Of a stretch of 64,000 nt of DNA, positions 1-64,000 are shown piece by piece; the stretch's first letter is position 1; each line of letters opens with the position of its first letter. This DNA comes from a virus, in the IMG/VR virus record IMGVR_UViG_3300025168_000053, positions 16,262 through 80,261 of that record. One strand, written 5' to 3'. The notes beneath the pieces were generated by a model, which was not told the DNA's origin, ran no database searches, and was given only the letters and a program-made list of their open reading frames with translations. A program made the translations under genes and the position numbers.

Positions 1-29
1 AGCGGGATGTCGCTGCGGATAAGAAAAAT

Positions 30-260
30 ATGGAGAACAACATGATGAATGATCCAAAGAACTTTGGTAAATCAAAGGATGTTGTTTTTGACACTTCATG
101 GGATTTGATGAAGTTTGGCGATTGCCCAGTTTGTCTTGGCGATCATATGGCTTGCCCTACACCTGATGTTCCAATGTCAGCATGTGGGACTCGAAGAAAC
201 GCAATTAAACACATGATGCGAGGCAAAGGTGGAAGACCCCCAATGATCCTCCGCCAGTAA
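30..260 (+). CDS. Accessory protein (probably 5'-truncated) carrying the FxxxWxxMK tag followed by a small Cys-rich domain
   Basis: Frame is open back to the window start. VFDTSWDLMK (87-113) is followed by CPVC..C..C. Confidence 0.6.
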   Translation: MENNMMNDPKNFGKSKDVVFDTSWDLMKFGDCPVCLGDHMACPTPDVPMSACGTRRNAIKHMMRGKGGRPPMILRQ

Positions 261-273
261 GGAGGGATAGACG

Positions 274-1854
274 CTGCCAGAAATCTTCAATCCAGGTCAT
301 CGGCCAAGTTCGCCTTTGTTCCCAGAAGAACTGGTATATTGTAGCGTTGATGACGTTGCCAATTTTCTTCAACTGCCCCTCCCCGATCCAGTGGCACTAT
401 CTGGCGATAGCATCGTTGCTGGTGATAATTTGAAATTGCCAATAACTGGTGCAAATTACAGGCGTTGGAAAATTGAGAAGGACACCTCAATTACTGTTTA
501 TGATGATGCAAATGCGCTTGGCGATACCTACACTGTATTGACCGTTGAAAGCGGCAGTAGTGGCAACGTCAATGTCATTGTTGAGCAAATAGCCAGCGAA
601 ACATATTCCACCGCCAATGGCGCACAAATACAAATCAATTCGGCATTAACCAATAGCAAAGAACGTGGATTGACGAAATCACAGGTTGAATCACTTATCC
701 GTGAAAAGCAAGATTACATTGATACCGTGTGCCGTATGACATGGAGGCCGCATATTGCTTCTGATCAGTATTACAATTTCACCACCTTCAAACCGTATAG
801 AAGACGGTATTATACTGATTATGTGGGTGCTGTTTATCTTCGACATAGGGCAGTTCAAAGAATCCTTCGTTTGAGCGTTTGGCAAGGCGACAAATACCGA
901 GAGTTGGGTTCGTCAATTGCTAAGTTTGAAGTTAAGCATAATTCAATCACCGCTACGGATAAGTTGTTCCTATGCCCTGGTGTGCCTCATACGGCTACGC
1001 TGGAACGTGGAAAGACTTTGACTACGTGGGATGGGGATTTTGGGCATAAAACAACCGCACAGAACATTGCGAATCTCATTAACAAAGATACGGCAACTTC
1101 ACGTGGAGATATTGCGATTGGGACTTTGACTGAGAATAGCAAACAACTCAATGTGGATAATGAGTATTTGGCAACGGCCAATAGTGATGAAGGAGATGGA
1201 TTTGTCACTATCTCATCTATGCGTTCAACAGAAGAAGGTGAGGATTCAACCATTGCTACAACCAATCGAGAGGCTTTTGAGTTCTCATTGGTGCATGACC
1301 CTGAAAGCGCAATCACTAATGTTGATGGATCGAACTTTACCGTTGCTAATGGAAGCACCTTTAGCGAAAGAATAGGGTTGGTTTTTTACACCAAATCGGA
1401 AACAACTTATGTTGCTCGATGTAGCCGTTTGGCGAATGTATTCACTGTTCAAGCCGAGTTGGTGGCAGGTTTTACATCAAATCTGGCAACTGATATTGTA
1501 GTGAAGCAATTGCGATTCAAAACCGACATCATAGATGAAGCCCGTCAAAAGGATTGGTGGGCTATGGAGGATAACGGGGCAATCATGTTCAACAATCAAT
1601 ATCCGTTCTATGAAAACCATTCAATCAAAGTATCATACATATTTGGAGAGCGATATTTGGATAAGGTCATTAAAGAGGCTTGCATCAAAATGGTTTGCAT
1701 GGATATATACCTCACTGATGATTATACAGTTCTTTTCCCAGAAGGAACAAGCAACATAGACTTGAATACAAAAGTGCAAAAGTTGGATGAAGAAGTCAAG
1801 CGAATGTTAATTCCTTATCAAGAAACAATCATTGTTGCAGGGATGGGTGGTTAA
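274..1854 (+). CDS. Virion neck / head-tail adaptor-like structural protein
   Basis: First gene of the neck-tail block. N-terminal YCSVDDVANFL and C-terminal VSYIFG..IKEACIKMV resemble gp6/gp15-type adaptors. Start placed at CTG 274, after GGAGGG and an in-frame TAG at 268; the track start is TTG 316. Confidence 0.6.
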   Translation: MPEIFNPGHRPSSPLFPEELVYCSVDDVANFLQLPLPDPVALSGDSIVAGDNLKLPITGANYRRWKIEKDTSITVYDDANALGDTYTVLTVESGSSGNVNVIVEQIASETYSTANGAQIQINSALTNSKERGLTKSQVESLIREKQDYIDTVCRMTWRPHIASDQYYNFTTFKPYRRRYYTDYVGAVYLRHRAVQRILRLSVWQGDKYRELGSSIAKFEVKHNSITATDKLFLCPGVPHTATLERGKTLTTWDGDFGHKTTAQNIANLINKDTATSRGDIAIGTLTENSKQLNVDNEYLATANSDEGDGFVTISSMRSTEEGEDSTIATTNREAFEFSLVHDPESAITNVDGSNFTVANGSTFSERIGLVFYTKSETTYVARCSRLANVFTVQAELVAGFTSNLATDIVVKQLRFKTDIIDEARQKDWWAMEDNGAIMFNNQYPFYENHSIKVSYIFGERYLDKVIKEACIKMVCMDIYLTDDYTVLFPEGTSNIDLNTKVQKLDEEVKRMLIPYQETIIVAGMGG

Positions 1855-2127
1855 ATGCTCTTTCTTTTTATGGAGATGTATATGAAAGAACTATCAAAGT
1901 CTTTCAAGGACATAGCCCGTTCAACTGAGGCTGCTATCAAAGGCGAATCGGATTATCGAAAACAAATTAAAGATCGTGAAATTAAAATGGCTGAAGCCGA
2001 TAGTGATAGCATTGAGATGGATGATGAAGAAATTGATAGAAACGTATCTATACTTGCAGAATCAAGCCCTTACAAGAGAAAGGTTGATGAGGATTTGAAA
2101 CGCACTTTGAAAGCGATGAATAGGTGA
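1855..2127 (+). CDS. Hypothetical protein in neck module
   Basis: 90 aa ORF abutting its neighbours. Confidence 0.6.
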   Translation: MLFLFMEMYMKELSKSFKDIARSTEAAIKGESDYRKQIKDREIKMAEADSDSIEMDDEEIDRNVSILAESSPYKRKVDEDLKRTLKAMNR

Positions 2128-2133
2128 TAATTT

Positions 2134-2571
2134 ATGGCTAAAGATGCTTTGTTTGCTATTCGAGATTTGTTGGACTCAAATTGGAATATCTCGCCAAAAC
2201 CTTCTATTGAGGATATTGCAGTATTGGATCGTGGCGAAGGTAAAAGAGGCCGACTTCAAGATCACGATGTCATCCGACTTTTTGAAACGGCTCATAACGA
2301 GGCGCAACCAGAATTGCTCTTTGATTTTGTAAATATAAACGTCAATTTGACGATTGATATTCGCACCGTCAAGAGTCGAGAGCGTCTTGCCGCCCTCCGT
2401 GACGAGGTTCGACGCATCATTCATAAGCACAGAAAGGGCAACAATACCGACTTTGATAGGGTTATCTTCAAGACGAGAACCGATTTGTCGGACCGTAGTA
2501 AGAGGTTCTTTCGATACACAATGCAAGCCGAAGTGATCACGTTTGCTGATGCTTTAGAAACAATAACATGA
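2134..2571 (+). CDS. Putative tail terminator / tail completion protein
   Basis: 145 aa, directly before the major tail gene, GGTGA SD. Call rests on size and position. Confidence 0.5.
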   Translation: MAKDALFAIRDLLDSNWNISPKPSIEDIAVLDRGEGKRGRLQDHDVIRLFETAHNEAQPELLFDFVNINVNLTIDIRTVKSRERLAALRDEVRRIIHKHRKGNNTDFDRVIFKTRTDLSDRSKRFFRYTMQAEVITFADALETIT

Positions 2572-2581
2572 GGAATGAAAA

Positions 2582-4771
2582 ATGGTTGGAACGATATTCA
2601 AGGGTGACGTAGCCGAAGTGTCATGGGGCAAAGAAACAGGATTGATGGCGACTGGCACAGGTTCAGCAACAGGATGGACTCACACCTCTAAATCGGGCAA
2701 TACAAGCCTCATCACCATTGGAACAGCCAATTATTGGCATACAGGAAGTGGAAATGATGTTGAAATCCCAGACAATGCTCTTGTTGGCTGCATTATGAGA
2801 ATTACAGGTGGAAGTGCCTTCGCATTAGATGACCATGCTTCAACAAAACGCACGTATTATGTGATTGCTAACGATACTACGGCTGGAACAATTACCGTTC
2901 AACCCTCGCTTGTCACCGCAGCAGGTGGATCTTCACACGCCGCCACAACCGATTTGCTTATTCTTGATTCACTACGATCTCCAACTTTTGAATCGGCTAT
3001 GACCGATGCTGCACAGCAGGTTAAGACTGATCAGTTCTTTGGACTTCTTGACAACTTCTCTCTCCCTGAGCCTGAGATTGATGTTCGCAAACAACACATC
3101 ATCGGCATGGGTCGAGATGTCAATGTTTTGACAAGTGGCCGTGAAACGCTTGCTGGCGGTTCTTTCGCCCTTAACGCTCACACCCTTCGGTGGATGAAGT
3201 ATGCGCTTGGAGGCCATGTAGCAAAGAGCAAAGGCGAGTTTGTCACGCTTTCCGATGGCTCAGGCGGCATTACAGGCGGAGAACAACCGCTTAACATCAA
3301 GGCCGCAACTAAAGTGTATCAAGCACAGCAATACGGAACAGCCGACACCGATACCCTTAGTGCTGTTTCATCAAGCACTTTGACAGGAACAAGCAGTTTG
3401 GTTTCAGGTGATCATGTTCTTGTTGGGGCAAAGACCAACACTTCAACAGATGCAGCAAGTATAATTACACTTCTCACAAACATTGCCGCCGACACTCACG
3501 TATCGGTTGATACTTCAAATGGAGGCATATTCAAAACCCTAAGCAACACAGGCGATGTTTTGTTTGGGTCATATACAGGCATTGACGCACTAAATCTAAC
3601 AGGGGCGGCAGATATTGATACTGGCGCATTAGCAAGAGCAGCAGCATCAGGGAATACCGTTTATCTCCTTGCCCCTCTTACTGCCGTCATATCTCGAAGA
3701 GATGTTCGAGTAAAGGTTGGTGCAACAATACGGGCATTATTCACAGCAGGTGATTATATCCAAATCATTGACAAAGATACGCACACTATTCCTGGTCAAG
3801 ACGACACCTTGCCGACAGTATTCAAGAATGAGATTCGACGGGTTATTGCTGTTGATGGTGATTACGTTTATGTCGAAGAACCGTTCTTTTTCGCTCACGC
3901 TGTTGGATCGGCTGGTGTTGAAAGACTTCAATACACCGCAACGGATTTAAGAGGAAGTCCAAACATTGATGCAACAACAAAAGAACTCCAATTCGGCGTT
4001 GAACACACCCTATTTGGTGACACTTCTCTTCCAACATTTATGATTGAGCAATCATTCCGCAGGGATAACGCAACACCTGGTTCTAATCAGTTGCTACGCC
4101 TTTACAATGGATGCAAAGTTCAAGGAATCTCCTTTGCAGCAAATACTGAGGGTGAAGTTAAGTTGCAGGTTGATTATGAAGGTGGCCGACACTACACAGA
4201 TACGGCAAATGCGTTCACGCCTCACCGCATGTTTGAGAATACTGCAAACACAGCAATTAACAGGAAAGCATCTGGAATTGCAGTTAATGGAGAGAAGCCA
4301 TACCTATTCCAAGACTTGAACTTTGAAGTCTTTGGCCGACCTGTTCTAAGAGCATCACAGGTTGATTTTACCATCGCTAATGGGAATCAAGCACGACACT
4401 TTATTCGAGGGTATGAAGGGGCTACAACCGATTCAGATCAAGTTCAACTTGGTGCAGTTCAAATGCCTCTTGATATTACAGAAGCACAGCGAGAATACAC
4501 CTTTTCCTTTACTGCCATGATCGAAGATGACCAACTTTGGGAACAGATTCGCACACGCAAGCATCATCAAAACACAAACGACATTACATTGAGCATGAAA
4601 AAGCGTGGAAGCAGTAGCACACGTGAAAATGCAACAATTACAATTGAGGATTATACCATCATTAAGGCCGACCATCAAATGCCAGAAGACAAAGGGGCAG
4701 TTATGGTTCAAGTCGAACTGGCGGTCCGACACCTCAAAGTGACGGAGAACTCGCCTTATTTCACGCTTTGA
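2582..4771 (+). CDS. Major tail tube protein with inserted beta-rich domains
   Basis: Lies upstream of the chaperone pair and tape measure. Tube-like segments (LPEPEIDVRKQH..GGSF; YNGCKVQGISFAANTEGEVKLQVDY; REYTFSFTAMIED) are separated by Thr/Gly/Ser-rich inserts. Confidence 0.7.
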   Translation: MVGTIFKGDVAEVSWGKETGLMATGTGSATGWTHTSKSGNTSLITIGTANYWHTGSGNDVEIPDNALVGCIMRITGGSAFALDDHASTKRTYYVIANDTTAGTITVQPSLVTAAGGSSHAATTDLLILDSLRSPTFESAMTDAAQQVKTDQFFGLLDNFSLPEPEIDVRKQHIIGMGRDVNVLTSGRETLAGGSFALNAHTLRWMKYALGGHVAKSKGEFVTLSDGSGGITGGEQPLNIKAATKVYQAQQYGTADTDTLSAVSSSTLTGTSSLVSGDHVLVGAKTNTSTDAASIITLLTNIAADTHVSVDTSNGGIFKTLSNTGDVLFGSYTGIDALNLTGAADIDTGALARAAASGNTVYLLAPLTAVISRRDVRVKVGATIRALFTAGDYIQIIDKDTHTIPGQDDTLPTVFKNEIRRVIAVDGDYVYVEEPFFFAHAVGSAGVERLQYTATDLRGSPNIDATTKELQFGVEHTLFGDTSLPTFMIEQSFRRDNATPGSNQLLRLYNGCKVQGISFAANTEGEVKLQVDYEGGRHYTDTANAFTPHRMFENTANTAINRKASGIAVNGEKPYLFQDLNFEVFGRPVLRASQVDFTIANGNQARHFIRGYEGATTDSDQVQLGAVQMPLDITEAQREYTFSFTAMIEDDQLWEQIRTRKHHQNTNDITLSMKKRGSSSTRENATITIEDYTIIKADHQMPEDKGAVMVQVELAVRHLKVTENSPYFTL

Positions 4772-4775
4772 TGAT

Positions 4776-4786
4776 GAGGCTTTAAG
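4776..4786 (+). promoter_or_regulatory. TATA-like promoter GAGGCTTTAAG for a leaderless transcript
   Basis: TTTAAG ends 25 nt before ATG 4812. Same motif and spacing at 44648-44658(-), 48342-48350(-) and 59335-59343(+). Confidence 0.55.
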
Positions 4787-4811
4787 ACAAAAGAAAACAA
4801 CGGTGAATACA

Positions 4812-5168
4812 ATGCGATTAACGGGAACTGTGAATGTTGATGGAAAGCGAGTAAGTTTAGATTGGCGAATTGACGGCATATCTGTCAAGGCTGGACCAGG
4901 GCTATCAGCCGATGATGTCCGAGTTCATACCTCAATTCCCGATTTGGCGGCATCTGTTCGTGGCGCACCTGCGCCTCTAAAAGAAGTCGAAACAAACCGA
5001 TGGGATGCAATGACTGTCACCGATCTTCGAGTCGAATTAACAAACCGAGGATTGACTGTATCTGGTAAAAAGGATGAACTGATTGCACGTTTGCTCGAAT
5101 ACGATGCCGAACCTGTTGAAGAAGAAGTTGTTGAAGAAGGAGAGGATGAGGATGAGCAATCCGAATAA
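4812..5168 (+). CDS. SAP-domain DNA-binding protein
   Basis: WDAMTVTDLRVELTNRGLTVSGKKDELIARL matches the SAP/HEH motif; acidic tail. Confidence 0.8.
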   Translation: MRLTGTVNVDGKRVSLDWRIDGISVKAGPGLSADDVRVHTSIPDLAASVRGAPAPLKEVETNRWDAMTVTDLRVELTNRGLTVSGKKDELIARLLEYDAEPVEEEVVEEGEDEDEQSE

Positions 5169-5511
5169 TCCCTTTGTATTAAGCAACAAACCTCAACGCC
5201 ACGAATTAGAAACCCCAGTTGGTTTGTTGGTTGTTTATGTCAAACCCTTGTCTTGGGTTGAGCAGCAAGAGGCCATGTCACAATTCGTTTCATTCAAAAC
5301 AGGAGAAGATGGAGGACTTGCGCCGAACATTGATTTGGGCGGTTATTGGAAATATGTCTTGACGAATTGTATTCAAAAGACTGAGCCAAACCTCAGCAAA
5401 AAAGACCTTCTCAATCTTACGCCAGAAGTAGGGGCTGTTATCAAAACAGTTCTCCCAGACCTCAATGAAATCATCGGACAATTTGCGGCTGGTGTAAGCC
5501 CTTTGGATTGA
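5152..5511 (+). CDS. Tail assembly chaperone (lambda gpG-like)
   Basis: Between tail tube and tape measure; GGAGG upstream of ATG 5152; slippery heptamer before the stop. Confidence 0.7.
   Translation: MSNPNNPFVLSNKPQRHELETPVGLLVVYVKPLSWVEQQEAMSQFVSFKTGEDGGLAPNIDLGGYWKYVLTNCIQKTEPNLSKKDLLNLTPEVGAVIKTVLPDLNEIIGQFAAGVSPLD
5499..5505 (+). other. Putative -1 ribosomal frameshift site C CCT TTG
   Basis: XXXYYYZ heptamer in the correct codon phase; the -1 frame runs directly into ORF 5508-5870. Confidence 0.6.
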
Positions 5512-5870
5512 CTTACGAGGATTTAGTTTCATTCCTCGATGAAGATTTAGATGAAGATGAGCGACCCGATCTCAATGTCACTCAGGCAACAATACTTTCT
5601 TATCAAGCAATCACTTTTGGTCTTGGAACTCATTTTGGTTGCCCCCCTCACTTTTGGGATGATCAACCACCAGACCGTGTTATGCTTGATTACATGATTA
5701 TGCGAGCAGCAAATGAAAAGAAAGCGGAGATGCTTGAGAGAATGAAAAAACAGGCTGAAAGGCAAATGAAACACGGAAGAGGCAATAAGGGGCAACCTAT
5801 ACGCACAACGAGCGATGGCGACTCTTTAGATGATTTCTTTGAGCGACATAATCAAAAAGTGATGGAGTGA
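5508..5870 (+). CDS. Tail assembly chaperone, C-terminal (gpT-like) part of a frameshift fusion
   Basis: -1 frame relative to 5152-5511, only a TTG start, immediately before the tape measure. Confidence 0.6.
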   Translation: MTYEDLVSFLDEDLDEDERPDLNVTQATILSYQAITFGLGTHFGCPPHFWDDQPPDRVMLDYMIMRAANEKKAEMLERMKKQAERQMKHGRGNKGQPIRTTSDGDSLDDFFERHNQKVME

Positions 5871-5874
5871 TAAA

Positions 5875-7302
5875 ATGTCCGATGAGATGAATAAGTTTCT
5901 ATCGGCACAGTCCAAGTTGAACACCCTTGCGAAAGAACAGGGTAAATCAATGAACATTCTTAACATGAAATACAAATTGATTAACAAAACATTAGGTCCA
6001 TTTTATCGCAAGTATGTTGATTTGAAAAATACTGCTGAAACCGTAGTGGATGTTTTTGAAGAGGTCGGTGCTTCGACTGAAAAATTGGCTAAGGCAACCG
6101 ATCTTCTTCTAAAGCCAGTGACAGGAGTTTTGAAAGCATTCACCCAAATAAACACAATTATGATTTTTGTTTTAGGCGCATTTGCATTGGTTGGTGCGGC
6201 TATATTTTTACTCACCAAATCATTTGGAGGTGGTGAATCGGCCTTTGCCGCTTTCGGAATGGTTGTTGAGGCAGGTAAAGGTGTCATTGAGGCTTTTATG
6301 GGTGTTGTAAGTGCTGTCGGAGATGCGGTGGGCGGTATTGACTTTGAAGGGTCGGCAGGGGTGTTTATACCAATGTTAGAAGGTATTTTTGTATTCCTTT
6401 CAAACATCCTCACCTTGTATCTTACTTTCATTGGTGCGGTATTGACTGGAATTGGAGATATTGTCACACGTATGGATGAAGCGGGTATGTTTCAAAGGAT
6501 CGTGGATGCCTTCGGAACATTCTTTGGTCTTGTCGGCATGGCTTTAGGAATCATAATGGATGCGTTTGATGATACAGGAATTACAATGGATGATTTAATT
6601 TCAGGTATTGAGAACGCTGTAAATGGATTTGTCAATTTCTTGTTCAACAGTGGACTCATTGAGTTTGCAGTTCAAGTGATTGAATACGTTGCGGTGTTTT
6701 ATGGCGTATTAGCAGTTGTTATTGCTTCTGTTATTGCACTTTTCATCAAGATTTGGGGAATTGTTGGCCCCCCATTGGTTCGATTTGTTAGTGCGTTTTT
6801 CAGTTTCCTTGAGCCAATTATTCGGATTGTGACGGGAATAATCGGACTAATTATGAATGCAATTATGGGGCTTATTGGCTGGCTTGCGCCATATTTTGAG
6901 GATGCGATGGATGGCCTAATGTATATCCTTGAGCCGATTCTTGACGTTATCACCACGATTATTGATGGGGCTTCGGAAGCACTTTCATTTGGAGGCGATC
7001 TATTGGGCGGTGCTGCTGATTTCATGGGCTTTAATGACGGCGGAGTAGCAAGTGGACCGAAAAGCGGCTATCCAGTCACACTACACGGAACGGAGGCAGT
7101 TGTCCCTCTTCCAGATGGTCGAACAATCCCCGTATCAATCAAAGGCGGCATGGGGGGCGGTTCATCCACCAATACCAACATTACAATCAATGTAAGCGGT
7201 GGAGGGAATGCTAAAGAAATCGCAAAGGCCGTCAGCGATGAAGTAAGTAAAGTCATGAGAAACCGTTCAAGGGGCGGCAACTTCACAAGAGGGGTGATTT
7301 GA
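5875..7302 (+). CDS. Tail tape measure protein
   Basis: 475 aa, long amphipathic/hydrophobic helical repeats, C-terminal FNDGGVASGP..LHGTEAVVPLPDG typical of tape measure ends. Confidence 0.85.
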   Translation: MSDEMNKFLSAQSKLNTLAKEQGKSMNILNMKYKLINKTLGPFYRKYVDLKNTAETVVDVFEEVGASTEKLAKATDLLLKPVTGVLKAFTQINTIMIFVLGAFALVGAAIFLLTKSFGGGESAFAAFGMVVEAGKGVIEAFMGVVSAVGDAVGGIDFEGSAGVFIPMLEGIFVFLSNILTLYLTFIGAVLTGIGDIVTRMDEAGMFQRIVDAFGTFFGLVGMALGIIMDAFDDTGITMDDLISGIENAVNGFVNFLFNSGLIEFAVQVIEYVAVFYGVLAVVIASVIALFIKIWGIVGPPLVRFVSAFFSFLEPIIRIVTGIIGLIMNAIMGLIGWLAPYFEDAMDGLMYILEPILDVITTIIDGASEALSFGGDLLGGAADFMGFNDGGVASGPKSGYPVTLHGTEAVVPLPDGRTIPVSIKGGMGGGSSTNTNITINVSGGGNAKEIAKAVSDEVSKVMRNRSRGGNFTRGVI

Positions 7303-8583
7303 TTGCCAAAGATTCAATTGATACGAAGGGATAGCACTATCATAGAACTCGAAGCAACAAGCATCGGCATTTCGATCCAACGCAACGTTTTGGTTCACCC
7401 TATTCCTTTGTTGGCGACACGTGCAGCGTTGGACCTTAACCAACCTCAAGTTGGCATTGTTATTGATGGAATTATTACCGATGATGAAGAAGCAAAAGGG
7501 GCTTCGGCTGCTGAATTAACTCTTGATTTATCCCTTGCATTTGGAAATGCAGGTGCAACTTCATGGTATCTATCCGCCCTTCCAAACGGATTCGCATTGG
7601 GTGGCGGTCTTGGCGCAAATTGGCCTAACATCAAAACACAAATCCATTTAGCAACAATCAAGTTTCAAACCAAAGGCCAAGTTGTGGCTGGACTGGGTGA
7701 AGCAAATGAAATTAGGCTGTATAATGGCAGTTTAGCGAATACAGTTGCTACAAAAAGCGTCATCAATGTGAACGTTTCATCCACCACCAACACATCAACG
7801 CTTTCAACGGCCATTGTAAATGCTTTGAATGCGGCAAGTATCAAAGTTGATACTGCAACCGTATCTCTTTCATCCCATGTCACCGTTTCAACCAAAGCAG
7901 GTCAAGCGGCGGCAGTATCATATCAAAATCAAAACGGTTCAATCGGAACATACTCGAATGAAATGATTTCAATAAGAAACGTTCAAACAGGAGAATTAGG
8001 CAATACGATTACAAACGTGATGAAACAAAGTGGAACGAGCAATACCTCATGGGAGAAGCAATTCTTTGTCACCAATATGACTGGCGGTGTTGATGGAATA
8101 CAGATGACACGTGGAGATAAATTACAAGACCTCATCAACGCTGTGACAAATCCAAGTGCTGGTGGTGCTTTAATTAGTCCACAGGTATTGACTGGATCGG
8201 CAATTGACTTGCCAGATTCTATTGCTTCTTTTGATTCAGCGCAATTTTTACGCATAGATCAAGCAAAGTCTGTTAAAAAATACATTGTAGGAGTTCGCAT
8301 CCCCTATGAATCGCTTGTTTCATCAGCATCAGGCAACAGGGAATTGAGGCAATTCTTGATACCTGCTGGACCAGGAACCGACCATTCGGCAATATCGAAT
8401 ACTGAATCTTATGACCCAGTGGATATTATCAACAACAAGGCAGTTCGCCCAAACCCGTTTTTGAGGCAAGGTGTGGCTATACCAGTTGTTGTTCAATCCT
8501 TCGACCCTGGTTATGAAGCGGGTGATTCGGTGTGGACTTATCAAATCAACCTCGCACCAGTTGAACAGTTGGTGGGGTTGTGA
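7303..8583 (+). CDS. Distal tail / baseplate hub-like protein
   Basis: Directly follows the tape measure; beta-rich; GGTGA SD before TTG. Confidence 0.55.
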   Translation: MPKIQLIRRDSTIIELEATSIGISIQRNVLVHPIPLLATRAALDLNQPQVGIVIDGIITDDEEAKGASAAELTLDLSLAFGNAGATSWYLSALPNGFALGGGLGANWPNIKTQIHLATIKFQTKGQVVAGLGEANEIRLYNGSLANTVATKSVINVNVSSTTNTSTLSTAIVNALNAASIKVDTATVSLSSHVTVSTKAGQAAAVSYQNQNGSIGTYSNEMISIRNVQTGELGNTITNVMKQSGTSNTSWEKQFFVTNMTGGVDGIQMTRGDKLQDLINAVTNPSAGGALISPQVLTGSAIDLPDSIASFDSAQFLRIDQAKSVKKYIVGVRIPYESLVSSASGNRELRQFLIPAGPGTDHSAISNTESYDPVDIINNKAVRPNPFLRQGVAIPVVVQSFDPGYEAGDSVWTYQINLAPVEQLVGL

Positions 8584-8584
8584 A

Positions 8585-10942
8585 ATGGGGCTTCACAGAA
8601 TCAAGAGCAAAGCCATTCGTTTCAATGGTTTTACGGATGGAATAGTCGTTCCAACAGGGCAATTCAAAGAATCGGGAGTCAATTTACTCCGCCCAACATA
8701 CGCAGGTGGATCGGCAACCACCACCAGTCAAGCAACCAAAATTGGTCGAAAACATTTGCCAAATGAAACGAACCCTCTCAATAACATATTGGGTGCATTT
8801 ACAATCAATGCTTACGTTGTTCCAAATTATGGTGGAACTGTTGTTGTTAAGCCAGAATGTTTTGAACTGAAAGTGGGCGACCCTTTCAAAGCAGCACCAA
8901 TTCAGTTCTCTATACATTGTATTGGCAGGGTTTTTACTTTGATTACCCCCTTTGACGTTAATACATTGATGGAATCTCATTCAGGGGCATATACTGGGGG
9001 TGAACACCTTCCAAATGACCTATCCGAAGGGGCGCAACCATTGATGCTCATTACTGCTCAATTTACAGGAGATGCAATGCGTTTGTATGTCAATACAAAT
9101 CTTGTTGCTTCATTGAATCTAATTGAACAGCGTATTTTAGATAACGTTTCATCGGATTTGTTTATCGGCGGGAGAGGGGGAGAGTTTCGAGGTATAATCG
9201 AAAGTATTCGCATTGACAGTGGCGAAGATATGCCAATCCTCGCCCCATTATCGGTTATTGATGATACACTGGGTTTTTGGGATTTTGAAGATGAGTTGCA
9301 TATACCCAATTTACATTTTTTCAATAACAGAAACGAAGCCACGCCGTATCAAGGAAGAGATGGAACTTCCGATCACAAAGAGAACTTTGAATTGCCTTTG
9401 GTTTTTATTGGATATGATTTTCAAAACATCAACGATTTGGGATATTTCAAGGTATATCAAAAGCCAGCACATCCAAACGGCAACGATGACTCATACTCAG
9501 CATTGGAAAAAATTGCTTCTTTTGCTACGGGAATTGAACTTGAAAAAATAAAAGAACAAACATGGTTTTCCACTTCTTTGAACTTAAACGCATACGCTTA
9601 CGGAACTAACATTGGAACGTTGGATTACTTAGCATCGGATCGAATTAAGCATTCAACGTTAAACGCAGTTATCAATCAATCTGGAACGCACCCAATAACT
9701 GGCCTTGCTAAAAGTGCAAGTGGTCGTTTAATCAATATGACATCAGGCTCGGACATAGCACTTGCCAATATCGCTGATTTAGATCCGATGGTTAATCCAA
9801 TTGAAAGAGTTCGGATTATCGCTCTCGATTTTGCTAATGACAGAATTATTTGTCAATCCGTTCACCTTGCTAATGATGCTACAAGCGGGGCTACAACCGA
9901 TAATCACCCAAAGGGTCAAGGAATGTTATTCGATCATGATGACGGAACTCCAATTTGGTTGGTTTTAGGGAATGCTGATTTGGTTATTGACGATGGGAAT
10001 AAAACGACATCGGCGGCGGTTGGGGGTCAAGTCACAAGACAAAAAGATGCTTTTACAAGAGCCATTTTTACTCAAGGGCAAAGATTCAATGATAAAAGCG
10101 GAAATGGCAATACTGCTTTTTTTACTTCAATTCAAAGTCGAATACCTTCAACTCTTGCAGCCTCACCGCCTTCAACTGAGGTATCATTGCCCGACCCCCC
10201 AAAGTTCAGTTCTTCATTGATTATGTGGCTTCCAGTAAGTGCTTTGACTGGTTTATCGGATGGGGCGACAGTCACGCATCTTCCCGATTATAGCGGGAAT
10301 GATTTTGGAGTTTATACCGTAGGAACATGGGCTTATGAGGCTCAAAGTGCAGTATTCAATTCATTCCCTGCATTGAAAATTACCTCAGCAACGGGCGCAT
10401 TGGTCAATATCGGAACTAACGATGGTGAATCAAAGCAAATAACTCACGATCTCACTACAAATGGTTTTACTGCCTTTTTCATGGTTCAAAGACCGTCTGG
10501 AACGTTAAGTGCAAATTATGATTTGATAGGGGAAAACGCTTCCACGCAAAAGACGTTTTTCGGACAAGACCCAAACCCCGATAAGTTCTTTTTGACAAAT
10601 CATGGGGCAACTACAATTGTAAGTGGTGCGAACTTGACTCAAGCAGGTTTGTTTTCAATCACCTTCAATCACACAACGACCAATGCGACACTTCATCATC
10701 ATTCAAATGCAGGTGGAACTTTTGTTGGAAAGGTTGTCGCAAATTATCGCTTTGACAATCGTTTGTTTGGTCTTTTCGGCAGGGCTTTAAGCACCAACCC
10801 TGCCGCTAAAACAGGAACGGCAAGCGATAAAGCCCCCCAAAATATGAGATTGGCTGAGTTCTTGCTCTATGACAGGGTTCTTACAGATGCGGAAAGACTT
10901 CAAGTTCAAGGTTATTTTATTGACAAATACACGGTGATATGA
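8585..10942 (+). CDS. Tail protein with LamG/concanavalin A-like domains
   Basis: N-terminal MRLYVNTNLVA..LFIGGRGGEFRGIIESIRI and C-terminal LIMWL..AEFLLYDRVLTDAERLQVQGYFIDKY. Start moved to ATG 8585, after the upstream stop. Confidence 0.7.
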   Translation: MGLHRIKSKAIRFNGFTDGIVVPTGQFKESGVNLLRPTYAGGSATTTSQATKIGRKHLPNETNPLNNILGAFTINAYVVPNYGGTVVVKPECFELKVGDPFKAAPIQFSIHCIGRVFTLITPFDVNTLMESHSGAYTGGEHLPNDLSEGAQPLMLITAQFTGDAMRLYVNTNLVASLNLIEQRILDNVSSDLFIGGRGGEFRGIIESIRIDSGEDMPILAPLSVIDDTLGFWDFEDELHIPNLHFFNNRNEATPYQGRDGTSDHKENFELPLVFIGYDFQNINDLGYFKVYQKPAHPNGNDDSYSALEKIASFATGIELEKIKEQTWFSTSLNLNAYAYGTNIGTLDYLASDRIKHSTLNAVINQSGTHPITGLAKSASGRLINMTSGSDIALANIADLDPMVNPIERVRIIALDFANDRIICQSVHLANDATSGATTDNHPKGQGMLFDHDDGTPIWLVLGNADLVIDDGNKTTSAAVGGQVTRQKDAFTRAIFTQGQRFNDKSGNGNTAFFTSIQSRIPSTLAASPPSTEVSLPDPPKFSSSLIMWLPVSALTGLSDGATVTHLPDYSGNDFGVYTVGTWAYEAQSAVFNSFPALKITSATGALVNIGTNDGESKQITHDLTTNGFTAFFMVQRPSGTLSANYDLIGENASTQKTFFGQDPNPDKFFLTNHGATTIVSGANLTQAGLFSITFNHTTTNATLHHHSNAGGTFVGKVVANYRFDNRLFGLFGRALSTNPAAKTGTASDKAPQNMRLAEFLLYDRVLTDAERLQVQGYFIDKYTVI

Positions 10943-13900
10943 TGGTTGATCTCAAAGAATCCAATGAAGACGGACTGGCTGGAATGTCAGGAATGACCGC
11001 ATACAACAGGGTTGATGGAGAGTTTTTCTTACATCAAATGCCGATTCCAGAAGAACAGGTGGTGAAGCAAACAATTCAAGGCGTTGTTGATGAGTTCATT
11101 TATTCCAGCGAAGAAGTCTCTCTTCAATCAATTCTAAAACAAAATGAGCCAGTCAAGATAACAGAAAACACATACATTGGTGAAACAAAGTCGGTTTATA
11201 ACCGAACTGAAACATCATACTCAACCGATTCAGGCGGCGATCCTTTCAACCGAATTATCATTCAAGGTGGTGCAGGTTCTTATGATGAAACATTGGCTAC
11301 AAATCTATCAGCATCAGTTCACGATGAGATAATTGCAGTTGCGGTTGATGACATAAGGCCATTTTTAATCAAGGGTCTTGATACAGATTACACAGGCGAA
11401 ATTAAAAACGACAAACCAACAAATGACGGCTACATTAAGCACTTAACCCCTACGGATCGAACTGTTATTGCATCAATTAAATCCCCTGCTATACTTACCT
11501 CAGCAGGTGGTCCAAGTCGCATATTGGTGTATTATGATGCAATTGATTTGACGGGAGAAGTTGTTGCTGGAACAGGTTTGACTCCTTCTCAAGTCAATCC
11601 TCGAATTAGGCCATATCATGTTCAAAGCAATAAACCATATTTGGTTGTAAAAAAGACTGTTCCATCTGGTTCAACACTGTTCAATATAGCGGGAACATAC
11701 CGTTCATTATCCGATATTTTGTTGAAACCCTACACCTCGGCACCTGGAACTGCTTCGGATGTTCAGTTGGAAGTTATTGCAGCAGGGGGCATTGTTGAAA
11801 TACCAACACAAGATTTCAAACGACCTATCAAATCTCATTTATTGAAGGCTCATGGTTTCGATGGTTCTTTTCCATCACCTTTCATCAACATTGAAAATTG
11901 CGTTTTAACCATAAAGGATGGTTTATCTGGATATGGTCGGCCTAAAGCAATTGAAAACACCAATACTCCCGATCCAACCGCCAATCCCTCACATCACGTT
12001 ATGACTGTTTCATCATCCGTTGGAGAAAACCTTACTGCTTACACAGGAACAACACAAACCCCTTCATCTTTCGCACGTTCCTCTTTACAAGTGTTCAACA
12101 TTCTTGATAATGAAATAACGCAAAATCAACATTTCATTTTAGTTGCACCAGCAAATCCCAACCGTTATGCTGGACTTGAAGACTTCTTATCGGCATCGGA
12201 ATCAGTAAATCCGCCATTGATTACAATTGAAATTGCTTTACTCAATGGTCGTGCGGAAGAGTTCAACACTTTGATTGGAAACGAGGGCGCAAGCCTTGAG
12301 ATAAGAGGCCGTTCAAACCTAATGGATGTGACCGATTCGGAGATCAAGCGCAACTTAAATCTTGGTGAAACAACTCCACTTAAAGAAATTGGGGATTTAG
12401 GAACTCCTACTGTCTCAATGACTTTAGGAGGTGTCGGTCAAGGTGGTGTTGATGTCAAGACTCAGCGAACTGAGCATGATTCATTAAAAGGATGGAAGGA
12501 TAAAATTGTCAGTTCTGGCAACGTTTCAGTTCGCAATGATAAGCAAACATCAACTGATTACGCATCAACACGTGCTTTGGTTGAGTTGCCTATTTTTCCG
12601 ACAATGTTTTTCGATAAAAAGGGGTTGTATGAGGAAATTGATGGAATTACAACGGGAGTCCACGCAAGAGGTAAAGAGTTCAAGATCGGAATTGATTGCA
12701 CTATGACGGCAATGAATCGGGTTCAAATGCAAACCTATGAGGCTCGAAATGCTGTTGATTGGGGGGCAGTTGGAGGGGCTACAATTACTTACAATGATCG
12801 AACCGCTTTGAGTAAAACAGATACCCCTTATTCATTTGGTTTGAAAGCGATTCACCCTAAGATTCAAGCCGTCATTGCGTCTATTGGAACGCCTGGGGCT
12901 GCAATAGATTACATCACTGTGGATAGTGTTGATGCCTTTGTAAATGACACCTTACAAGGCGTTGGCGGTATAAATCGAAATACAAGTTCAGGGGAACTGG
13001 GGCAAAAGTTCTATGTTCTTGTTGGGCAAGGAGAAGTTTCAGCAACAAGCACTTATGATTTAAGTTATGCAACTTACTTCCACATGAGGGTTTGGAAAAT
13101 TGATACCTCGAACAACCGTCTTTACATTGACAAGGCTTTTTTGCGCCACCCAAGAGCCGACATTACACAAAATCTTACTTCATCTTCACCTGCGGCATCA
13201 GCACTATTGCGAGTTGGAATGTCAGTTCAAATGGGCGGCGTTATTGTCAATAATTTAGCATCACATAACGCTGAAATGGCGGTTGATTGGGGGAATGCAA
13301 ATATCCCCGCCGCCGCAATTCAAACGGCTATCCAAGAATGCGTTGGCATGTCTTCCTCAATTTGTTCATTTCAAGGGACAACTCATGAACTTGGGATGGG
13401 TTGCCTCGAATGGGATGTTTTCAATGAATGGGGGCATGACAACAACAGGCAGTTGAAAGAACCAATTGAAGTAAAAAGTGTTTCAAACGGTTTGGCGGGG
13501 ATTAAAAGTGATGGAACAGGACTCACCTCAGTTCAAGTTCAACATATCAATTTTCGACATATCGCCTTAAAATCCGCCAGTTTTGAAGAAGCCGTGAATA
13601 ATTTGATTCGTAAAATAAACATGGCGGGTCATCCAGATGCAATTGAGATCGGTATTTTCGATGCGAATGATGCGGATTTGACACCAGGAAGTGCTTACAC
13701 ATCCCACATGGGTTATGTTCGTGCCTTCTTAGGTGATGCCGTTGAATCAAGAGATGGTGAAGACGGAGTTTCTATTGTCATTCATAGCACAGTTCCAGGT
13801 GCGTCAGGTCGCAACTTTGCTGTCACACTATCAAACGACTCATATTATCCTTATCGCCCAATTCAGGCTTTTGGTCATGGTGGCTTATTGGCTACAAATA

Positions 13901-15882
13901 GCAGATCATACCAATTGAACTCATTCCCTGCACCTATGCCTATTGGTGCTGATGGAGAAACATACGCCCCAATAACGACATTTACTGGGGCGGTTCACGG
14001 ACCAATTACCCACCCCCATGATGCTTTGAATACGCAAAGAACTTACAATGGCATTGGGCAAAGAATGACAGTCACGACTAAGGCAACGAGTTCGACACTT
14101 AGCGCACCCTATTCATGGGATGCTGGAAATAATCGAATGAGTTATGTGGTTGTTGATGGGAAGGCTGCGGATTACAGAATGAGGGCGAATGGAACTGGCA
14201 AAGGAGGCATTGTGAGAATCAATGGTCGGTATGCAACCTTTGACGATTTAAGAGTAAATTATGACTCAACCGTTTATAATCATGATGAGATGTATTTTAT
14301 CAACGTCACACCATTGATTGAACCTGATAAGTTTGAAGACAGTTTCAAGAACTCAGGAGGAACAAATGTGACAGGTCTTGAGGTTGAAATTGTATATCCC
14401 TTGATGGATTCGGAAGGAATCATTTTCTTTGGTGGAGGGCATACTGGCCTTACATTCGACATAAGCGATGGATCGAAAAACGATTATTCCAATTTTTACA
14501 AACACCCGCTTGCCAACGGACCAACTGGTTTTTCTGGTTTCCAAAATCTCGGCAGATTCAGCCAAGCCCATGCTGTATTGGATTTTACCGATATTGTCAA
14601 TGAAGATACAATCAATGACGATACGCTTAGAGGGCTACATCATAAAACCATATTTAATTCAAACAATGAGCCAGAAGGAAAGTGTGCTTTCTATTGTCGT
14701 GTCGCTAATGGCGTTCATATTGGAGAGGATGTGTTTTACAATCCCTCCGCTTCTGGATCCGCAGCAGCGACCTACAATATGCACACTTCAAACGGAGTTC
14801 AACCAGGAATGAGAGAGGAACTTTACAATCGAAAGGTAAGACTCTCAGGTGACTTTGTTAATGATCTTGCAGGTCCAACGAATGGAACAGAAGTCACTCC
14901 AACGGGGGCATCTTTAGACATTAAAGAGTTCATGTTCGGCCATTCAATTGCTCTTTTCAACAATAACGGTGGAACAATCGAACATGAACATGGAGAAGTC
15001 AAAGATTTTGTTGTAGCAGGGAATACGGATTGGTGCGTGTCATGTGTTGTTAAACAAGGGTCGCATCAGCCATATTATCCAACTGGTCCAATTTGGCATG
15101 GAATTACGAATGATGGAACTACGGCTGGAAAGCCGTATGGATTGCATTTAGGGGCGCAACCAACTACTGCCAGCCCTGGTGCAGCAAACGTATTCCCAAT
15201 CACTTTTGCGATCTCATATCCAAAGCCAGTTGGGAGTCCAGTCGCAGTTAGCGTTCTTTGCCCTGCCGCAACGCCATCTGGAACTGTTGAAATCCGAGGT
15301 GGCGGTTGGACTTTCATAATGGCTGGAAGAGTCGGAGGTTTGTCATTTTTGTATTTAGGAAATACTGCGGGGATTACAAATCCATTGTCAGGGGCAAGCG
15401 AAGTGGGTATTTTTGATTATTCGGATTTTCTTTTGAATACGACAGATAACAATTATCTTGTAGGGATAGGTCCAAACGCAAGATCTTCATTTGATACTCG
15501 TTCCAATTCATACGGAGGGGGTGTTCCCGATCACCCTAATGTTTCAGCAGGTCAAAACACAATAAGAGATATTGATATGACTTTGATTGGAGGTGCTTTA
15601 ATTGGTGCGCCTTTCATCCATCACCTTGCGCCAACTACGACTCAAGGAGGGCATACACAGCCACCAATTTCAGGCTATTTTACTGAACTTGCCTCCCCTA
15701 CACAAACCTATGGGGTTGTTGCTGCTCAAGCATTTGGTTCAGGAACGGCAACTCATGGCACTGGAACAAACCATGCTGGACCAATTCATTTCAACGGATA
15801 TTTAGGCGAAGTTGCTTTATGGAAGCGCAGTTTGTCATTTGCTGAGGCGCAAGAATGGTTCAACTCCAGAACCGTGTGGTGA
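10939..15882 (+). CDS. Large tail/adhesin protein (1647 aa) with C-terminal LamG-like domain
   Basis: Gly/Thr/Ser-rich; ends in FNGYLGEVALWKRSLS; ATGA overlap with upstream gene. Confidence 0.65.
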   Translation: MMVDLKESNEDGLAGMSGMTAYNRVDGEFFLHQMPIPEEQVVKQTIQGVVDEFIYSSEEVSLQSILKQNEPVKITENTYIGETKSVYNRTETSYSTDSGGDPFNRIIIQGGAGSYDETLATNLSASVHDEIIAVAVDDIRPFLIKGLDTDYTGEIKNDKPTNDGYIKHLTPTDRTVIASIKSPAILTSAGGPSRILVYYDAIDLTGEVVAGTGLTPSQVNPRIRPYHVQSNKPYLVVKKTVPSGSTLFNIAGTYRSLSDILLKPYTSAPGTASDVQLEVIAAGGIVEIPTQDFKRPIKSHLLKAHGFDGSFPSPFINIENCVLTIKDGLSGYGRPKAIENTNTPDPTANPSHHVMTVSSSVGENLTAYTGTTQTPSSFARSSLQVFNILDNEITQNQHFILVAPANPNRYAGLEDFLSASESVNPPLITIEIALLNGRAEEFNTLIGNEGASLEIRGRSNLMDVTDSEIKRNLNLGETTPLKEIGDLGTPTVSMTLGGVGQGGVDVKTQRTEHDSLKGWKDKIVSSGNVSVRNDKQTSTDYASTRALVELPIFPTMFFDKKGLYEEIDGITTGVHARGKEFKIGIDCTMTAMNRVQMQTYEARNAVDWGAVGGATITYNDRTALSKTDTPYSFGLKAIHPKIQAVIASIGTPGAAIDYITVDSVDAFVNDTLQGVGGINRNTSSGELGQKFYVLVGQGEVSATSTYDLSYATYFHMRVWKIDTSNNRLYIDKAFLRHPRADITQNLTSSSPAASALLRVGMSVQMGGVIVNNLASHNAEMAVDWGNANIPAAAIQTAIQECVGMSSSICSFQGTTHELGMGCLEWDVFNEWGHDNNRQLKEPIEVKSVSNGLAGIKSDGTGLTSVQVQHINFRHIALKSASFEEAVNNLIRKINMAGHPDAIEIGIFDANDADLTPGSAYTSHMGYVRAFLGDAVESRDGEDGVSIVIHSTVPGASGRNFAVTLSNDSYYPYRPIQAFGHGGLLATNSRSYQLNSFPAPMPIGADGETYAPITTFTGAVHGPITHPHDALNTQRTYNGIGQRMTVTTKATSSTLSAPYSWDAGNNRMSYVVVDGKAADYRMRANGTGKGGIVRINGRYATFDDLRVNYDSTVYNHDEMYFINVTPLIEPDKFEDSFKNSGGTNVTGLEVEIVYPLMDSEGIIFFGGGHTGLTFDISDGSKNDYSNFYKHPLANGPTGFSGFQNLGRFSQAHAVLDFTDIVNEDTINDDTLRGLHHKTIFNSNNEPEGKCAFYCRVANGVHIGEDVFYNPSASGSAAATYNMHTSNGVQPGMREELYNRKVRLSGDFVNDLAGPTNGTEVTPTGASLDIKEFMFGHSIALFNNNGGTIEHEHGEVKDFVVAGNTDWCVSCVVKQGSHQPYYPTGPIWHGITNDGTTAGKPYGLHLGAQPTTASPGAANVFPITFAISYPKPVGSPVAVSVLCPAATPSGTVEIRGGGWTFIMAGRVGGLSFLYLGNTAGITNPLSGASEVGIFDYSDFLLNTTDNNYLVGIGPNARSSFDTRSNSYGGGVPDHPNVSAGQNTIRDIDMTLIGGALIGAPFIHHLAPTTTQGGHTQPPISGYFTELASPTQTYGVVAAQAFGSGTATHGTGTNHAGPIHFNGYLGEVALWKRSLSFAEAQEWFNSRTVW

Positions 15883-15888
15883 TGATTT

Positions 15889-18800
15889 ATGGCTGAAACC
15901 TTTTCACGTGTTCTTGAACCCGCTAAGAATGAATCTTGGGGAAGCACAAGCACTGGAAAATACCCGTCTGGCGTATTTGCGATACACCTTACTTACCCCG
16001 ATACTGGATATTTAGACAGCGTGACAAATTGGGTATCTGGAACTAATACAGGGAGTTGGAAACAAGGACTTACAGTGCTTGTAAAAACACCATTAGCCGC
16101 CACAGGTTCAACAATAGCGGAAGCATCCAATGGAAACGTTATCGCTGTTGATTTGAAAGCGGCGGCTACGGCGGCTCTCACTGGTGATGGGAGTTGGGAT
16201 TTAGGATCGGAAAATGCAACCCGTATGATTGCCGCTAAAATCAATTCAAGACGAATAAAAATGATTGGCGGTCATAGTCGGACAAAATACTTGAAAGCAA
16301 CTTATGTTCGTCAATCTTTGCCTCATAAATACCAAGTTTTGAGCGCAAGGGCTGGTGCTGGTTCAGCAAACGTTATCAATTTAGAATTGGCAACGTGTAG
16401 TCGAAGTGGATTCCCAACTGAATTGAAAAACGATTTTATTTTACGGGTTGAAAATGCAAGCAGCACGAAAAATGTCACTAACGGTGATTATCAAAATCCC
16501 GCTTTGAGGTGGCTACGATCTCCCGATGGAGGGGCGTTTAATGCGGTTGTTGAAGCAACTATTGGTTCTTCAAATATCAATGGATCTCCAACAGGCGGGT
16601 TAGCACTTGCAGGTGATGTCTTAAACAACGATTTCACACTTATTGGCGAATCTCCAAAACATACAATTGTCCTTTCATGGCTTCATAAAGGTCCAACAGA
16701 TGGGGATTATTGGGGTGAGCAAAACGGAGGTCCATTTATTCAAGGAATGGGGGCAATCGGAGTTCATCGTTTAGTCGCAAAACCGATGGATGGCGGGAAT
16801 AGAGGAATACCTGCTGTTAATTATTCTTCATCAAATGGTAAGGCGGCAACAGCGCATACTACGGGAGAAGGATTCAACCGTTTTTCAATTGAAGGTCTTA
16901 ACTCATGCAATATGCCTGATATGCCCCCCCCTGATTTTCATTCTATATACCCTACAATTCGAGGTATCACGACAGTTCATCCAAATGCAAAGACGGATGC
17001 GGTGACAAATAACAGATTGAGAATACAGCCATTGGAATATGGAACTGAGTTCCCGATAATGGGAACCGCAGGTGGTCAAGGGATTGGCGTTGAAACAGGC
17101 TATAACCACGCATTTTCTGGAACGGATGCTCAAGCCTATGTTCCGACAGGTTCTAATGGCATTCACATCAAAAATATATCCGTTTCAAATACCAATTATA
17201 TTGCGTCAATCTCAAGTTCATTATTCTCGGATTCGGGCTATGCACGTGAGATAATGACGACTATGACCGTGAATGATGAAAAGGTCATTGGTTTTCAAAT
17301 CAGCAATGAAGAACGTGTTTTTGAGGACATCGAAGTTATTGATGATTTAGGGAATACAATGACCCTTAATGGTGGCTCACCCTTTGGAACTGTTATTCGA
17401 GATTACAAAATAACAAATGAAAGAGAAGATAAATCAACTGGCAACCTATTTTTAGGTCCATCAAACCCTGGTGGTGAAGTTGAACCGAACTTGCGAATCC
17501 AACTCCCAAAGCAAGAAGATATTCCTGGTGGCATATTTGTCCGAAGCGGTCATGATCGTGTGCAAGCATGGTCGAATCAATCATGGGGCATGGGTGGCCT
17601 TTCAGCACCAAATCCGCAAGTGGCAGGTATTCTTGAAGCAGATGGAAAACCTTCTCAGTATGACACCCATGACCGTTCTTTGATTTTTCATTGTCAGCGA
17701 ATTATCGGAGATCACATTGAAGACATATTCGGATTATCAGCGAATCAAGAAAATGGCGGTGCATCATCAGGAGAAACCCGCATCTTTTCAGCACATCGGG
17801 CATCTGATCATGTGGAAAGAGGAAGCCTTCTAAGACAGACAAATAATGGAGTCGAAACAGGCAATTTATTCCCCCATCACAGAATAAGATTTGGAAGACA
17901 GGGGCATTCTTTTGTCATGCCTTTTTGTCATCGTGGAACTCCTATGTCGTTAAGGCGACAATTGCACCGATCTCACGGCTCGGCTTATTCTCTAATGTTT
18001 GAAGGTGAAAGCGAGTATAAGCATCATGGATTTGGAAATGGTGCGGCAACAAATACCTCATCTGTATTCCAACTTGACACCATAGACGTAAAGAACTCAG
18101 GGAGTTTATACGATACTGGGTCTTTTGCATCCGATGGATTACCTCTTGATGAAATCAAAGGAAAAAGACATTTTGATGCCGACGTGAAATACACCTCAGC
18201 GACCCATAGAAGTGTTGCTGATTTCTTATTCGCACCAGGTCAAAAACACACCAATGTTGAAGGAACTCCTGAGTTTGTATCGTTTGCTGAAAGCGGCATT
18301 GATGGTTCAATTCCAACTGGTTCAGCAACTAAATTAAATCTTCAAGGAAGCACTTTTTCTGTAAGAAACAGGCATAATACAGCCAGTGAAGTTATGGTAA
18401 ATGGATTTTTTATCAACAATTATATTGGCATGGGAGGAAGACCTGAGCCAATTAAGATAATGGCGCAAGATTCTCAAAACAACTTCTTTGTTAGAGGCCA
18501 CCATGAAGGAATCATTATACCACGTGTAGCGACTGAATTAGCCACTGTTCCTCCACTATTGGTTCACGATCCAGAAAGGATGAATGCAAGTCGAGATGAC
18601 GGCCAACGTGATTTTGGTTTAATCAAAGGAAGTGAAACCATTTCAGGTGGAACACCAGACGCATTCCTTTGTCATTGGTTGGCTGAGTATAGCCATCCGA
18701 TTTATTTTGGAACTACAAGAGAGCATTACATGACATTCCGTTATCGTGAATCGGGTATGCCACGTGCCGTTAGTTATCCATCTGTAAATGGATTGCTTTT

Positions 18801-21800
18801 ACGCAATCATTCTAATTCAACAACTGAGGGGCAACCTGAAAAGGCTTTGCCATTTGAAAGAATGTATGTTGCTCAATGGCTACAAAATTATGGCTACAAT
18901 GCCCTAAATGCAGGGGGTCATGGGAACGTTGAAGGCTTGAGAGCGTGGAATGCTGTCATGATGGGGCATACAACAATTCGAGAAGCAAATGGAACTATTC
19001 AACTGTATAATCAAAATGGAACTAAACGCCTTTCACGTGGAGAAGGTATTGGAGATTCTTTGAATCCGAGCAGAATACGTGTCGTAAAAGGTATTGACTT
19101 AGATGGTGATTCGGAGGACTTAAACCGCTTATTCTATGTTCCAGAACCTTATGTTGGAATTGATATTAGCCGAAGATTGCCTGTTAGAGCATGGGGAATA
19201 AGAGGTGCAACAAATCCTATCACTATTTTAGGCGGCGATCCTACGGAAAATCAAAACACGTATGCAAATCATCTCCCTGTGAGATTCGATGGTGGGCCAC
19301 AAGACTCACAACAAGAATCGGCTTACCCTATATCGGCGGTGGATGTTTCCTCAATGCCAGTTCCAAGTGGAGGTTCTAATTATGTTGAAAAATCAGTTCC
19401 AGTTGGATTTGTTGCTAATGACTTTACGACTGAGGCTCACCCCTTTGAAAGAAACATAAGGCAAAGCAATGACCCAATTAGGCAACAAGAAGTTCCAATT
19501 GGGATCGGTGCGAGTTTAGGTATTACTCAAAATGGAATGCTCGCCCCTGATGCGATGGCCGCAGGTGCTTGGGATTATGAATTGAATGATTTGAGGCCAG
19601 AAACATTACCCCTTAGCAATCCTGTGTTATGGTTGAAGGCTGATTCTTTGAACTTAGACGATGGCGCATCTGTCGCTTCATGGACTGATTCATCACCCAA
19701 TAAATGGGCATTTACTCAAGGAACTGCCTCAGCGCAACCATCTTTGGTTAAACGTGATGCTGATTTCAACCTAAAACCTCATGTTCATTTCGACGGGGGA
19801 GATAACCTCGCTGTTTCTTTTGATGCAAAATTGAACCCAAATAACATGACTGTTTTTGTTGTATCAACTGTTGATTCGGACAATAACGCATATCATGGAA
19901 TCATAGATAATATGAATGGGAATACTGGGTGGCTTCTTTACGCCAAGATGAGTGGTTCGGACAATTATTGGCAATGGAGAACTGGAACTGGTTCTGGGCA
20001 AACAATAATTTCAGCCGCCGCCGACACCGTAGTTCCAAACACACCTTCGATAGTGACATTGAAAATGCAGGGAAGCAACGGGGCAGGTGGGGGAACAACA
20101 ACTCAAACATTATCTGTTAATGGCAAATCCGAGGCAACATCAAGTGCGGTATTTACTAAGAAAACGGCAACAACAAGCACACCAATGCTCGGCAAAGTCG
20201 GGTCATTCCAATTAACGGGTCAAATGGCCGAGGTGATTATTTATGATCGAGATTTGACTACGGCTGAACAGTATGAAGTTGAAGCATACTTGTCTCGAAA
20301 ATACGGAGTTTCAATATCAACATCGGCATCATCGTCACATACAGGAATACTGCACCCAGTTGATACAATCCCAATCAACAAAGGGAGTGATCCTTTCATT
20401 GACCTTGTTCAAAGAAGTGGAAGCCCAAGTTATCCTCAACAGGATTCAGCAGGTGCATTCTTGACTCCTGATGATAGAAGATTCGGTCATGGAAGCAACT
20501 TTTACCATCTTAGAGGCAACGCTTTACACGCTAACTATCACGCCATAAATGAAACAAAAGGGCGTTTTTCATATCCACCAGGCGGAATTGCTGAGGCCGA
20601 AATCGCTTCAAATGCAATTTCACGTGTGACTCCAGATTTAATGGCTGAAATCTCCGATACACGACAGATACAATCTCGAACAGAACCACGCTTAGGATTG
20701 GTTATGGAGGTTGAAAGTGAGCGTAAAGAAAATAAGAACGTGGATTATGCAGTTGTTGGAACAAGAGCAGTTTCGCTGCATACCGACAAAATGTTGGGTT
20801 ATCAATTCCCAGTTCTTCCATCGCACGTCATAAATACTTACTTCGCAAATAGCGGATTTACGACGAATGGAACAGGTTCAACATCAACGAAACCTGATTT
20901 CTCTAAAAAGCCAACATGGAGTCCAGATTCCAATTCGGCTAAAGGTGATGTGTTGGGGGCATTTTCAAGCGATACGACCAGAAGCGATTTCAAGACTCAC
21001 GCTTTAGACGCTTGGGCTGTTCGTGGCGTTTCCGATCTTCCCGCATGGGGCGGAGTATATATTCTCCGAAAAACATACTTGAGGCGTGAAGAAGATAGCG
21101 ACACTTTGAGAACAGAAGTGGATGGCGGCAATGGAAAGGCAACTCCTTCTCACCCAACCAGAAGGTATGTTGATTACATTGTAAGACCTGTAAGGCCGTT
21201 GAAAATGTTTGGTTTTGCATCCGATGTATTACAAGACGGTTGGACTCTCGGACCAAGATGTAAGATTTCAACGGCTGGATTTAATCATCAGCCGTTTGCA
21301 CGTGACAAGCGGTATGGAATCTTTGAAATGAATGCTTTGAGAGGGGTCAATGGCATCGAACCTATCACCTCCGCAACCTCGGCCTTTACAATGGATTATC
21401 CAGATGCAAACGATTACGACGTGACTTGGCATCTCATACCTACTGCAAATATGCTTCAACATTTCAAATCCGATGCACACCGATTCGATGATTCAGGAGA
21501 GTTTAACTCAAAGATTGAGGCTCGCTATTCACAAGCAACTCATACTGGCGGTGGCGAACCAGTCTATCAGTCGGAAACCAAGTATTCAGTTCAAAATGGA
21601 ATAATGGGAGATCATTCAATACACGCCAAAGAATCAAAAGCAACACAAGCAAAACAAGCGTTGAGGATTTACCCAAATGTCACCGTAGTTGCTCATAAAG
21701 GGGGAAGCGTGTATTCAGTTGATGAAGGATCGGTTCTTCCAGCAGCAGGTTATCTCCTTGCCCTTGATTTCAAAGGGCTTTTGAAATACACACGTTCTGG

Positions 21801-23424
21801 AAACGACCTTACTTTTGATTTTAGCGGTTATCTATTGTATAATCAATTGAATGCTGCCGTGAGCGATTACACAGGGTTTGTTTTGTATTATTCGGATGTA
21901 TCGCACACTTACCATCCCACAGATATGCCAATTCGCACTATAAAGGATGTAAGAAGCAACCCTGTTGTTATGCAAGCCGTGTCTCCAACCTTTGTTGATA
22001 ATGCAGTTGTCGCAATGAAGATACAAACGCAATCATGGTATCATTTCGATGAGATAAGAAATACTGTGAGCAAAACCGCTTTGAATTATCGTGGTCTTAT
22101 GCACTATGAACCCAGTGATTTCTTTATGGTTTCACAACAAGCATTCAACATATTCGATGGCAAGGATCGTGGCGTTATTGAGCATTTGAATGGTTCAAAG
22201 GATATTTATGTTGATGGAACTAAATTGTCGCCATCTTACTTCCCCCCTTATTTGATTGATTCAAACAACATCAAATGGCGTGTTGCTGAGATTACCCAAG
22301 TGCAGAAAAATACCCTCATGAACTTCAAGGGTATGTCTAAGAAAAGTTTGAGCGAATCAGGAATGGCCGTTGGAGGGGTCTTATCGGGGCAATTGGGCTA
22401 TATTGGCATTAGAACCACAGATGCCGCTTTGCACCTCTTGAATGACGCAGGGGGCAATAAATCGGGCGTATCAATCACGCCAACAGATGAGTTCCATAAA
22501 AACACAAGAGATGTTGAAAATTATTTGGGCGCACATCCTATGATTAGGCAAATCAATGATCACAGCACACGCTACGTTGCACGTGATACGAGAGGACTGA
22601 ACACAATGGAGGTTATGAGAAACCTTTCACAACTTGATGGTCGGCAAATAATGAGCGAAAAGAACGGAACCATACTCTTCTCAAATGATGTATTCAAAGA
22701 AAGAGGCTTGCGTATTGGAAGCGATAACGGTTCCGATCTCATTGAAGTCAGCAAGTTATTTGATTCGCCAAATGAAATCGTCATTGTTGGTGACGTTATC
22801 GCAGGGAATGAAATTGTATTCATTCGAGTTCATGATACCGAGAAAATCCGAGAAGCCGCCGCAAGCGGGGCTGAGGGTGTAGTCAAGACGCTTCGACAAA
22901 GCATACCTGGAATCAAGAGCGTTGCAGCCGCAAGAAAGTTGGCTAAAACCCTCTTAGCAAGGGCTGAAAACGGTGCGCCGATGATTAACATAAAAGGATT
23001 GATGAACGCCACTTCTATTGTTGCTGGCGACATCATAGATGTCAATTTACCAAATCAAGGGGTCGTTGGAAAGTTCGCTGTGTTTGAAGCAAAACATAAG
23101 TTCCAATCACTACGTTCCGATTTGGTGATCGGCCAGTATGAAAAAGGAATTGAAGGTCTGTTATCCGATGTCAAGACAGATACGATTGACATAAGCGGTT
23201 TGAGCGAAAGCGTAGGTGATAAGGACATCACAGATAACCTCACTATGTCGGCATCAGTCAATGTCGTTTCAGTTCACAGAATCCGTGTTCGCAACGTCAA
23301 TGAAACAGGTTTCATCATCGGTGCAAAACACAAAAACGGACTTGGGAAGATAGGTGTTAGGGATGATAATAAAAGAGCGTTCCCTATCGGCATGAGTAAG
23401 AGTCGCAACTTCGTGGTGAAATGA
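15889..23424 (+). CDS. Giant tail tip/adhesin protein (2511 aa) with internal LamG-like domain
   Basis: Internal PVLWLKADS..GQMAEVIIYDRDLTTAEQYEVEAYLSRKYG (about 19620-20310); C-terminal region resembles a baseplate hub/Tal end. Confidence 0.65.
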   Translation: MAETFSRVLEPAKNESWGSTSTGKYPSGVFAIHLTYPDTGYLDSVTNWVSGTNTGSWKQGLTVLVKTPLAATGSTIAEASNGNVIAVDLKAAATAALTGDGSWDLGSENATRMIAAKINSRRIKMIGGHSRTKYLKATYVRQSLPHKYQVLSARAGAGSANVINLELATCSRSGFPTELKNDFILRVENASSTKNVTNGDYQNPALRWLRSPDGGAFNAVVEATIGSSNINGSPTGGLALAGDVLNNDFTLIGESPKHTIVLSWLHKGPTDGDYWGEQNGGPFIQGMGAIGVHRLVAKPMDGGNRGIPAVNYSSSNGKAATAHTTGEGFNRFSIEGLNSCNMPDMPPPDFHSIYPTIRGITTVHPNAKTDAVTNNRLRIQPLEYGTEFPIMGTAGGQGIGVETGYNHAFSGTDAQAYVPTGSNGIHIKNISVSNTNYIASISSSLFSDSGYAREIMTTMTVNDEKVIGFQISNEERVFEDIEVIDDLGNTMTLNGGSPFGTVIRDYKITNEREDKSTGNLFLGPSNPGGEVEPNLRIQLPKQEDIPGGIFVRSGHDRVQAWSNQSWGMGGLSAPNPQVAGILEADGKPSQYDTHDRSLIFHCQRIIGDHIEDIFGLSANQENGGASSGETRIFSAHRASDHVERGSLLRQTNNGVETGNLFPHHRIRFGRQGHSFVMPFCHRGTPMSLRRQLHRSHGSAYSLMFEGESEYKHHGFGNGAATNTSSVFQLDTIDVKNSGSLYDTGSFASDGLPLDEIKGKRHFDADVKYTSATHRSVADFLFAPGQKHTNVEGTPEFVSFAESGIDGSIPTGSATKLNLQGSTFSVRNRHNTASEVMVNGFFINNYIGMGGRPEPIKIMAQDSQNNFFVRGHHEGIIIPRVATELATVPPLLVHDPERMNASRDDGQRDFGLIKGSETISGGTPDAFLCHWLAEYSHPIYFGTTREHYMTFRYRESGMPRAVSYPSVNGLLLRNHSNSTTEGQPEKALPFERMYVAQWLQNYGYNALNAGGHGNVEGLRAWNAVMMGHTTIREANGTIQLYNQNGTKRLSRGEGIGDSLNPSRIRVVKGIDLDGDSEDLNRLFYVPEPYVGIDISRRLPVRAWGIRGATNPITILGGDPTENQNTYANHLPVRFDGGPQDSQQESAYPISAVDVSSMPVPSGGSNYVEKSVPVGFVANDFTTEAHPFERNIRQSNDPIRQQEVPIGIGASLGITQNGMLAPDAMAAGAWDYELNDLRPETLPLSNPVLWLKADSLNLDDGASVASWTDSSPNKWAFTQGTASAQPSLVKRDADFNLKPHVHFDGGDNLAVSFDAKLNPNNMTVFVVSTVDSDNNAYHGIIDNMNGNTGWLLYAKMSGSDNYWQWRTGTGSGQTIISAAADTVVPNTPSIVTLKMQGSNGAGGGTTTQTLSVNGKSEATSSAVFTKKTATTSTPMLGKVGSFQLTGQMAEVIIYDRDLTTAEQYEVEAYLSRKYGVSISTSASSSHTGILHPVDTIPINKGSDPFIDLVQRSGSPSYPQQDSAGAFLTPDDRRFGHGSNFYHLRGNALHANYHAINETKGRFSYPPGGIAEAEIASNAISRVTPDLMAEISDTRQIQSRTEPRLGLVMEVESERKENKNVDYAVVGTRAVSLHTDKMLGYQFPVLPSHVINTYFANSGFTTNGTGSTSTKPDFSKKPTWSPDSNSAKGDVLGAFSSDTTRSDFKTHALDAWAVRGVSDLPAWGGVYILRKTYLRREEDSDTLRTEVDGGNGKATPSHPTRRYVDYIVRPVRPLKMFGFASDVLQDGWTLGPRCKISTAGFNHQPFARDKRYGIFEMNALRGVNGIEPITSATSAFTMDYPDANDYDVTWHLIPTANMLQHFKSDAHRFDDSGEFNSKIEARYSQATHTGGGEPVYQSETKYSVQNGIMGDHSIHAKESKATQAKQALRIYPNVTVVAHKGGSVYSVDEGSVLPAAGYLLALDFKGLLKYTRSGNDLTFDFSGYLLYNQLNAAVSDYTGFVLYYSDVSHTYHPTDMPIRTIKDVRSNPVVMQAVSPTFVDNAVVAMKIQTQSWYHFDEIRNTVSKTALNYRGLMHYEPSDFFMVSQQAFNIFDGKDRGVIEHLNGSKDIYVDGTKLSPSYFPPYLIDSNNIKWRVAEITQVQKNTLMNFKGMSKKSLSESGMAVGGVLSGQLGYIGIRTTDAALHLLNDAGGNKSGVSITPTDEFHKNTRDVENYLGAHPMIRQINDHSTRYVARDTRGLNTMEVMRNLSQLDGRQIMSEKNGTILFSNDVFKERGLRIGSDNGSDLIEVSKLFDSPNEIVIVGDVIAGNEIVFIRVHDTEKIREAAASGAEGVVKTLRQSIPGIKSVAAARKLAKTLLARAENGAPMINIKGLMNATSIVAGDIIDVNLPNQGVVGKFAVFEAKHKFQSLRSDLVIGQYEKGIEGLLSDVKTDTIDISGLSESVGDKDITDNLTMSASVNVVSVHRIRVRNVNETGFIIGAKHKNGLGKIGVRDDNKRAFPIGMSKSRNFVVK

Positions 23425-23425
23425 T

Positions 23426-23923
23426 ATGGGCGCATTTGAACAAACATGGGCGTTTATCAAGTTTGATGATGAATCACCAACGCCTTATTTGAGCAATTCT
23501 TGTAAGCGTTGCGAAGAACAATACCCGTTAATGCACGACCCCGACATACCCCCTTCAAGTCCCGACTTTCCAATACATGAACATCTCGCAACTTCTATGT
23601 GTAAAAAATGTCGCCACGATAAATTATCGGAATTAAAATGGACTCACGAAAACCACCCCGCACCAGACGTTATTGGCCTTGATGATCGACGAATGCTTAA
23701 TCACCTTGTTGATATTGGGAAATTAAAGGATGGGCAAGAGTCCACACAGAATGAGTTGGACTTTTTGAACACCCCTTGTATGATGAGTCAAACACGGTAT
23801 GAAAATGACAGGGAAGATTCTTCGAGAGCATGGATGAAACCTTTGCCCCCATGCACTTGCGGAGGATGCCCACCTCTAAGGTGGTATGAACGAATGCAGG
23901 GAATACCAGAAGGGATGGAATGA
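23426..23923 (+). CDS. Cys-rich accessory protein with N-terminal tag
   Basis: Begins MGAFEQTWAFIK; contains CxxC pairs. Confidence 0.65.
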   Translation: MGAFEQTWAFIKFDDESPTPYLSNSCKRCEEQYPLMHDPDIPPSSPDFPIHEHLATSMCKKCRHDKLSELKWTHENHPAPDVIGLDDRRMLNHLVDIGKLKDGQESTQNELDFLNTPCMMSQTRYENDREDSSRAWMKPLPPCTCGGCPPLRWYERMQGIPEGME

Positions 23924-23924
23924 A

Positions 23925-24530
23925 ATGAGCGATGGGAACTGTTATCAATGCGCTTTTCAAGCACTTATGACTGGAAATCCTGATTGGAAAAACCCACGTT
24001 TGATTCATAGCGACATAACGCATTCCAAAACAGGTGAACCATATTCTCATGCCTATGTTGCTTATGATAAGGAACTTGAGTTTCCTGAACCGATGCCCGA
24101 AGAATGGGGTGGGAACATTCCAACAATGCAATTTGTTCACGACCAATCCAATTCATTCAAAGGATCAGGCGATATACCACGTATGTTTTATGAAATGAAT
24201 GCAAAGCCAATACGTGATACAATGCGTGAATACACGCTGGAACAAATGATGGAACAGGCAATGAAGCATTCACATTACGGACCCTGGCCTAATGAAGAAG
24301 CATTTGGAAAATCATGGGATTTGATGAAATCAGGGGTCAAACGCCTCAATACCAATAAGAAAGTTCCTATGCCCTGCCCTGAATGTAGGGGTCCGATGGA
24401 ACATCAAGATGGTTATGTTGGTTCAAGTGGCCGTTATGTTGAACCTGCCTATATGTGCATGGACCCCAAAACAAGTTATTGCGAAGCAAGAAGGCATGAT
24501 GTGAAAAGTTCATTGAAGGAGATGAAATAA
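23925..24530 (+). CDS. Two-domain accessory protein: transglutaminase/papain-like Cys-His-Asp domain, then tag, then Zn finger
   Basis: GNCYQ..SHAYV..VHDQS order; AFGKSWDLMKS at 24300-24332; then CPECR..C..C. Confidence 0.55.
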   Translation: MSDGNCYQCAFQALMTGNPDWKNPRLIHSDITHSKTGEPYSHAYVAYDKELEFPEPMPEEWGGNIPTMQFVHDQSNSFKGSGDIPRMFYEMNAKPIRDTMREYTLEQMMEQAMKHSHYGPWPNEEAFGKSWDLMKSGVKRLNTNKKVPMPCPECRGPMEHQDGYVGSSGRYVEPAYMCMDPKTSYCEARRHDVKSSLKEMK

Positions 24531-24871
24531 TGCCAGTCCTCGACCCCCTAAAAGCCGCTTTGACCGACCACCTCCAAACGCTCATCAAGAAGTGTTCACT
24601 TGGTTCTGGGGCTTCCGATGCCTCAAGCCGTGATGGAGGCGCAGGGAATACAAAGATGAGTCAAAATACACTGGTTCAACGCATTGATGATCGAACCATC
24701 TCAGTTAGTGCGTTGTTCGATTCGCAATTGAGCAGCGAACAGGCGATTACCGAAGTTGTTCTTCATGGGGAAAACCCTCTTGACTCACCATCCTTTAGGG
24801 CAACATTCATGCCAATAAACAAGAACGGCACAAATGAAGTCCGAATTGATATTCTAATGGAAGTGAGATAG
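24530..24871 (+). CDS. Small virion/baseplate-associated structural protein
   Basis: ITEVVLHG..FRATFMPINK..EVRIDILMEV resembles the N-terminal fold of tail-fibre/baseplate proteins. Confidence 0.5.
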   Translation: MPVLDPLKAALTDHLQTLIKKCSLGSGASDASSRDGGAGNTKMSQNTLVQRIDDRTISVSALFDSQLSSEQAITEVVLHGENPLDSPSFRATFMPINKNGTNEVRIDILMEVR

Positions 24872-25224
24872 TGTCCGATAAAAAATCCGAAGAAAAGAAC
24901 GATGAAAAGATAGCCCCAGTGGTTGCAGGTGCGGCGAGAGTCGGAGTTGCAGCAGCAAAGAATCCAGCAGTTCGAGGGGCTGTTGGTGGTGCGGTTCAAG
25001 GAATGATGAAGAAACGGATTGATGAACCATTTGAGATGACATGGGAATTGATGAAAAGCGACGAGAAGGGCGACAACGCCCCAACCAACCCTGGTCTTTG
25101 GTCGCAAGCCAAATCAAAGGCACGTTCTAAGTTCAAGGTTTATCCATCAGCCTACGCTAACGGTTGGGCTTCTAAATGGTATAAATCCAAAGGCGGCGGC
25201 TGGAAGAAAAAGAGCAAGGAGTGA
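24871..25224 (+). CDS. Small basic protein (DUF5872-like N-half) after an internal tag
   Basis: PFEMTWELMKS followed by PTNPGLWSQAKSKARSKFKVYPSAYANGWASKWYKSKGGGW. Confidence 0.65.
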   Translation: MSDKKSEEKNDEKIAPVVAGAARVGVAAAKNPAVRGAVGGAVQGMMKKRIDEPFEMTWELMKSDEKGDNAPTNPGLWSQAKSKARSKFKVYPSAYANGWASKWYKSKGGGWKKKSKE

Positions 25225-25424
25225 ATGTCATGGTTGAGTTGAAGAAAAAAGAATGTTGCTGTGGTGCAACTGAAAAAAACCCATGCGCTTGTATGAAAAA
25301 AGGAATTATGAAATGTTCCGCAAAAGTTCCTATGTGTCAATGCTACAAAGACCTCAAAAAAGAAGGCAAGCATCCTGATGATTTGAAAAAGGCATTTACC
25401 ATTGCGTGGGATTATACATTCTAA
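25221..25424 (+). CDS. Small Cys/Lys-rich protein with a degenerate C-terminal tag
   Basis: CCCGATEKNPCACM..CSAK..CQC; ends AFTIAWDYTF. Confidence 0.6.
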   Translation: MNVMVELKKKECCCGATEKNPCACMKKGIMKCSAKVPMCQCYKDLKKEGKHPDDLKKAFTIAWDYTF

Positions 25425-25435
25425 AGGTGATATAA

Positions 25436-25966
25436 TTGATTGACGTTCCTATCGCCGATCTCATCTCAAAGGATTTGAGGCGATGGTTCAAAGAAAAGTG
25501 GGTGGATGTTGGCAGTAAGGACAAAGACGGCAACCACCCTCCCTGTGGCCGTAGTGACGCAAAGACTGATAGCAAAGGCTATCCCAAGTGCCGACCATCA
25601 AAGAAGGTCAGCAGCAAGACCCCTGAAACGACACGTGGCATCAGTTCAAAGGAGAAGAAGGCTATGACTCGAAGAAAGCGTTCAAAGCCACAGGGCGTTG
25701 GTGGAAAGCCAACGGTGGTTAAGAGCGATCCATTTGAAGCCGTATGGGATTCAATCATCAAAGGTCGCTTTCGAGGCTACACGCAATCAAACATCGGTGA
25801 CAGGCCATACCGACAGGCCGAACATAGAATCTGGGATATATCCCGTAAAGTCAAACGTGAGCGAACAAAACGACGATATAAGCGCAATAAAAGCAGGGGA
25901 ACTGTTCGGCCAGCCATGCGCCGTCAATTAGGCGCAGGGGGCAAAAGAGCCTCCACAAAGAGGTGA
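25436..25966 (+). CDS. Basic protein (DUF5872-like C-half), tag, then Arg-rich tail
   Basis: LRRWFKEKWVDV..PCGR..YPKCRPSKKVSSKTP; PFEAVWDSIIKG; very Arg/Lys-rich. Confidence 0.65.
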   Translation: MIDVPIADLISKDLRRWFKEKWVDVGSKDKDGNHPPCGRSDAKTDSKGYPKCRPSKKVSSKTPETTRGISSKEKKAMTRRKRSKPQGVGGKPTVVKSDPFEAVWDSIIKGRFRGYTQSNIGDRPYRQAEHRIWDISRKVKRERTKRRYKRNKSRGTVRPAMRRQLGAGGKRASTKR

Positions 25967-25974
25967 GGCTTGAT

Positions 25975-27177
25975 ATGATTTTTGATGCTGCATGGGATAT
26001 GATGAAAGCCGACATTTTTCATGAGGGGCGAGCCTATTCCAGCATGGATGATTTGATGCCTAAATTGAATCAGCAAATTGAAGGATGGGGGGGAAGCAAC
26101 AAACAATTGTCGCCATTCCCATTCCCGTATAAAAGCGGAAACTATCGGCATAAATCGTGGAAAGGAATGTCAGATCGAGGGCTTGATGATTTCATAAATA
26201 AAAATCCAGGTTTCAAATCAAGCAGCGAGATGTTGCCAGCAATGATGCCCTGGGTTGGTGGAAAAACACAAATCCAGCCATACATTAGGGGTCTTGCCGA
26301 TTTTTTCCCTAATGCCCGACCTGCTGAACTTTATGGGGGAAGCGGTTCGACAATTCTCGGTATGAACAGGGGAACTGGTTTTTATGCAGACATAAACCCC
26401 GATAATACTAACGCATTTCAACACTTAAAAGATGGTTTAGGGGTCGTTGAAATCCCAAAAACAAGAGAGCGTATGGCTGAGATGGTTTCAAGAATGAATG
26501 ATTTGAGATTTAGGCGTGATGTGAAAGGAGAACAATTGTCAAGCGATGAATTATCGGAACTCGCATCTCATTACATTGGAACAAATCATCAAGCATTTGG
26601 CAATTTGAAATATCCTAATCAAAAACAAAGGAAAAACTATCCTGAATGGTATGGTGGTTCACGATATACCGAAGGACCAATTATGGATAAACAAGGATGG
26701 CGTAAGAGTTCGGTGAGAGTTATGCCGCACAAAGTCGGAGGTCTTGATTTGAGCGCATACCCAGATAGGATGCGTGATGTTGAGATTCATACTGGGGATC
26801 TTCGAGACACACATAAATTGCTACAAGGCGACGAATACCTTTACCTCGACCCTCAATATATTGACCGAATGCACCAATATGGAGGTTCGGATGAACAACT
26901 ATCAGGTGGGGGTTATGACCAACTTCAACGAGACACCATAAGGATTGGTGCTGAACATGACGGGCCAGTTCTTTATTCAAATTATTTGGTTGGTCCAAAA
27001 TCAGGTTTGCCCAACGAAGAGATGATTGCAGATCTGCTGGATAGTGGTTTCGATGCACATACATGGATGAGAAAACCAAAGGGCAACTCAAGACCCGTAG
27101 TTGAAGTTCTTGGATTGAGAAATCATCCTGAACACGTTCAAAGAGGATTGAAAACAAAAAGACTTTTTGATTACTGA
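25975..27177 (+). CDS. Dam-like (D12 class) N6-adenine DNA methyltransferase with N-terminal tag
   Basis: PWVGGK, ELYGGSGS, ADINPD and YLDPQY (variant of DPPY); begins MIFDAAWDMMKA; GAGGTGAGG SD. Confidence 0.8.
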   Translation: MIFDAAWDMMKADIFHEGRAYSSMDDLMPKLNQQIEGWGGSNKQLSPFPFPYKSGNYRHKSWKGMSDRGLDDFINKNPGFKSSSEMLPAMMPWVGGKTQIQPYIRGLADFFPNARPAELYGGSGSTILGMNRGTGFYADINPDNTNAFQHLKDGLGVVEIPKTRERMAEMVSRMNDLRFRRDVKGEQLSSDELSELASHYIGTNHQAFGNLKYPNQKQRKNYPEWYGGSRYTEGPIMDKQGWRKSSVRVMPHKVGGLDLSAYPDRMRDVEIHTGDLRDTHKLLQGDEYLYLDPQYIDRMHQYGGSDEQLSGGGYDQLQRDTIRIGAEHDGPVLYSNYLVGPKSGLPNEEMIADLLDSGFDAHTWMRKPKGNSRPVVEVLGLRNHPEHVQRGLKTKRLFDY

Positions 27178-27287
27178 TGGCGAAGAAAATGGATAATCTG
27201 GATAAGGTGTTAATCCCAATTGTCATCGTTGCCACAATCATTTGGATTTATTCAATTGTGATGCACCACGAATGGTTGAGGAAATAA
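27177..27287 (+). CDS. 36 aa single-pass membrane peptide
   Basis: TGATG overlap with the upstream stop; VLIPIVIVATIIWIYSIVM hydrophobic stretch; not in the ORF track. Confidence 0.45.
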   Translation: MAKKMDNLDKVLIPIVIVATIIWIYSIVMHHEWLRK

Positions 27288-27563
27288 CTAACTCAACGGG
27301 TTTTGCACATTACGATCACCAAGAGTCCATCGGAGGGTCTTGATTACACCCTCCAATGCTTTCTTGTTTCGAGCGCATTCTTTCATCATGTCTTTGTCGC
27401 TGTTTTGCTTTGCTTTATGGAACTTGAGAATCCAGTCGTTTTGCTTAGATTCCGCACGAACTAACATCTGTTCGATTTGTTCCCATGAACGGTCATAGGA
27501 GAAGATTTCATGCTCTAATTGCATCATGCGAACAAAGTTGCCGCATCGTTTCAAGTATATCAA
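27288..27563 (-). CDS. Hypothetical helical protein
   Basis: Coupled to the upstream gene by a TTGA overlap. Confidence 0.6.
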   Translation of the reverse strand: MIYLKRCGNFVRMMQLEHEIFSYDRSWEQIEQMLVRAESKQNDWILKFHKAKQNSDKDMMKECARNKKALEGVIKTLRWTLGDRNVQNPLS

Positions 27564-28708
27564 GCGTGTTGCGAATGAACATAAGTGATATGAACAAAAG
27601 CAGCAGGTATTCCAAGCGGTGCGGGATCGAGAAGTGTCAAATCGCCAGCATTCATAGCGAAATGATGAGGATGAACCAACTTTCCTAAAAAGTTGTTTGC
27701 ACCGTCAAATACATCCACGCTAACCAAAGGTTCGACCCCATCCTCTTCACTTAACAATGGCTTGTAAAGAAGCCCTGCTGGTGCTGCTGCGCCGAAAGGT
27801 AAAACCTTTGGCGCACCTGGGGTGAAAGGAATTGCAGTTGTTTTTGATGTTCTGTGAACGGGAGTTAATTGATATGTTCCACCGCCGCCAGGATGCAAAC
27901 CAACCCCCACATCGGATTGATAAAATAAGTGAGTTTGACCGCCTCCTTGAACTGTGGAAAAGAAACCATTAGGATTTCGTGCAAATAAGACTCCGAGATC
28001 GGTGATTGGCAAGTTGGCGGCATTGAAACCTGCGACAAAATCATTCCTTAGAGAAGATTCCGAACCGTCGCTATGCTCAATTGCCGACAAAGCAACTGGA
28101 CCAGGGCGAACAAACACCCTCTTGTCCTCTATGGCGAGGATAACAGGCCCAGATGAACCCTTGCCGACTCGAACTGCTGCCAAGACTGTATTTTGTAAGA
28201 CAAGGTGATTTGAAGGGGATTGAGGGTATAGCCCTGTGGCAGTATCAACATACGAACCGTAAGTGAAGCCAACATTACTTGGTTTGCGAGGATCAACATA
28301 AGCCAAGAGAATTGCCTCATCTCCAGGGTTTGTTCCGTTGGGTATGGCTGAACCATGATATGTTGATTGATAGTTCGTTGCAGCCGCAATATCCAACACT
28401 GAGCCAGAACCGACGTTGAAAAACATTCCATCGAGTTGAACTACGCCAGCATCAACATAAAGTTGCGAGGTGCTTCCCAATGTTCCGTTTGGTCGAACAC
28501 AGCAATTGCCGCTAACAGGGTTGTTTCTATTCGCTTCATCATATCGGTTGAGGGTGATCGGAATCACGCCGTTGCCAAGTCCACGTTCAACGTTGTTTGT
28601 CAATGATGGGCTGGTAAGGACATCGGAATCACGGAGGCCATCGTTTTGATAGGTTGATGCACCCGTAGCCGTTTTTTCATGACCCTCAGCCAGATTGGTG
28701 TTAGACAT
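27560..28708 (-). CDS. Putative virion structural protein
   Basis: 382 aa, Gly/Pro/beta-rich; LYVDAGVVQLDG and TVLAAVRV..IEDKRVF resemble fibre/baseplate N-terminal modules. Confidence 0.5.
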   Translation of the reverse strand: MSNTNLAEGHEKTATGASTYQNDGLRDSDVLTSPSLTNNVERGLGNGVIPITLNRYDEANRNNPVSGNCCVRPNGTLGSTSQLYVDAGVVQLDGMFFNVGSGSVLDIAAATNYQSTYHGSAIPNGTNPGDEAILLAYVDPRKPSNVGFTYGSYVDTATGLYPQSPSNHLVLQNTVLAAVRVGKGSSGPVILAIEDKRVFVRPGPVALSAIEHSDGSESSLRNDFVAGFNAANLPITDLGVLFARNPNGFFSTVQGGGQTHLFYQSDVGVGLHPGGGGTYQLTPVHRTSKTTAIPFTPGAPKVLPFGAAAPAGLLYKPLLSEEDGVEPLVSVDVFDGANNFLGKLVHPHHFAMNAGDLTLLDPAPLGIPAAFVHITYVHSQHA

Positions 28709-28712
28709 TCAA

Positions 28713-29093
28713 TCAATCCTCTTCCAATTCCATCAATCTTTTTATCCTTTCACGCATTTCAACGCTCATGATGTCGCCTTTGTCGTGCATTCGATACTCA
28801 GGATTGGGCTTTATGATTTTCCCTGAACCATCTTCCATCAATCTTTTCATCTTTTCACGCATTTCAACGCTCATGATGTCGCCTTTGTCGTGCATTCGAT
28901 ACGGAGGATCAATCATTTGGGTTTTTCCTGAACCAGCCAGTGCAGCAATAAGATGAGGCGGCGCACCACCTTTCCCTGCATAGGCATTCATGACCTTGAG
29001 TTGTTCTTCGCTCATTGGAGGTTTTAATTCTTCATCATTCGTGGTTTCCCACCAATCGGCCTTCATCAAATCCCATGCTCTTTGAAAAACCAT
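28713..29093 (-). CDS. Accessory protein with N-terminal tag and internal 35 aa duplication
   Basis: MVFQRAWDLMKA from ATG 29093 (TGATG overlap); RMHDKGDIMSVEMRE occurs twice. Confidence 0.65.
   Translation of the reverse strand: MVFQRAWDLMKADWWETTNDEELKPPMSEEQLKVMNAYAGKGGAPPHLIAALAGSGKTQMIDPPYRMHDKGDIMSVEMREKMKRLMEDGSGKIIKPNPEYRMHDKGDIMSVEMRERIKRLMELEED
28728..28935. repeat. 105 bp tandem duplication with a 50 bp exact core
   Basis: 28748-28797 is identical to 28853-28902; flanking matches share the same 105 nt offset. Confidence 0.9.
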
Positions 29094-29620
29094 CAACAAT
29101 TCCACCTTTTCAATGCTGCACCTTTCGGAGTCATTTTGCCACCTTTACTGGTCGGACCTTTGACTCCACCCATTCGAGCGCAAAAAGACTTTCGCCTCTT
29201 GGCCTTCTTCGATCCAGCCTTGAGTTTGCTTGGTTTAGTGGTGACTGGGGGCTTGAGATTTGCACCTTCTTCACGCTTGAACTTGGCTCGACCCTTTGCA
29301 TTTAATCCACCTTTACGGCTATGCTTGTTTGGGTTGTAGCCGTGAAATGGTTTTGACTTCTTTTTACCTTTGAGTAAAGCATCAACCAATAGTTCGTCGG
29401 ACTTTGTAAAAGAACGTTTCCTCCATTGCGAAGGTTTTGTTGCCCTCATCGTTCCGTATGGTGTGCTTTCAAAGCCGCATCCATCGCATTTAGGAGTTGA
29501 GCCTTTTCCATTGCATTGACCGCACACGTGCTTTCCTTTCTTTGCATCGGGGGTTGGCTTTTTCTCACGCCCAATAACGGTTTTGGTTAAGAGGTTGCAG
29601 GTATCGCAATCACACGTCAT
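29093..29620 (-). CDS. Basic protein with Zn finger and DUF6321-like domain
   Basis: GGLNAKGRAK..NLKPPVT..RRKSFCARM..ALKRWNC; N-terminal CxxC pairs. Confidence 0.65.
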   Translation of the reverse strand: MTCDCDTCNLLTKTVIGREKKPTPDAKKGKHVCGQCNGKGSTPKCDGCGFESTPYGTMRATKPSQWRKRSFTKSDELLVDALLKGKKKSKPFHGYNPNKHSRKGGLNAKGRAKFKREEGANLKPPVTTKPSKLKAGSKKAKRRKSFCARMGGVKGPTSKGGKMTPKGAALKRWNC

Positions 29621-29765
29621 TGTTTTTCACCACAGGTTTTGGCTTGCGCCAGATAAATTGACACAAAGGACATTCCCATAAAAAGATTCTATCTCGACTC
29701 CCCGCATAAAACCCGTTTATACGAATTGCCAAAACATCGGTATCGCAACTCGAACAGGTTTGCAT
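29610..29765 (-). CDS. 51 aa Zn-ribbon protein
   Basis: MQTCSSC..FLWECPLCQFIWR translated by hand; fills the gap between neighbours. Confidence 0.6.
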   Translation of the reverse strand: MQTCSSCDTDVLAIRINGFYAGSRDRIFLWECPLCQFIWRKPKPVVKNNDV

Positions 29766-29785
29766 TACCCGATCACGATACTCTT

Positions 29786-30430
29786 TCATTCCTCTTCCGA
29801 CCCTAATTTGATTCTTTTGTGCTTGCCGTTTTCATCCTTTACATTCAGGGATTTATGTTTGATCATTCGATAAGTCAATTGAGATACCCATTTTAATTCA
29901 CTTCTCAACTTTTTGACAATGTTTCTTTTTGAACCATTGAACCAATCGGTTATGATTTTTAATTTGTTAAATTGAAACACATGAGATATTCTTGATGCGT
30001 CTTCACAGGCGTTCCAAAAGGCTAAATTGAATAATTTATACCTTTTTCCTGTCACGTCTGTTATCATTTTCGATAAATCAATTGGGTTTGGATTGCCCCA
30101 GACATGAGCCGATTCACTGGGTCGGCAATTAGCATCAAGCAATTTTATTGTGAACTCTAAATCATAACCACATAGAGTCATTCCTTCAATAAATGATGGC
30201 AACTCGCTGAAAGGATGCGACTTTACTCTTTGTTCTTGAATGACAAATTGTTGTTCGGTGATGTCTTGAAACACATGGAAATAATCGCTTTTGTGAACCA
30301 TCACCATGTCAAGAGAGAACTTAGATGGATCGGAATATCCTGTTTCTAATTCGGCTGCTTCTGTTGATGAGAAAATGGCGATTGGGAGTATGTTGTTTTC
30401 TGTTAAGAACTTCTCAACTTTACGCTTCAT
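29786..30430 (-). CDS. Degenerate RNase H-fold / 3'-5' exonuclease-like protein
   Basis: LCGYDL..IDL..TGKRYKL..LA pattern resembles YprB/DEDD-type domains; catalytic acids not evident. Confidence 0.4.
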   Translation of the reverse strand: MKRKVEKFLTENNILPIAIFSSTEAAELETGYSDPSKFSLDMVMVHKSDYFHVFQDITEQQFVIQEQRVKSHPFSELPSFIEGMTLCGYDLEFTIKLLDANCRPSESAHVWGNPNPIDLSKMITDVTGKRYKLFNLAFWNACEDASRISHVFQFNKLKIITDWFNGSKRNIVKKLRSELKWVSQLTYRMIKHKSLNVKDENGKHKRIKLGSEEE

Positions 30431-30434
30431 GTCA

Positions 30435-31886
30435 TCACCAATTCATTGCTATGAAAGCATTTCGACCATCCATGAGCCTGTCAGCATCAGGGGATTCAGT
30501 CAATTTCTTCAACCTTCTTTCAGCCGTCTTTTTGCTTACACCTTGATTGACGGCATAAACACTTTCCAATTCCTTCTTCGCAACGCATTCACGCTTTGAA
30601 CGTGAATGTGCCAACTTCTTGCATTTGTTGTATGCAATTTTCCATTCGTGGAGGCTTGCATCACGCTTTTTCTTTGCTTTGAAATCCTGTTTCTGTTCGA
30701 GCCAGATAACCAGGTTGTGCAAGTTGTCATAGATAATTTCAGTTGCCATCATTATGTGGTCGGCTGTGATCACTGTCGAACCCATGATGGTTGCGATAAT
30801 GTTTCCAAATGTGATTGTGTAGTTCTCTATGTTTGGAATGAAAGATGTAGCAGTTTCTTTGACGTTTGGATCGTGTATTTGATTGACTAATTCATAATAG
30901 TCGGTGGTCGCATTGAGCAACGCTGCGTGGTATGATTCATCAACTGTAAATATGTCATAACAATGACGATTGGCAATCATATCTCTATCATAATCCTCCA
31001 ACTCATCCCATTCTTCAAGGGTCATTTTAGCCGCTTTCAATAAACGTGTTCGCACATCATCCCTTCTTTCGAGGATAAATGCGGCAAGTGCATCATACCC
31101 CCATACCTTCTCAGGAACGGGAACATAAGTGCCTTGAAGTCGGTGTTCGCTGGTGGTTTGACGCAATTCATTGCTTACGTCATTTTGATATAGGAATACA
31201 CGCTGGAAGAATCCCTTTTCCAATACGTGGTGCATGATGTCCTTTGGAGGGAATGTCGTCGCCCAAATTGATACACCAGAAGTCACTTGAATATCAGCAC
31301 CTTTCAAAACCTTAGCCAAATTGTTTGTCGCCGATCCTATGGGGGCCATCGCCTCTTGAAGATACAGAATCTTTTCCGAGAAGTATGACTTTTTATCATC
31401 AAGCAAAACACTTGCTTCATCGAATAGAAGGGTCTTGTAGCCGTTAAGCAAACCTTTGGTGACGACATACTTCATTTTCCCTGTTGGCTTTCCCGCTTCA
31501 TCATACTCAGGTTCAGCATCAACGTGACCTAAAAGCCCTGCATCCGAACCAGATGTGAACTTAGCACTTTCAACCTCGCAAGCGTCAAGCAATTGCTTGG
31601 TGAACTCATAGGCTGCTGATTTACCAGTTCTTGATTGTTGAATCCAATAGACGTGAACCCTGGTGTCGAGATGAGTTCCGTGAATTGGAACTCGAACATA
31701 AGGAGAGATAACTTGGCCGACTACATAGAACAAAGAGAGCATACCTGCGAACTCATTGAAGAAAGAAACAGTGTTGAATCTCTCAATGTATTCTTTGATG
31801 TATTTGCTTCCTTCGTATGGTGTCTTGACGAGCGAGTAGTCAAACCATTTGCGATCTCCTGAGTCCGATGTGGGTTTCAATATCAT
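30435..31886 (-). CDS. MCM-like AAA+ replicative helicase
   Basis: Walker A QSRTGKS, SGSDAGLLG, Walker B LLFDE, GFFQR; GGAGG SD before ATG 31886. Confidence 0.75.
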   Translation of the reverse strand: MILKPTSDSGDRKWFDYSLVKTPYEGSKYIKEYIERFNTVSFFNEFAGMLSLFYVVGQVISPYVRVPIHGTHLDTRVHVYWIQQSRTGKSAAYEFTKQLLDACEVESAKFTSGSDAGLLGHVDAEPEYDEAGKPTGKMKYVVTKGLLNGYKTLLFDEASVLLDDKKSYFSEKILYLQEAMAPIGSATNNLAKVLKGADIQVTSGVSIWATTFPPKDIMHHVLEKGFFQRVFLYQNDVSNELRQTTSEHRLQGTYVPVPEKVWGYDALAAFILERRDDVRTRLLKAAKMTLEEWDELEDYDRDMIANRHCYDIFTVDESYHAALLNATTDYYELVNQIHDPNVKETATSFIPNIENYTITFGNIIATIMGSTVITADHIMMATEIIYDNLHNLVIWLEQKQDFKAKKKRDASLHEWKIAYNKCKKLAHSRSKRECVAKKELESVYAVNQGVSKKTAERRLKKLTESPDADRLMDGRNAFIAMNW

Positions 31887-31919
31887 GTTGTTTCCTCCTG
31901 TTGTTCTTTGGGCATCCCT

Positions 31920-31944
31920 ATCCACCGTAAGTAGGGTATATGAA
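31920..31944 (-). promoter_or_regulatory. Conserved promoter motif TTSATATACCCT-N7-GTGGAT (copy 1)
   Basis: TTCATATACCCT ACTTACG GTGGAT, intergenic, upstream of the helicase. Confidence 0.7.
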
Positions 31945-31955
31945 GCCTCACTAAA

Positions 31956-32666
31956 TCAAGCCCTCGACATCTTCACTTTCTCTTGAGCAATTGGTTCTTC
32001 ACTGTTGAAAGATGCAAGGATTCTCTTTGCTCTTACCTTGCCAATCCCTTCAACCATTTGAAGTTCCTTTTCAGTAAGAGATGAGATTTCAATAACTGAT
32101 CCGTATTGTTCGAGTAAGCGTTTGGCGATGGCTACGCTGCAACCAGCACCCTGCAAAATATCAATCCTCATATCCTCAGTAGCGGTTTTTCTAAGCAATT
32201 TGTATGTTGATGATGACCCAAGCGTTCCATGCTTCTCAAAACGCTTACAGATGAAACGTGCTGCTGTGGATTTATCAGGGAAAATTAAAATCGAAACGTC
32301 AAAGTCGGTGTGATAGCGAGCAAGCGAGCCAGTGAATGATGCAAATGCGGTTGGGTATCGAATCTTTCTTCCTCTCTTAACCGATTTAGCAACATACTGA
32401 TCGAGCGTTCCATGAATCAAAAGAACTGGATTTGTATAATTGTCCTCAAGATTTTGCAGTTGTCTTTCGAGATGACCAGAATACATACTGCTCATGTAGT
32501 CCTCAATTGATTTAGCCTCTATTCCCACATCAGCAAACGAATAATCCGTGATGATTGTTTGTCGAACTTCATATTTGAGTTTCTTCTTATCACAATACTT
32601 GATGACAAGACCTTCCAAGCCTGAACGCTCTCGATTGTCAATGAAGAGTATTCTTTCAGTTGCCAT
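31956..32666 (-). CDS. XPF/ERCC4 (Hef-like) structure-specific nuclease with HhH motifs
   Basis: IDNRE, DY, IEAKSIEDY..S..GHLERQL, VEGIGKVRAKRI. Confidence 0.9.
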   Translation of the reverse strand: MATERILFIDNRERSGLEGLVIKYCDKKKLKYEVRQTIITDYSFADVGIEAKSIEDYMSSMYSGHLERQLQNLEDNYTNPVLLIHGTLDQYVAKSVKRGRKIRYPTAFASFTGSLARYHTDFDVSILIFPDKSTAARFICKRFEKHGTLGSSSTYKLLRKTATEDMRIDILQGAGCSVAIAKRLLEQYGSVIEISSLTEKELQMVEGIGKVRAKRILASFNSEEPIAQEKVKMSRA

Positions 32667-32910
32667 CGCCAACCACCTGTTGTGCGAGAGTTATACTGTT
32701 CAACATATCCACGACCAAGTTCGCCCAATTTGGGTCTTGAGTTATCGCAACCATGTTTTCTTTTTGGCATATTTCAAAGAAGCCAGATTGATTGTTTCGA
32801 CGGAATGACCAGTCTAACACTTCTGGCGGTGCTTCACCCTTATGGTGTGCTTGTAGCATTTCTTCGGCTTTCTTTCTTCGGATTTCTTCTAATTCTTGTT
32901 CTTCTGTCAT
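32656..32910 (-). CDS. Small hypothetical protein
   Basis: Coupled ORF; ELEEIRRKKAEE N-terminal helix. Confidence 0.6.
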   Translation of the reverse strand: MTEEQELEEIRRKKAEEMLQAHHKGEAPPEVLDWSFRRNNQSGFFEICQKENMVAITQDPNWANLVVDMLNSITLAQQVVGDGN

Positions 32911-34007
32911 GCGGTTGCCCCCTTTTCATCATAATACGGACACTTGCCAACGCACAATCCCTCATGGTAAATCGTGGGGCAAGTTGGAGTCAAATAATAC
33001 CGATCAACACCATGTTGGAGGTATTTTGAGGTTTCTTTTGGGCTATAATCCGACCATTCTAAAGAACGTATGAATGCGTGAGTCAATGTCAAGACCTCGC
33101 TATTGGGAACTATGGCCTCTCTCGCAGGTCTGGCGAAGTTCCTGAAATAGTCCATTAGATACATCATCAAGTAAGATCGTGGCTTGTGTGGAGGGTTGCT
33201 GCCCTTCTCACAGGCTGCTTGAGCCAAACAGGGAAGCATTGGAATGTTATTGATTCTTTGAATATCAACTTCTAAATCCTCCATCTCAAATGTTCTTGTT
33301 TCGCTGTTATATCTCCCTTTGAACATATCCACAGAATCACGTTCAACAATTTCAAGTTGCATTCCTCGGCCATCATAGAGGTGCATACCAGGGAGGGGGT
33401 TGTCGGCTTTCTCAACGATAAAATCCCAACCTTGTTCTAAATCCTCATGTTGAATTGGGATGCCCCAGATTTGACGTTTGAAATTGTATGTGTTTGGAAT
33501 GCGTATGTGCCTGTCTGGTCGAAACGATACCACAGGATCAAGAGTTTTCATATTGTATTGCTTGACCCATTCATTGATTTTCATTCGGCCTGAGAATAGC
33601 AAGTCGGCCATCTTATCAGGTGGCAAGACATACTCCCTGTCAAGTTTAGTCCAAATGTGGAATCCTCCGCCAGTGAACCAAATAGCGTGGCGATAGCCTT
33701 TTCTTTTGAAATGTTTTGAAAGAGTCAAAACCTCATCACAGCACTTTTCCTTTGCGACTTTCTCATCCAGTCCGTGAACTCGAACACCTTGATCGGCATC
33801 GAAGTCCATAACAAAGTGAGGGATAATCGCCGTGTTGTATTCACATCGGTTTCCTTTAGGCTTCAACGCTCTAAATCCATACACAGTCGTTGTAAGGTTT
33901 CCCTTGCCGTTGGTGGTGTTGATGTAGTGCTGCAACTGTTTTTCGGTGGAGATAACCTTTCGAGTCCTCATGTCAATTTCACGTGGGAAATGATTGAATA
34001 GAGCCAT
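32907..34007 (-). CDS. Archaeo-eukaryotic primase, PriS-PriL fusion
   Basis: VMDFD, FTGGGFHIW and RHIRIPNT catalytic motifs; C-terminal LPCL..PTC..GLCVGKC Fe-S-type Cys cluster. Confidence 0.85.
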   Translation of the reverse strand: MALFNHFPREIDMRTRKVISTEKQLQHYINTTNGKGNLTTTVYGFRALKPKGNRCEYNTAIIPHFVMDFDADQGVRVHGLDEKVAKEKCCDEVLTLSKHFKRKGYRHAIWFTGGGFHIWTKLDREYVLPPDKMADLLFSGRMKINEWVKQYNMKTLDPVVSFRPDRHIRIPNTYNFKRQIWGIPIQHEDLEQGWDFIVEKADNPLPGMHLYDGRGMQLEIVERDSVDMFKGRYNSETRTFEMEDLEVDIQRINNIPMLPCLAQAACEKGSNPPHKPRSYLMMYLMDYFRNFARPAREAIVPNSEVLTLTHAFIRSLEWSDYSPKETSKYLQHGVDRYYLTPTCPTIYHEGLCVGKCPYYDEKGATA

Positions 34008-34011
34008 ATAA

Positions 34012-35106
34012 TCACCATAATTTCATCTGTTTAGTTGCTTTGGGATTATCCCGATTTGAAAGGTCTATTGAATCCAACATATCAATCCTCTCTCCGATCC
34101 ATCGCATGACTGGAACGGCCATGCTATTGCCTAATGCTTTGTATCTATGAGTGTCTGGGCATTCTTCAACAGTTTTTCCTTTCCATGCAATCTGTGTGTA
34201 GTTGTCAGGGAAGCCCTGCAATCGCTCGCATTCCATCGGCGTGAGGCGGCGAACCAAAACCTCTTGCATAACCGCAGGTGCGCCATGCCCGCCAGCCGTT
34301 CTTAATGGGCAATGCACATCGCCAGTAAGTTCTTGGTTGTATAAATCAACACCAGTTCCCTTTTGCACAACCAATGCCTCATGCTCAACTCTTTCGTTTC
34401 CAGTCCGTGAATACGGTGGACCAGAACTCGTCATTGTTGGTCCGACTTTTTCACAATGAACTATTCCTCTTCGCTGAGGTAATCCCCTGCTCTCATCTCC
34501 AACGCTTCCCTGAGAGAAGAGGGTAGCACCTTTTCTCTTCGATCTGCTCTTTTTAAGATCCCTGCTGATGCTCGACTTGTCAAATAAAATCGCTGCGGCA
34601 CTTCGCCAATCTCCATCAGCACATCCGACAACAAAGACTCTTCGCCTTCGTTGGGGAACTCCGAAGTATTGAGCGTCAAGAACTCGGTATGCGAACCCAT
34701 ACCCGAGTTTCGCCACTTCTCCGAGGAAGGAGGCGAAATCTTCCCCTTCGTTTGAAGACAATAAACCTGGCACGTTTTCATAAATGAACCACCTCGGTTG
34801 AATGTTCCTAACAATTCGGAGATAGTGAAGGGCGAGGTTGCCACGTGGATCATCCATTCCAAGTCGCTTTCCAGCATGGGAGAAAGACTGGCAGGGGCTT
34901 CCTCCGACAATGAGTTCGCATTTTCCTTTGTATTGAGTCCAGTCATGTTTCAACACATCCCCCGCATTTGGAACTTCTGGATAATGATGCTTGAGAACGG
35001 CTGATGGGAACTCATCGAAATCAGCGAAAGCGACTGGTTGCCAGTTGAGGTCTTTCCATCCAACAGAACAGGCTTCGATTCCACTAAACAGGCTGATATA
35101 TCGCAC
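34012..35106 (-). CDS. C5-cytosine DNA methyltransferase
   Basis: SLFSGI, GGSPCQSFS, ENVPG, QRRRRVF, RRLTPMECERLQGFP, KALGNS. Confidence 0.95.
   Translation of the reverse strand: MRYISLFSGIEACSVGWKDLNWQPVAFADFDEFPSAVLKHHYPEVPNAGDVLKHDWTQYKGKCELIVGGSPCQSFSHAGKRLGMDDPRGNLALHYLRIVRNIQPRWFIYENVPGLLSSNEGEDFASFLGEVAKLGYGFAYRVLDAQYFGVPQRRRRVFVVGCADGDWRSAAAILFDKSSISRDLKKSRSKRKGATLFSQGSVGDESRGLPQRRGIVHCEKVGPTMTSSGPPYSRTGNERVEHEALVVQKGTGVDLYNQELTGDVHCPLRTAGGHGAPAVMQEVLVRRLTPMECERLQGFPDNYTQIAWKGKTVEECPDTHRYKALGNSMAVPVMRWIGERIDMLDSIDLSNRDNPKATKQMKLW
34461..34946 (-). CDS. Nested alternative-frame ORF resembling the beta polypeptide of M.EcoHK31I-type methyltransferases
   Basis: 161 aa same-strand ORF inside the MTase, ending SLLSDVLM..VPQRFYLTSRASAGILKRADRREKVLPSSLREAL. 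Confidence 0.55.
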   Translation of the reverse strand: MTGLNTKENANSLSEEAPASLSPMLESDLEWMIHVATSPFTISELLGTFNRGGSFMKTCQVYCLQTKGKISPPSSEKWRNSGMGSHTEFLTLNTSEFPNEGEESLLSDVLMEIGEVPQRFYLTSRASAGILKRADRREKVLPSSLREALEMRAGDYLSEEE

Positions 35107-35107
35107 A

Positions 35108-36127
35108 TCAATTCCCCTCCGATTTTGCCCTCATTTCATGGGGCATCATGTGACGTTCATATTTAGGACAGAAACCTTTGACTCCACACCAGGGCTGGCA
35201 AAAATACCTTTCAGCACCAACTGGCTTTGTAGCAAAGTGCTTTCCATTCAAATCTCCTTTGTAGCGGAGATGTGCTGAAACAAGTGCTTTGAGATCGGTG
35301 AGCATATCGGCAACAATACCTGCCTTGACAGGTTCAATAAAGCGGTATATCTCATTAGGAGAGCCTTCGATGCCCTTTGTATGATCCCAACCCCAATAGC
35401 GGATATTCACGCCACCATGATTCGGTTGCTGCGATTTACTGAGCATATACACATAGAAAGCCATTTCTTTTGCCATGCTTTCATACTTGGTTTTCTTGTC
35501 TTTCCATAGTCCTGTTTTCAATTCGTGAACGTGATAGTCGCCGTTATCATCCATGAACAGGCGGTCAATGAATCCGTTTAAGTGAACCTGAACCTTTGTT
35601 CCGTTAATATCGAGTTCAACGATTGCATCAACGCCAAGTTCGTTTCCAACTGGTAAAAACGCATTTGGGTTTGAACCCATGAACCGCTTTGCTTCGGACT
35701 CCATCAATCGAGATAGGTGTTCAGGCTCGCCCAAATGATAATCTTCGCCTGTCGGCAAAGCGTATTCATCATCCCATCCTTTCTTGAGTCGTTCAAGAGG
35801 GATTAAAGATTCAAAATATCCTCTTACACCATCATAGCCATGTTCATTTTTCATCTGTGTTGCGTATTCAACATCAAGGCTACGATCCATAATGAACTCG
35901 TATGCGTCATGCACGTTTGTTCCTCGAATCATGTTATCGTTTTCAGGTTCTTTGACTCCAAGCACATATTTGATGAAATACTGTTGCTCGCAGGTTTGAA
36001 ATGTTCCAAGTGATGATTTACTCACACGGAGTATTTTATCATCGGCCATCTCAGGATGCCATGCGTATGTTGAATACAAATCTCCGCTTACGGGAACTGG
36101 TCTTGGTTGAGGCGGTCTAATTTTCAT
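35108..36127 (-). CDS. PD-(D/E)XK RecB/Cas4-like exonuclease
   Basis: SKSSLGTFQTCEQQY, GTNVH, GFIDRL, HELKTG, C-terminal CQPWC..FCP. Confidence 0.85.
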   Translation of the reverse strand: MKIRPPQPRPVPVSGDLYSTYAWHPEMADDKILRVSKSSLGTFQTCEQQYFIKYVLGVKEPENDNMIRGTNVHDAYEFIMDRSLDVEYATQMKNEHGYDGVRGYFESLIPLERLKKGWDDEYALPTGEDYHLGEPEHLSRLMESEAKRFMGSNPNAFLPVGNELGVDAIVELDINGTKVQVHLNGFIDRLFMDDNGDYHVHELKTGLWKDKKTKYESMAKEMAFYVYMLSKSQQPNHGGVNIRYWGWDHTKGIEGSPNEIYRFIEPVKAGIVADMLTDLKALVSAHLRYKGDLNGKHFATKPVGAERYFCQPWCGVKGFCPKYERHMMPHEMRAKSEGN

Positions 36128-36681
36128 TTATCCCCCTCCTGAAAAAGAGTCGTTTGTTTTGCCGATGGGTAATTTGCTTTATCGCCTTTCACTTCAAGTG
36201 TCACGATTGTATCATTATGGTTGCCACCGTGACATACAAGCAATATGCGCTCTATTTTGAAATCGAGTGTCAAACCAATACCGCAGGTATTCCATCCAAA
36301 TGATATGACTTTTCCACCAGGTCTTACTATTCTGGCTATTTCTTTTTTCCAATTCGACCAAACCGAACTTTTTGTATCATGGAGAGGGATTCCTATTTTA
36401 TCATACACCTCCTTAATTTGACGTGGGGAATAGGGAGGATCAAAAAGAACTCCGTCAAGGGAATCATTCTCAAAAGTTTTCAAAAAGTCCAATGCTTCCA
36501 AATTAGATTGGGCTTTGGTGTTGGGATTAAGATCGTTTGTGTATTTCGCCAAATCTGTATTCCTTGCGAATGGATCAGCCCATTCCTCCCCTTTGATTTC
36601 TTCCTCCAAAAACAATTTTATTGGTTGGATTGAAAATGTAAGTGCATTTGGCATTGACCATGATCTATCAATTTTCATCAA
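36124..36681 (-). CDS. Small amino (N6A/N4C) DNA methyltransferase
   Basis: DPFAR (motif I-like) and FDPPYS. Confidence 0.8.
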   Translation of the reverse strand: MMKIDRSWSMPNALTFSIQPIKLFLEEEIKGEEWADPFARNTDLAKYTNDLNPNTKAQSNLEALDFLKTFENDSLDGVLFDPPYSPRQIKEVYDKIGIPLHDTKSSVWSNWKKEIARIVRPGGKVISFGWNTCGIGLTLDFKIERILLVCHGGNHNDTIVTLEVKGDKANYPSAKQTTLFQEGDK

Positions 36682-37696
36682 AAGACCCCCCTACAATATC
36701 ACAGGTGATGTCCTCTTCTGGCTCAAGCAATACTTCGCAAGCGGTTGGTTCTTCATCAATGAACTTCTCATCAATACGTTCTATCGCATCATCGCTGTCA
36801 AAATCCTCTAACTTCATTTGACCGAGAGCAGTAAAAGAAACCGCTTTGCATGATTTACAATCGAACTTTCCTTTCTTTGATGGGGGTTTGTAGCCTTTCT
36901 TGAATCGTTCTTCCAATTCTTCAAGCAAATAACCATCCTTTCCAGGCTTCATGGATCGGAGGCCATGATTGCTCACTTTTACGCTCTCCTTATCCCAGTG
37001 CTTGGCTATCTCCCAAAAATCAGGATAGCCACGCCATAGATTCCACCATGATTCAAGCGGTTGCTTGATGCAATGGAAGCATCCTAAGCGGTCAAAGTGA
37101 ACGTAAAGTTCGTTCACCATTTCGAGTCCATCAAGGTATTCAATGCAATCCTTCTCAGTCCATCCCCATTCAACCAATGGGTATCTGTTCTTGGCGTTGC
37201 GTGGATCATCCTCTTTTCCGACACGGTGCGCTTCATCAGCAGCGATTCCAATGTATGCAAAATCCGCTTCCTTAGCGACTTTCTGTAAAGGCTGAACCTT
37301 TGCTTCTCTCGCCCAGTAGCAAGGATATGCTCGAAGAGGTGCGCCACGTTGTTTTCCTTTGTTGTTGCCCCTTTTCATCACGCCATAGAACCATTCATCC
37401 CAGGTCTTAGGCGAGCCGACCATCTCAAGTTCAAGGTTCTTTTCAGGATATTTCATGTTAATATATTTCATGACCTCTTTCATGTAGTCAAGCAATTCGG
37501 GGAACTCAAATCCTGTATCGGCAAAGACAATTCGATTGACGGGCATATCGGGGTCGTTCAATTCCAACATACGCAGCAACATAGCGGTGCTATCCTTACC
37601 GCCTGAAAAACAAACCAAACCGATCTTCTCATCCATAATATCAATCATCCGTGTATGTCTTAACGACCACATCATATTCAAGTTTGGCTTCATCAA
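36668..37696 (-). CDS. PAPS reductase-family (PP-loop) protein
   Basis: FSGGKDS, FADTGFEFPE, YIGIAADE..R, RYPL, RLGCFHC; true start probably 37648 or 37636. Confidence 0.85.
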   Translation of the reverse strand: MMKPNLNMMWSLRHTRMIDIMDEKIGLVCFSGGKDSTAMLLRMLELNDPDMPVNRIVFADTGFEFPELLDYMKEVMKYINMKYPEKNLELEMVGSPKTWDEWFYGVMKRGNNKGKQRGAPLRAYPCYWAREAKVQPLQKVAKEADFAYIGIAADEAHRVGKEDDPRNAKNRYPLVEWGWTEKDCIEYLDGLEMVNELYVHFDRLGCFHCIKQPLESWWNLWRGYPDFWEIAKHWDKESVKVSNHGLRSMKPGKDGYLLEELEERFKKGYKPPSKKGKFDCKSCKAVSFTALGQMKLEDFDSDDAIERIDEKFIDEEPTACEVLLEPEEDITCDIVGGSFDEN

Positions 37697-37967
37697 GACG
37701 TTTCTTAACGTGTTTCACAGCATCCTCTCTTGAGATTTCGTCGCTATGTCGTAGCGACCAGTCTAAGAACCAATCATAGCCCTTAGCACCATATCCTGTA
37801 TCGAAAGAGATTTTGTGGTCATCAATCAACTGGCCTCGGACACGAAACGCATCTTCCATGTCGCCAGATGTGATGGTAATTTGGCAACCTATTTTGACAG
37901 AAACCATCACTTCTTCACCCCAAGTAAAAGCAATCTCGCAACATCCGATTGGCCGCATTGATAGCAA
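37641..37967 (-). CDS. Hypothetical protein
   Basis: Fills the gap in the operon; start likely 37907. Confidence 0.5.
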   Translation of the reverse strand: MLSMRPIGCCEIAFTWGEEVMVSVKIGCQITITSGDMEDAFRVRGQLIDDHKISFDTGYGAKGYDWFLDWSLRHSDEISREDAVKHVKKRLDEAKLEYDVVVKTYTDD

Positions 37968-38058
37968 TAAACAGATACAGTCAATCCCTTATTGGGATCG
38001 GACTTGACATCAGGCAATGCTCGCCATTGATGCTTGCAGGTTTGATCCCCGCTTAGAA

Positions 38059-39309
38059 TCATTCCGAATCCTCAGTAATGAGTTCAAGGGTATCTTCTGG
38101 ATGCTCAAAGGAACCGTCTTGCAGCCCCTTGTAGCCAAACCATTGACCGTCTGTGCCGACCTCTTGCTCAAAGAGGATAACTGGCGCAGGGAGGCGCAGG
38201 GAGGTTCTATTGAACTTCAATTGCGCTCTTGATATGGTTTTGCCTGTGAGTTCTCCGATCTCGCTTCTTTCTTGCTCTAAAGAAACCTCAATCAATTGTT
38301 CGAGGTCACGCTCAGTATCTTTCATCCATGCCGCAATATCAGCACCCATGATTTCGTTTCCGTTGGAATCGTAAGATGGCTTTTGACCTGTGACGACATA
38401 GACGTGAACGTTTAGTCGGCTGAGTTCTTGGAATGTGTTCATGGCTGCTTGGTATCGGTTCTTTCGGAACTCCCAGTTGAAACGGCCAACCTTAGTGGCC
38501 GTCTTTCGACCAGAAACCTCAACCGCATCATCACCAAGTTCCAAATCCTCTATCTTCATTGCAGTTCCACAGATATGCAACCAATGATCCATTCCGTCGA
38601 AAACAAACGTCTTGAGGTATGGGTTTGGCATTTTACCGTGAATCTTGAAGTATTCATCCTGAGATTCAGCGACCTCAAGCGCATACAACAAATCATCCAT
38701 AGTCTTGTTGAATGTTTCAGGGTAATTGAAAGGCACACGGCTCTTGGATGCTTTGTTTGTAATCCAGGGGTTGAGGACAACGATGTTCTCTTGCTTGTCC
38801 TTGTGATGTGCTGATACGGTGGAATCACCGCCAGCATCAAAGTCCTCAAGGAAAATCATTGCGCCATTGGCGACTTCCTCATCAGTCAATGAATCAACGA
38901 GCATTCCAGATTTACCAGCCTTTCGAGGTCCGACAACGCCACAAAGAACCTTGCGGTCTGTTCGCACGTGGGCTGATCGAGCAGCAGCAATCCGCTTCCA
39001 TGCAGGGTTGGCTGATTGGGGCAGCGACCATGCACCGTTTGGTGCTGAGGCTACGATTGCATCCTCTTCAAGTTCTAATGGTGCTGAATCCACAAGGGCT
39101 TCCATTGGGAAGTCCTCAGCAGCGAATCCAGAAACCATTCCTGTTTGCCTCTCAGCAACAGAAACCCCTGTTGCCGAAATGAGGGGGAGGTTTTGAGCCA
39201 CCTCAGCAGTTGAAGGGAGGTTTGTAGCCTCAGCCTTCTTCTCTTGCTGAGAAGGTTCTTTGTTCGTATCAACGGGCTTCCAATTGTCTAAAAATCCTGT
39301 TCCAGTCAT
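38059..39309 (-). CDS. RecA-fold ATPase (Sak4/AAA_24-like recombinase candidate)
   Basis: GPRKAGKS Walker A, FVFDG Walker B; adjacent to the SSB-like gene; GAGGTGA SD. Confidence 0.7.
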   Translation of the reverse strand: MTGTGFLDNWKPVDTNKEPSQQEKKAEATNLPSTAEVAQNLPLISATGVSVAERQTGMVSGFAAEDFPMEALVDSAPLELEEDAIVASAPNGAWSLPQSANPAWKRIAAARSAHVRTDRKVLCGVVGPRKAGKSGMLVDSLTDEEVANGAMIFLEDFDAGGDSTVSAHHKDKQENIVVLNPWITNKASKSRVPFNYPETFNKTMDDLLYALEVAESQDEYFKIHGKMPNPYLKTFVFDGMDHWLHICGTAMKIEDLELGDDAVEVSGRKTATKVGRFNWEFRKNRYQAAMNTFQELSRLNVHVYVVTGQKPSYDSNGNEIMGADIAAWMKDTERDLEQLIEVSLEQERSEIGELTGKTISRAQLKFNRTSLRLPAPVILFEQEVGTDGQWFGYKGLQDGSFEHPEDTLELITEDSE

Positions 39310-39318
39310 ATAATCACC

Positions 39319-40632
39319 TCAAAAGTTGCTTGTGTGGGAAATGTCGTTTGCATCGTCTGGGGCTTCTTTAGCGACGATGGATCGGAGAGGCATAGCATAC
39401 ACGCTCTTTGCATCCATGTTGAGATTGACGCTGCCATCAGTGCCTTGCCATGTTCGAGAGCGAACAATGACCCACAGGCGGCTTCCACTTGCATAATCAC
39501 GCCATCCACTGGCCTTCTTGACCTGGAATGCGTGTTGCTTCTCAACAAGGTGTCGGGACACATCAACCCAAAGACTTGCGTTGGCATCCTCTCTTCGGAG
39601 GCTGTTTGAAGTAAGGGTGATTGAATGTTTGAATCCACCCTCGGTGTAAAGATTCTCTTTCCCTGCGTGGTCAATGTAATCAACAGTTCCACTGATAGCG
39701 AAGAGGGGGCCGAAGTCCTTACCAGATGAAAGGATTTTGCGCTCGGCCATGTGATAATCAAAGACATCGGCCAAATCAACAGACGGCATGAAATTAGCAA
39801 CGAACTGGTCTGGGGCAAACAAAGAGGCGACCTTTGGGCGGATTGATTCTTCAACCCAATCGAGGCCATACGTTGCATCAATGTCAAGTGCGGTCAATTG
39901 GTTCTCATCTGGTTCATCCGATCCAGCAGGTTTCCATGCTTTTTCCATTTCAGCCTTGAAGGTGATTGGTCGAAGCATTTCGAGTTCGGCATCAGCCGCA
40001 CCGAAAGAACATTCAAGAGTCATAGGAGGCAAAGCACCTTCGCTCAAGAACTTCTCTTGGGTGTTGCCGATGAAAAGCCACTTGCGCTTGACCATGAATG
40101 CTCTCTTAGGAGAGCGATTGTCGGCCTTGAGCAAACAGATGTGGGATGCACCATTATTGATGGCAATGACCCAAAGAGGAACTTTGTCATCGGTTGCCGA
40201 TTCCTTGTAAAGCAGGGAATCATCAGCACTTTTCACAATCCATTCGCTGTTTTCCTTGACAACACGGCCAAGTCCAACGCTTCTGTCGTTTTGCTTGATA
40301 CCATAGCGTAATGCTTGACCCAAGTTGATTTCGGCTGCTTCAATGGCAGTATCACGCTGGCGTTCCATCATGTCACGTGTTCCATCATAGGCTACGATCA
40401 TTCCGACCCATGTTTCGCCTTTACCGCCAGAACCCTTTCTTCGGACTGAGTTCACTTCAAATGCTGAGGAAAAGAAATCCATGTCGTCTTCTTCAAGATT
40501 AGCGAGGACAGTTCCCGCTTGAGTCCATATTTCAGGGTAATTTTCTTTCACGAACTCGGAGAACGCTTTGAGCGTTTCTTCGTCAGTCCATCCTTTTTGC
40601 TTGCTAATTCGGGTTAATGCTTCATTCATCAT
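39319..40632 (-). CDS. Putative RPA-like ssDNA-binding (OB-fold) protein
   Basis: Beta-rich C-terminus (ISGTVDY..LWVIVRSRTWQG..NLNMDAKSVYA); position beside the recombinase. Confidence 0.5.
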   Translation of the reverse strand: MMNEALTRISKQKGWTDEETLKAFSEFVKENYPEIWTQAGTVLANLEEDDMDFFSSAFEVNSVRRKGSGGKGETWVGMIVAYDGTRDMMERQRDTAIEAAEINLGQALRYGIKQNDRSVGLGRVVKENSEWIVKSADDSLLYKESATDDKVPLWVIAINNGASHICLLKADNRSPKRAFMVKRKWLFIGNTQEKFLSEGALPPMTLECSFGAADAELEMLRPITFKAEMEKAWKPAGSDEPDENQLTALDIDATYGLDWVEESIRPKVASLFAPDQFVANFMPSVDLADVFDYHMAERKILSSGKDFGPLFAISGTVDYIDHAGKENLYTEGGFKHSITLTSNSLRREDANASLWVDVSRHLVEKQHAFQVKKASGWRDYASGSRLWVIVRSRTWQGTDGSVNLNMDAKSVYAMPLRSIVAKEAPDDANDISHTSNF

Positions 40633-40638
40633 AGGTTT

Positions 40639-41133
40639 TCACTTCCGTTGGGATTTATCCGAAGGAGGTTGGGTTCTTAAAGCCTCACTAATGCTCTCGA
40701 TTTGAGCAAGGGCTTCTTCAACCTCTTCGTAATCAAGGGGTTGCGGCAATATACCATTAAGCCTATCCACCATTTTCAAGCCATTTGACTTTGAACTTAA
40801 ATTGAAGAAGCGAGAGAACGTATGGCATAATTTTGTGATGTCCTCAGTCCGAACAAAAGTCTGTTTCCAAGTAAGACCGATCTTCTCCAATGTTGAATCT
40901 AATTCTTCGGTTCGTTTGGAAAACCAAATAATGGGTCTTACCTCATAACCGCATTTGAACTTAGTTGAAAGTCGGCAGCGTATTTCGCCTCTCAGCAACA
41001 TAGCCGACATCAAAGTATTCATCATATCACTTTGTTGTAAAGCCATGCTATCGGGTAAAAAATCAGTATCAATATCAGCAAGACCAGACTCAGTGTTGAT
41101 ATTGCGAACATCACCATTGTTAATCTCAGCCAT
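40639..41133 (-). CDS. Degenerate LAGLIDADG-fold protein
   Basis: GEIRCRL..GYEVRPIIWF recalls the LAGLIDADG beta-saddle; the signature helix is not intact. Confidence 0.35.
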   Translation of the reverse strand: MAEINNGDVRNINTESGLADIDTDFLPDSMALQQSDMMNTLMSAMLLRGEIRCRLSTKFKCGYEVRPIIWFSKRTEELDSTLEKIGLTWKQTFVRTEDITKLCHTFSRFFNLSSKSNGLKMVDRLNGILPQPLDYEEVEEALAQIESISEALRTQPPSDKSQRK

Positions 41134-41184
41134 CCTTTAATCCCCTCTTCCTTTACAGCCCATGAAGTCCATGAAAGCCATATT

Positions 41185-42630
41185 TTAGTCAGTATCTCCA
41201 TATTCTTCATCCCATCTCTTTGTTAAGGCTTCAATTTCATCTATGCTCACACAGTCATTGAGTCCCGCACGACTGGCGACACCTTTAATCACGCCTTGAA
41301 TGTAAGCCCCGTAATCACCCCAACCAGATGAAATGACATTGACATTGACAAATACGGGACTGTTCATTGAAACCTGTTCTCCTTCGATTATTTTGTGTGG
41401 ATTTGTAAATCTCATCAATGACACGGTGGGATCAATATCAACAAGCCCCACATCATAATGCGAATCTCCATCTCGAACAGCGATGCGCCATTTGGAAAGA
41501 ACAGGCCTGGAAAGCGGATTCTCTTTGACATATAGCCCTCCAACCACCATAAAAACGGATTTATGCACTTGCTCAATGTTCATCAACGCTGATTCATAGA
41601 CCGAACTTTCGTATGTCAATATACCATTTGCATTCCACAGGATCACTGGTTGTTTAGTTCCAACGTGTTCAAGATAAAACGTAGCATCTTCAATTTCATT
41701 CATCGGTTTCAAAGCCCATTTGGGGCAACCGATCTTCTTACGCCTCTTTTCAAATGGCATTGTTTCAACAGAAGGAGTAAGTAAATCAACAAACATCATT
41801 TCAATATCCCTGCCACTTGCATATTCGACAAGATAAATCCCCTCTTTAACGCCAGACGCTTCAACAATCATTTGTAGTGTTGAATCTTCATCATCAATCC
41901 TTTCACCTGCAACATTGAACAATCTTATGTCGTCTTTGAGAACGTGCAAGGTCATTCTTTCACCTTCTGGAATCTCCAAGTAAGTTCTTCCAAAAGGAAT
42001 ATCTCGAACATTGCATATCGTCGGTGATGGAATCACCATCGGCATTCCTATGGCTGGCCTTAGAACATCGTGAATGCTTTCTTGACGTGATAACCGATCA
42101 CACACTTTCTCTAAGCCAATCAAAAACGATGCTTTCCTCACGTGCCTCATCAGCCCTCCATTAGCATGAGCCAATGCCTTTGTCACGTCATGCCTATTGA
42201 TTGCCCCCTGCCTATTGCTTAAACGGTAAAAGAAGCAAAGAAGGTCTTGAGAGGTTATCCTTGAAAACAAAGGTCTTATCAGGCTTGCACGTTGAACATT
42301 GTTTTCGCATGATTCTAAAACAGAATGAGTCGTTTCAAATACACGATCTATTATCGCAACGGTTTTGTTTGCTTTGGATAAATCGGCCAACATCGAAATT
42401 GGGTTGGGGTTCTCTTCGACTTCTTCTGGATAGAGATCGGTCAAAAGAAAATAGATTTCCCGTAAATCCTCGTCGGAGAGCCTATGCTTTGATGATGGGG
42501 CATGACACAGATATGCAATTTTCCATTGACTCAAAGGACACATCAAAAGCATATTTTTTATGACCTTTGATTTGTCTTTAGGTATTGCTTTGCATACCCG
42601 TATTGATTCGCTGAAAAGGCGATAGTTCAC
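41185..42630 (-). CDS. ATP-dependent DNA ligase-like protein, probably inactive
   Basis: Helical N-domain, LRPAIGMPM, LEIPEGERMTLH (KxDGxR without Lys), OB-like C-terminus. Confidence 0.65.
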   Translation of the reverse strand: MNYRLFSESIRVCKAIPKDKSKVIKNMLLMCPLSQWKIAYLCHAPSSKHRLSDEDLREIYFLLTDLYPEEVEENPNPISMLADLSKANKTVAIIDRVFETTHSVLESCENNVQRASLIRPLFSRITSQDLLCFFYRLSNRQGAINRHDVTKALAHANGGLMRHVRKASFLIGLEKVCDRLSRQESIHDVLRPAIGMPMVIPSPTICNVRDIPFGRTYLEIPEGERMTLHVLKDDIRLFNVAGERIDDEDSTLQMIVEASGVKEGIYLVEYASGRDIEMMFVDLLTPSVETMPFEKRRKKIGCPKWALKPMNEIEDATFYLEHVGTKQPVILWNANGILTYESSVYESALMNIEQVHKSVFMVVGGLYVKENPLSRPVLSKWRIAVRDGDSHYDVGLVDIDPTVSLMRFTNPHKIIEGEQVSMNSPVFVNVNVISSGWGDYGAYIQGVIKGVASRAGLNDCVSIDEIEALTKRWDEEYGDTD

Positions 42631-42634
42631 GCCA

Positions 42635-43003
42635 TCACCTATTCAAGAAATCTTCAAACGATTGCTCATCAGGTATCAGTTCCAGAACAATACCTTTCGC
42701 CCAGTCGGTTTCAATCCATATCACGCTGTCCCTTCTCCGATCTTGATTGAATGGTTTAGTTCGTCTTTGAATAACCGACATAGCGGCATCTTTCATGTCG
42801 TTGATTGAACGTCTGTTGCCTGTCATGTGTGCAATCAAATAAACACAATCAACAATCAAAGACTTAGGAACTCTTGCTGCTTTCAAACGTGTTCGATTCC
42901 AAAGTTCGCTTACAAGATTAGCCGTTTCTTCTGGTAAATCCAAACGTGCAACCATCTGTGCAATGATTTCATTGTGATGCTCAATCCAACGTTCAATCAT
43001 CAT
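42635..43003 (-). CDS. Single cyclin-repeat TFB/TFIIB-like protein
   Basis: MVARLDLPEETANLVSELW..ARVPKSLIVDCVYLIAHMTGNRRSINDM matches the TFIIB cyclin repeat pattern. Confidence 0.65.
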   Translation of the reverse strand: MMIERWIEHHNEIIAQMVARLDLPEETANLVSELWNRTRLKAARVPKSLIVDCVYLIAHMTGNRRSINDMKDAAMSVIQRRTKPFNQDRRRDSVIWIETDWAKGIVLELIPDEQSFEDFLNR

Positions 43004-43289
43004 CCATCACCACCATTTCATCTGGCTCATCTTCCCAAGCATCATCATCATGTATGACTTCAACCAATTTATCAAGCAAAGCCCTTGCTTCATCTCTTGA
43101 AAGCATGAAGCCTTGTTTTGTATATCCTGTATATCCTCGAACAGATGGAACGACTCGATTCAATCTTAGATTCAATACTCTTGAATTGTATGCTTCACTT
43201 GTCATAACATGAAGTTCAAAACCAGGTGTGAACGATGTCGTGACGACACCAAAAACCCTCGATTTGAAATCTTTTTCATCGGCCATCAT
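42993..43289 (-). CDS. PC4/YdbC-like ssDNA-binding protein
   Basis: LHVMTSEAYNSRVLNLR..YTKQGFMLSRDEARALLDKL. Confidence 0.65.
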   Translation of the reverse strand: MMADEKDFKSRVFGVVTTSFTPGFELHVMTSEAYNSRVLNLRLNRVVPSVRGYTGYTKQGFMLSRDEARALLDKLVEVIHDDDAWEDEPDEMVVMDDD

Positions 43290-43816
43290 TCTTCCTCTTT
43301 CGCAATTTGTATTTTCTGTTGGTTTATTCGATAGCCTCGATCATCAACAACAATGTGAACGCCTTTCAATGTCGGCTCTATTGTTTGTTCCTCTCCGCAA
43401 CATGGGCAGGTCAATGATTCTGGAACTTTCACGTATTGTTGTGCTGGACTCAGTGATTCGACACGGAATACTGCGCCACACCGATTGGCGCACACTGATA
43501 CCATGCCCACCAATTCATCAGGAATGTTGATTTCGCCATCATTGTCAGTCGCCATGAGAACGGCTTCTTTTACCTCCCATCCTATGTTATCAGCGAGCGT
43601 CATAATCCAATGGTGATTGTCAAAGACCGATTGGCCGAACTCATTTGTTTTAGGGTGTGAAAAGTGAATCTCTCGAAGAGTCAGTTCCTTAACGCCAGTT
43701 CGGACATAAGCACCAACATTCGGCAAAACCCATCGGCCATCGCCAACAGATAGAGAGTTCCAAAGGTAATATGCCCATTCAATGTCTTCTTGATCGGGCG
43801 GTGGCATTTCAGTCAT
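43286..43816 (-). CDS. Hypothetical Zn-binding protein
   Basis: CANRC and CPCC; ATGA-coupled to the next gene. Confidence 0.6.
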   Translation of the reverse strand: MTEMPPPDQEDIEWAYYLWNSLSVGDGRWVLPNVGAYVRTGVKELTLREIHFSHPKTNEFGQSVFDNHHWIMTLADNIGWEVKEAVLMATDNDGEINIPDELVGMVSVCANRCGAVFRVESLSPAQQYVKVPESLTCPCCGEEQTIEPTLKGVHIVVDDRGYRINQQKIQIAKEEE

Positions 43817-43955
43817 TGAACATCCACCTCCGACATTGTTTGCATTGAACTATTTGTTCGTGCTTTCCTGTAAATGGATTGAACCTCTTATCGGCCAATT
43901 TCATTTCATTCCCGCAATCAGGGCATTTGTGTATTTTGATTGTGTAATCACCCAT
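43809..43955 (-). CDS. 48 aa CPxCG Zn-ribbon protein
   Basis: MGDYTIKIHKCPDCG..QCKQCRRW translated by hand; not in the ORF track. Confidence 0.6.
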   Translation of the reverse strand: MGDYTIKIHKCPDCGNEMKLADKRFNPFTGKHEQIVQCKQCRRWMFND

Positions 43956-44074
43956 TTATTCTTCCTCCGATTCAAACCTGCATTTTTTAGTGGCAATATA
44001 AGTGCGACAAAAACGATAACCAGGGTGAGCATTCTCATTGCATTCTTTACGAATACATGGTCGAGAAGTAAGCC

Positions 44075-44332
44075 TCATTCCTCTTCATCCTCCAAAGTGT
44101 TTCTCACGTTGGCAGCAAAGAACCTCATGCCGCTTGAATCAACATGAACACGTTCCCAACGCCATTCTCGTTTGTCGTTGTTTTGACGGAACATCAAATC
44201 CTCCACTAAGTATTTTTCAACATCCTTGAGTATTTGCTTTTTATCTAATGAAGAATGTATTCCGATCAACACCTCTCGCCAACCTGCATTGTTTGTTGGT
44301 GAAATCACAAGGTTTGGTTGATTGTTCATCAA
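44075..44332 (-). CDS. Hypothetical protein
   Basis: Fits the minus-strand gene string. Confidence 0.55.
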   Translation of the reverse strand: MMNNQPNLVISPTNNAGWREVLIGIHSSLDKKQILKDVEKYLVEDLMFRQNNDKREWRWERVHVDSSGMRFFAANVRNTLEDEEE

Positions 44333-44364
44333 TACAAACAGGCTTCCATCTTCGGTTTCATTCT

Positions 44365-44622
44365 CTAAGACTTCAAATTGCGTTTGTATCTCAATCCCTC
44401 CTGTTGTTTCAAATCTTTAATTTTGATTATTCGAGTATCAATCTCATTCAAAGCATCGAACTGTTCAACGCCCGACAAATCTTTGAATCGTGCGCTGCCA
44501 AGAAGCATTCCACGATCCGCAAACAATTCAACAAGCAATTCATCGTATGCTGAAATAAAGTTCTGGTGATCACTGAGAATCCTTGCGGCTTTTTCGATGT
44601 CACGCTTTACAAAAGGCCACAT
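44365..44622 (-). CDS. Hypothetical protein, leaderless
   Basis: GAGGCTTTAAT ends 25 nt upstream of the ATG. Confidence 0.6.
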   Translation of the reverse strand: MWPFVKRDIEKAARILSDHQNFISAYDELLVELFADRGMLLGSARFKDLSGVEQFDALNEIDTRIIKIKDLKQQEGLRYKRNLKS

Positions 44623-44656
44623 TATCTTAACCCAAAGCGGTTCGGCAATTAAAGCC

Positions 44657-44962
44657 TCACTGTTCTTTAATCATATCTTTAGTGGTTATTGCATACCGAT
44701 GATATGAGATATGCCAACGCTGATAAGCAACCCAACGTGCAATCAAGTTGATTCTGTTTTTAGGATATTTGCTGCCGCAATAAGGGCAATATCGGAATCC
44801 CTCTAAAACCCAATTGAGATCGACTGGATGGCCGCACTTCCAAAGTGCAGATATTTTGGCCGATGGTTTGCGTGGTCTTGCTTCTGGAATCTCAAGGACT
44901 GGGATAGGCGCAGGGGCTAATTTGTCCTGTTCCTGTTCCATCCCTTCACGCCCAATCTTCAC
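44657..44962 (-). CDS. Zn-finger protein
   Basis: KCGH..YCPYCG. Confidence 0.55.
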   Translation of the reverse strand: MKIGREGMEQEQDKLAPAPIPVLEIPEARPRKPSAKISALWKCGHPVDLNWVLEGFRYCPYCGSKYPKNRINLIARWVAYQRWHISYHRYAITTKDMIKEQ

Positions 44963-45569
44963 CTAAGAACGAACTATTCTCATCAAAAGTTTCATCTAAC
45001 TGTATAGTCACAGGTATGCCCCTCAAATGTTGATCTTCGGCTTCTTCCTTATTCGACCATTCACAGGCTTCGCATTTATCCTCTTTCGGATTTCCTCTCC
45101 CGTCATTCATTTTAGGATGGCCGCACCATTGGCAATCTGTCACTAAATCACAAGTTCCAAAGAATGCGCCAGGGGTCATGTCGTATGATTCATCATCAGT
45201 TCTCAATTGGAAGTGTTTCTTCCAGTCAATGGCCGACCAAAGGATCGGCGTTGCTTCCCATCCTTGACTCGCAAACGATGAAAAGAAAATCGCACAATCA
45301 ACGTGTTTAGGATTCATCATATCGAAGTTCGCTGATACGTCATCTTTTGAAATCCAGCCCCGAAAGCCGTTTTCATCAATGAATGCAATGGCACGTTCCT
45401 CATCAAGAGCATAGTGTGGCAAGTCCAGATACGGGATGAATGCGATAACATCTCCTTTGCTTGGTCGAGCCTCGTATGAGCCTAAGAATTGGCGGCTTTC
45501 CCTGCATCGCATGAAAGACACCATGATCGGTGAAAGCGGTGCTTTCGGGAACTCAACAAGTGTCGCCAT
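44946..45569 (-). CDS. Hypothetical protein with C-terminal Zn ribbon
   Basis: CQWCG..CEAC. Confidence 0.6.
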   Translation of the reverse strand: MATLVEFPKAPLSPIMVSFMRCRESRQFLGSYEARPSKGDVIAFIPYLDLPHYALDEERAIAFIDENGFRGWISKDDVSANFDMMNPKHVDCAIFFSSFASQGWEATPILWSAIDWKKHFQLRTDDESYDMTPGAFFGTCDLVTDCQWCGHPKMNDGRGNPKEDKCEACEWSNKEEAEDQHLRGIPVTIQLDETFDENSSFLGEDWA

Positions 45570-45570
45570 T

Positions 45571-45864
45571 TCAATTCCTCATGGATGGTAGCATCTTCAC
45601 TACACTTTTCGCTGGACCTGTTAGAATCAATAAGTCTTGCCCTTCATCATCAAAAGAAATCTCCCATCGAGATGTGTTGGTGAACTCCTTCTCGCCCTGT
45701 TCGTTTTCAAACCATCTTCTGGCGGGAATCATCCTCATCCATGAAGGCGGTTGCCCATAGACTGAATGAACCATGACCCACACTTTGTTTGCTGCGGATC
45801 GGGATTTAGGTTTCTTTTCATACGTGGTCATCTTTGGGCCACTGTTTTGCTTTGGTCGGTTCAT
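45571..45864 (-). CDS. Hypothetical protein
   Basis: GGAGG SD and ATGA overlap. Confidence 0.6.
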   Translation of the reverse strand: MNRPKQNSGPKMTTYEKKPKSRSAANKVWVMVHSVYGQPPSWMRMIPARRWFENEQGEKEFTNTSRWEISFDDEGQDLLILTGPAKSVVKMLPSMRN

Positions 45865-46031
45865 TCAACCGCCTCCAAAACACCTGTTCGCATCCATTCA
45901 TCCTGTATCACACCACGAAGGGCTTCAATGACACCATCACGGTTCACGACAGGCACACCATCTAAGGTTTCATCACATTCGGCCAATGAGCCGATGAGCC
46001 TTGTCAATTCACTAACCATCTCGTCGCTCAT
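45861..46031 (-). CDS. Small hypothetical protein
   Basis: ATG 46031 follows the upstream stop; ends in a GGAGG..ATGA junction. Confidence 0.5.
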   Translation of the reverse strand: MSDEMVSELTRLIGSLAECDETLDGVPVVNRDGVIEALRGVIQDEWMRTGVLEAVE

Positions 46032-46032
46032 T

Positions 46033-47928
46033 TCAAAACCCCATTGCGTTTGAAAAATTGAAACCATCAATGTCTTTGGTTGCTTCATCGTTTTCACGTT
46101 GTAGTTCGACTTCCTCATCATGCGCTGCTTGAAGTCCATAGTGGCCTTCTGGCATCACTGGATTGCCTGTGTATTCCGCCCAATGCTGTTCGGATGCAAA
46201 CCAACGCTCGCCAATGGCGGTCATGGCAATGAACTTTCCAGGCTCGGCTGATACAACACAACGCCCATTCTTTCCTTCAATGGCTGCAATGGGGGTGTCG
46301 ATCATTGGAACTGGCGTGAAATCACGTTCTTCGAGGCGAGCATACGTTTCAATCATCGCCTCAGCATTCATGGCCTTAATCATAGCATAGTCGGCTTCAA
46401 TTTCAGCATCGGTTTGCTCAGGTGCATATTCTGGTTCATCATCAATCAATGCCTCAAGAGGTATTGGATTGTCTGTGATGGCTGGAACGTTCTCAATGGG
46501 CTTTGCCTCATAGATTGCACGTTGAGCCGAGCGTTCATTTGTTTGTTCAAACCATTCATCATCCTCAGCCATACGGACAGCATGACATTCTTCACAAATC
46601 CAATCGGGGGCATCATCAACGGCTTGTTCCTTTGAGATTGGAGTTCCGCAATCAGGGCAAGCGTGGAGGGATGGATCGGTGTCGTCAGCCTCTTTGAGAA
46701 CTGGCGCATCGTCATCAACGGTTGGCCCACCAAAGGGCAAATCCCAAGCCTCACTAACCCTGAAAGAGATTGGTCGGCCACGTGCATAACGACCCGTTGG
46801 GGAACGCTCACAAGTGATGAGAAGGCGGAGGTTGTCGTTCAAGTTGAATCCGAGTTCGGTCCAGCCGCCACCGTGAACATTGTGTTCAATGTGATCCTCA
46901 GCCGTAATACTTGCCTCGAATTGGTCCAACACTCGCTTGATGGTTTGCACATGGCAACCTGCGAGTTCGGCAACATCCTCAATCGTGCGATTTGTTTCAA
47001 GCGGTCCGTCGTTGGAAAGCCAAAGAGAGAACATTTGCCACTTGATCCATTCAGTGGGTTGCTTCTTGAAATTGTGTGGGTTTTCCACGATCTCATCATC
47101 CACAGGTGGCGTTGGGTCAGCAACAACAACCACCACTTCTTCAACGTCATCGGTTTGCGGGGAAGCAACCTCTATCGAAGCGGGTTCAGGCTCAGTAAGG
47201 GAATGTGATACCCCGCCAACCTCCTGTTCCTCTTTGGGTGTGGAATCGTTAGCCAACAGTGCATCGGCTCTTGCAGCGAGTAAATCAGCAGGTGATGAAA
47301 TCGGCTCAATTGCGATAACTTCAACCTCATCTGGCTTCTCTTCGAGTTCTTGAACATCAATGGTGAAATGCAATTTTACGCTGCCAGCCGACTTGCTGAG
47401 GAATGTGCGCTTGAAGGATTCCATCATCTCGCCAACAGCAATTGGGTGGCGGAGGTCTGGAAGTAAGGATTGGTCGATCTTGACCCTGCCTTCATCATTG
47501 ACTTGCATGGCATTGTTGATTGCTGCATTGATGCCCTCAGCCCATTTGTAAGCAATGGTTGGGTCGCCTTCGCACATATCAATGAGAACGTCAATATACA
47601 TGCCAATCAACCATTCTCTCGGAATGATTGCAGGTGTGGCTTTGTCGCTCATACCCACTGGAATTGAAACCATCGCTTTGCTTTCATCGGTTGGTTCAAC
47701 CGTGAACAATTGGTTGCCAACACGGATTTGAATATCGGAACGTTGAACTTCGGCAATGGGCTTGCTGCCTCGGTCTTTGCGTTCCTCTTTGTTTAGATGA
47801 ATACCATTGGTCGTCTGGTATTGTTTGGTGAACACGTCACCAAGCAATTTCAATACTGGACCAATATCGGGGGTCAATTCAATGTTTTCGGCAACTTCGG
47901 TAATGTCTTTACGGCTCATATTTCTCAC
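46033..47928 (-). CDS. Large acidic mosaic protein with HTH and CPxCG finger
   Basis: RTIEDVAELAGCHVQTIKRVL; CPDCG..CEEC; acidic/Pro-rich linkers. Confidence 0.65.
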   Translation of the reverse strand: MRNMSRKDITEVAENIELTPDIGPVLKLLGDVFTKQYQTTNGIHLNKEERKDRGSKPIAEVQRSDIQIRVGNQLFTVEPTDESKAMVSIPVGMSDKATPAIIPREWLIGMYIDVLIDMCEGDPTIAYKWAEGINAAINNAMQVNDEGRVKIDQSLLPDLRHPIAVGEMMESFKRTFLSKSAGSVKLHFTIDVQELEEKPDEVEVIAIEPISSPADLLAARADALLANDSTPKEEQEVGGVSHSLTEPEPASIEVASPQTDDVEEVVVVVADPTPPVDDEIVENPHNFKKQPTEWIKWQMFSLWLSNDGPLETNRTIEDVAELAGCHVQTIKRVLDQFEASITAEDHIEHNVHGGGWTELGFNLNDNLRLLITCERSPTGRYARGRPISFRVSEAWDLPFGGPTVDDDAPVLKEADDTDPSLHACPDCGTPISKEQAVDDAPDWICEECHAVRMAEDDEWFEQTNERSAQRAIYEAKPIENVPAITDNPIPLEALIDDEPEYAPEQTDAEIEADYAMIKAMNAEAMIETYARLEERDFTPVPMIDTPIAAIEGKNGRCVVSAEPGKFIAMTAIGERWFASEQHWAEYTGNPVMPEGHYGLQAAHDEEVELQRENDEATKDIDGFNFSNAMGF

Positions 47929-47950
47929 TTACTCCTGTGTGGGGCAACCA

Positions 47951-47975
47951 ATCCACATAGAGCAGGGTATATCAA
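47951..47975 (-). promoter_or_regulatory. Conserved promoter motif (copy 2)
   Basis: TTGATATACCCT GCTCTAT GTGGAT. Confidence 0.7.
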
Positions 47976-47978
47976 CAT

Positions 47979-48317
47979 TTAGGACTCGGCAAGTAATTTC
48001 CACGAATTAGTTCCTTGATCTTCAAGTTCAGGATATTGTCGTAAAAGTGTTGCATTCAATCCCCACATAGAGATTCGATACCGATCTCCTTTGATGCCAA
48101 CCATTTGAGGTGCTTCTTCCGAAGTATGGCCCACCAATTTCACAAAGACTTGCTCTTTACCCAGAACGTTGTTGAGACTGTTTGTGGTGACTCCATGACG
48201 CATACTGTAAGGGCTTGAACGGTCATTAAGATAGTCGAAAATATCCGCCGTAGTAAGGTTCCCCAAGTCTTTCATCATTTGAATTATCTTAACTCTCGCT
48301 CGACTTGTTCTCGCCAT
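47979..48317 (-). CDS. Winged-helix DNA-binding protein, leaderless
   Basis: LTTADIFDYLN..TTNSLNNVLGK..F..WGL; TTTAAG ends 24 nt upstream. Confidence 0.6.
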   Translation of the reverse strand: MARTSRARVKIIQMMKDLGNLTTADIFDYLNDRSSPYSMRHGVTTNSLNNVLGKEQVFVKLVGHTSEEAPQMVGIKGDRYRISMWGLNATLLRQYPELEDQGTNSWKLLAES

Positions 48318-48350
48318 AACTTGAAGGAAGGACCATTCGGACTTAAACCC

Positions 48351-49970
48351 TCACATTGGAGGCATTGGTGGCCCACCAGGAGATGGATTCATTCTAATGA
48401 CATCATCAATTCGGAGAATCATAATTGCTGCTTCTGTTGCTGAGGTCAATGCTTGAACGTGTAGTGCCAACGGTTCAACAATTCCTTGTTTCATAGCATT
48501 ATGAGGGTGTTCTTTTGTTTGAGGATCAACGTCAATGAAATACGAATAATCGCCATCAGCATTATTTTTGCACAAAGCGAGTAATTCATCAACAGGATCG
48601 AGTCCAGCATTCTCAGCAATCGCTGAGGGTATTTGTAGCAAAGCATCAGCAAAAGCATCAACGGCCATTTGAACACGGCCTTCTGGTCGGCAATGCTTCT
48701 TTAGAGCGTTATACAGGTATGCTTGAGTAGCACCGCCGCCCAAAAGGAATCCTTCATTCTTCTTCATCAGCCACGCCACGCCGACACAATCTTCGAGCGC
48801 ACGTTCCACTTCTTCGGCAACGTGCTTTGTTGCGCCACAGGCAACGATTGTTTGAATTGGCGAGCCTTTTGTTGTCAATAATATCAAATCGTGATCGAAC
48901 TTACCAGATACAAGGAAGTTGCATTGTGCCAAATCGAAGTCGTCTATTGGATTTGTAAGGCTGGAAACGATATTCCCCCGACCAATCCGACTGGCCGAAT
49001 CAAGGTCGGACTTCTTAACAGAATGAACGGCTGAAATGTTATGCTTTTTGAGGTAATGCAAAGCGAGGTCGTCAATTTTCTTTTGGGTCAAAACAACATT
49101 TGCGCCAGATTGGTGAATCAATTCCACCATGTCACGTATTGCGTCTTCTTCTTGTCGAAGGAACTCTTCAACCTGTGCTGGATTGGTAATTTGAACCTGA
49201 GCATCTATGTTGGTTTTCTTTGGCTCAATAGCGCAATCCAAAAGGAGAATCTTTGCGTTTTCCACTTGACGTTCCATTGTTCCGCTTGCTAAATCTCTCT
49301 CGATCACGATACCAGGCAATCGGTATGTATCTTCTTCATTTGTTCCGCTTGCTGAGGTATAATGAATGTCTTCAATGGAGTTGGCGTTCAAAGTGGCTTC
49401 CTCGGCCATCGTTGCCAATTTATTTTGGATTCCTTCGGCTGATTTGCCAGTTATGGAACTGAATGCTGCGAGATAGGCTATGCTCTTTAGCGAATCCTCG
49501 TATTCGTATGCCATCTCCGAATTGATTTTTGAAAGACCTTCTAATTCAGTTATGCAAAAGTCTCTTGCAGTTCGGAATCCTTTGCAGATCGTGGTTGGAT
49601 GAATGCTCTTATCCAACAAACGTTCCGCTTCTTCGAGAAGTGCGCCAGAAAGAACCACCGCACTTGTTGTTCCATCGTAGCATTGCGCTTCTTGAGTCTT
49701 AGCCACTTCAACAATCATCTTGGCTGAGGGATGCTCAATGCCAATCTCTCGAAGTATTGATACTCCATCGTTGGTAATGAGGACATTCCCAGTAGGATCA
49801 ATGAGCATCTTATCCATGCCCAATGGTCCAAGAGTTGTTTTGATAGCAGCACCAACCGCTTTGGCGGCTTGAATGTTGCTTCTTTGGGCTGCTGAACCGT
49901 TTGTTTGTTCAGTTCCCTTTTGCATGATATACACAGGCTGTTGGCCGTTGTTCGCAGGTTGCATGGTCAT
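48351..49970 (-). CDS. ths: Thermosome subunit (group II chaperonin)
   Basis: [36 protein letters not shown]-like [22 protein letters not shown]. Confidence 0.95.
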
Positions 49971-50407
49971 GGCGTATTGGTGTCCTTCTTATCAAGGCTC
50001 ACACACCATTCGGCATTAGGTTCACCCTCGTAGCCATCACGCCATTGAGGTTCAAGATAAGACCTGCGGCAATATCCACAGACTTCTATTCCAGATTGAT
50101 ACTTGGAGTCCAACAGGGCATACGTCTTGTTAATGTCCCACTTTACTCTTGATGTGATTTTGCCCCATTCTTCACTTGTCAATGGATCGGCAGGGCTTCC
50201 ATCAGCCATGACTCGGCCACCGCCAACGATGCCGCCTCCAACGAGTGCTTTTGCTTTGAAAGGTTTCTTCCCTGCATGACTCCTATGAGGTGTGCATTGA
50301 GAACAGTTTCCATCCTTTCGAGAGGGCATCATTTCAAGCAGGGGTGAATCTGGACCCATTGAATGAAATGTAGTCATCTCAAGCCTCCATTTTCCATTCG
50401 TCGCCAT
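49967..50407 (-). CDS. Hypothetical Zn-binding protein
   Basis: CSQC..CGYC; start likely 50377. Confidence 0.55.
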   Translation of the reverse strand: MATNGKWRLEMTTFHSMGPDSPLLEMMPSRKDGNCSQCTPHRSHAGKKPFKAKALVGGGIVGGGRVMADGSPADPLTSEEWGKITSRVKWDINKTYALLDSKYQSGIEVCGYCRRSYLEPQWRDGYEGEPNAEWCVSLDKKDTNTP

Positions 50408-50801
50408 CTTCGTCTTTTCCCGCCTTCGATGCCCTTATGACACCTGCTTTGACAATTTCTTCCATAGCATACGACCACCGCCAAGCCACAGGCTCAGGGG
50501 CGATAATGTAGCAATTAGGATCGGGAGGTATAGGTTGTTGAATCCATTCTTCAATCATATCCTCTCCCTCCATATCGCTTCGATAATGAGCGACAACATC
50601 AGCACCGCCAGTGAACTTCTTTTTCAGCCTTACAAGACCTTCAAAACCAGGTTTGATGACTTTGATGACTGAGCCATTGTATGCTGTTCCAGAATCGTAT
50701 TGATACATCGGAACAAGGTCGCCTTCGTAGTAAATTGTTTCGTCAAGCGTATTGTAAAAACCATGTTCGATCTTGAGGCTATTTTTTGCATCGTCGTTCA
50801 T
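50379..50801 (-). CDS. Hypothetical protein
   Basis: GGAGG SD and ATGA overlap at 50801. Confidence 0.6.
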   Translation of the reverse strand: MNDDAKNSLKIEHGFYNTLDETIYYEGDLVPMYQYDSGTAYNGSVIKVIKPGFEGLVRLKKKFTGGADVVAHYRSDMEGEDMIEEWIQQPIPPDPNCYIIAPEPVAWRWSYAMEEIVKAGVIRASKAGKDEDGDEWKMEA

Positions 50802-51001
50802 GATAAATCCTCCTTTGGGAGTATATGCTTTCCACAGTCTATGCACAAGAGATAACCTGTTGCTTTCAGTTCGTATGTGCGTTTGTGTTCGCATTGATCC
50901 TGTGAGTGTTCTCTCTCATCATAGTATGCAGGGCATACGCCACGATGATCTCCACCGCATTTGCCACAATTTGAGCCGCCGTTTCTTCCCATATCATTCA
51001 C
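50798..51001 (-). CDS. Small Cys-rich protein
   Basis: CGKCGGDH..C; CEH..CIDCG. Confidence 0.55.
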   Translation of the reverse strand: MNDMGRNGGSNCGKCGGDHRGVCPAYYDEREHSQDQCEHKRTYELKATGYLLCIDCGKHILPKEDLS

Positions 51002-51500
51002 CTTGTCCTTTGGTATTCAACGCCTCAGCCCATGCAGCATAACAATGTTCGCACATTCCTTTCATCCAATCTGGATGGTCGGCAGGGAGATTCTCACAGT
51101 CCAAGCAACCGTTGTCCTGTTCTTCATCTCGCACTTCGAGTTCGACAACAGCGTTGCCTAAAACAAAGTCGTGCGGCTGAAATAATTGCGTGATTGGATT
51201 GAGATGTTCTTTCACGTATGCTGCACGTTCCTCATCGTTTTCGAGCGCATAGAATGGTAATTTGGATTCCCCACCCATGATGATATTTCGCACTTTACCA
51301 GACATACTGATTTCATTTCCAAAGAGATCGGTATCAACAAAACCAATGCTGATGTCGCCTTGAACATAGAATTGAGGCGCATATTCAAAAAGACCTCCAA
51401 CCGCTTCTTGTAGCGTTGCGAGGCCTGGTTCTTCATCAGCCTCCACAGGGAGGACTGAGGACTCGCCATCAGGCTGAATCAATATCCACTTGCGAGTCAT
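50994..51500 (-). CDS. DUF3846-like protein with C-terminal CxxC pairs
   Basis: PGLATLQEAVGGLFE..N....VLGNAVV. Confidence 0.55.
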   Translation of the reverse strand: MTRKWILIQPDGESSVLPVEADEEPGLATLQEAVGGLFEYAPQFYVQGDISIGFVDTDLFGNEISMSGKVRNIIMGGESKLPFYALENDEERAAYVKEHLNPITQLFQPHDFVLGNAVVELEVRDEEQDNGCLDCENLPADHPDWMKGMCEHCYAAWAEALNTKGQGE

Positions 51501-51940
51501 TGAGCCACCTCCACGTTCTGTGTGATGCGGCAATCAGGATAACTGGAACAGCCCAGAAACACACCGTTGCGACCTTTCTTTGGCAACATGATTCCAGACC
51601 CGCACGTGCAGTTCTTTGGCATTGGAATGTCCTTGTAAATTGAGTCCACACGGCTCAAGAGATTCTTGCGCCAGTTCTGGGTTCGATGAACACGTGTGGT
51701 GGAATGGAAGCCCTGCCCTTGCTCATTGACGCACAGGACACGGATAGCATCGCCACCCGCCTTACGGCCCGATCCATGAGCGATGGTGGAATAGACCCTA
51801 ATTCGGAATCCATCGCCATACGGTGCTTCATAGACCGTTTCAACGCAAGGATGGCCTGGGTCAGCCTCAGCAAAGCCCAGTTCAAGCATGAATGATCCCA
51901 TCTGTTCAGCCGTGATGTCTTGATATTCAGCAGCCATCAA
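51497..51940 (-). CDS. Protein with topoisomerase IA-type C4 Zn ribbon
   Basis: CTCGSGIMLPKKGRNGVFLGCSSYPDC. Confidence 0.7.
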   Translation of the reverse strand: MMAAEYQDITAEQMGSFMLELGFAEADPGHPCVETVYEAPYGDGFRIRVYSTIAHGSGRKAGGDAIRVLCVNEQGQGFHSTTRVHRTQNWRKNLLSRVDSIYKDIPMPKNCTCGSGIMLPKKGRNGVFLGCSSYPDCRITQNVEVAQ

Positions 51941-52097
51941 GCATCACCTCTTGTCGCCCCGCCCAATGCGGTGTGCAACGTCATGAGTTCTTGCAGGTCG
52001 CAAGCCTCAATGGAGGCTGAAAGAAGTGCTTCGAGATTGTCAATGACCTGTTGCTGAGTCATGTCCTCAACAGGCGTGGTGAAATCTGGTGTGCGGC

Positions 52098-52592
52098 TCA
52101 TTCGCTCGCCTCCTGAGATAGAAGTTCCAGTTCATCCTCTAAGGATTGCATGACCGCAGCATGGTTCTCAATGGTATTCATGGCTGCTTTCATTCGAGCA
52201 AGTGCCGTTGAGAAACAATCTTCCTGTTGCTTCATGCGCTTAAGGATTGCATTGTGTTTTACCATAGCCTCGTCAAGTGGGATCGGAACATAAGGCGTGA
52301 AATTGTAATGCTCATTCCATGCTTCTGTTTGCTTTGGTGACAGCATGGTGTTGAATGTTTGACCTGAATAGTAATAGACATACACACCGCCAACGCCATG
52401 ATCGGTTGCGTGTGCTTTCTGTTCATTGTTGTATTGAGGCCAAGAGCGTGTGTGTTCGGATGATTGAAGCCAACCGTCAGCATCAGCGTGTGGGTGGCGA
52501 GGATTGCTCATGACAATGCCTCTTCCATCGAAGAAGTCACCATAGACCGCACCATCGAAGGTTCGCTTCCAGACTGGCTTAGGATTGCTCAT
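52098..52592 (-). CDS. Hypothetical protein with C-terminal coiled coil
   Basis: GGAGG/ATGA junctions on both sides. Confidence 0.6.
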   Translation of the reverse strand: MSNPKPVWKRTFDGAVYGDFFDGRGIVMSNPRHPHADADGWLQSSEHTRSWPQYNNEQKAHATDHGVGGVYVYYYSGQTFNTMLSPKQTEAWNEHYNFTPYVPIPLDEAMVKHNAILKRMKQQEDCFSTALARMKAAMNTIENHAAVMQSLEDELELLSQEASE

Positions 52593-53575
52593 TCGCTCGC
52601 CTCCTTGTCAAGATGGGAATGCTTGGCATACTGCTGTTCATTGATGAAGAGTCTTCCTTGCATTTCAACAGCATCGGTGGTAAGTTGGTTCACTTGTTCC
52701 AAGATGTGACGCAATTTTGCCCGATCCAGTTCGATTTCACGCTTCAAATCATTCATTGCACGTTGCTCAGGTGAAACGACTGGCTCAGGATGGTAAATAC
52801 CGTTCTCATCAAATCGTTCTGGTTGCTCATCATGTAGGTTCTCCCAATGAGCATCGTCGGCTTCCTCGGCTGGCTTAGGATGTGAGGGGTCATCAACAGT
52901 GATAATCTCCCAACAATGAGGCATCAAACCAACGCCAGAACTCAAGCCAAACGGCTTAGTGTCATCGAGGTCAATGATGGCTCTAATGTGACGCTGAGGC
53001 CGTTCATCCGACTTGCTCAAAGACCACGCTTTGACAGGGAGTATTGCACCTGCCAATGCCTTGAATGAATCATCACATTGGTTGCGAAGCGTTTGTTCAT
53101 CGTCAGTAAGACGAATCCACGTTTCCTCCAACGGGGTGTTCCATGAGGAATGGTAATGCAAGCGTGTTTCCATCGTGATCGGGTTGAACACCTCGCCTTC
53201 GTATTCCAGAAGGGTGTCATAGAAGAATTGGTCATAGGAATCAACAAAGGCATTCAAGGCCGCTTTGGTGGAGGCTGCTCGAACATTGTCTTTCATGTCG
53301 GCTTCACGTGTGAATGTGTATTCTTTGGTGTATTCGCCAGCACTTTCAGTCTTGGACCATGAAGCATTGAACACCCATGTTTTGGTCGGATAAGCGGGAT
53401 GGGTCTTGTAATCCATGCCACAGTCCTTCATGCGGCCAACGGTGTATTTCCATCCAACAACGTTCTCGCCACCGATATTCGGCTGTAATTGGATAATCAC
53501 GTCACCTCCGCTTCTCCACATTCGGTATTCCCCTGTTGCTGTGCTGCGTGTTGTTTTCATCATATTATCGCTCAT
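52589..53575 (-). CDS. Hypothetical protein with C-terminal coiled coil
   Basis: GGTGA SD before ATG 53575; promoter motif upstream. Confidence 0.6.
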   Translation of the reverse strand: MSDNMMKTTRSTATGEYRMWRSGGDVIIQLQPNIGGENVVGWKYTVGRMKDCGMDYKTHPAYPTKTWVFNASWSKTESAGEYTKEYTFTREADMKDNVRAASTKAALNAFVDSYDQFFYDTLLEYEGEVFNPITMETRLHYHSSWNTPLEETWIRLTDDEQTLRNQCDDSFKALAGAILPVKAWSLSKSDERPQRHIRAIIDLDDTKPFGLSSGVGLMPHCWEIITVDDPSHPKPAEEADDAHWENLHDEQPERFDENGIYHPEPVVSPEQRAMNDLKREIELDRAKLRHILEQVNQLTTDAVEMQGRLFINEQQYAKHSHLDKEASE

Positions 53576-53619
53576 TTTTTTCACCTGTTTCATATTGGGT
53601 TTCCTGTCCCATTCAGTAT

Positions 53620-53644
53620 ATCCACACCCAGAAGGGTATATCAA
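53620..53644 (-). promoter_or_regulatory. Conserved promoter motif (copy 3)
   Basis: TTGATATACCCT TCTGGGT GTGGAT. Confidence 0.7.
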
Positions 53645-56600
53645 TAATCCTCTCCCGTAAGACCATCAATGGCCTTTGTTTCCACAAAGTTGCCCAGGGC
53701 AACATCATAGGCATATTTGGAATAGAGTTCGCCAATGTAATTGACAACCGCATCAGGGGATTGGGAATCGCCAGCATTGATGCCACCCAATTCCTTTGGG
53801 ATCGGGACATTTATTTTTGATTGTCTAACACCATTCGCCACTGAAATGCCATCCTGTTGCATGGCTGAGATGTGCCAGTATTGCGTAGCACCTCTCGGCA
53901 AAGAGAGAACGTATTTTTGGGCTGATGATGGCGACGAATCGTAGGTGTCGTTGCGATATTTCAGCACCCGTTGTTCTGTTTCATTGTGAATCAAAGCGTA
54001 TTGATACCCTCTTGAAACCTTACGGAGTAATTGGCTTGAGAACAAATTGTGATATTGAATTGGATTGGCTTCAACACGCTCAAAATAGAATCCTTGAACC
54101 TCGCCCTCGCTCATGTGCCGAGCCTGTTGAATGTCCTCATATTGAGGGTTCTGGGCTTCCCAGGCATCGAAGTCATCCATGCTCATTGCGACCACTTTAC
54201 CCTCAACGGTTTCGAGTTCAACGTATTCTGTTTCAGTAGTCCAGTCATGGCCGTCATCATCGTTGCCATCATCGCCACGATCCTCATCGCCGCCTTCACA
54301 GGATGAACAAACACGCTTGGATTCAAGTTCCTCAGTGGTGCTGTCAATCATCTCATCAAGGCTGATGTTCACAAGGACTGAGCCGCATGAATCAGGGGCG
54401 ATTTCACCGCCCATGTGCTTCTCGAACTTGCCAGATTTAGAATGGGTGTCATATCGAATACGGCAAAGGTGGCCGTCGCACTTGCAGCAAGTTCCGTGTT
54501 CCTCTCCCTCAGCGATGATGGTTTCACATTCAACGCACCGATCATCATTAGGGGTGTCGCATACGCAAAGTTCCAATCCACAGTCTTGACAGTCATCGCT
54601 CTCAGGGGTGTCCTGTGGCGACTCTTTGACCTCGTTTGGTATGTCGTTGCACATCAAGTCCATGTCGAGGTCATAAGCACCCTGTAATCGCTGTTCAACG
54701 TCTTGAGCGATTTGACCCTCAAGTTCACCATTGACAATGATGTTTTGCTTTTGCGCCCTGCTGTATGCAACGTAGCCCATTGACACTTCATTGACGGCTG
54801 ATTCTGGCGAGGCTTCACAGGCTCGCTTATTCATGAAACAGGATTGAACAGTTGGGTTGCCGTCTTCATCGTCTTCAACAATCGAATTGACAATGAACAT
54901 GACCTCGGCCTCATCGCCTTTGTAGCGATGGATTGTAGCGATGTGAACAGCATTGCCGCCACGCTCACTGAACAACGTATCATTGACCCAGTTCTTGAGA
55001 GCATCAGCGAGGTTCTTTCCTTTGACTTCACCATCGCTGCGAGATCGGTGAAGAGATACAAACGCCTCAAGGAGTTCGATGTTGCCCATGAACTCTTGAA
55101 ATGCGGTGGATTGAGCCATGCTCTTTGTATCACCTTTGAACAGGTCGGAGTATTTGGCGAGAGCAACCTTTCTAATGCTCTCAATGTCCCTCAAGAGCAA
55201 GGAATGTTGCTTGACCTTAGAAGCATCCATCTTGTGCCATCCAAGCCCAAGCATGGTCTTTCCATTCACATTCTTGTATGACTCATCCAAAGCCCCAGAA
55301 CGCATCATGTTGGCGGCTGAGAATGCTTGAGTGACAAGACCATCCTTGCCGCTTGGAGTTGATACTGGAATGCCGTTCATGAGGAACGTCTTGATGAAGC
55401 CAGCGAGAGGCTTCTTGAGGCGACAAAGGAGGCCAAACGTGGTGTCCTCACCATGAAGTTCTCTTGACTTGTGATATGCCTTGACAATCTCATCACCTTC
55501 GATTTGAATAGGCGCAGCACCGACAGGCCAGAAGTCATATCCAGCCTCAAGCGGAGATCGGTGTGCTTGATAATCTGGGAGGTCAATGTTGGCGTGATAA
55601 CGACGTGCAATATCAGCGAACTGAGCAGTAGCATACTTGACAGATTGAGCAACCATATCAGTGCCTCTCCAACAGATAGTCTGTGGATAGAATGTAGCAT
55701 CAATGGCCTTTGCATTGTCCGAAAATGCCTGACTTGAAGCCCCCGCAAATAAATAGATCGCCTGGCGCAAATCGCCCACCATGACCTTGTGTGCATCCTC
55801 TTTCACCAATCGCCAAACCAATTGAGCCTTGAGAACTGAGAGGTCTTGAACCTCGTCAATGAACATGACATCAGCCTTCTCATGCTGAGGGATTTGAAGA
55901 TCGAGAGCGTGTGGAAGGTAAATCTGGTCGGCCATGCTGAGAACCAACACACCCTTGCCACCACTGGTGGATGAGGATTCAACAACCTCTAACGACTCAT
56001 CATCAAGCATATTGTGGAACTCATCACCGAACTTCTCAGCGAGCAATGCAACGACCTTCTCAACACAATTGGGCTTGACAATGCCGAGTCCTAAAGAAGT
56101 GTCATAACGCCGCCATGTTTTGATGTTTTCACCATTGACAATAGCATTGCCGTTCTTTCCGAACTGAGTTCCGAATCCTTTTCCACCGATCTTCTTCAAG
56201 TGGCCTCCATTCTCAAAGGAATAGATGATGTGGCCTTTGTGCTTCTTGACAATGACCTTCGCCTCAGTATCAAATGACACCGACTTGACACCGCTTTTCT
56301 TCTGGGTATCAGCAGGTGGGAATCGGCAACCGCCTGTCTCAAGGATGGCGAACTCAGCCTTCTTGACCATGTTTGGGTCGGTGGTGCGAATCTGTTTTGA
56401 CATAGGCACAGCATCCTCCCACCATCCACGTTGATTCTTGTTTGGAACAACAGCATCCATGACGGACTTTCCATCGCCACAGAATGGCTTCAATTGAACA
56501 TTCAAGAATGCTGTTTCGATAGCAACGGCAAGGATCTCAACAACCAATTGGAACACCGATTGGTCGCCCAGATTGCGAGCAGGGTTCTCATCCCATGACT

Positions 56601-57411
56601 GATTGACACCGACTCGCTGAACAACCTCAGCAATGGCCTTCACGTCATCCTCATGGACTGTTGGAGGAATGTATGGGGTCGGAACTTCACGGTCAATGGT
56701 GGATTCTGGAACAAAGCCCTCATCCATCACCATGTTGGCAACCTTGACCAATCCTTCACCGATCATGTTGTTGAAGGCATGAGATGTGGTCTTGACCTGC
56801 ATGGCCTTTCGAGCGTTCTCAAGCAATGCTGAACGGTCTTCACGGCCCAACCAACCTGCAAGGGTCAAACGGGCGATTCTAATGTATCTGTCATCACCGT
56901 ATTTCAGCATTGAAATATGAGAGAATCCATCAGCATGAGCCTTGTTCAACAACAATTGGTTGCCACCTGCATTGACGGTGTTATTGTTGCCGAATATCTT
57001 GACATTCAATCCATCAGTGGATTGGAACTGGATGAGGATGTCTTTACTGGACTTAGCAATGTGGGTATTGAAGGCGGTCATGGCCGTCAAGAGTTCAGGG
57101 GCAAGCCTGGAAACAATGTGGGTCATGCCCTGCAATAGAGAGGTCTTACCTGAACCTGCTACGGCTGATACTGCGATTGAGATCGGCTTGCCACCATTGC
57201 GAGATTCATAGAGAGCCTTAGCGAATGCTCTCAGCACCCTCAGTTGTTCCCAAGACCATTTGTTGCCGTTCCTATCCACTTCTGGAATACCTGCCTCAGC
57301 ATCCCTATGCAGGGTGATGGCAAGGGCAAGGTTCTCAGCCGAACTGAGGAACGTGTTGAGGCTGATGAAGACAGCCATGAAGAGGGAGAGAGCGATGACT
57401 GAGAATATCAT
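53641..57411 (-). CDS. UvrD/Rep-family SF1 helicase with long insertions and C-terminal Zn-finger/acidic extension
   Basis: AVAGSGKT, AFN, FIDEVQD, VGDLRQAIYLFAGA, TIHRYKGDE, YVAYSRA. Confidence 0.9.
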   Translation of the reverse strand: MIFSVIALSLFMAVFISLNTFLSSAENLALAITLHRDAEAGIPEVDRNGNKWSWEQLRVLRAFAKALYESRNGGKPISIAVSAVAGSGKTSLLQGMTHIVSRLAPELLTAMTAFNTHIAKSSKDILIQFQSTDGLNVKIFGNNNTVNAGGNQLLLNKAHADGFSHISMLKYGDDRYIRIARLTLAGWLGREDRSALLENARKAMQVKTTSHAFNNMIGEGLVKVANMVMDEGFVPESTIDREVPTPYIPPTVHEDDVKAIAEVVQRVGVNQSWDENPARNLGDQSVFQLVVEILAVAIETAFLNVQLKPFCGDGKSVMDAVVPNKNQRGWWEDAVPMSKQIRTTDPNMVKKAEFAILETGGCRFPPADTQKKSGVKSVSFDTEAKVIVKKHKGHIIYSFENGGHLKKIGGKGFGTQFGKNGNAIVNGENIKTWRRYDTSLGLGIVKPNCVEKVVALLAEKFGDEFHNMLDDESLEVVESSSTSGGKGVLVLSMADQIYLPHALDLQIPQHEKADVMFIDEVQDLSVLKAQLVWRLVKEDAHKVMVGDLRQAIYLFAGASSQAFSDNAKAIDATFYPQTICWRGTDMVAQSVKYATAQFADIARRYHANIDLPDYQAHRSPLEAGYDFWPVGAAPIQIEGDEIVKAYHKSRELHGEDTTFGLLCRLKKPLAGFIKTFLMNGIPVSTPSGKDGLVTQAFSAANMMRSGALDESYKNVNGKTMLGLGWHKMDASKVKQHSLLLRDIESIRKVALAKYSDLFKGDTKSMAQSTAFQEFMGNIELLEAFVSLHRSRSDGEVKGKNLADALKNWVNDTLFSERGGNAVHIATIHRYKGDEAEVMFIVNSIVEDDEDGNPTVQSCFMNKRACEASPESAVNEVSMGYVAYSRAQKQNIIVNGELEGQIAQDVEQRLQGAYDLDMDLMCNDIPNEVKESPQDTPESDDCQDCGLELCVCDTPNDDRCVECETIIAEGEEHGTCCKCDGHLCRIRYDTHSKSGKFEKHMGGEIAPDSCGSVLVNISLDEMIDSTTEELESKRVCSSCEGGDEDRGDDGNDDDGHDWTTETEYVELETVEGKVVAMSMDDFDAWEAQNPQYEDIQQARHMSEGEVQGFYFERVEANPIQYHNLFSSQLLRKVSRGYQYALIHNETEQRVLKYRNDTYDSSPSSAQKYVLSLPRGATQYWHISAMQQDGISVANGVRQSKINVPIPKELGGINAGDSQSPDAVVNYIGELYSKYAYDVALGNFVETKAIDGLTGEDY

Positions 57412-57818
57412 TCAGCCACCTCCTTCACAGAATCAAGGTGTTCGCATATCTTCTTGACACAGAACTTGAATGCCTGTTTGATGCTGTGGAAGCGGTCTGG
57501 AAGGAACTCAGCCGTCACAGCGAAGGATGGGTGAACCCTGTTGAGAGCCATACCCTTTGCATCTCTCACCGTTCTCATTTGAGGGAATATCTCAGCATCG
57601 AATTGGCCGAAAGTCCAGCCCGATCTGCAATCTCGAACATCAACCCAACCATAGCGATTAGAGCATCCCTTTGAGGTGTGATAATTCAAGTCAATGAGGC
57701 CAATGACTTCATCCTTGAAAACGACTTCATAGGACTTCAAATCAGGGCTTTCCGATACTGTGTAATCATCAGCCGCTTCATAACTGAAAACGCCATGAGG
57801 TGTGGTTATGGAACTCAT
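57408..57818 (-). CDS. Hypothetical early protein
   Basis: ATGA overlaps on both sides. Confidence 0.6.
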   Translation of the reverse strand: MSSITTPHGVFSYEAADDYTVSESPDLKSYEVVFKDEVIGLIDLNYHTSKGCSNRYGWVDVRDCRSGWTFGQFDAEIFPQMRTVRDAKGMALNRVHPSFAVTAEFLPDRFHSIKQAFKFCVKKICEHLDSVKEVAE

Positions 57819-58378
57819 TCAACCACCCCGCCAGCAAGCAGATCGATGGAATCAACCGTTGGGAGGTCATCAACACAGGATGGAGAGCCAGAAACGGTTT
57901 CGCACCAATCATACATCTCTCCATTCCATCCACCATTGCCACAGACAACGCAGTAGTCATGGTAATCCCAGTGGAAAGAGCCACAGGAGGTGCAACGGAC
58001 ATTCCGAAGGCGAGAACCCTCTTTGGTGACAGTAGCAGCCCAACAGGACAAGGACTTGTTGTTGAGGTATTCATTGAGCGATTGACGGGTGAATCCGTAT
58101 TCTGGGTATCGTTGTTCACTGTGAGCATCGAAGGGAGTATCAGCCAGCATCATTGCATGGCGAGGTGTAAAGAATTGAACGTCGTTGAGGATGATTTGAG
58201 GCATCCCTCTCATCGAAGGGTCGGTGGTGTATTCACTGTGAAGGGAGATCGGCAAGTTCGGCCTCATCCATCGCAGTTGTTCATACACTTGGCTGCTGGT
58301 CAATCGGTCTTTAGGCATCATTTGGGTTGCTTCGTTTTCCATTGTTTTCACTTCCGTTTTTGGGGTTAGGGCATTCAT
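57815..58378 (-). CDS. Hypothetical early protein with Zn ribbon
   Basis: CTSCG..CVVCG; first gene after promoter copy 4. Confidence 0.6.
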   Translation of the reverse strand: MNALTPKTEVKTMENEATQMMPKDRLTSSQVYEQLRWMRPNLPISLHSEYTTDPSMRGMPQIILNDVQFFTPRHAMMLADTPFDAHSEQRYPEYGFTRQSLNEYLNNKSLSCWAATVTKEGSRLRNVRCTSCGSFHWDYHDYCVVCGNGGWNGEMYDWCETVSGSPSCVDDLPTVDSIDLLAGGVVE

Positions 58379-58399
58379 AGTGTTCGCCCCCTTATCCCC

Positions 58400-58424
58400 C
58401 ACCACACCATGCAGGGTTGATAAA
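58400..58424 (-). promoter_or_regulatory. Conserved promoter motif (variant copy 4)
   Basis: TTTATCAACCCT GCATGGT GTGGTG at the head of the leftward gene string. Confidence 0.55.
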
Positions 58425-58429
58425 GAGTT

Positions 58430-59310
58430 CCGACAGGATAGACAGGAGGGACACATTAGAGGACAAGCATGACCTCAGCATCAAACGATGCAGGGAGAGC
58501 GATGAGAGCCACCTCAAAGGACACAAAGGACACAAAGGACAGTTCGACAAAGAGAGAGGACAAAAGACAGGGTGTGAATAGGGGAAAAGAGAGAGAGGTT
58601 GAGAGAAAATATGTTGTTGTTTGTCATGTATTATTTGTCCTTTCATTTAGCCCCATGTCTTTGTTGTCTATCGTGTCTAATGTGGGCTTCCAATCGGCCA
58701 TCAAAACCAGGTGTCAAACCATGCGTAAATGACCCCCTGCTCACCACCTGCCGTGAGGGTCGGTGTGTTGATGTGATCGGTGGAAAATAAGACAAATGTT
58801 GCGATATATTGTCCGAACAGGCTCGCAGGGGGCTGAAATTGGGTGTCGAACTGGGTGTTTAACGTGGTATTGGACTGGGTGTGCCGCCAGCACGTGCCGA
58901 TAACGCCACAGATTGAGCCTAAATGAGCGTTGAACTGGGTGTTTGACTGAGTATCGGACTGAGTGTGCTGATAACGCCACAGAACACGCCCAGAACGCCG
59001 CCTATCGCCACAGAATGAGCCGTGTGGAGATGGACTGGGTGCATGACTGAGTGCATCGCCACAGAACCACCCTCGAACCCACCGATCTCTCGCAACAGAC
59101 TGAGCCGAGCGAGGGGGCGAGTCTTCGACTCGCCCGTATCACCACAGAACGCATCACTGAGAGCCTATGGACTGGGTGTGGCGACCCAGTGCGGCCACGC
59201 AGCCCCCCGTTTTTTGCCAGTGCGGGGTAAGTCTGGAGATGTTTTTTTTTTTTTGCTGAGGCCGCCATAAGCCCCAGATGCTACACGGAAAAAAATTGGG
59301 AAAAAAGTTG
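58430..59310. repeat. Non-coding repeat-rich region at the divergent strand switch (origin or genome terminus/pac candidate)
   Basis: 3x CAAAGGACA (58515-58541); about 9x ACTGRGT; 4x CGCCACAGA plus 2 variants; hairpins at 59115-59135 and 59171-59190; T13 and A-tracts. Confidence 0.75.
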
Positions 59311-59367
59311 TTAGGAATGTTAAGTAGTTGGGATGGCTTTATTTCAACCTGCCGTATGCGGTAAGAT

Positions 59368-60423
59368 ATGGTGAATGCTTTCAAGACGAGTTGGGATGCT
59401 CTAATTAAGAATCGCCCACAACGTCCAGATTATTTTATTGATGCTCAACCTGCTGATTCAAATGTTGATCTTGGCGAGATGATGCAAGACTTTTCGATGC
59501 CAGAAGTTGATATTAAAGACATAGGCGGAGATGGAGATACTTGCTGTGCCGATCTCCGAACAGGTATGGCAAATCTAATCACACATTCCGACAATCATTA
59601 CGGTGGTTTATCAGGGCAAATGGCTGAGGCTTTGCATGGGTCTATTGATTTTGATGAAGGCATTGAAGGGGCATCATGTGAAACATTGGTTGATGCTTTG
59701 AAAAGTGCAATAAGTTATGGTGAATATGCCTTTGAGCAAGGAGGGAACACCGTTGCATATTGGAAAGATTACGGGTTTGACAGCGAGCATCACGCAATGT
59801 CCGAGCATCGAGAACTTCATGATGATGAGGATGGCAAGCATGAGATGGATTTATTGAATCGTATGCGTCAATTAAAATTAGAATATGAGGCTTGTAAAAT
59901 GGGTGGATTTGATGATGCAAAAGAAAGTGAATCCACAGGGTTCTATGCAAGTGCCGAACCATTTGAATTGGCTTGGGATTCCATTCGTAAAGAAGAAGAA
60001 TACGTTGAAATCGAATATGAAAGTGGTGAAACAATTCAGTTAAGTTTCAAAGAGTTTGATAAAATCAAATTGGATTGGGAAAACGATGATGATATTGTAG
60101 CGGTTAGAACTTATCGAGGCGACGAAGTATCTCAAATCCTAAAATCGGATGAATCAGCCATTGAAGTTCGAGATCGTTCCCTCGCCATTCTCGCCAGTAT
60201 GGGTTTGAAGTGGGATGAGAACCCGCTAAGGCCGCAACATGAAATGCCCGTTCACGCTGATGGAAGAGATTTGTCGGATGATGAATACGAACAGTTGATG
60301 AAAGTTCCAGCGTTCAATAAAGCAGTTTGGGATTTGACTAATGTTTGGGCATTGAGCAATGAGCGAAGAGAACAAATAATGCAGTATGCAAGGGAAAACC
60401 GCATAGGTGGTTTTGATGTTTAA
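59368..60423 (+). CDS. Acidic multi-module accessory protein with two tags
   Basis: AFKTSWDALIK at the N-terminus and PFELAWDSIRK internally; GGCTTTATT ends 24 nt upstream. Confidence 0.75.
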   Translation: MVNAFKTSWDALIKNRPQRPDYFIDAQPADSNVDLGEMMQDFSMPEVDIKDIGGDGDTCCADLRTGMANLITHSDNHYGGLSGQMAEALHGSIDFDEGIEGASCETLVDALKSAISYGEYAFEQGGNTVAYWKDYGFDSEHHAMSEHRELHDDEDGKHEMDLLNRMRQLKLEYEACKMGGFDDAKESESTGFYASAEPFELAWDSIRKEEEYVEIEYESGETIQLSFKEFDKIKLDWENDDDIVAVRTYRGDEVSQILKSDESAIEVRDRSLAILASMGLKWDENPLRPQHEMPVHADGRDLSDDEYEQLMKVPAFNKAVWDLTNVWALSNERREQIMQYARENRIGGFDV

Positions 60424-60574
60424 TCTGTGGGTATTGTTTTGGCTTGCTTTCATTGCAGGTTTCTTTTCAATGTGGGTGTCTCTTGACGATCTCGGAAGCA
60501 ATGTAGTGATATTCACCAGTGATGAAGAACTGCAAGAACTTTGTTGGGATGGCTTGAGGAAGGGAGAGCCATGA
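60416..60574 (+). CDS. 52 aa membrane peptide
   Basis: MFNLWVLFWLAFIAGFFSMWVSL; ATGA overlap with the next gene. Confidence 0.55.
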   Translation: MFNLWVLFWLAFIAGFFSMWVSLDDLGSNVVIFTSDEELQELCWDGLRKGEP

Positions 60575-62079
60575 TTAAGAAGTCCGACTTCAAGGTTGGT
60601 GGTCGCTTCTTAGGAGATAGGAGAAGGAATGATCCTTACGGCATTCATTTTAACGATGGACCGCAAACTTACCGTTATCGAGTTCCGATTGGAAAAGACG
60701 AGGATGGCAATTTGATTTATTCCGATTATGATCGTGAAGTGAGTAGTCGTGATTGGACTTACCCTGGTGAGATTTACAGACGGGCAAACGAAAGAGATAT
60801 TGTTTCACGTGAAGAATACAATGATATGTATTTAGATCCCGATATAAGCGGAGATCAGATGGGGCGAATCTTGCGAGATGCAAAGGAACAGGTAGCGATT
60901 CGCCAAATTGGTGATACGGCATCCCATGAGTCAGGGCATACCGCCCACGACATGACCGACCCTGAGCGACAAAATCACTATTGGGGGGAAAAACAAGCAA
61001 ACAGGCAGCGTGGAGGATATGGTTTGTTCGATACTAATTCGGACTCGGATGAAAAAAGTGTGGGTGAGTTCGTTGCCTATATGTCGGAATATCCGCATGA
61101 TAGCATCAAGTTTCGTCGAGGAATGAAGAATCATCCTGATGTTGGAGAACGTTATGTCAAAAGGATTAGAAATGCAAACATTGACGCAAATGAGAGTAGC
61201 CGAGCAAAAAGGAATGTTGTCAATGCAATTCTTGACCAAACGGCAACAACAGGAAAAAGAACTGGTGCTGGCAACTTCCAATTTGGCGACATTGATGAAG
61301 CAAGGAACAGGAAGAAGCAAGCCGAGCGCACTTCAAGAGCCTTGATTCGCCAAATCCAACAATTGCCAGATGAAGGAATTGAAGGCTTTGGTGATTTGCC
61401 GCAAGACATTCAAGAAGGGATTGGGCGTTTGCAGTTGCGAGATCAATTATCTCAATTCATGGATAACAATTTTGAAACGGCAAGGCAAGCAGAACTTAAC
61501 ACCTTGATGCACGATCCCAACTCGATTGATTTTGCTATTGCCAATCCTAAAATGTTCTTTGAGAACTATGACTCCGTTCCTGTTGATTGGGTGGAAGGAA
61601 AGGGTCGTTGGGATGATTATGTGTTGGGGAATGATGCGCTTTCAACCATTGCACACTATGACCATCATGGGCGTTATGACGAAAACCCAGAACTCCTTGA
61701 AGCATTGAAAGAAAGGTTTGGTGAGCCGACCAGCGATCAGGGTTGGGGATTGAAGCCGAAGGTCAAGTCAAATCCTTACATGAGAACGCCCTGGCAATAC
61801 TATGACCCTCGATTTGGAAGCGAGCCATTGCTTGACGACATAATTCATCAATACGGTTTAGCGGAAGATCGTGGAGTTGATTTTGATTCTTCAAGAGCCT
61901 TTATGAAATCTTGGGGCTTGATAAAGGCTGAACCTTTTTCGGGCAAGTTCCCTGCTAAATATCCAGGCAACTGCAAAGTCTGTGGAACTTATTTGAAACC
62001 AGGTCAAGAAGTGATGTATAATCGAATGCTCGGCGGAGTCACCTGTCCTTTTGATTGCGGGAGGGCTTACGTTGTCTGA
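60571..62079 (+). CDS. HExxH zincin-like protein, then tag, then C-terminal Zn finger
   Basis: TASHESGHTAH..GEFVAY; AFMKSWGLIKA; CKVC..CPFDC. Confidence 0.6.
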   Translation: MIKKSDFKVGGRFLGDRRRNDPYGIHFNDGPQTYRYRVPIGKDEDGNLIYSDYDREVSSRDWTYPGEIYRRANERDIVSREEYNDMYLDPDISGDQMGRILRDAKEQVAIRQIGDTASHESGHTAHDMTDPERQNHYWGEKQANRQRGGYGLFDTNSDSDEKSVGEFVAYMSEYPHDSIKFRRGMKNHPDVGERYVKRIRNANIDANESSRAKRNVVNAILDQTATTGKRTGAGNFQFGDIDEARNRKKQAERTSRALIRQIQQLPDEGIEGFGDLPQDIQEGIGRLQLRDQLSQFMDNNFETARQAELNTLMHDPNSIDFAIANPKMFFENYDSVPVDWVEGKGRWDDYVLGNDALSTIAHYDHHGRYDENPELLEALKERFGEPTSDQGWGLKPKVKSNPYMRTPWQYYDPRFGSEPLLDDIIHQYGLAEDRGVDFDSSRAFMKSWGLIKAEPFSGKFPAKYPGNCKVCGTYLKPGQEVMYNRMLGGVTCPFDCGRAYVV

Positions 62080-63205
62080 GTTTAACAAAAAGTGCAAAGA
62101 ATGTGGCGATTTAGTCAAGGACACCCATGAAGGCGTTCCATTTGTTGATGGAACGGCAATGTGCATGGATTGTTTTCTTGAAGATTACAAGCACTATGGG
62201 AAAAAGGTATTAGAAGCCTTAGAAGATGGTGGCGTGTTTGATGAAGAAATTGAAACCAGCGATGAGCAATGGTTTGACGACCCCGAATGGATCGAGATGA
62301 ATAGAGGCAAGCCTTTCGCTGTCGCTTGGGATTCCATCGCAAAAGAATGGAGTCCAAATTGGAGGGATGAGGCATCGAAGTTGCCTTTACATCAATTAGA
62401 TGAATACCTTGATTTGGATATGGGAGAAGGAACTGAATTGAGAACCTATGAACACCCGTCAAATCCTAATTTTGTTATCAAGAGGCCAATATCACTTGAC
62501 CCTACATTCCGTCGTCATTATGGAAAAAGCAAAGACCCTGAATTGGATCGGTTGAAGGAATTGGTTGAGTTGGGTTCAATTGAGATGAACTCAATAGAGC
62601 GTTTGCCTTACTGGGATGCTTTAGAAAGTCTTGGTTATCCTGTTGTTTCCTCCAAGTATTTTGGAACGGACCAAAGAGAATTAGGGAATTACTTTGTTCA
62701 ACCTCGAATGAGTTTGGATGAAAAAATGATTCCGCATAAAGTTGCAGATTGGAGAGTGAACCAAGATTTTCTTGAAGGAATAATGGAGAGCAATGGCAAG
62801 GGTGGCAAAATAGCCAACCCAATGAAAGACCCTGCGTTTGCAGCAGCAAATAGGGAATCACAAATCATAGATGAGATTTTGACGAATGCAGTTGGAGATC
62901 GGCATGGAGGCAATTTTGGTTTAGACCAAAAAGGCAATGAAAGAATGTTTGATCTTCAAATGCACTTTGGAGATGGAATCGGAGAATGGGATTCCGAAGA
63001 AATGCAACAAAGACAACAAACCTTGAACCAATATGGAATCCAAATCCCTGCCTCACGTATGTTGAACGCAATAACCGATGAGATGGTTGAAATTGACCCG
63101 TATGTTAGCAATTACAGGGCTTACCTTGAACGCCTTGAGCCATACTCGGATAACCCCAAGTATGTTGAAGTGGATGGTAAAGCAAAGTGGATGGAGGGAT
63201 ATTGA
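62072..63205 (+). CDS. Zn finger, then tag, then atypical (PI3K/HipA-like) kinase domain
   Basis: CKEC..CMDC; PFAVAWDSIAK; MGEGTE, FVIKR, GDRHGGNFG, MFD; GGAGGG SD before TTG 62072. Confidence 0.65.
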   Translation: MSEFNKKCKECGDLVKDTHEGVPFVDGTAMCMDCFLEDYKHYGKKVLEALEDGGVFDEEIETSDEQWFDDPEWIEMNRGKPFAVAWDSIAKEWSPNWRDEASKLPLHQLDEYLDLDMGEGTELRTYEHPSNPNFVIKRPISLDPTFRRHYGKSKDPELDRLKELVELGSIEMNSIERLPYWDALESLGYPVVSSKYFGTDQRELGNYFVQPRMSLDEKMIPHKVADWRVNQDFLEGIMESNGKGGKIANPMKDPAFAAANRESQIIDEILTNAVGDRHGGNFGLDQKGNERMFDLQMHFGDGIGEWDSEEMQQRQQTLNQYGIQIPASRMLNAITDEMVEIDPYVSNYRAYLERLEPYSDNPKYVEVDGKAKWMEGY

Positions 63206-63206
63206 T

Positions 63207-64000
63207 ATGATTAGGATTTTTGAAGTCGGACCACGTGATGGGCTACAAAACCTGCCGCATGTTCCATCCACCGAAGATAAAATCCAACTCATCAAACATC
63301 TCCGTGATGCTGGCTTAACTCGAATTGAAGTCACATCGTTTGTTCATCCAAAGGCCGTTCCAAACATGGCTGATGCTGAACAGGTGTGCGCTGCCTTCGA
63401 TGATAAGACAGGGTTCTCAGTTCTTGTTCCTAATCAAAGAGGGATGGATCGAGCGATTGCATCAGGCATGACCCATTACAACATTTTCTTTTCACCATGC
63501 GACACGTTCAATGTTTCTAATTACGGATTGAAGTTGGAACGCATTCTTGACAATTATGAAGAAGCCCTTGATGGGATTGACCCCGATATTGTCCGTGTGT
63601 ATATCTCGGAGGCTTTTGAATCTGGAAGCGAGGCTTTGTCTTTGGCAATTCAACATGGCTTGAGATTTGGAAAGCGCATTGTTCTGTGTGACACTAAGGG
63701 TTCGGCAACGCCATTCGAGATTACTATGGGTGTTGGGATTGCACAGGGGTTCACGCATGAACTGTCTTTACATCTCCATCATGGAAAGCATTTGATGGAA
63801 AACGTATCAACTGGATATTCACATGGAGTTCGAGAGTTCGATTCCAGCATCGGCGGTCTTGGCGGCTGTCCGTTTGTTGAGAGTTCTGGGGCGAACCTTG
63901 CGACTGAGGATTTGGTCAAGTGGTGTAAGAAGCGGGGCATTGACTGTGGAGTTAAGTTGTCCGATCTCAAAGCGGCTCGCAAGTTGGCGCACAAAATCAA
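63207..64000 (+). CDS. hmgL: Hydroxymethylglutaryl-CoA lyase (3'-truncated by the window)
   Basis: Hand translation is open to the window end: EVGPRDGLQN, IEVTSFVHPKAVP, LVPN, LCDT, LHLH, DSSIGGLGGCPF, NLATEDLV. Missing from the ORF track because it has no stop. Confidence 0.92.
   Translation, partial: MIRIFEVGPRDGLQNLPHVPSTEDKIQLIKHLRDAGLTRIEVTSFVHPKAVPNMADAEQVCAAFDDKTGFSVLVPNQRGMDRAIASGMTHYNIFFSPCDTFNVSNYGLKLERILDNYEEALDGIDPDIVRVYISEAFESGSEALSLAIQHGLRFGKRIVLCDTKGSATPFEITMGVGIAQGFTHELSLHLHHGKHLMENVSTGYSHGVREFDSSIGGLGGCPFVESSGANLATEDLVKWCKKRGIDCGVKLSDLKAARKLAHKI

Follow-up and report, generated by a model that had tools for sequence, protein, structure and literature searches.

Phage T4 carries a packaged enzyme, Alt, which is an ADP-ribosyltransferase (ART), and its prohead protease, gp21, belongs to a family other than S78 and cleaves after Glu. 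In HK97, the protease tail, and in encapsulins, the cargo-loading peptides, represent short peptides that dock cargo inside an HK97-fold shell, while the p53 TAD-MDM2 pair exemplifies groove binding by an amphipathic helix of the F-x3-W-x2-L type. Among the T4 internal proteins, which differ widely, the capsid targeting sequence (CTS) is the only common element (PMC3012670), and DarA of phage P1 is a substrate of the prohead protease (PMC12810830). Here we analyzed a stretch of 64,000 nucleotides (the window) from an uncultured, magrovirus-like ocean virus of archaea, in which a short peptide tag recurs on accessory proteins; no published description of this tag system was found in the literature. 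Its closest analogue is the T4 CTS. By this analogy, and with a probability that we place near one half, it would be a portable address tag, with which cargo docks in the procapsid, is cut after the tag Lys by the head protease, and is delivered.

Extent, coding, and shape of the tag

The tag is a real feature: it is under selection as protein, forms a helix in models, is portable and clade-specific, and bounds modules. A six-frame regular-expression scan for F-x-x-[ASTV]-W-x-x-[MIL]-(x)-K gave 11 full matches in the window (at 87, 23435, 24303, 25030, 25733, 25981, 29061–29087 on the minus strand, 59380, 59962, 61900, and 62315) and a further, non-coding-frame match at 13481, taken as chance. 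The 12 copies of the original prediction, these 11 and a degenerate FTIAWDYTF, are all in place, and relatives show that the true extent is larger. Within the called ORFs, 11 hits in 20,954 aa compare with 0.055 expected (mean of 2000 residue shuffles; maximum 2). No copies were found in the tail genes (316–23424) or in the contig's 16 kb ahead of the window (terminase, portal, protease, MCP), and the minus-strand replication module has one only in ORF 28713–29105, close to its distal end; apart from that ORF, the scan agrees with the earlier observation that core tail and replication proteins lack copies. Tags lie at the extreme N-terminus (residue 3–5; 23435, 25981, 29087, and 59380), behind a short leader (87; also 25030, should translation start at ATG 25006), or internally between recognizable modules (24303, 25733, 59962, 61900, and 62315). 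The main array, of which this contig holds only the start, begins immediately past the divergent intergenic region and the strand-switch control region.

Two near-complete relatives carry ~23–24 tags per ~95-kb genome, and relatives share 76–99% of the capsid protein. The usual form in the clade is M-T-A-F-D-x-A-W-x-L-L-K at the extreme N-terminus, in closely packed arrays whose genes are translationally coupled. From the clade 246 unique tags were collected, ~85% of them at the extreme N-terminus and ~12% (~30 tags) internal; internal tags thus exist as the original prediction held, but with most tags N-terminal its polyproteins are a minority case. The MTAFDTAW coding pattern occurs in 32 IMG/VR stretches, and 185,579 prokaryote genomes (596 Gb) yielded just five hits, all bacterial, none of which continues as a tag and which are due to chance.

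The scale of cargo diversity bears on whether all tagged proteins are paralogues, the “tag” being no more than the conserved beginning of a domain that they share. Several cargos do open with CxxC Zn-ribbon-like modules, but this genome's ten tagged proteins have zero BLAST similarity to one another once tags are masked, and so the description of the cargo as unrelated holds. Moreover, 54 tagged proteins of a smaller set fall into 36 clusters and the 244 cargos of the clade into 104 BLAST clusters, the Pfam families differ (D12 methyltransferase, DUF5872, GP88, TFIIB Zn ribbon), and cargos range in size from 45 to 993 aa. By these measures a single family is effectively refuted at the sequence level, and we give it next to no weight. 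The largest cargo family has the ART fold, and of 233 cargos found in relatives, 196 lack a homologue in the genome analyzed here.

The conserved residues are encoded by varying codons (Phe, TTT 44 and TTC 14; Lys, AAA 40 and AAG 18; Ala, GCT, GCA, GCG, or GCC), from which it follows that the tag is conserved at the protein level. It is very improbable that the tag is instead a nucleic-acid element, either a 5′ leader for translational coupling or initiation or a recombination homology patch, encoding a functionless peptide. This reading would account for the identical 24-nt leader ATGACCGCCTTCGACACCGCTTGG in four adjacent genes of one relative (G002), for the “MT” at the tag start, which arises because tagged-gene starts overlap the preceding stop as ATGA, and for a codon choice within tag arrays that deviates from the genome average. 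However, clade-wide the wobble positions of Phe, Lys, Ala, and Leu vary while the residues are kept, variable positions track helical periodicity, the ~30 internal tags are distant from any start, and orthologues retain the tag despite quite different nucleotide and amino-acid sequences.

In a structure model the tag helix spans residues 3–11 and a cargo β-strand starts at residue 15; the tag is thus predicted to be a helix directly ahead of the cargo fold, in line with the helix and the new domain right after the Lys that had been proposed. It is modeled as a short amphipathic helix, F-x3-W-x2-hydrophobic. The tag ends in [D/S]-[L/I]-x-K followed by [A/S/G/M] (P4 [D/S], P3 [L/I/V], P2 any residue, P1 Lys). 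The terminal Lys is invariant, although its distance from the Trp differs between the 9-mer and 10-mer forms. Residues at P1′ are varied (A, M, E, S, G, F, D), and one third of tags have Pro at P2′, features that an S78 protease might or might not accept.

Tagged genes and the exchange of modules

In the structural module, directly 3′ of the head-tail connector genes, the small ORF 30–260 (plus strand, 76 aa from ATG) carries FDTSWDLMK (87–113) and then a Cys-rich FGDCPVCxGDxMACP module. Its orthologues, 3′ of the MCP in at least eight relatives, have the same Cys module and keep the tag in varied form (FEASWELMK, FTKAWDDLIK, FQKSWEDIIK, FSKGWTEVAK). Also on the plus strand, ORF 23426–23923 (165 aa) opens with MGA-FEQTWAFIK (23435–23461), followed by a Cys-rich cargo; a Pfam search with this ORF gave no match. 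In ORF 23886–24530 (plus, 214 aa), FGKSWDLMK (24303–24329) is internal, between an N-domain (residues 1–134) and a C-terminal Zn-ribbon-like module; the N-domain occurs as a cargo of its own with an N-terminal tag in L124, and in G001 an N-terminal tag is followed by the Zn-ribbon module alone. ORF 24871–25224 (plus; start GTG 24871 or ATG 25006) has FEMTWELMK (25030–25056) and then the N-terminal half of DUF5872. This tag and cargo are a separate gene in L003, L004, and G002, with the tag at residue 4–5, and in L002 the equivalent tag is internal, at residue 135.

The Cys-rich ORF 25221–25424 (plus, 67 aa) has at its very C-terminus the degenerate, truncated tag FTIAWDYTF (25395–25421), which abuts the stop. 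Because its L002 and L003 orthologues have a full tag, FNGAW[LT]IMK, and then an extra module (beginning ADEADVGICDGC), the window ORF has lost its downstream module. ORF 25436–25966 (plus, 176 aa) comprises the C-terminal half of DUF5872, internal FEAVWDSIIK (25733–25762), and a basic tail (GRFRGYTQSN...). At this locus L002 has a ~312-aa module and a second tag inserted between the equivalent tag and the basic tail, and L003 has a different module upstream. The final gene of the plus-strand (presumed late) block, ORF 25963–27177, encodes a D12-class N6-adenine DNA methyltransferase (Pfam PF02086, E 1.4e-6) with N-terminal FDAAWDMMK (25981–26007); orthologues with 70–82% identity retain the tag, its sequence varied.

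The sole minus-strand tagged gene in the window, ORF 28713–29105 (~126 aa), begins MV-FQRAWDLMK (29061–29087) and has a weak Pfam match to GP88; in G002 the equivalent minus-strand place holds two tagged genes. The first gene past the strand switch, ORF 59368–60423 (plus, 351 aa), is two-tagged, as is its G002 homologue, with FKTSWDALIK (59380–59409) at the N-terminus and FELAWDSIRK (59962–59991) internally. Directly ahead of the latter stands GFYASAEP, an extended motif of the internal class, and this class ([DE]F[YT]ASED.-FExAWD[ST][IL]xK) was found again in at least eight relatives. ORF 60541–62079 (plus, 512 aa), without a match in Pfam, combines an HESGH (HExxH) motif, internal FMKSWGLIK (61900–61926), and a C-terminal CxxC module, and its G001 orthologue has the same architecture. 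ORF 62051–63205 (plus) has a CxxC-containing N-terminal part, FAVAWDSIAK (62315–62344), and a ~290-aa cargo, for which nine homologous cargos were found; the relatives' tag is the 9-mer N-terminal form MTAFDxAWxLVK. This cargo may have a kinase-like fold: its AF2 model is poor (pLDDT 57), and the top Foldseek hits, with E 0.1 or worse, are all kinase-like.

Among close relatives (methyltransferase 73–82% identical), whole modules delimited by tags are inserted or lost, joined or split, which bears out the proposal that the tag marks module boundaries. One orthologous cargo may bear a 9-mer or a 10-mer tag, and degenerate tags also occur at C-termini. The cargo's own Met-Pro start is often retained directly behind the tag Lys, which fits acquisition of a ~36-bp leader and with it the predicted gain of effectors through a tag of ~30 bp.

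The head proteins and the head protease

The head protease is HK97-type (Peptidase_S78) and the MCP has the HK97 fold. No tag-like sequence above background was found in the MCP, protease/scaffold, portal, or G13, the original prediction having suggested a look at the scaffold, protease, portal, and capsid propeptide, and the full tag is present in no head protein. That prediction stands in part: the tag is portable, module-bounding, and helical as proposed, but polyproteins are not the norm and no head protein bears it. Five relatives have a small gene that bears an intact N-terminal tag and shows homology to the C-terminal ~100 aa of this genome's portal (E 4e-8, 5e-11); in ~37 relatives this tail is fused to the portal, with only a degenerate tag at the junction. 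The head module of L084 contains three tagged small genes, and one tagged gene is located amid connector and tail genes. This portal-tail fusion and fission, with the tagged small genes of relatives' head module, supports capsid targeting only indirectly.

Support for cleavage after the Lys is likewise indirect and comes from the tag-end motif and the MCP propeptide boundary. The motif [DST][LI]xK[ASGM] occurs 12 times in head proteins versus 1.75 expected (P<0.001, ~sevenfold enriched), a post hoc comparison in that the motif was defined with the tags already known; tail proteins have 2 versus 2.9 expected, and the replication module 7 (one of them a tag) versus 3.8. The head enrichment was reproduced in G002. 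The form [DE][LIMF][LIM]K[ASG] is confined to tags plus the MCP, G13, and G12. In the MCP, the candidate site DLLK|AD ends a 40-aa leader, and K-A-D is conserved behind ~100-aa N-terminal extensions of the MCP in haloarchaeal HVTV-1, HCTV-1, and HCTV-5. TILK|M lies at the S78 domain end, and at several candidate head sites the Lys is invariant across 36–55 relatives. Because the tag-end motif is otherwise enriched only in head proteins, the tag probably labels capsid cargo for clipping by the head protease.

Could the tag be a processing signal only, by which the S78 or a host protease frees modules in the cytoplasm, with no capsid loading? The sharing of the P4–P1 motif with head proteins, the internal tags between modules, and the interchange of fused and unfused forms would all suit such a role. 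However, cleavage at the ~85% of tags that are extreme N-terminal would trim just 12 residues, to no purpose if the leader had not already served some function, and the conserved upstream Phe and Trp make an amphipathic face needless for a cleavage site alone. Prohead proteases of the S78 clan, moreover, act within the procapsid. We consider this reading unlikely.

A less improbable alternative, though still a doubtful one, is that the tag helix docks on a non-capsid hub, e.g. a host factor or the virus thermosome (group II chaperonin; 48351–49970, Pfam Cpn60_TCP1, E 7.5e-132), whereby an array of early effectors, for host takeover or anti-defense, would be recruited, folded, or regulated, with neither packaging nor cleavage. 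The F-x3-W-x2-L spacing, classic for groove-binding amphipathic helices, implies insertion into a hydrophobic groove; the virus encodes its own chaperonin, the cargo looks effector-like, and head proteins lack the tag. The position of the main array, past the strand-switch region, is also typical of early host-takeover genes needing no packaging, and so counts against packaging, as does the spare head volume that at least 20 cargo species per virion would require. A docking tag absent from head proteins counts against it too, as does the different motif of the conserved protease/scaffold C-terminal tail (LDGWRAAE.., LDGWRAAEALAQRAL), which has no match to the tag and is common only to the small head protein G11. 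On the other hand, a non-capsid hub leaves unexplained the invariant Lys at varying distance from the Trp, the P4–P1 motif common to tags and head proteins, the portal-tail fusion and fission, the tagged genes within head and connector modules, and the free tolerance of fusion and fission at tags.

On the address-tag reading, we infer docking, Lys cleavage, and delivery as follows. The tag, placed N-terminally and less often at inter-module joints on a large, rapidly exchanged set of unrelated accessory proteins, would dock cargo as a helix on the procapsid interior (scaffold/protease, 1156-aa head protein, portal, or MCP inner face). The HK97-type (S78) prohead protease would then cut past the Lys, removing a 12-residue leader or parting fused modules, and the cargo would remain in the head and enter with the DNA at the next infection. 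Delivered cargo would include ART-fold enzymes, the Dam-like methyltransferase, the HExxH protein, Zn-ribbon proteins, and the possibly kinase-like protein, and new cargo would be gained through recombination at the conserved ~36-bp leader.

Comparison with known systems

The tag resembles the p53 TAD bound to MDM2 in presenting three hydrophobic residues with F-x3-W-x2-L spacing on one helical face, a purely structural likeness, with organism, partner, and function unrelated. An HK97-type protease and HK97-fold MCP ally the magrovirus with HK97 and the encapsulins; however, the HK97 tail and encapsulin peptides sit mostly at C-termini and do not act as cleavage leaders, and the magrovirus protease/scaffold tail has a motif other than the tag. 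In P1 Dar and the MuF-domain polymorphic toxins, the head holds enzymes, a DNA methyltransferase-type protein among them, that are co-ejected, as would be the case here. Instead of a 10-residue tag, P1 loading needs whole proteins (DarA/Hdf) and MuF toxins use a ~100–300-aa N-terminal domain; a Pfam scan of 52 tagged proteins found no MuF domain.

As with the T4 CTS (IPI-III, Alt; removed by gp21), a short N-terminal peptide is the sole common part of diverse, fast-evolving proteins, whose genes cluster in plastic loci, whose leader ends at a protease-type site, and whose cargo has an ART-fold family. The likeness is one of analogy, packaging and cleavage in the magrovirus being putative. In contrast to T4, the magrovirus protease is S78 (HK97-type) and cleavage would follow Lys; at least 20 genes per genome, ~1 gene in 6, are tagged, tags occur also at internal joints and, degenerate, at C-termini, and the host is an archaeon.

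Virus identity and tagged genes of the studied genome

The window spans bases 16262–80261 of a single viral contig of 80,261 bp, whose upstream 16 kb encode, in order, the large terminase, the portal, several small proteins, the head-module protein G13 (1156 aa), a Peptidase_S78 and the major capsid protein (MCP). The HK97-type prohead protease, which matches both Pfam Peptidase_S78 and the PHROG families of HK97-type head maturation proteases, bears a long scaffold-like C-terminal extension; the MCP has the HK97 fold and shares 31–32% identity with its counterparts in the haloarchaeal siphoviruses HVTV-1, HCTV-1 and HCTV-5, with nothing closer in the phage collection. In published magroviruses, the MCP is ~33% identical only to MCPs of haloarchaeal siphoviruses, and genomes of ~100 kb encode a thermosome together with an archaeal replication module; these viruses rank with the most abundant ones in surface ocean waters, and the majority of their genes lack annotation (PMC5434244). 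Judged from its sequence, the virus fits this description of magroviruses (Poseidoniales viruses) with respect to its MCP, the size of its relatives, the thermosome and an opposite-strand block of archaeal-type replication genes. IMG/VR holds 246 contigs with an MCP 76–99% identical to the studied one, and the relatives' genomes are 93–97 kb long (92.8 kb for G001 and 96.6 kb for G002, both near-complete). The minus strand of the window encodes a full-length group II chaperonin (the thermosome; 48351–49970; Cpn60_TCP1, E = 7.5e-132), a C5 cytosine DNA methyltransferase (34012–35106; E = 2.4e-60) and a protein of 1256 aa bearing UvrD-like helicase motifs (53641–57411), all untagged. The magrovirus and Poseidoniales-virus papers searched mention no N-terminal motif or hypervariable array.

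A six-frame scan of the window recovered the tag, F-x-x-[ASTV]-W-x-x-[MIL]-(x)-K, at every position of the original prediction, together with one extra match at 13481 in a non-coding frame. The called window ORFs contain 11 matches in 20,954 residues, compared with a mean of 0.055 and a maximum of 2 in 2000 residue shuffles. The degenerate copy FTIAWDYTF does exist, as the final nine residues of ORF 25221–25424. The tail genes (316–23424) are untagged, as had been claimed, and in the minus-strand module the tag is confined to ORF 28713–29105.

The cargos, i.e. the protein parts behind the tags, are unrelated, as had been claimed: in all-versus-all BLAST with tags masked, the ten tagged proteins of the studied genome show no mutual similarity, nor do tagged proteins within a genome generally, and a paralogous family was rejected on this basis. 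Pfam searches of the tagged window proteins returned a D12 methyltransferase, two separated halves of DUF5872, a weak GP88 match, or no family; cargo matches are few and diverse, and no Pfam or PHROGs family spans the tag, which is thus not a known domain. The DUF5872 N-half (profile positions 1–41) lies behind the tag in ORF 24871–25224, and the C-half (55–110) lies ahead of the tag in ORF 25436–25966. The halves are separated by a Cys-rich ORF in the window and by two tagged genes in G002. ORFs 60541–62079 and 316–1854 are each exactly 512 aa long; the former carries an HESGH sequence and a tag, and the latter is an untagged structural-module protein that is 55–80% conserved in relatives.

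Distribution, portability and cargo of the tag

Tags number ~23 in G001 and ~24 in G002, where arrays are dense (16 tags inside 11 kb in G002). In the majority of cases the tag sits at residue 4 and the gene's ATG overlaps the preceding stop codon (ATGA); the consensus is M-T-A-F-D-x-A-W-x-L-L-K. A tag HMM gave 64 matches above the best reversed-sequence score in five genomes, and 301 tags (246 unique) over all loci collected. An ATG lies exactly three codons upstream in 147 of the 246 unique tags and within eight codons in 199, with many others beginning with TTG. Truly internal tags, located between modules of one ORF, number ~30 and belong mostly to the 10-residue class, which is extended upstream to [DE]F[YT]ASED.-FExAWD[ST][IL]xK. 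In more distant members of the MCP clade (the genome G003, comprising loci L096–L099, and loci L084, L113 and L118), F-[DE]-x-A-W-x-V-[AV]-(E)-K replaces the ..W-x-L-[LM]-K form.

In IMG/VR, the MTAFDTAW coding pattern was found in 32 stretches, at up to 6 copies apiece. An exact-pattern scan of 596 Gb of prokaryote genomes yielded 5 matches, about the chance expectation, all of them bacterial and none with an LLK continuation; for the exact pattern, a tag in cellular or host genomes was rejected on this basis.

Close relatives, with methyltransferases 73–82% identical, differ by entire tag-bounded modules. Where the window reads ..KPTVVKSDP-FEAVWDSIIK-GRFRGYTQSN.., L002 inserts a ~312-aa module and a second tag ahead of GRFHGYTQSN, and L003 bears a different module upstream; the truncated terminal FTIAWDYTF of the window corresponds in both of these loci to a complete tag with another module behind it. 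The tag with the DUF5872 N-half forms a gene of its own in L003, L004 and G002 and is internal in the window and L002. Similarly, the N-domain of ORF 23886–24530 is an N-terminally tagged cargo in L124, and the cargo of ORF 62051–63205, which has a 10-mer tag in the window, follows an N-terminal 9-mer tag in seven relatives. Internally tagged ORFs, proposed to be polyproteins, are a minority: five window ORFs and ~30 tags across the clade join modules that are found separately elsewhere, but an N-terminal position is the rule for ~85% of tags.

Across the clade, different codons are used for the conserved F, K and A residues, and selection therefore acts on the peptide; this wobble variation and the internal copies rule out a DNA- or RNA-level element as the sole explanation. 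Homogenization at the DNA level inside arrays is nonetheless real. Four adjacent tagged genes of G002 (4803–7650 of its locus L092) share an identical 24-nt 5′ sequence, ATGACCGCCTTCGACACCGCTTGG, with codons GAC, ACC and GCT that are atypical for the genome. Recombination or gene conversion thus also spreads the leader as DNA, and the identity of the four copies suggests that this spread was recent. Taken together, we are highly confident that the tag is a portable, protein-level, clade-specific element bounding exchangeable modules on a hypervariable cargo set.

The 244 cargos (median length 156 aa) form 104 BLAST clusters, of which 66 are singletons, and 196 of 233 cargos from relatives have no homologue in the studied genome. 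The largest family (22 members of ~150–200 aa; L092:5515–6141 and 21 other loci) has a conserved [YF]HGT...IPPE pattern and no member in the window. Its profile matched DarT (E = 7e-4) and the RNA 2′-phosphotransferase Tpt1 (E = 1e-3) in the PDB. An AF2 model (pLDDT 80) predicts the tag as a helix over residues 3–11, with lower confidence than the domain, whose first strand begins at residue 15. The top Foldseek matches to this model all have the ADP-ribosyltransferase (ART) fold (Tpt1/KptA at 2e-3, Arr, pertussis toxin S1, RES and PARP), and the family is, according to the model, of this fold. The family of ORF 62297–63202 gave a poor AF2 model (pLDDT 57) with uniformly kinase-like, non-significant Foldseek matches; a kinase identity for ORF 62051–63205 was rejected, as profile searches against PDB sequences also returned only noise.

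Head proteins and the putative cleavage site

The original prediction raised the possibility that a head protein itself carries the tag. This was not borne out: none of the proteins encoded in the upstream 16 kb has the tag, and the tag HMM found no match in the protease/scaffold, MCP, portal or G13, the only trace being a degenerate relic at the portal-tail junction. The portal (4109–5914 in contig coordinates, outside the window) is ~600 aa long in the studied genome and ~37 relatives, with a ~100-aa C-terminal tail behind a Gln/Gly-rich linker. In L072, L077, L084, L113 and L118 the portal is 505–561 aa long and is followed by a separate small tagged gene, a homologue of the portal tail (E = 4e-8 and 5e-11), with the N-terminus MTA-FDQAWSVVK-R.. 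and the tag variants FEKAWKMVK and FDTAWGVVEK. Fused portals conserve the junction ..GGQPVQK-[GT]D[DE]x[FL]xDPNMMFK-RT.., in which the relic is found (e.g. ..DDT-FSDPNALFK-RT..). The portal C-terminus faces the capsid interior; hence the portal-tail protein has an intact tag when free and, when tagless, is covalently anchored inside the head. With respect to gene context, L084 has three small tagged genes within the head module, and the tagged Cys-rich gene at 30–260 of the window is conserved amid connector and tail genes.

The C-terminal tail of the protease/scaffold (11552–12895, outside the window), ..LDGWRAAEALAQRALRGE, contains a conserved Trp-centred motif that differs from the tag. Across the whole genome, L-[KD]-[DG]-W-[ER]-A-A-E is restricted to two proteins, the S78 protease/scaffold and G11, a 104-aa head-module protein (6727–7041), in both of which it lies close to the C-terminus; more than 50 relatives conserve it strongly. 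By analogy with the C-terminal tail of the HK97 protease, this motif may be the true shell-docking tail.

Counting back from the Lys (P1) unifies the 9-mer and 10-mer tags, with Trp at P5 in the former and P6 in the latter. P1 is Lys in 242 of 246 tags, P2 is L/V/M/I or small, P3 is L/I/V in 233 of 246 and P4 is D/S/A/G. The motif derived from these positions, [DST][LI]xK[ASGM], was defined post hoc; so defined, it occurs 12 times in the head module (3790 aa) against 1.75 expected (P<0.001; ~7-fold), twice in tail proteins against 2.9 expected, and 7 times in the minus-strand module (one being the tag) against 3.8 expected. The stricter form [DS][LI]xK[AS] gave 8 versus 0.71, 0 versus 1.04 and 4 versus 1.58, respectively, and motif counts in G002 follow the same pattern. 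A related form, [DE][LIMF][LIM]K[ASG], is confined to tags and to the MCP, G13 and G12, another head-module protein. The MCP site DLLK/AD (the slash follows P1) closes a 40-residue leader and has an invariant Ala-Asp; its Lys is retained in HVTV-1, HCTV-1 and HCTV-5, behind an N-terminal extension of ~100 aa. The Lys is invariant at several head sites in 36–55 relatives, and one site, TILK/M, is found where the S78 catalytic domain ends. An alignment of the MCP N-terminus from 60 relatives is conserved throughout and does not single out the site. The [D/S]-[L/I]-x-K pattern, with the proviso of its post hoc definition, would be that expected of a prohead-protease site; a literature search on S78 cleavage specificity yielded nothing usable.

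The residues behind the Lys may count against cleavage, with P1′ and P2′ being permissive (A 66, M 56, E 26, S 25 and G 20 at P1′) and Pro frequent at P2′ (83 tags). The sequence K-M-P resembles a start codon of the cargo itself, left in place behind an acquired leader.

The main rival explanation, in which the tag is a docking helix for a non-capsid hub on early effectors, draws on the tag-free head proteins and on gene order: the main tag array starts immediately after a divergent control region, a position equally typical of early host-takeover genes, and the virus-encoded thermosome would be an alternative hub. On the plus strand of the circular G002 map, the tagged array is followed by ~12 kb of unknown genes, the terminase, head and tail genes and a second tagged cluster, and the replication module lies on the opposite strand from the array. 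The array is thus co-oriented with the late genes, an arrangement from which expression timing does not follow. We consider the non-capsid hub unlikely. The fission and fusion of the portal tail, the gene context and the post hoc motif enrichment make capsid loading with cleavage after the Lys the best single explanation, to which we give an even chance of being correct.

Implications and comparison with known systems

Capsid loading may form part of a plug-in virion cargo system, a proposal that we make tentatively, as it is somewhat more probably wrong than right, in which a ~36-bp leader would turn any gene into a capsid-loaded, protease-released and injected effector. A gene would acquire the leader, or a tag-bounded cassette would be spliced in via recombination between tags; the tagged product would be loaded in the capsid, freed by the protease and injected before any viral gene expression. 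If true, abundant archaeal viruses of the ocean would possess a hypervariable arsenal, with more than 100 cargo families in ~35 contigs, among them ART-fold enzymes, a methyltransferase and a possibly kinase-like protein. No earlier system of capsid targeting and cargo delivery would then be known from archaeal viruses, and this one would be far larger than that of T4.

A single tag accounts for the organization of about one-sixth of the genes and defines a fast-evolving accessory set, over 100 families strong, that probably serves host takeover or counters host defence. If capsid loading holds, the range of virion-delivered effectors and of T4-like internal-protein biology would widen to include archaeal viruses, dozens of orphan genes would become testable as to which are packaged and what they target in Poseidoniales, and foreign proteins could be loaded into an HK97-fold capsid by means of a 10-residue handle. 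Should its partner prove not to be the capsid, the tag is still a clean bioinformatic marker of the accessory effectors of this clade.

Among known systems, packaged toxins of the MuF type differ in that Pfam searches found no MuF domain (SPP1 gp7-like) in 52 tagged proteins. With respect to loading peptides of the encapsulin/HK97-protease type, the tag is not on the native protease/scaffold, whose tail differs. The T4 capsid targeting sequence comes closest: like the tag, it is a short N-terminal leader on diverse fast-turnover cargo, encoded in plastic loci, and the site at the end of the tag would be of a protease type, as in T4. Unlike T4, the present system has a protease of the S78 family, Lys at P1, at least 20 genes per genome, internal joints and a probable archaeal host. 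As judged from the protease, which is HK97-type, there is no sign of homology between the two. Because the protease is S78/HK97-type, the tag is best described as working like the T4 system and not as a member of it.
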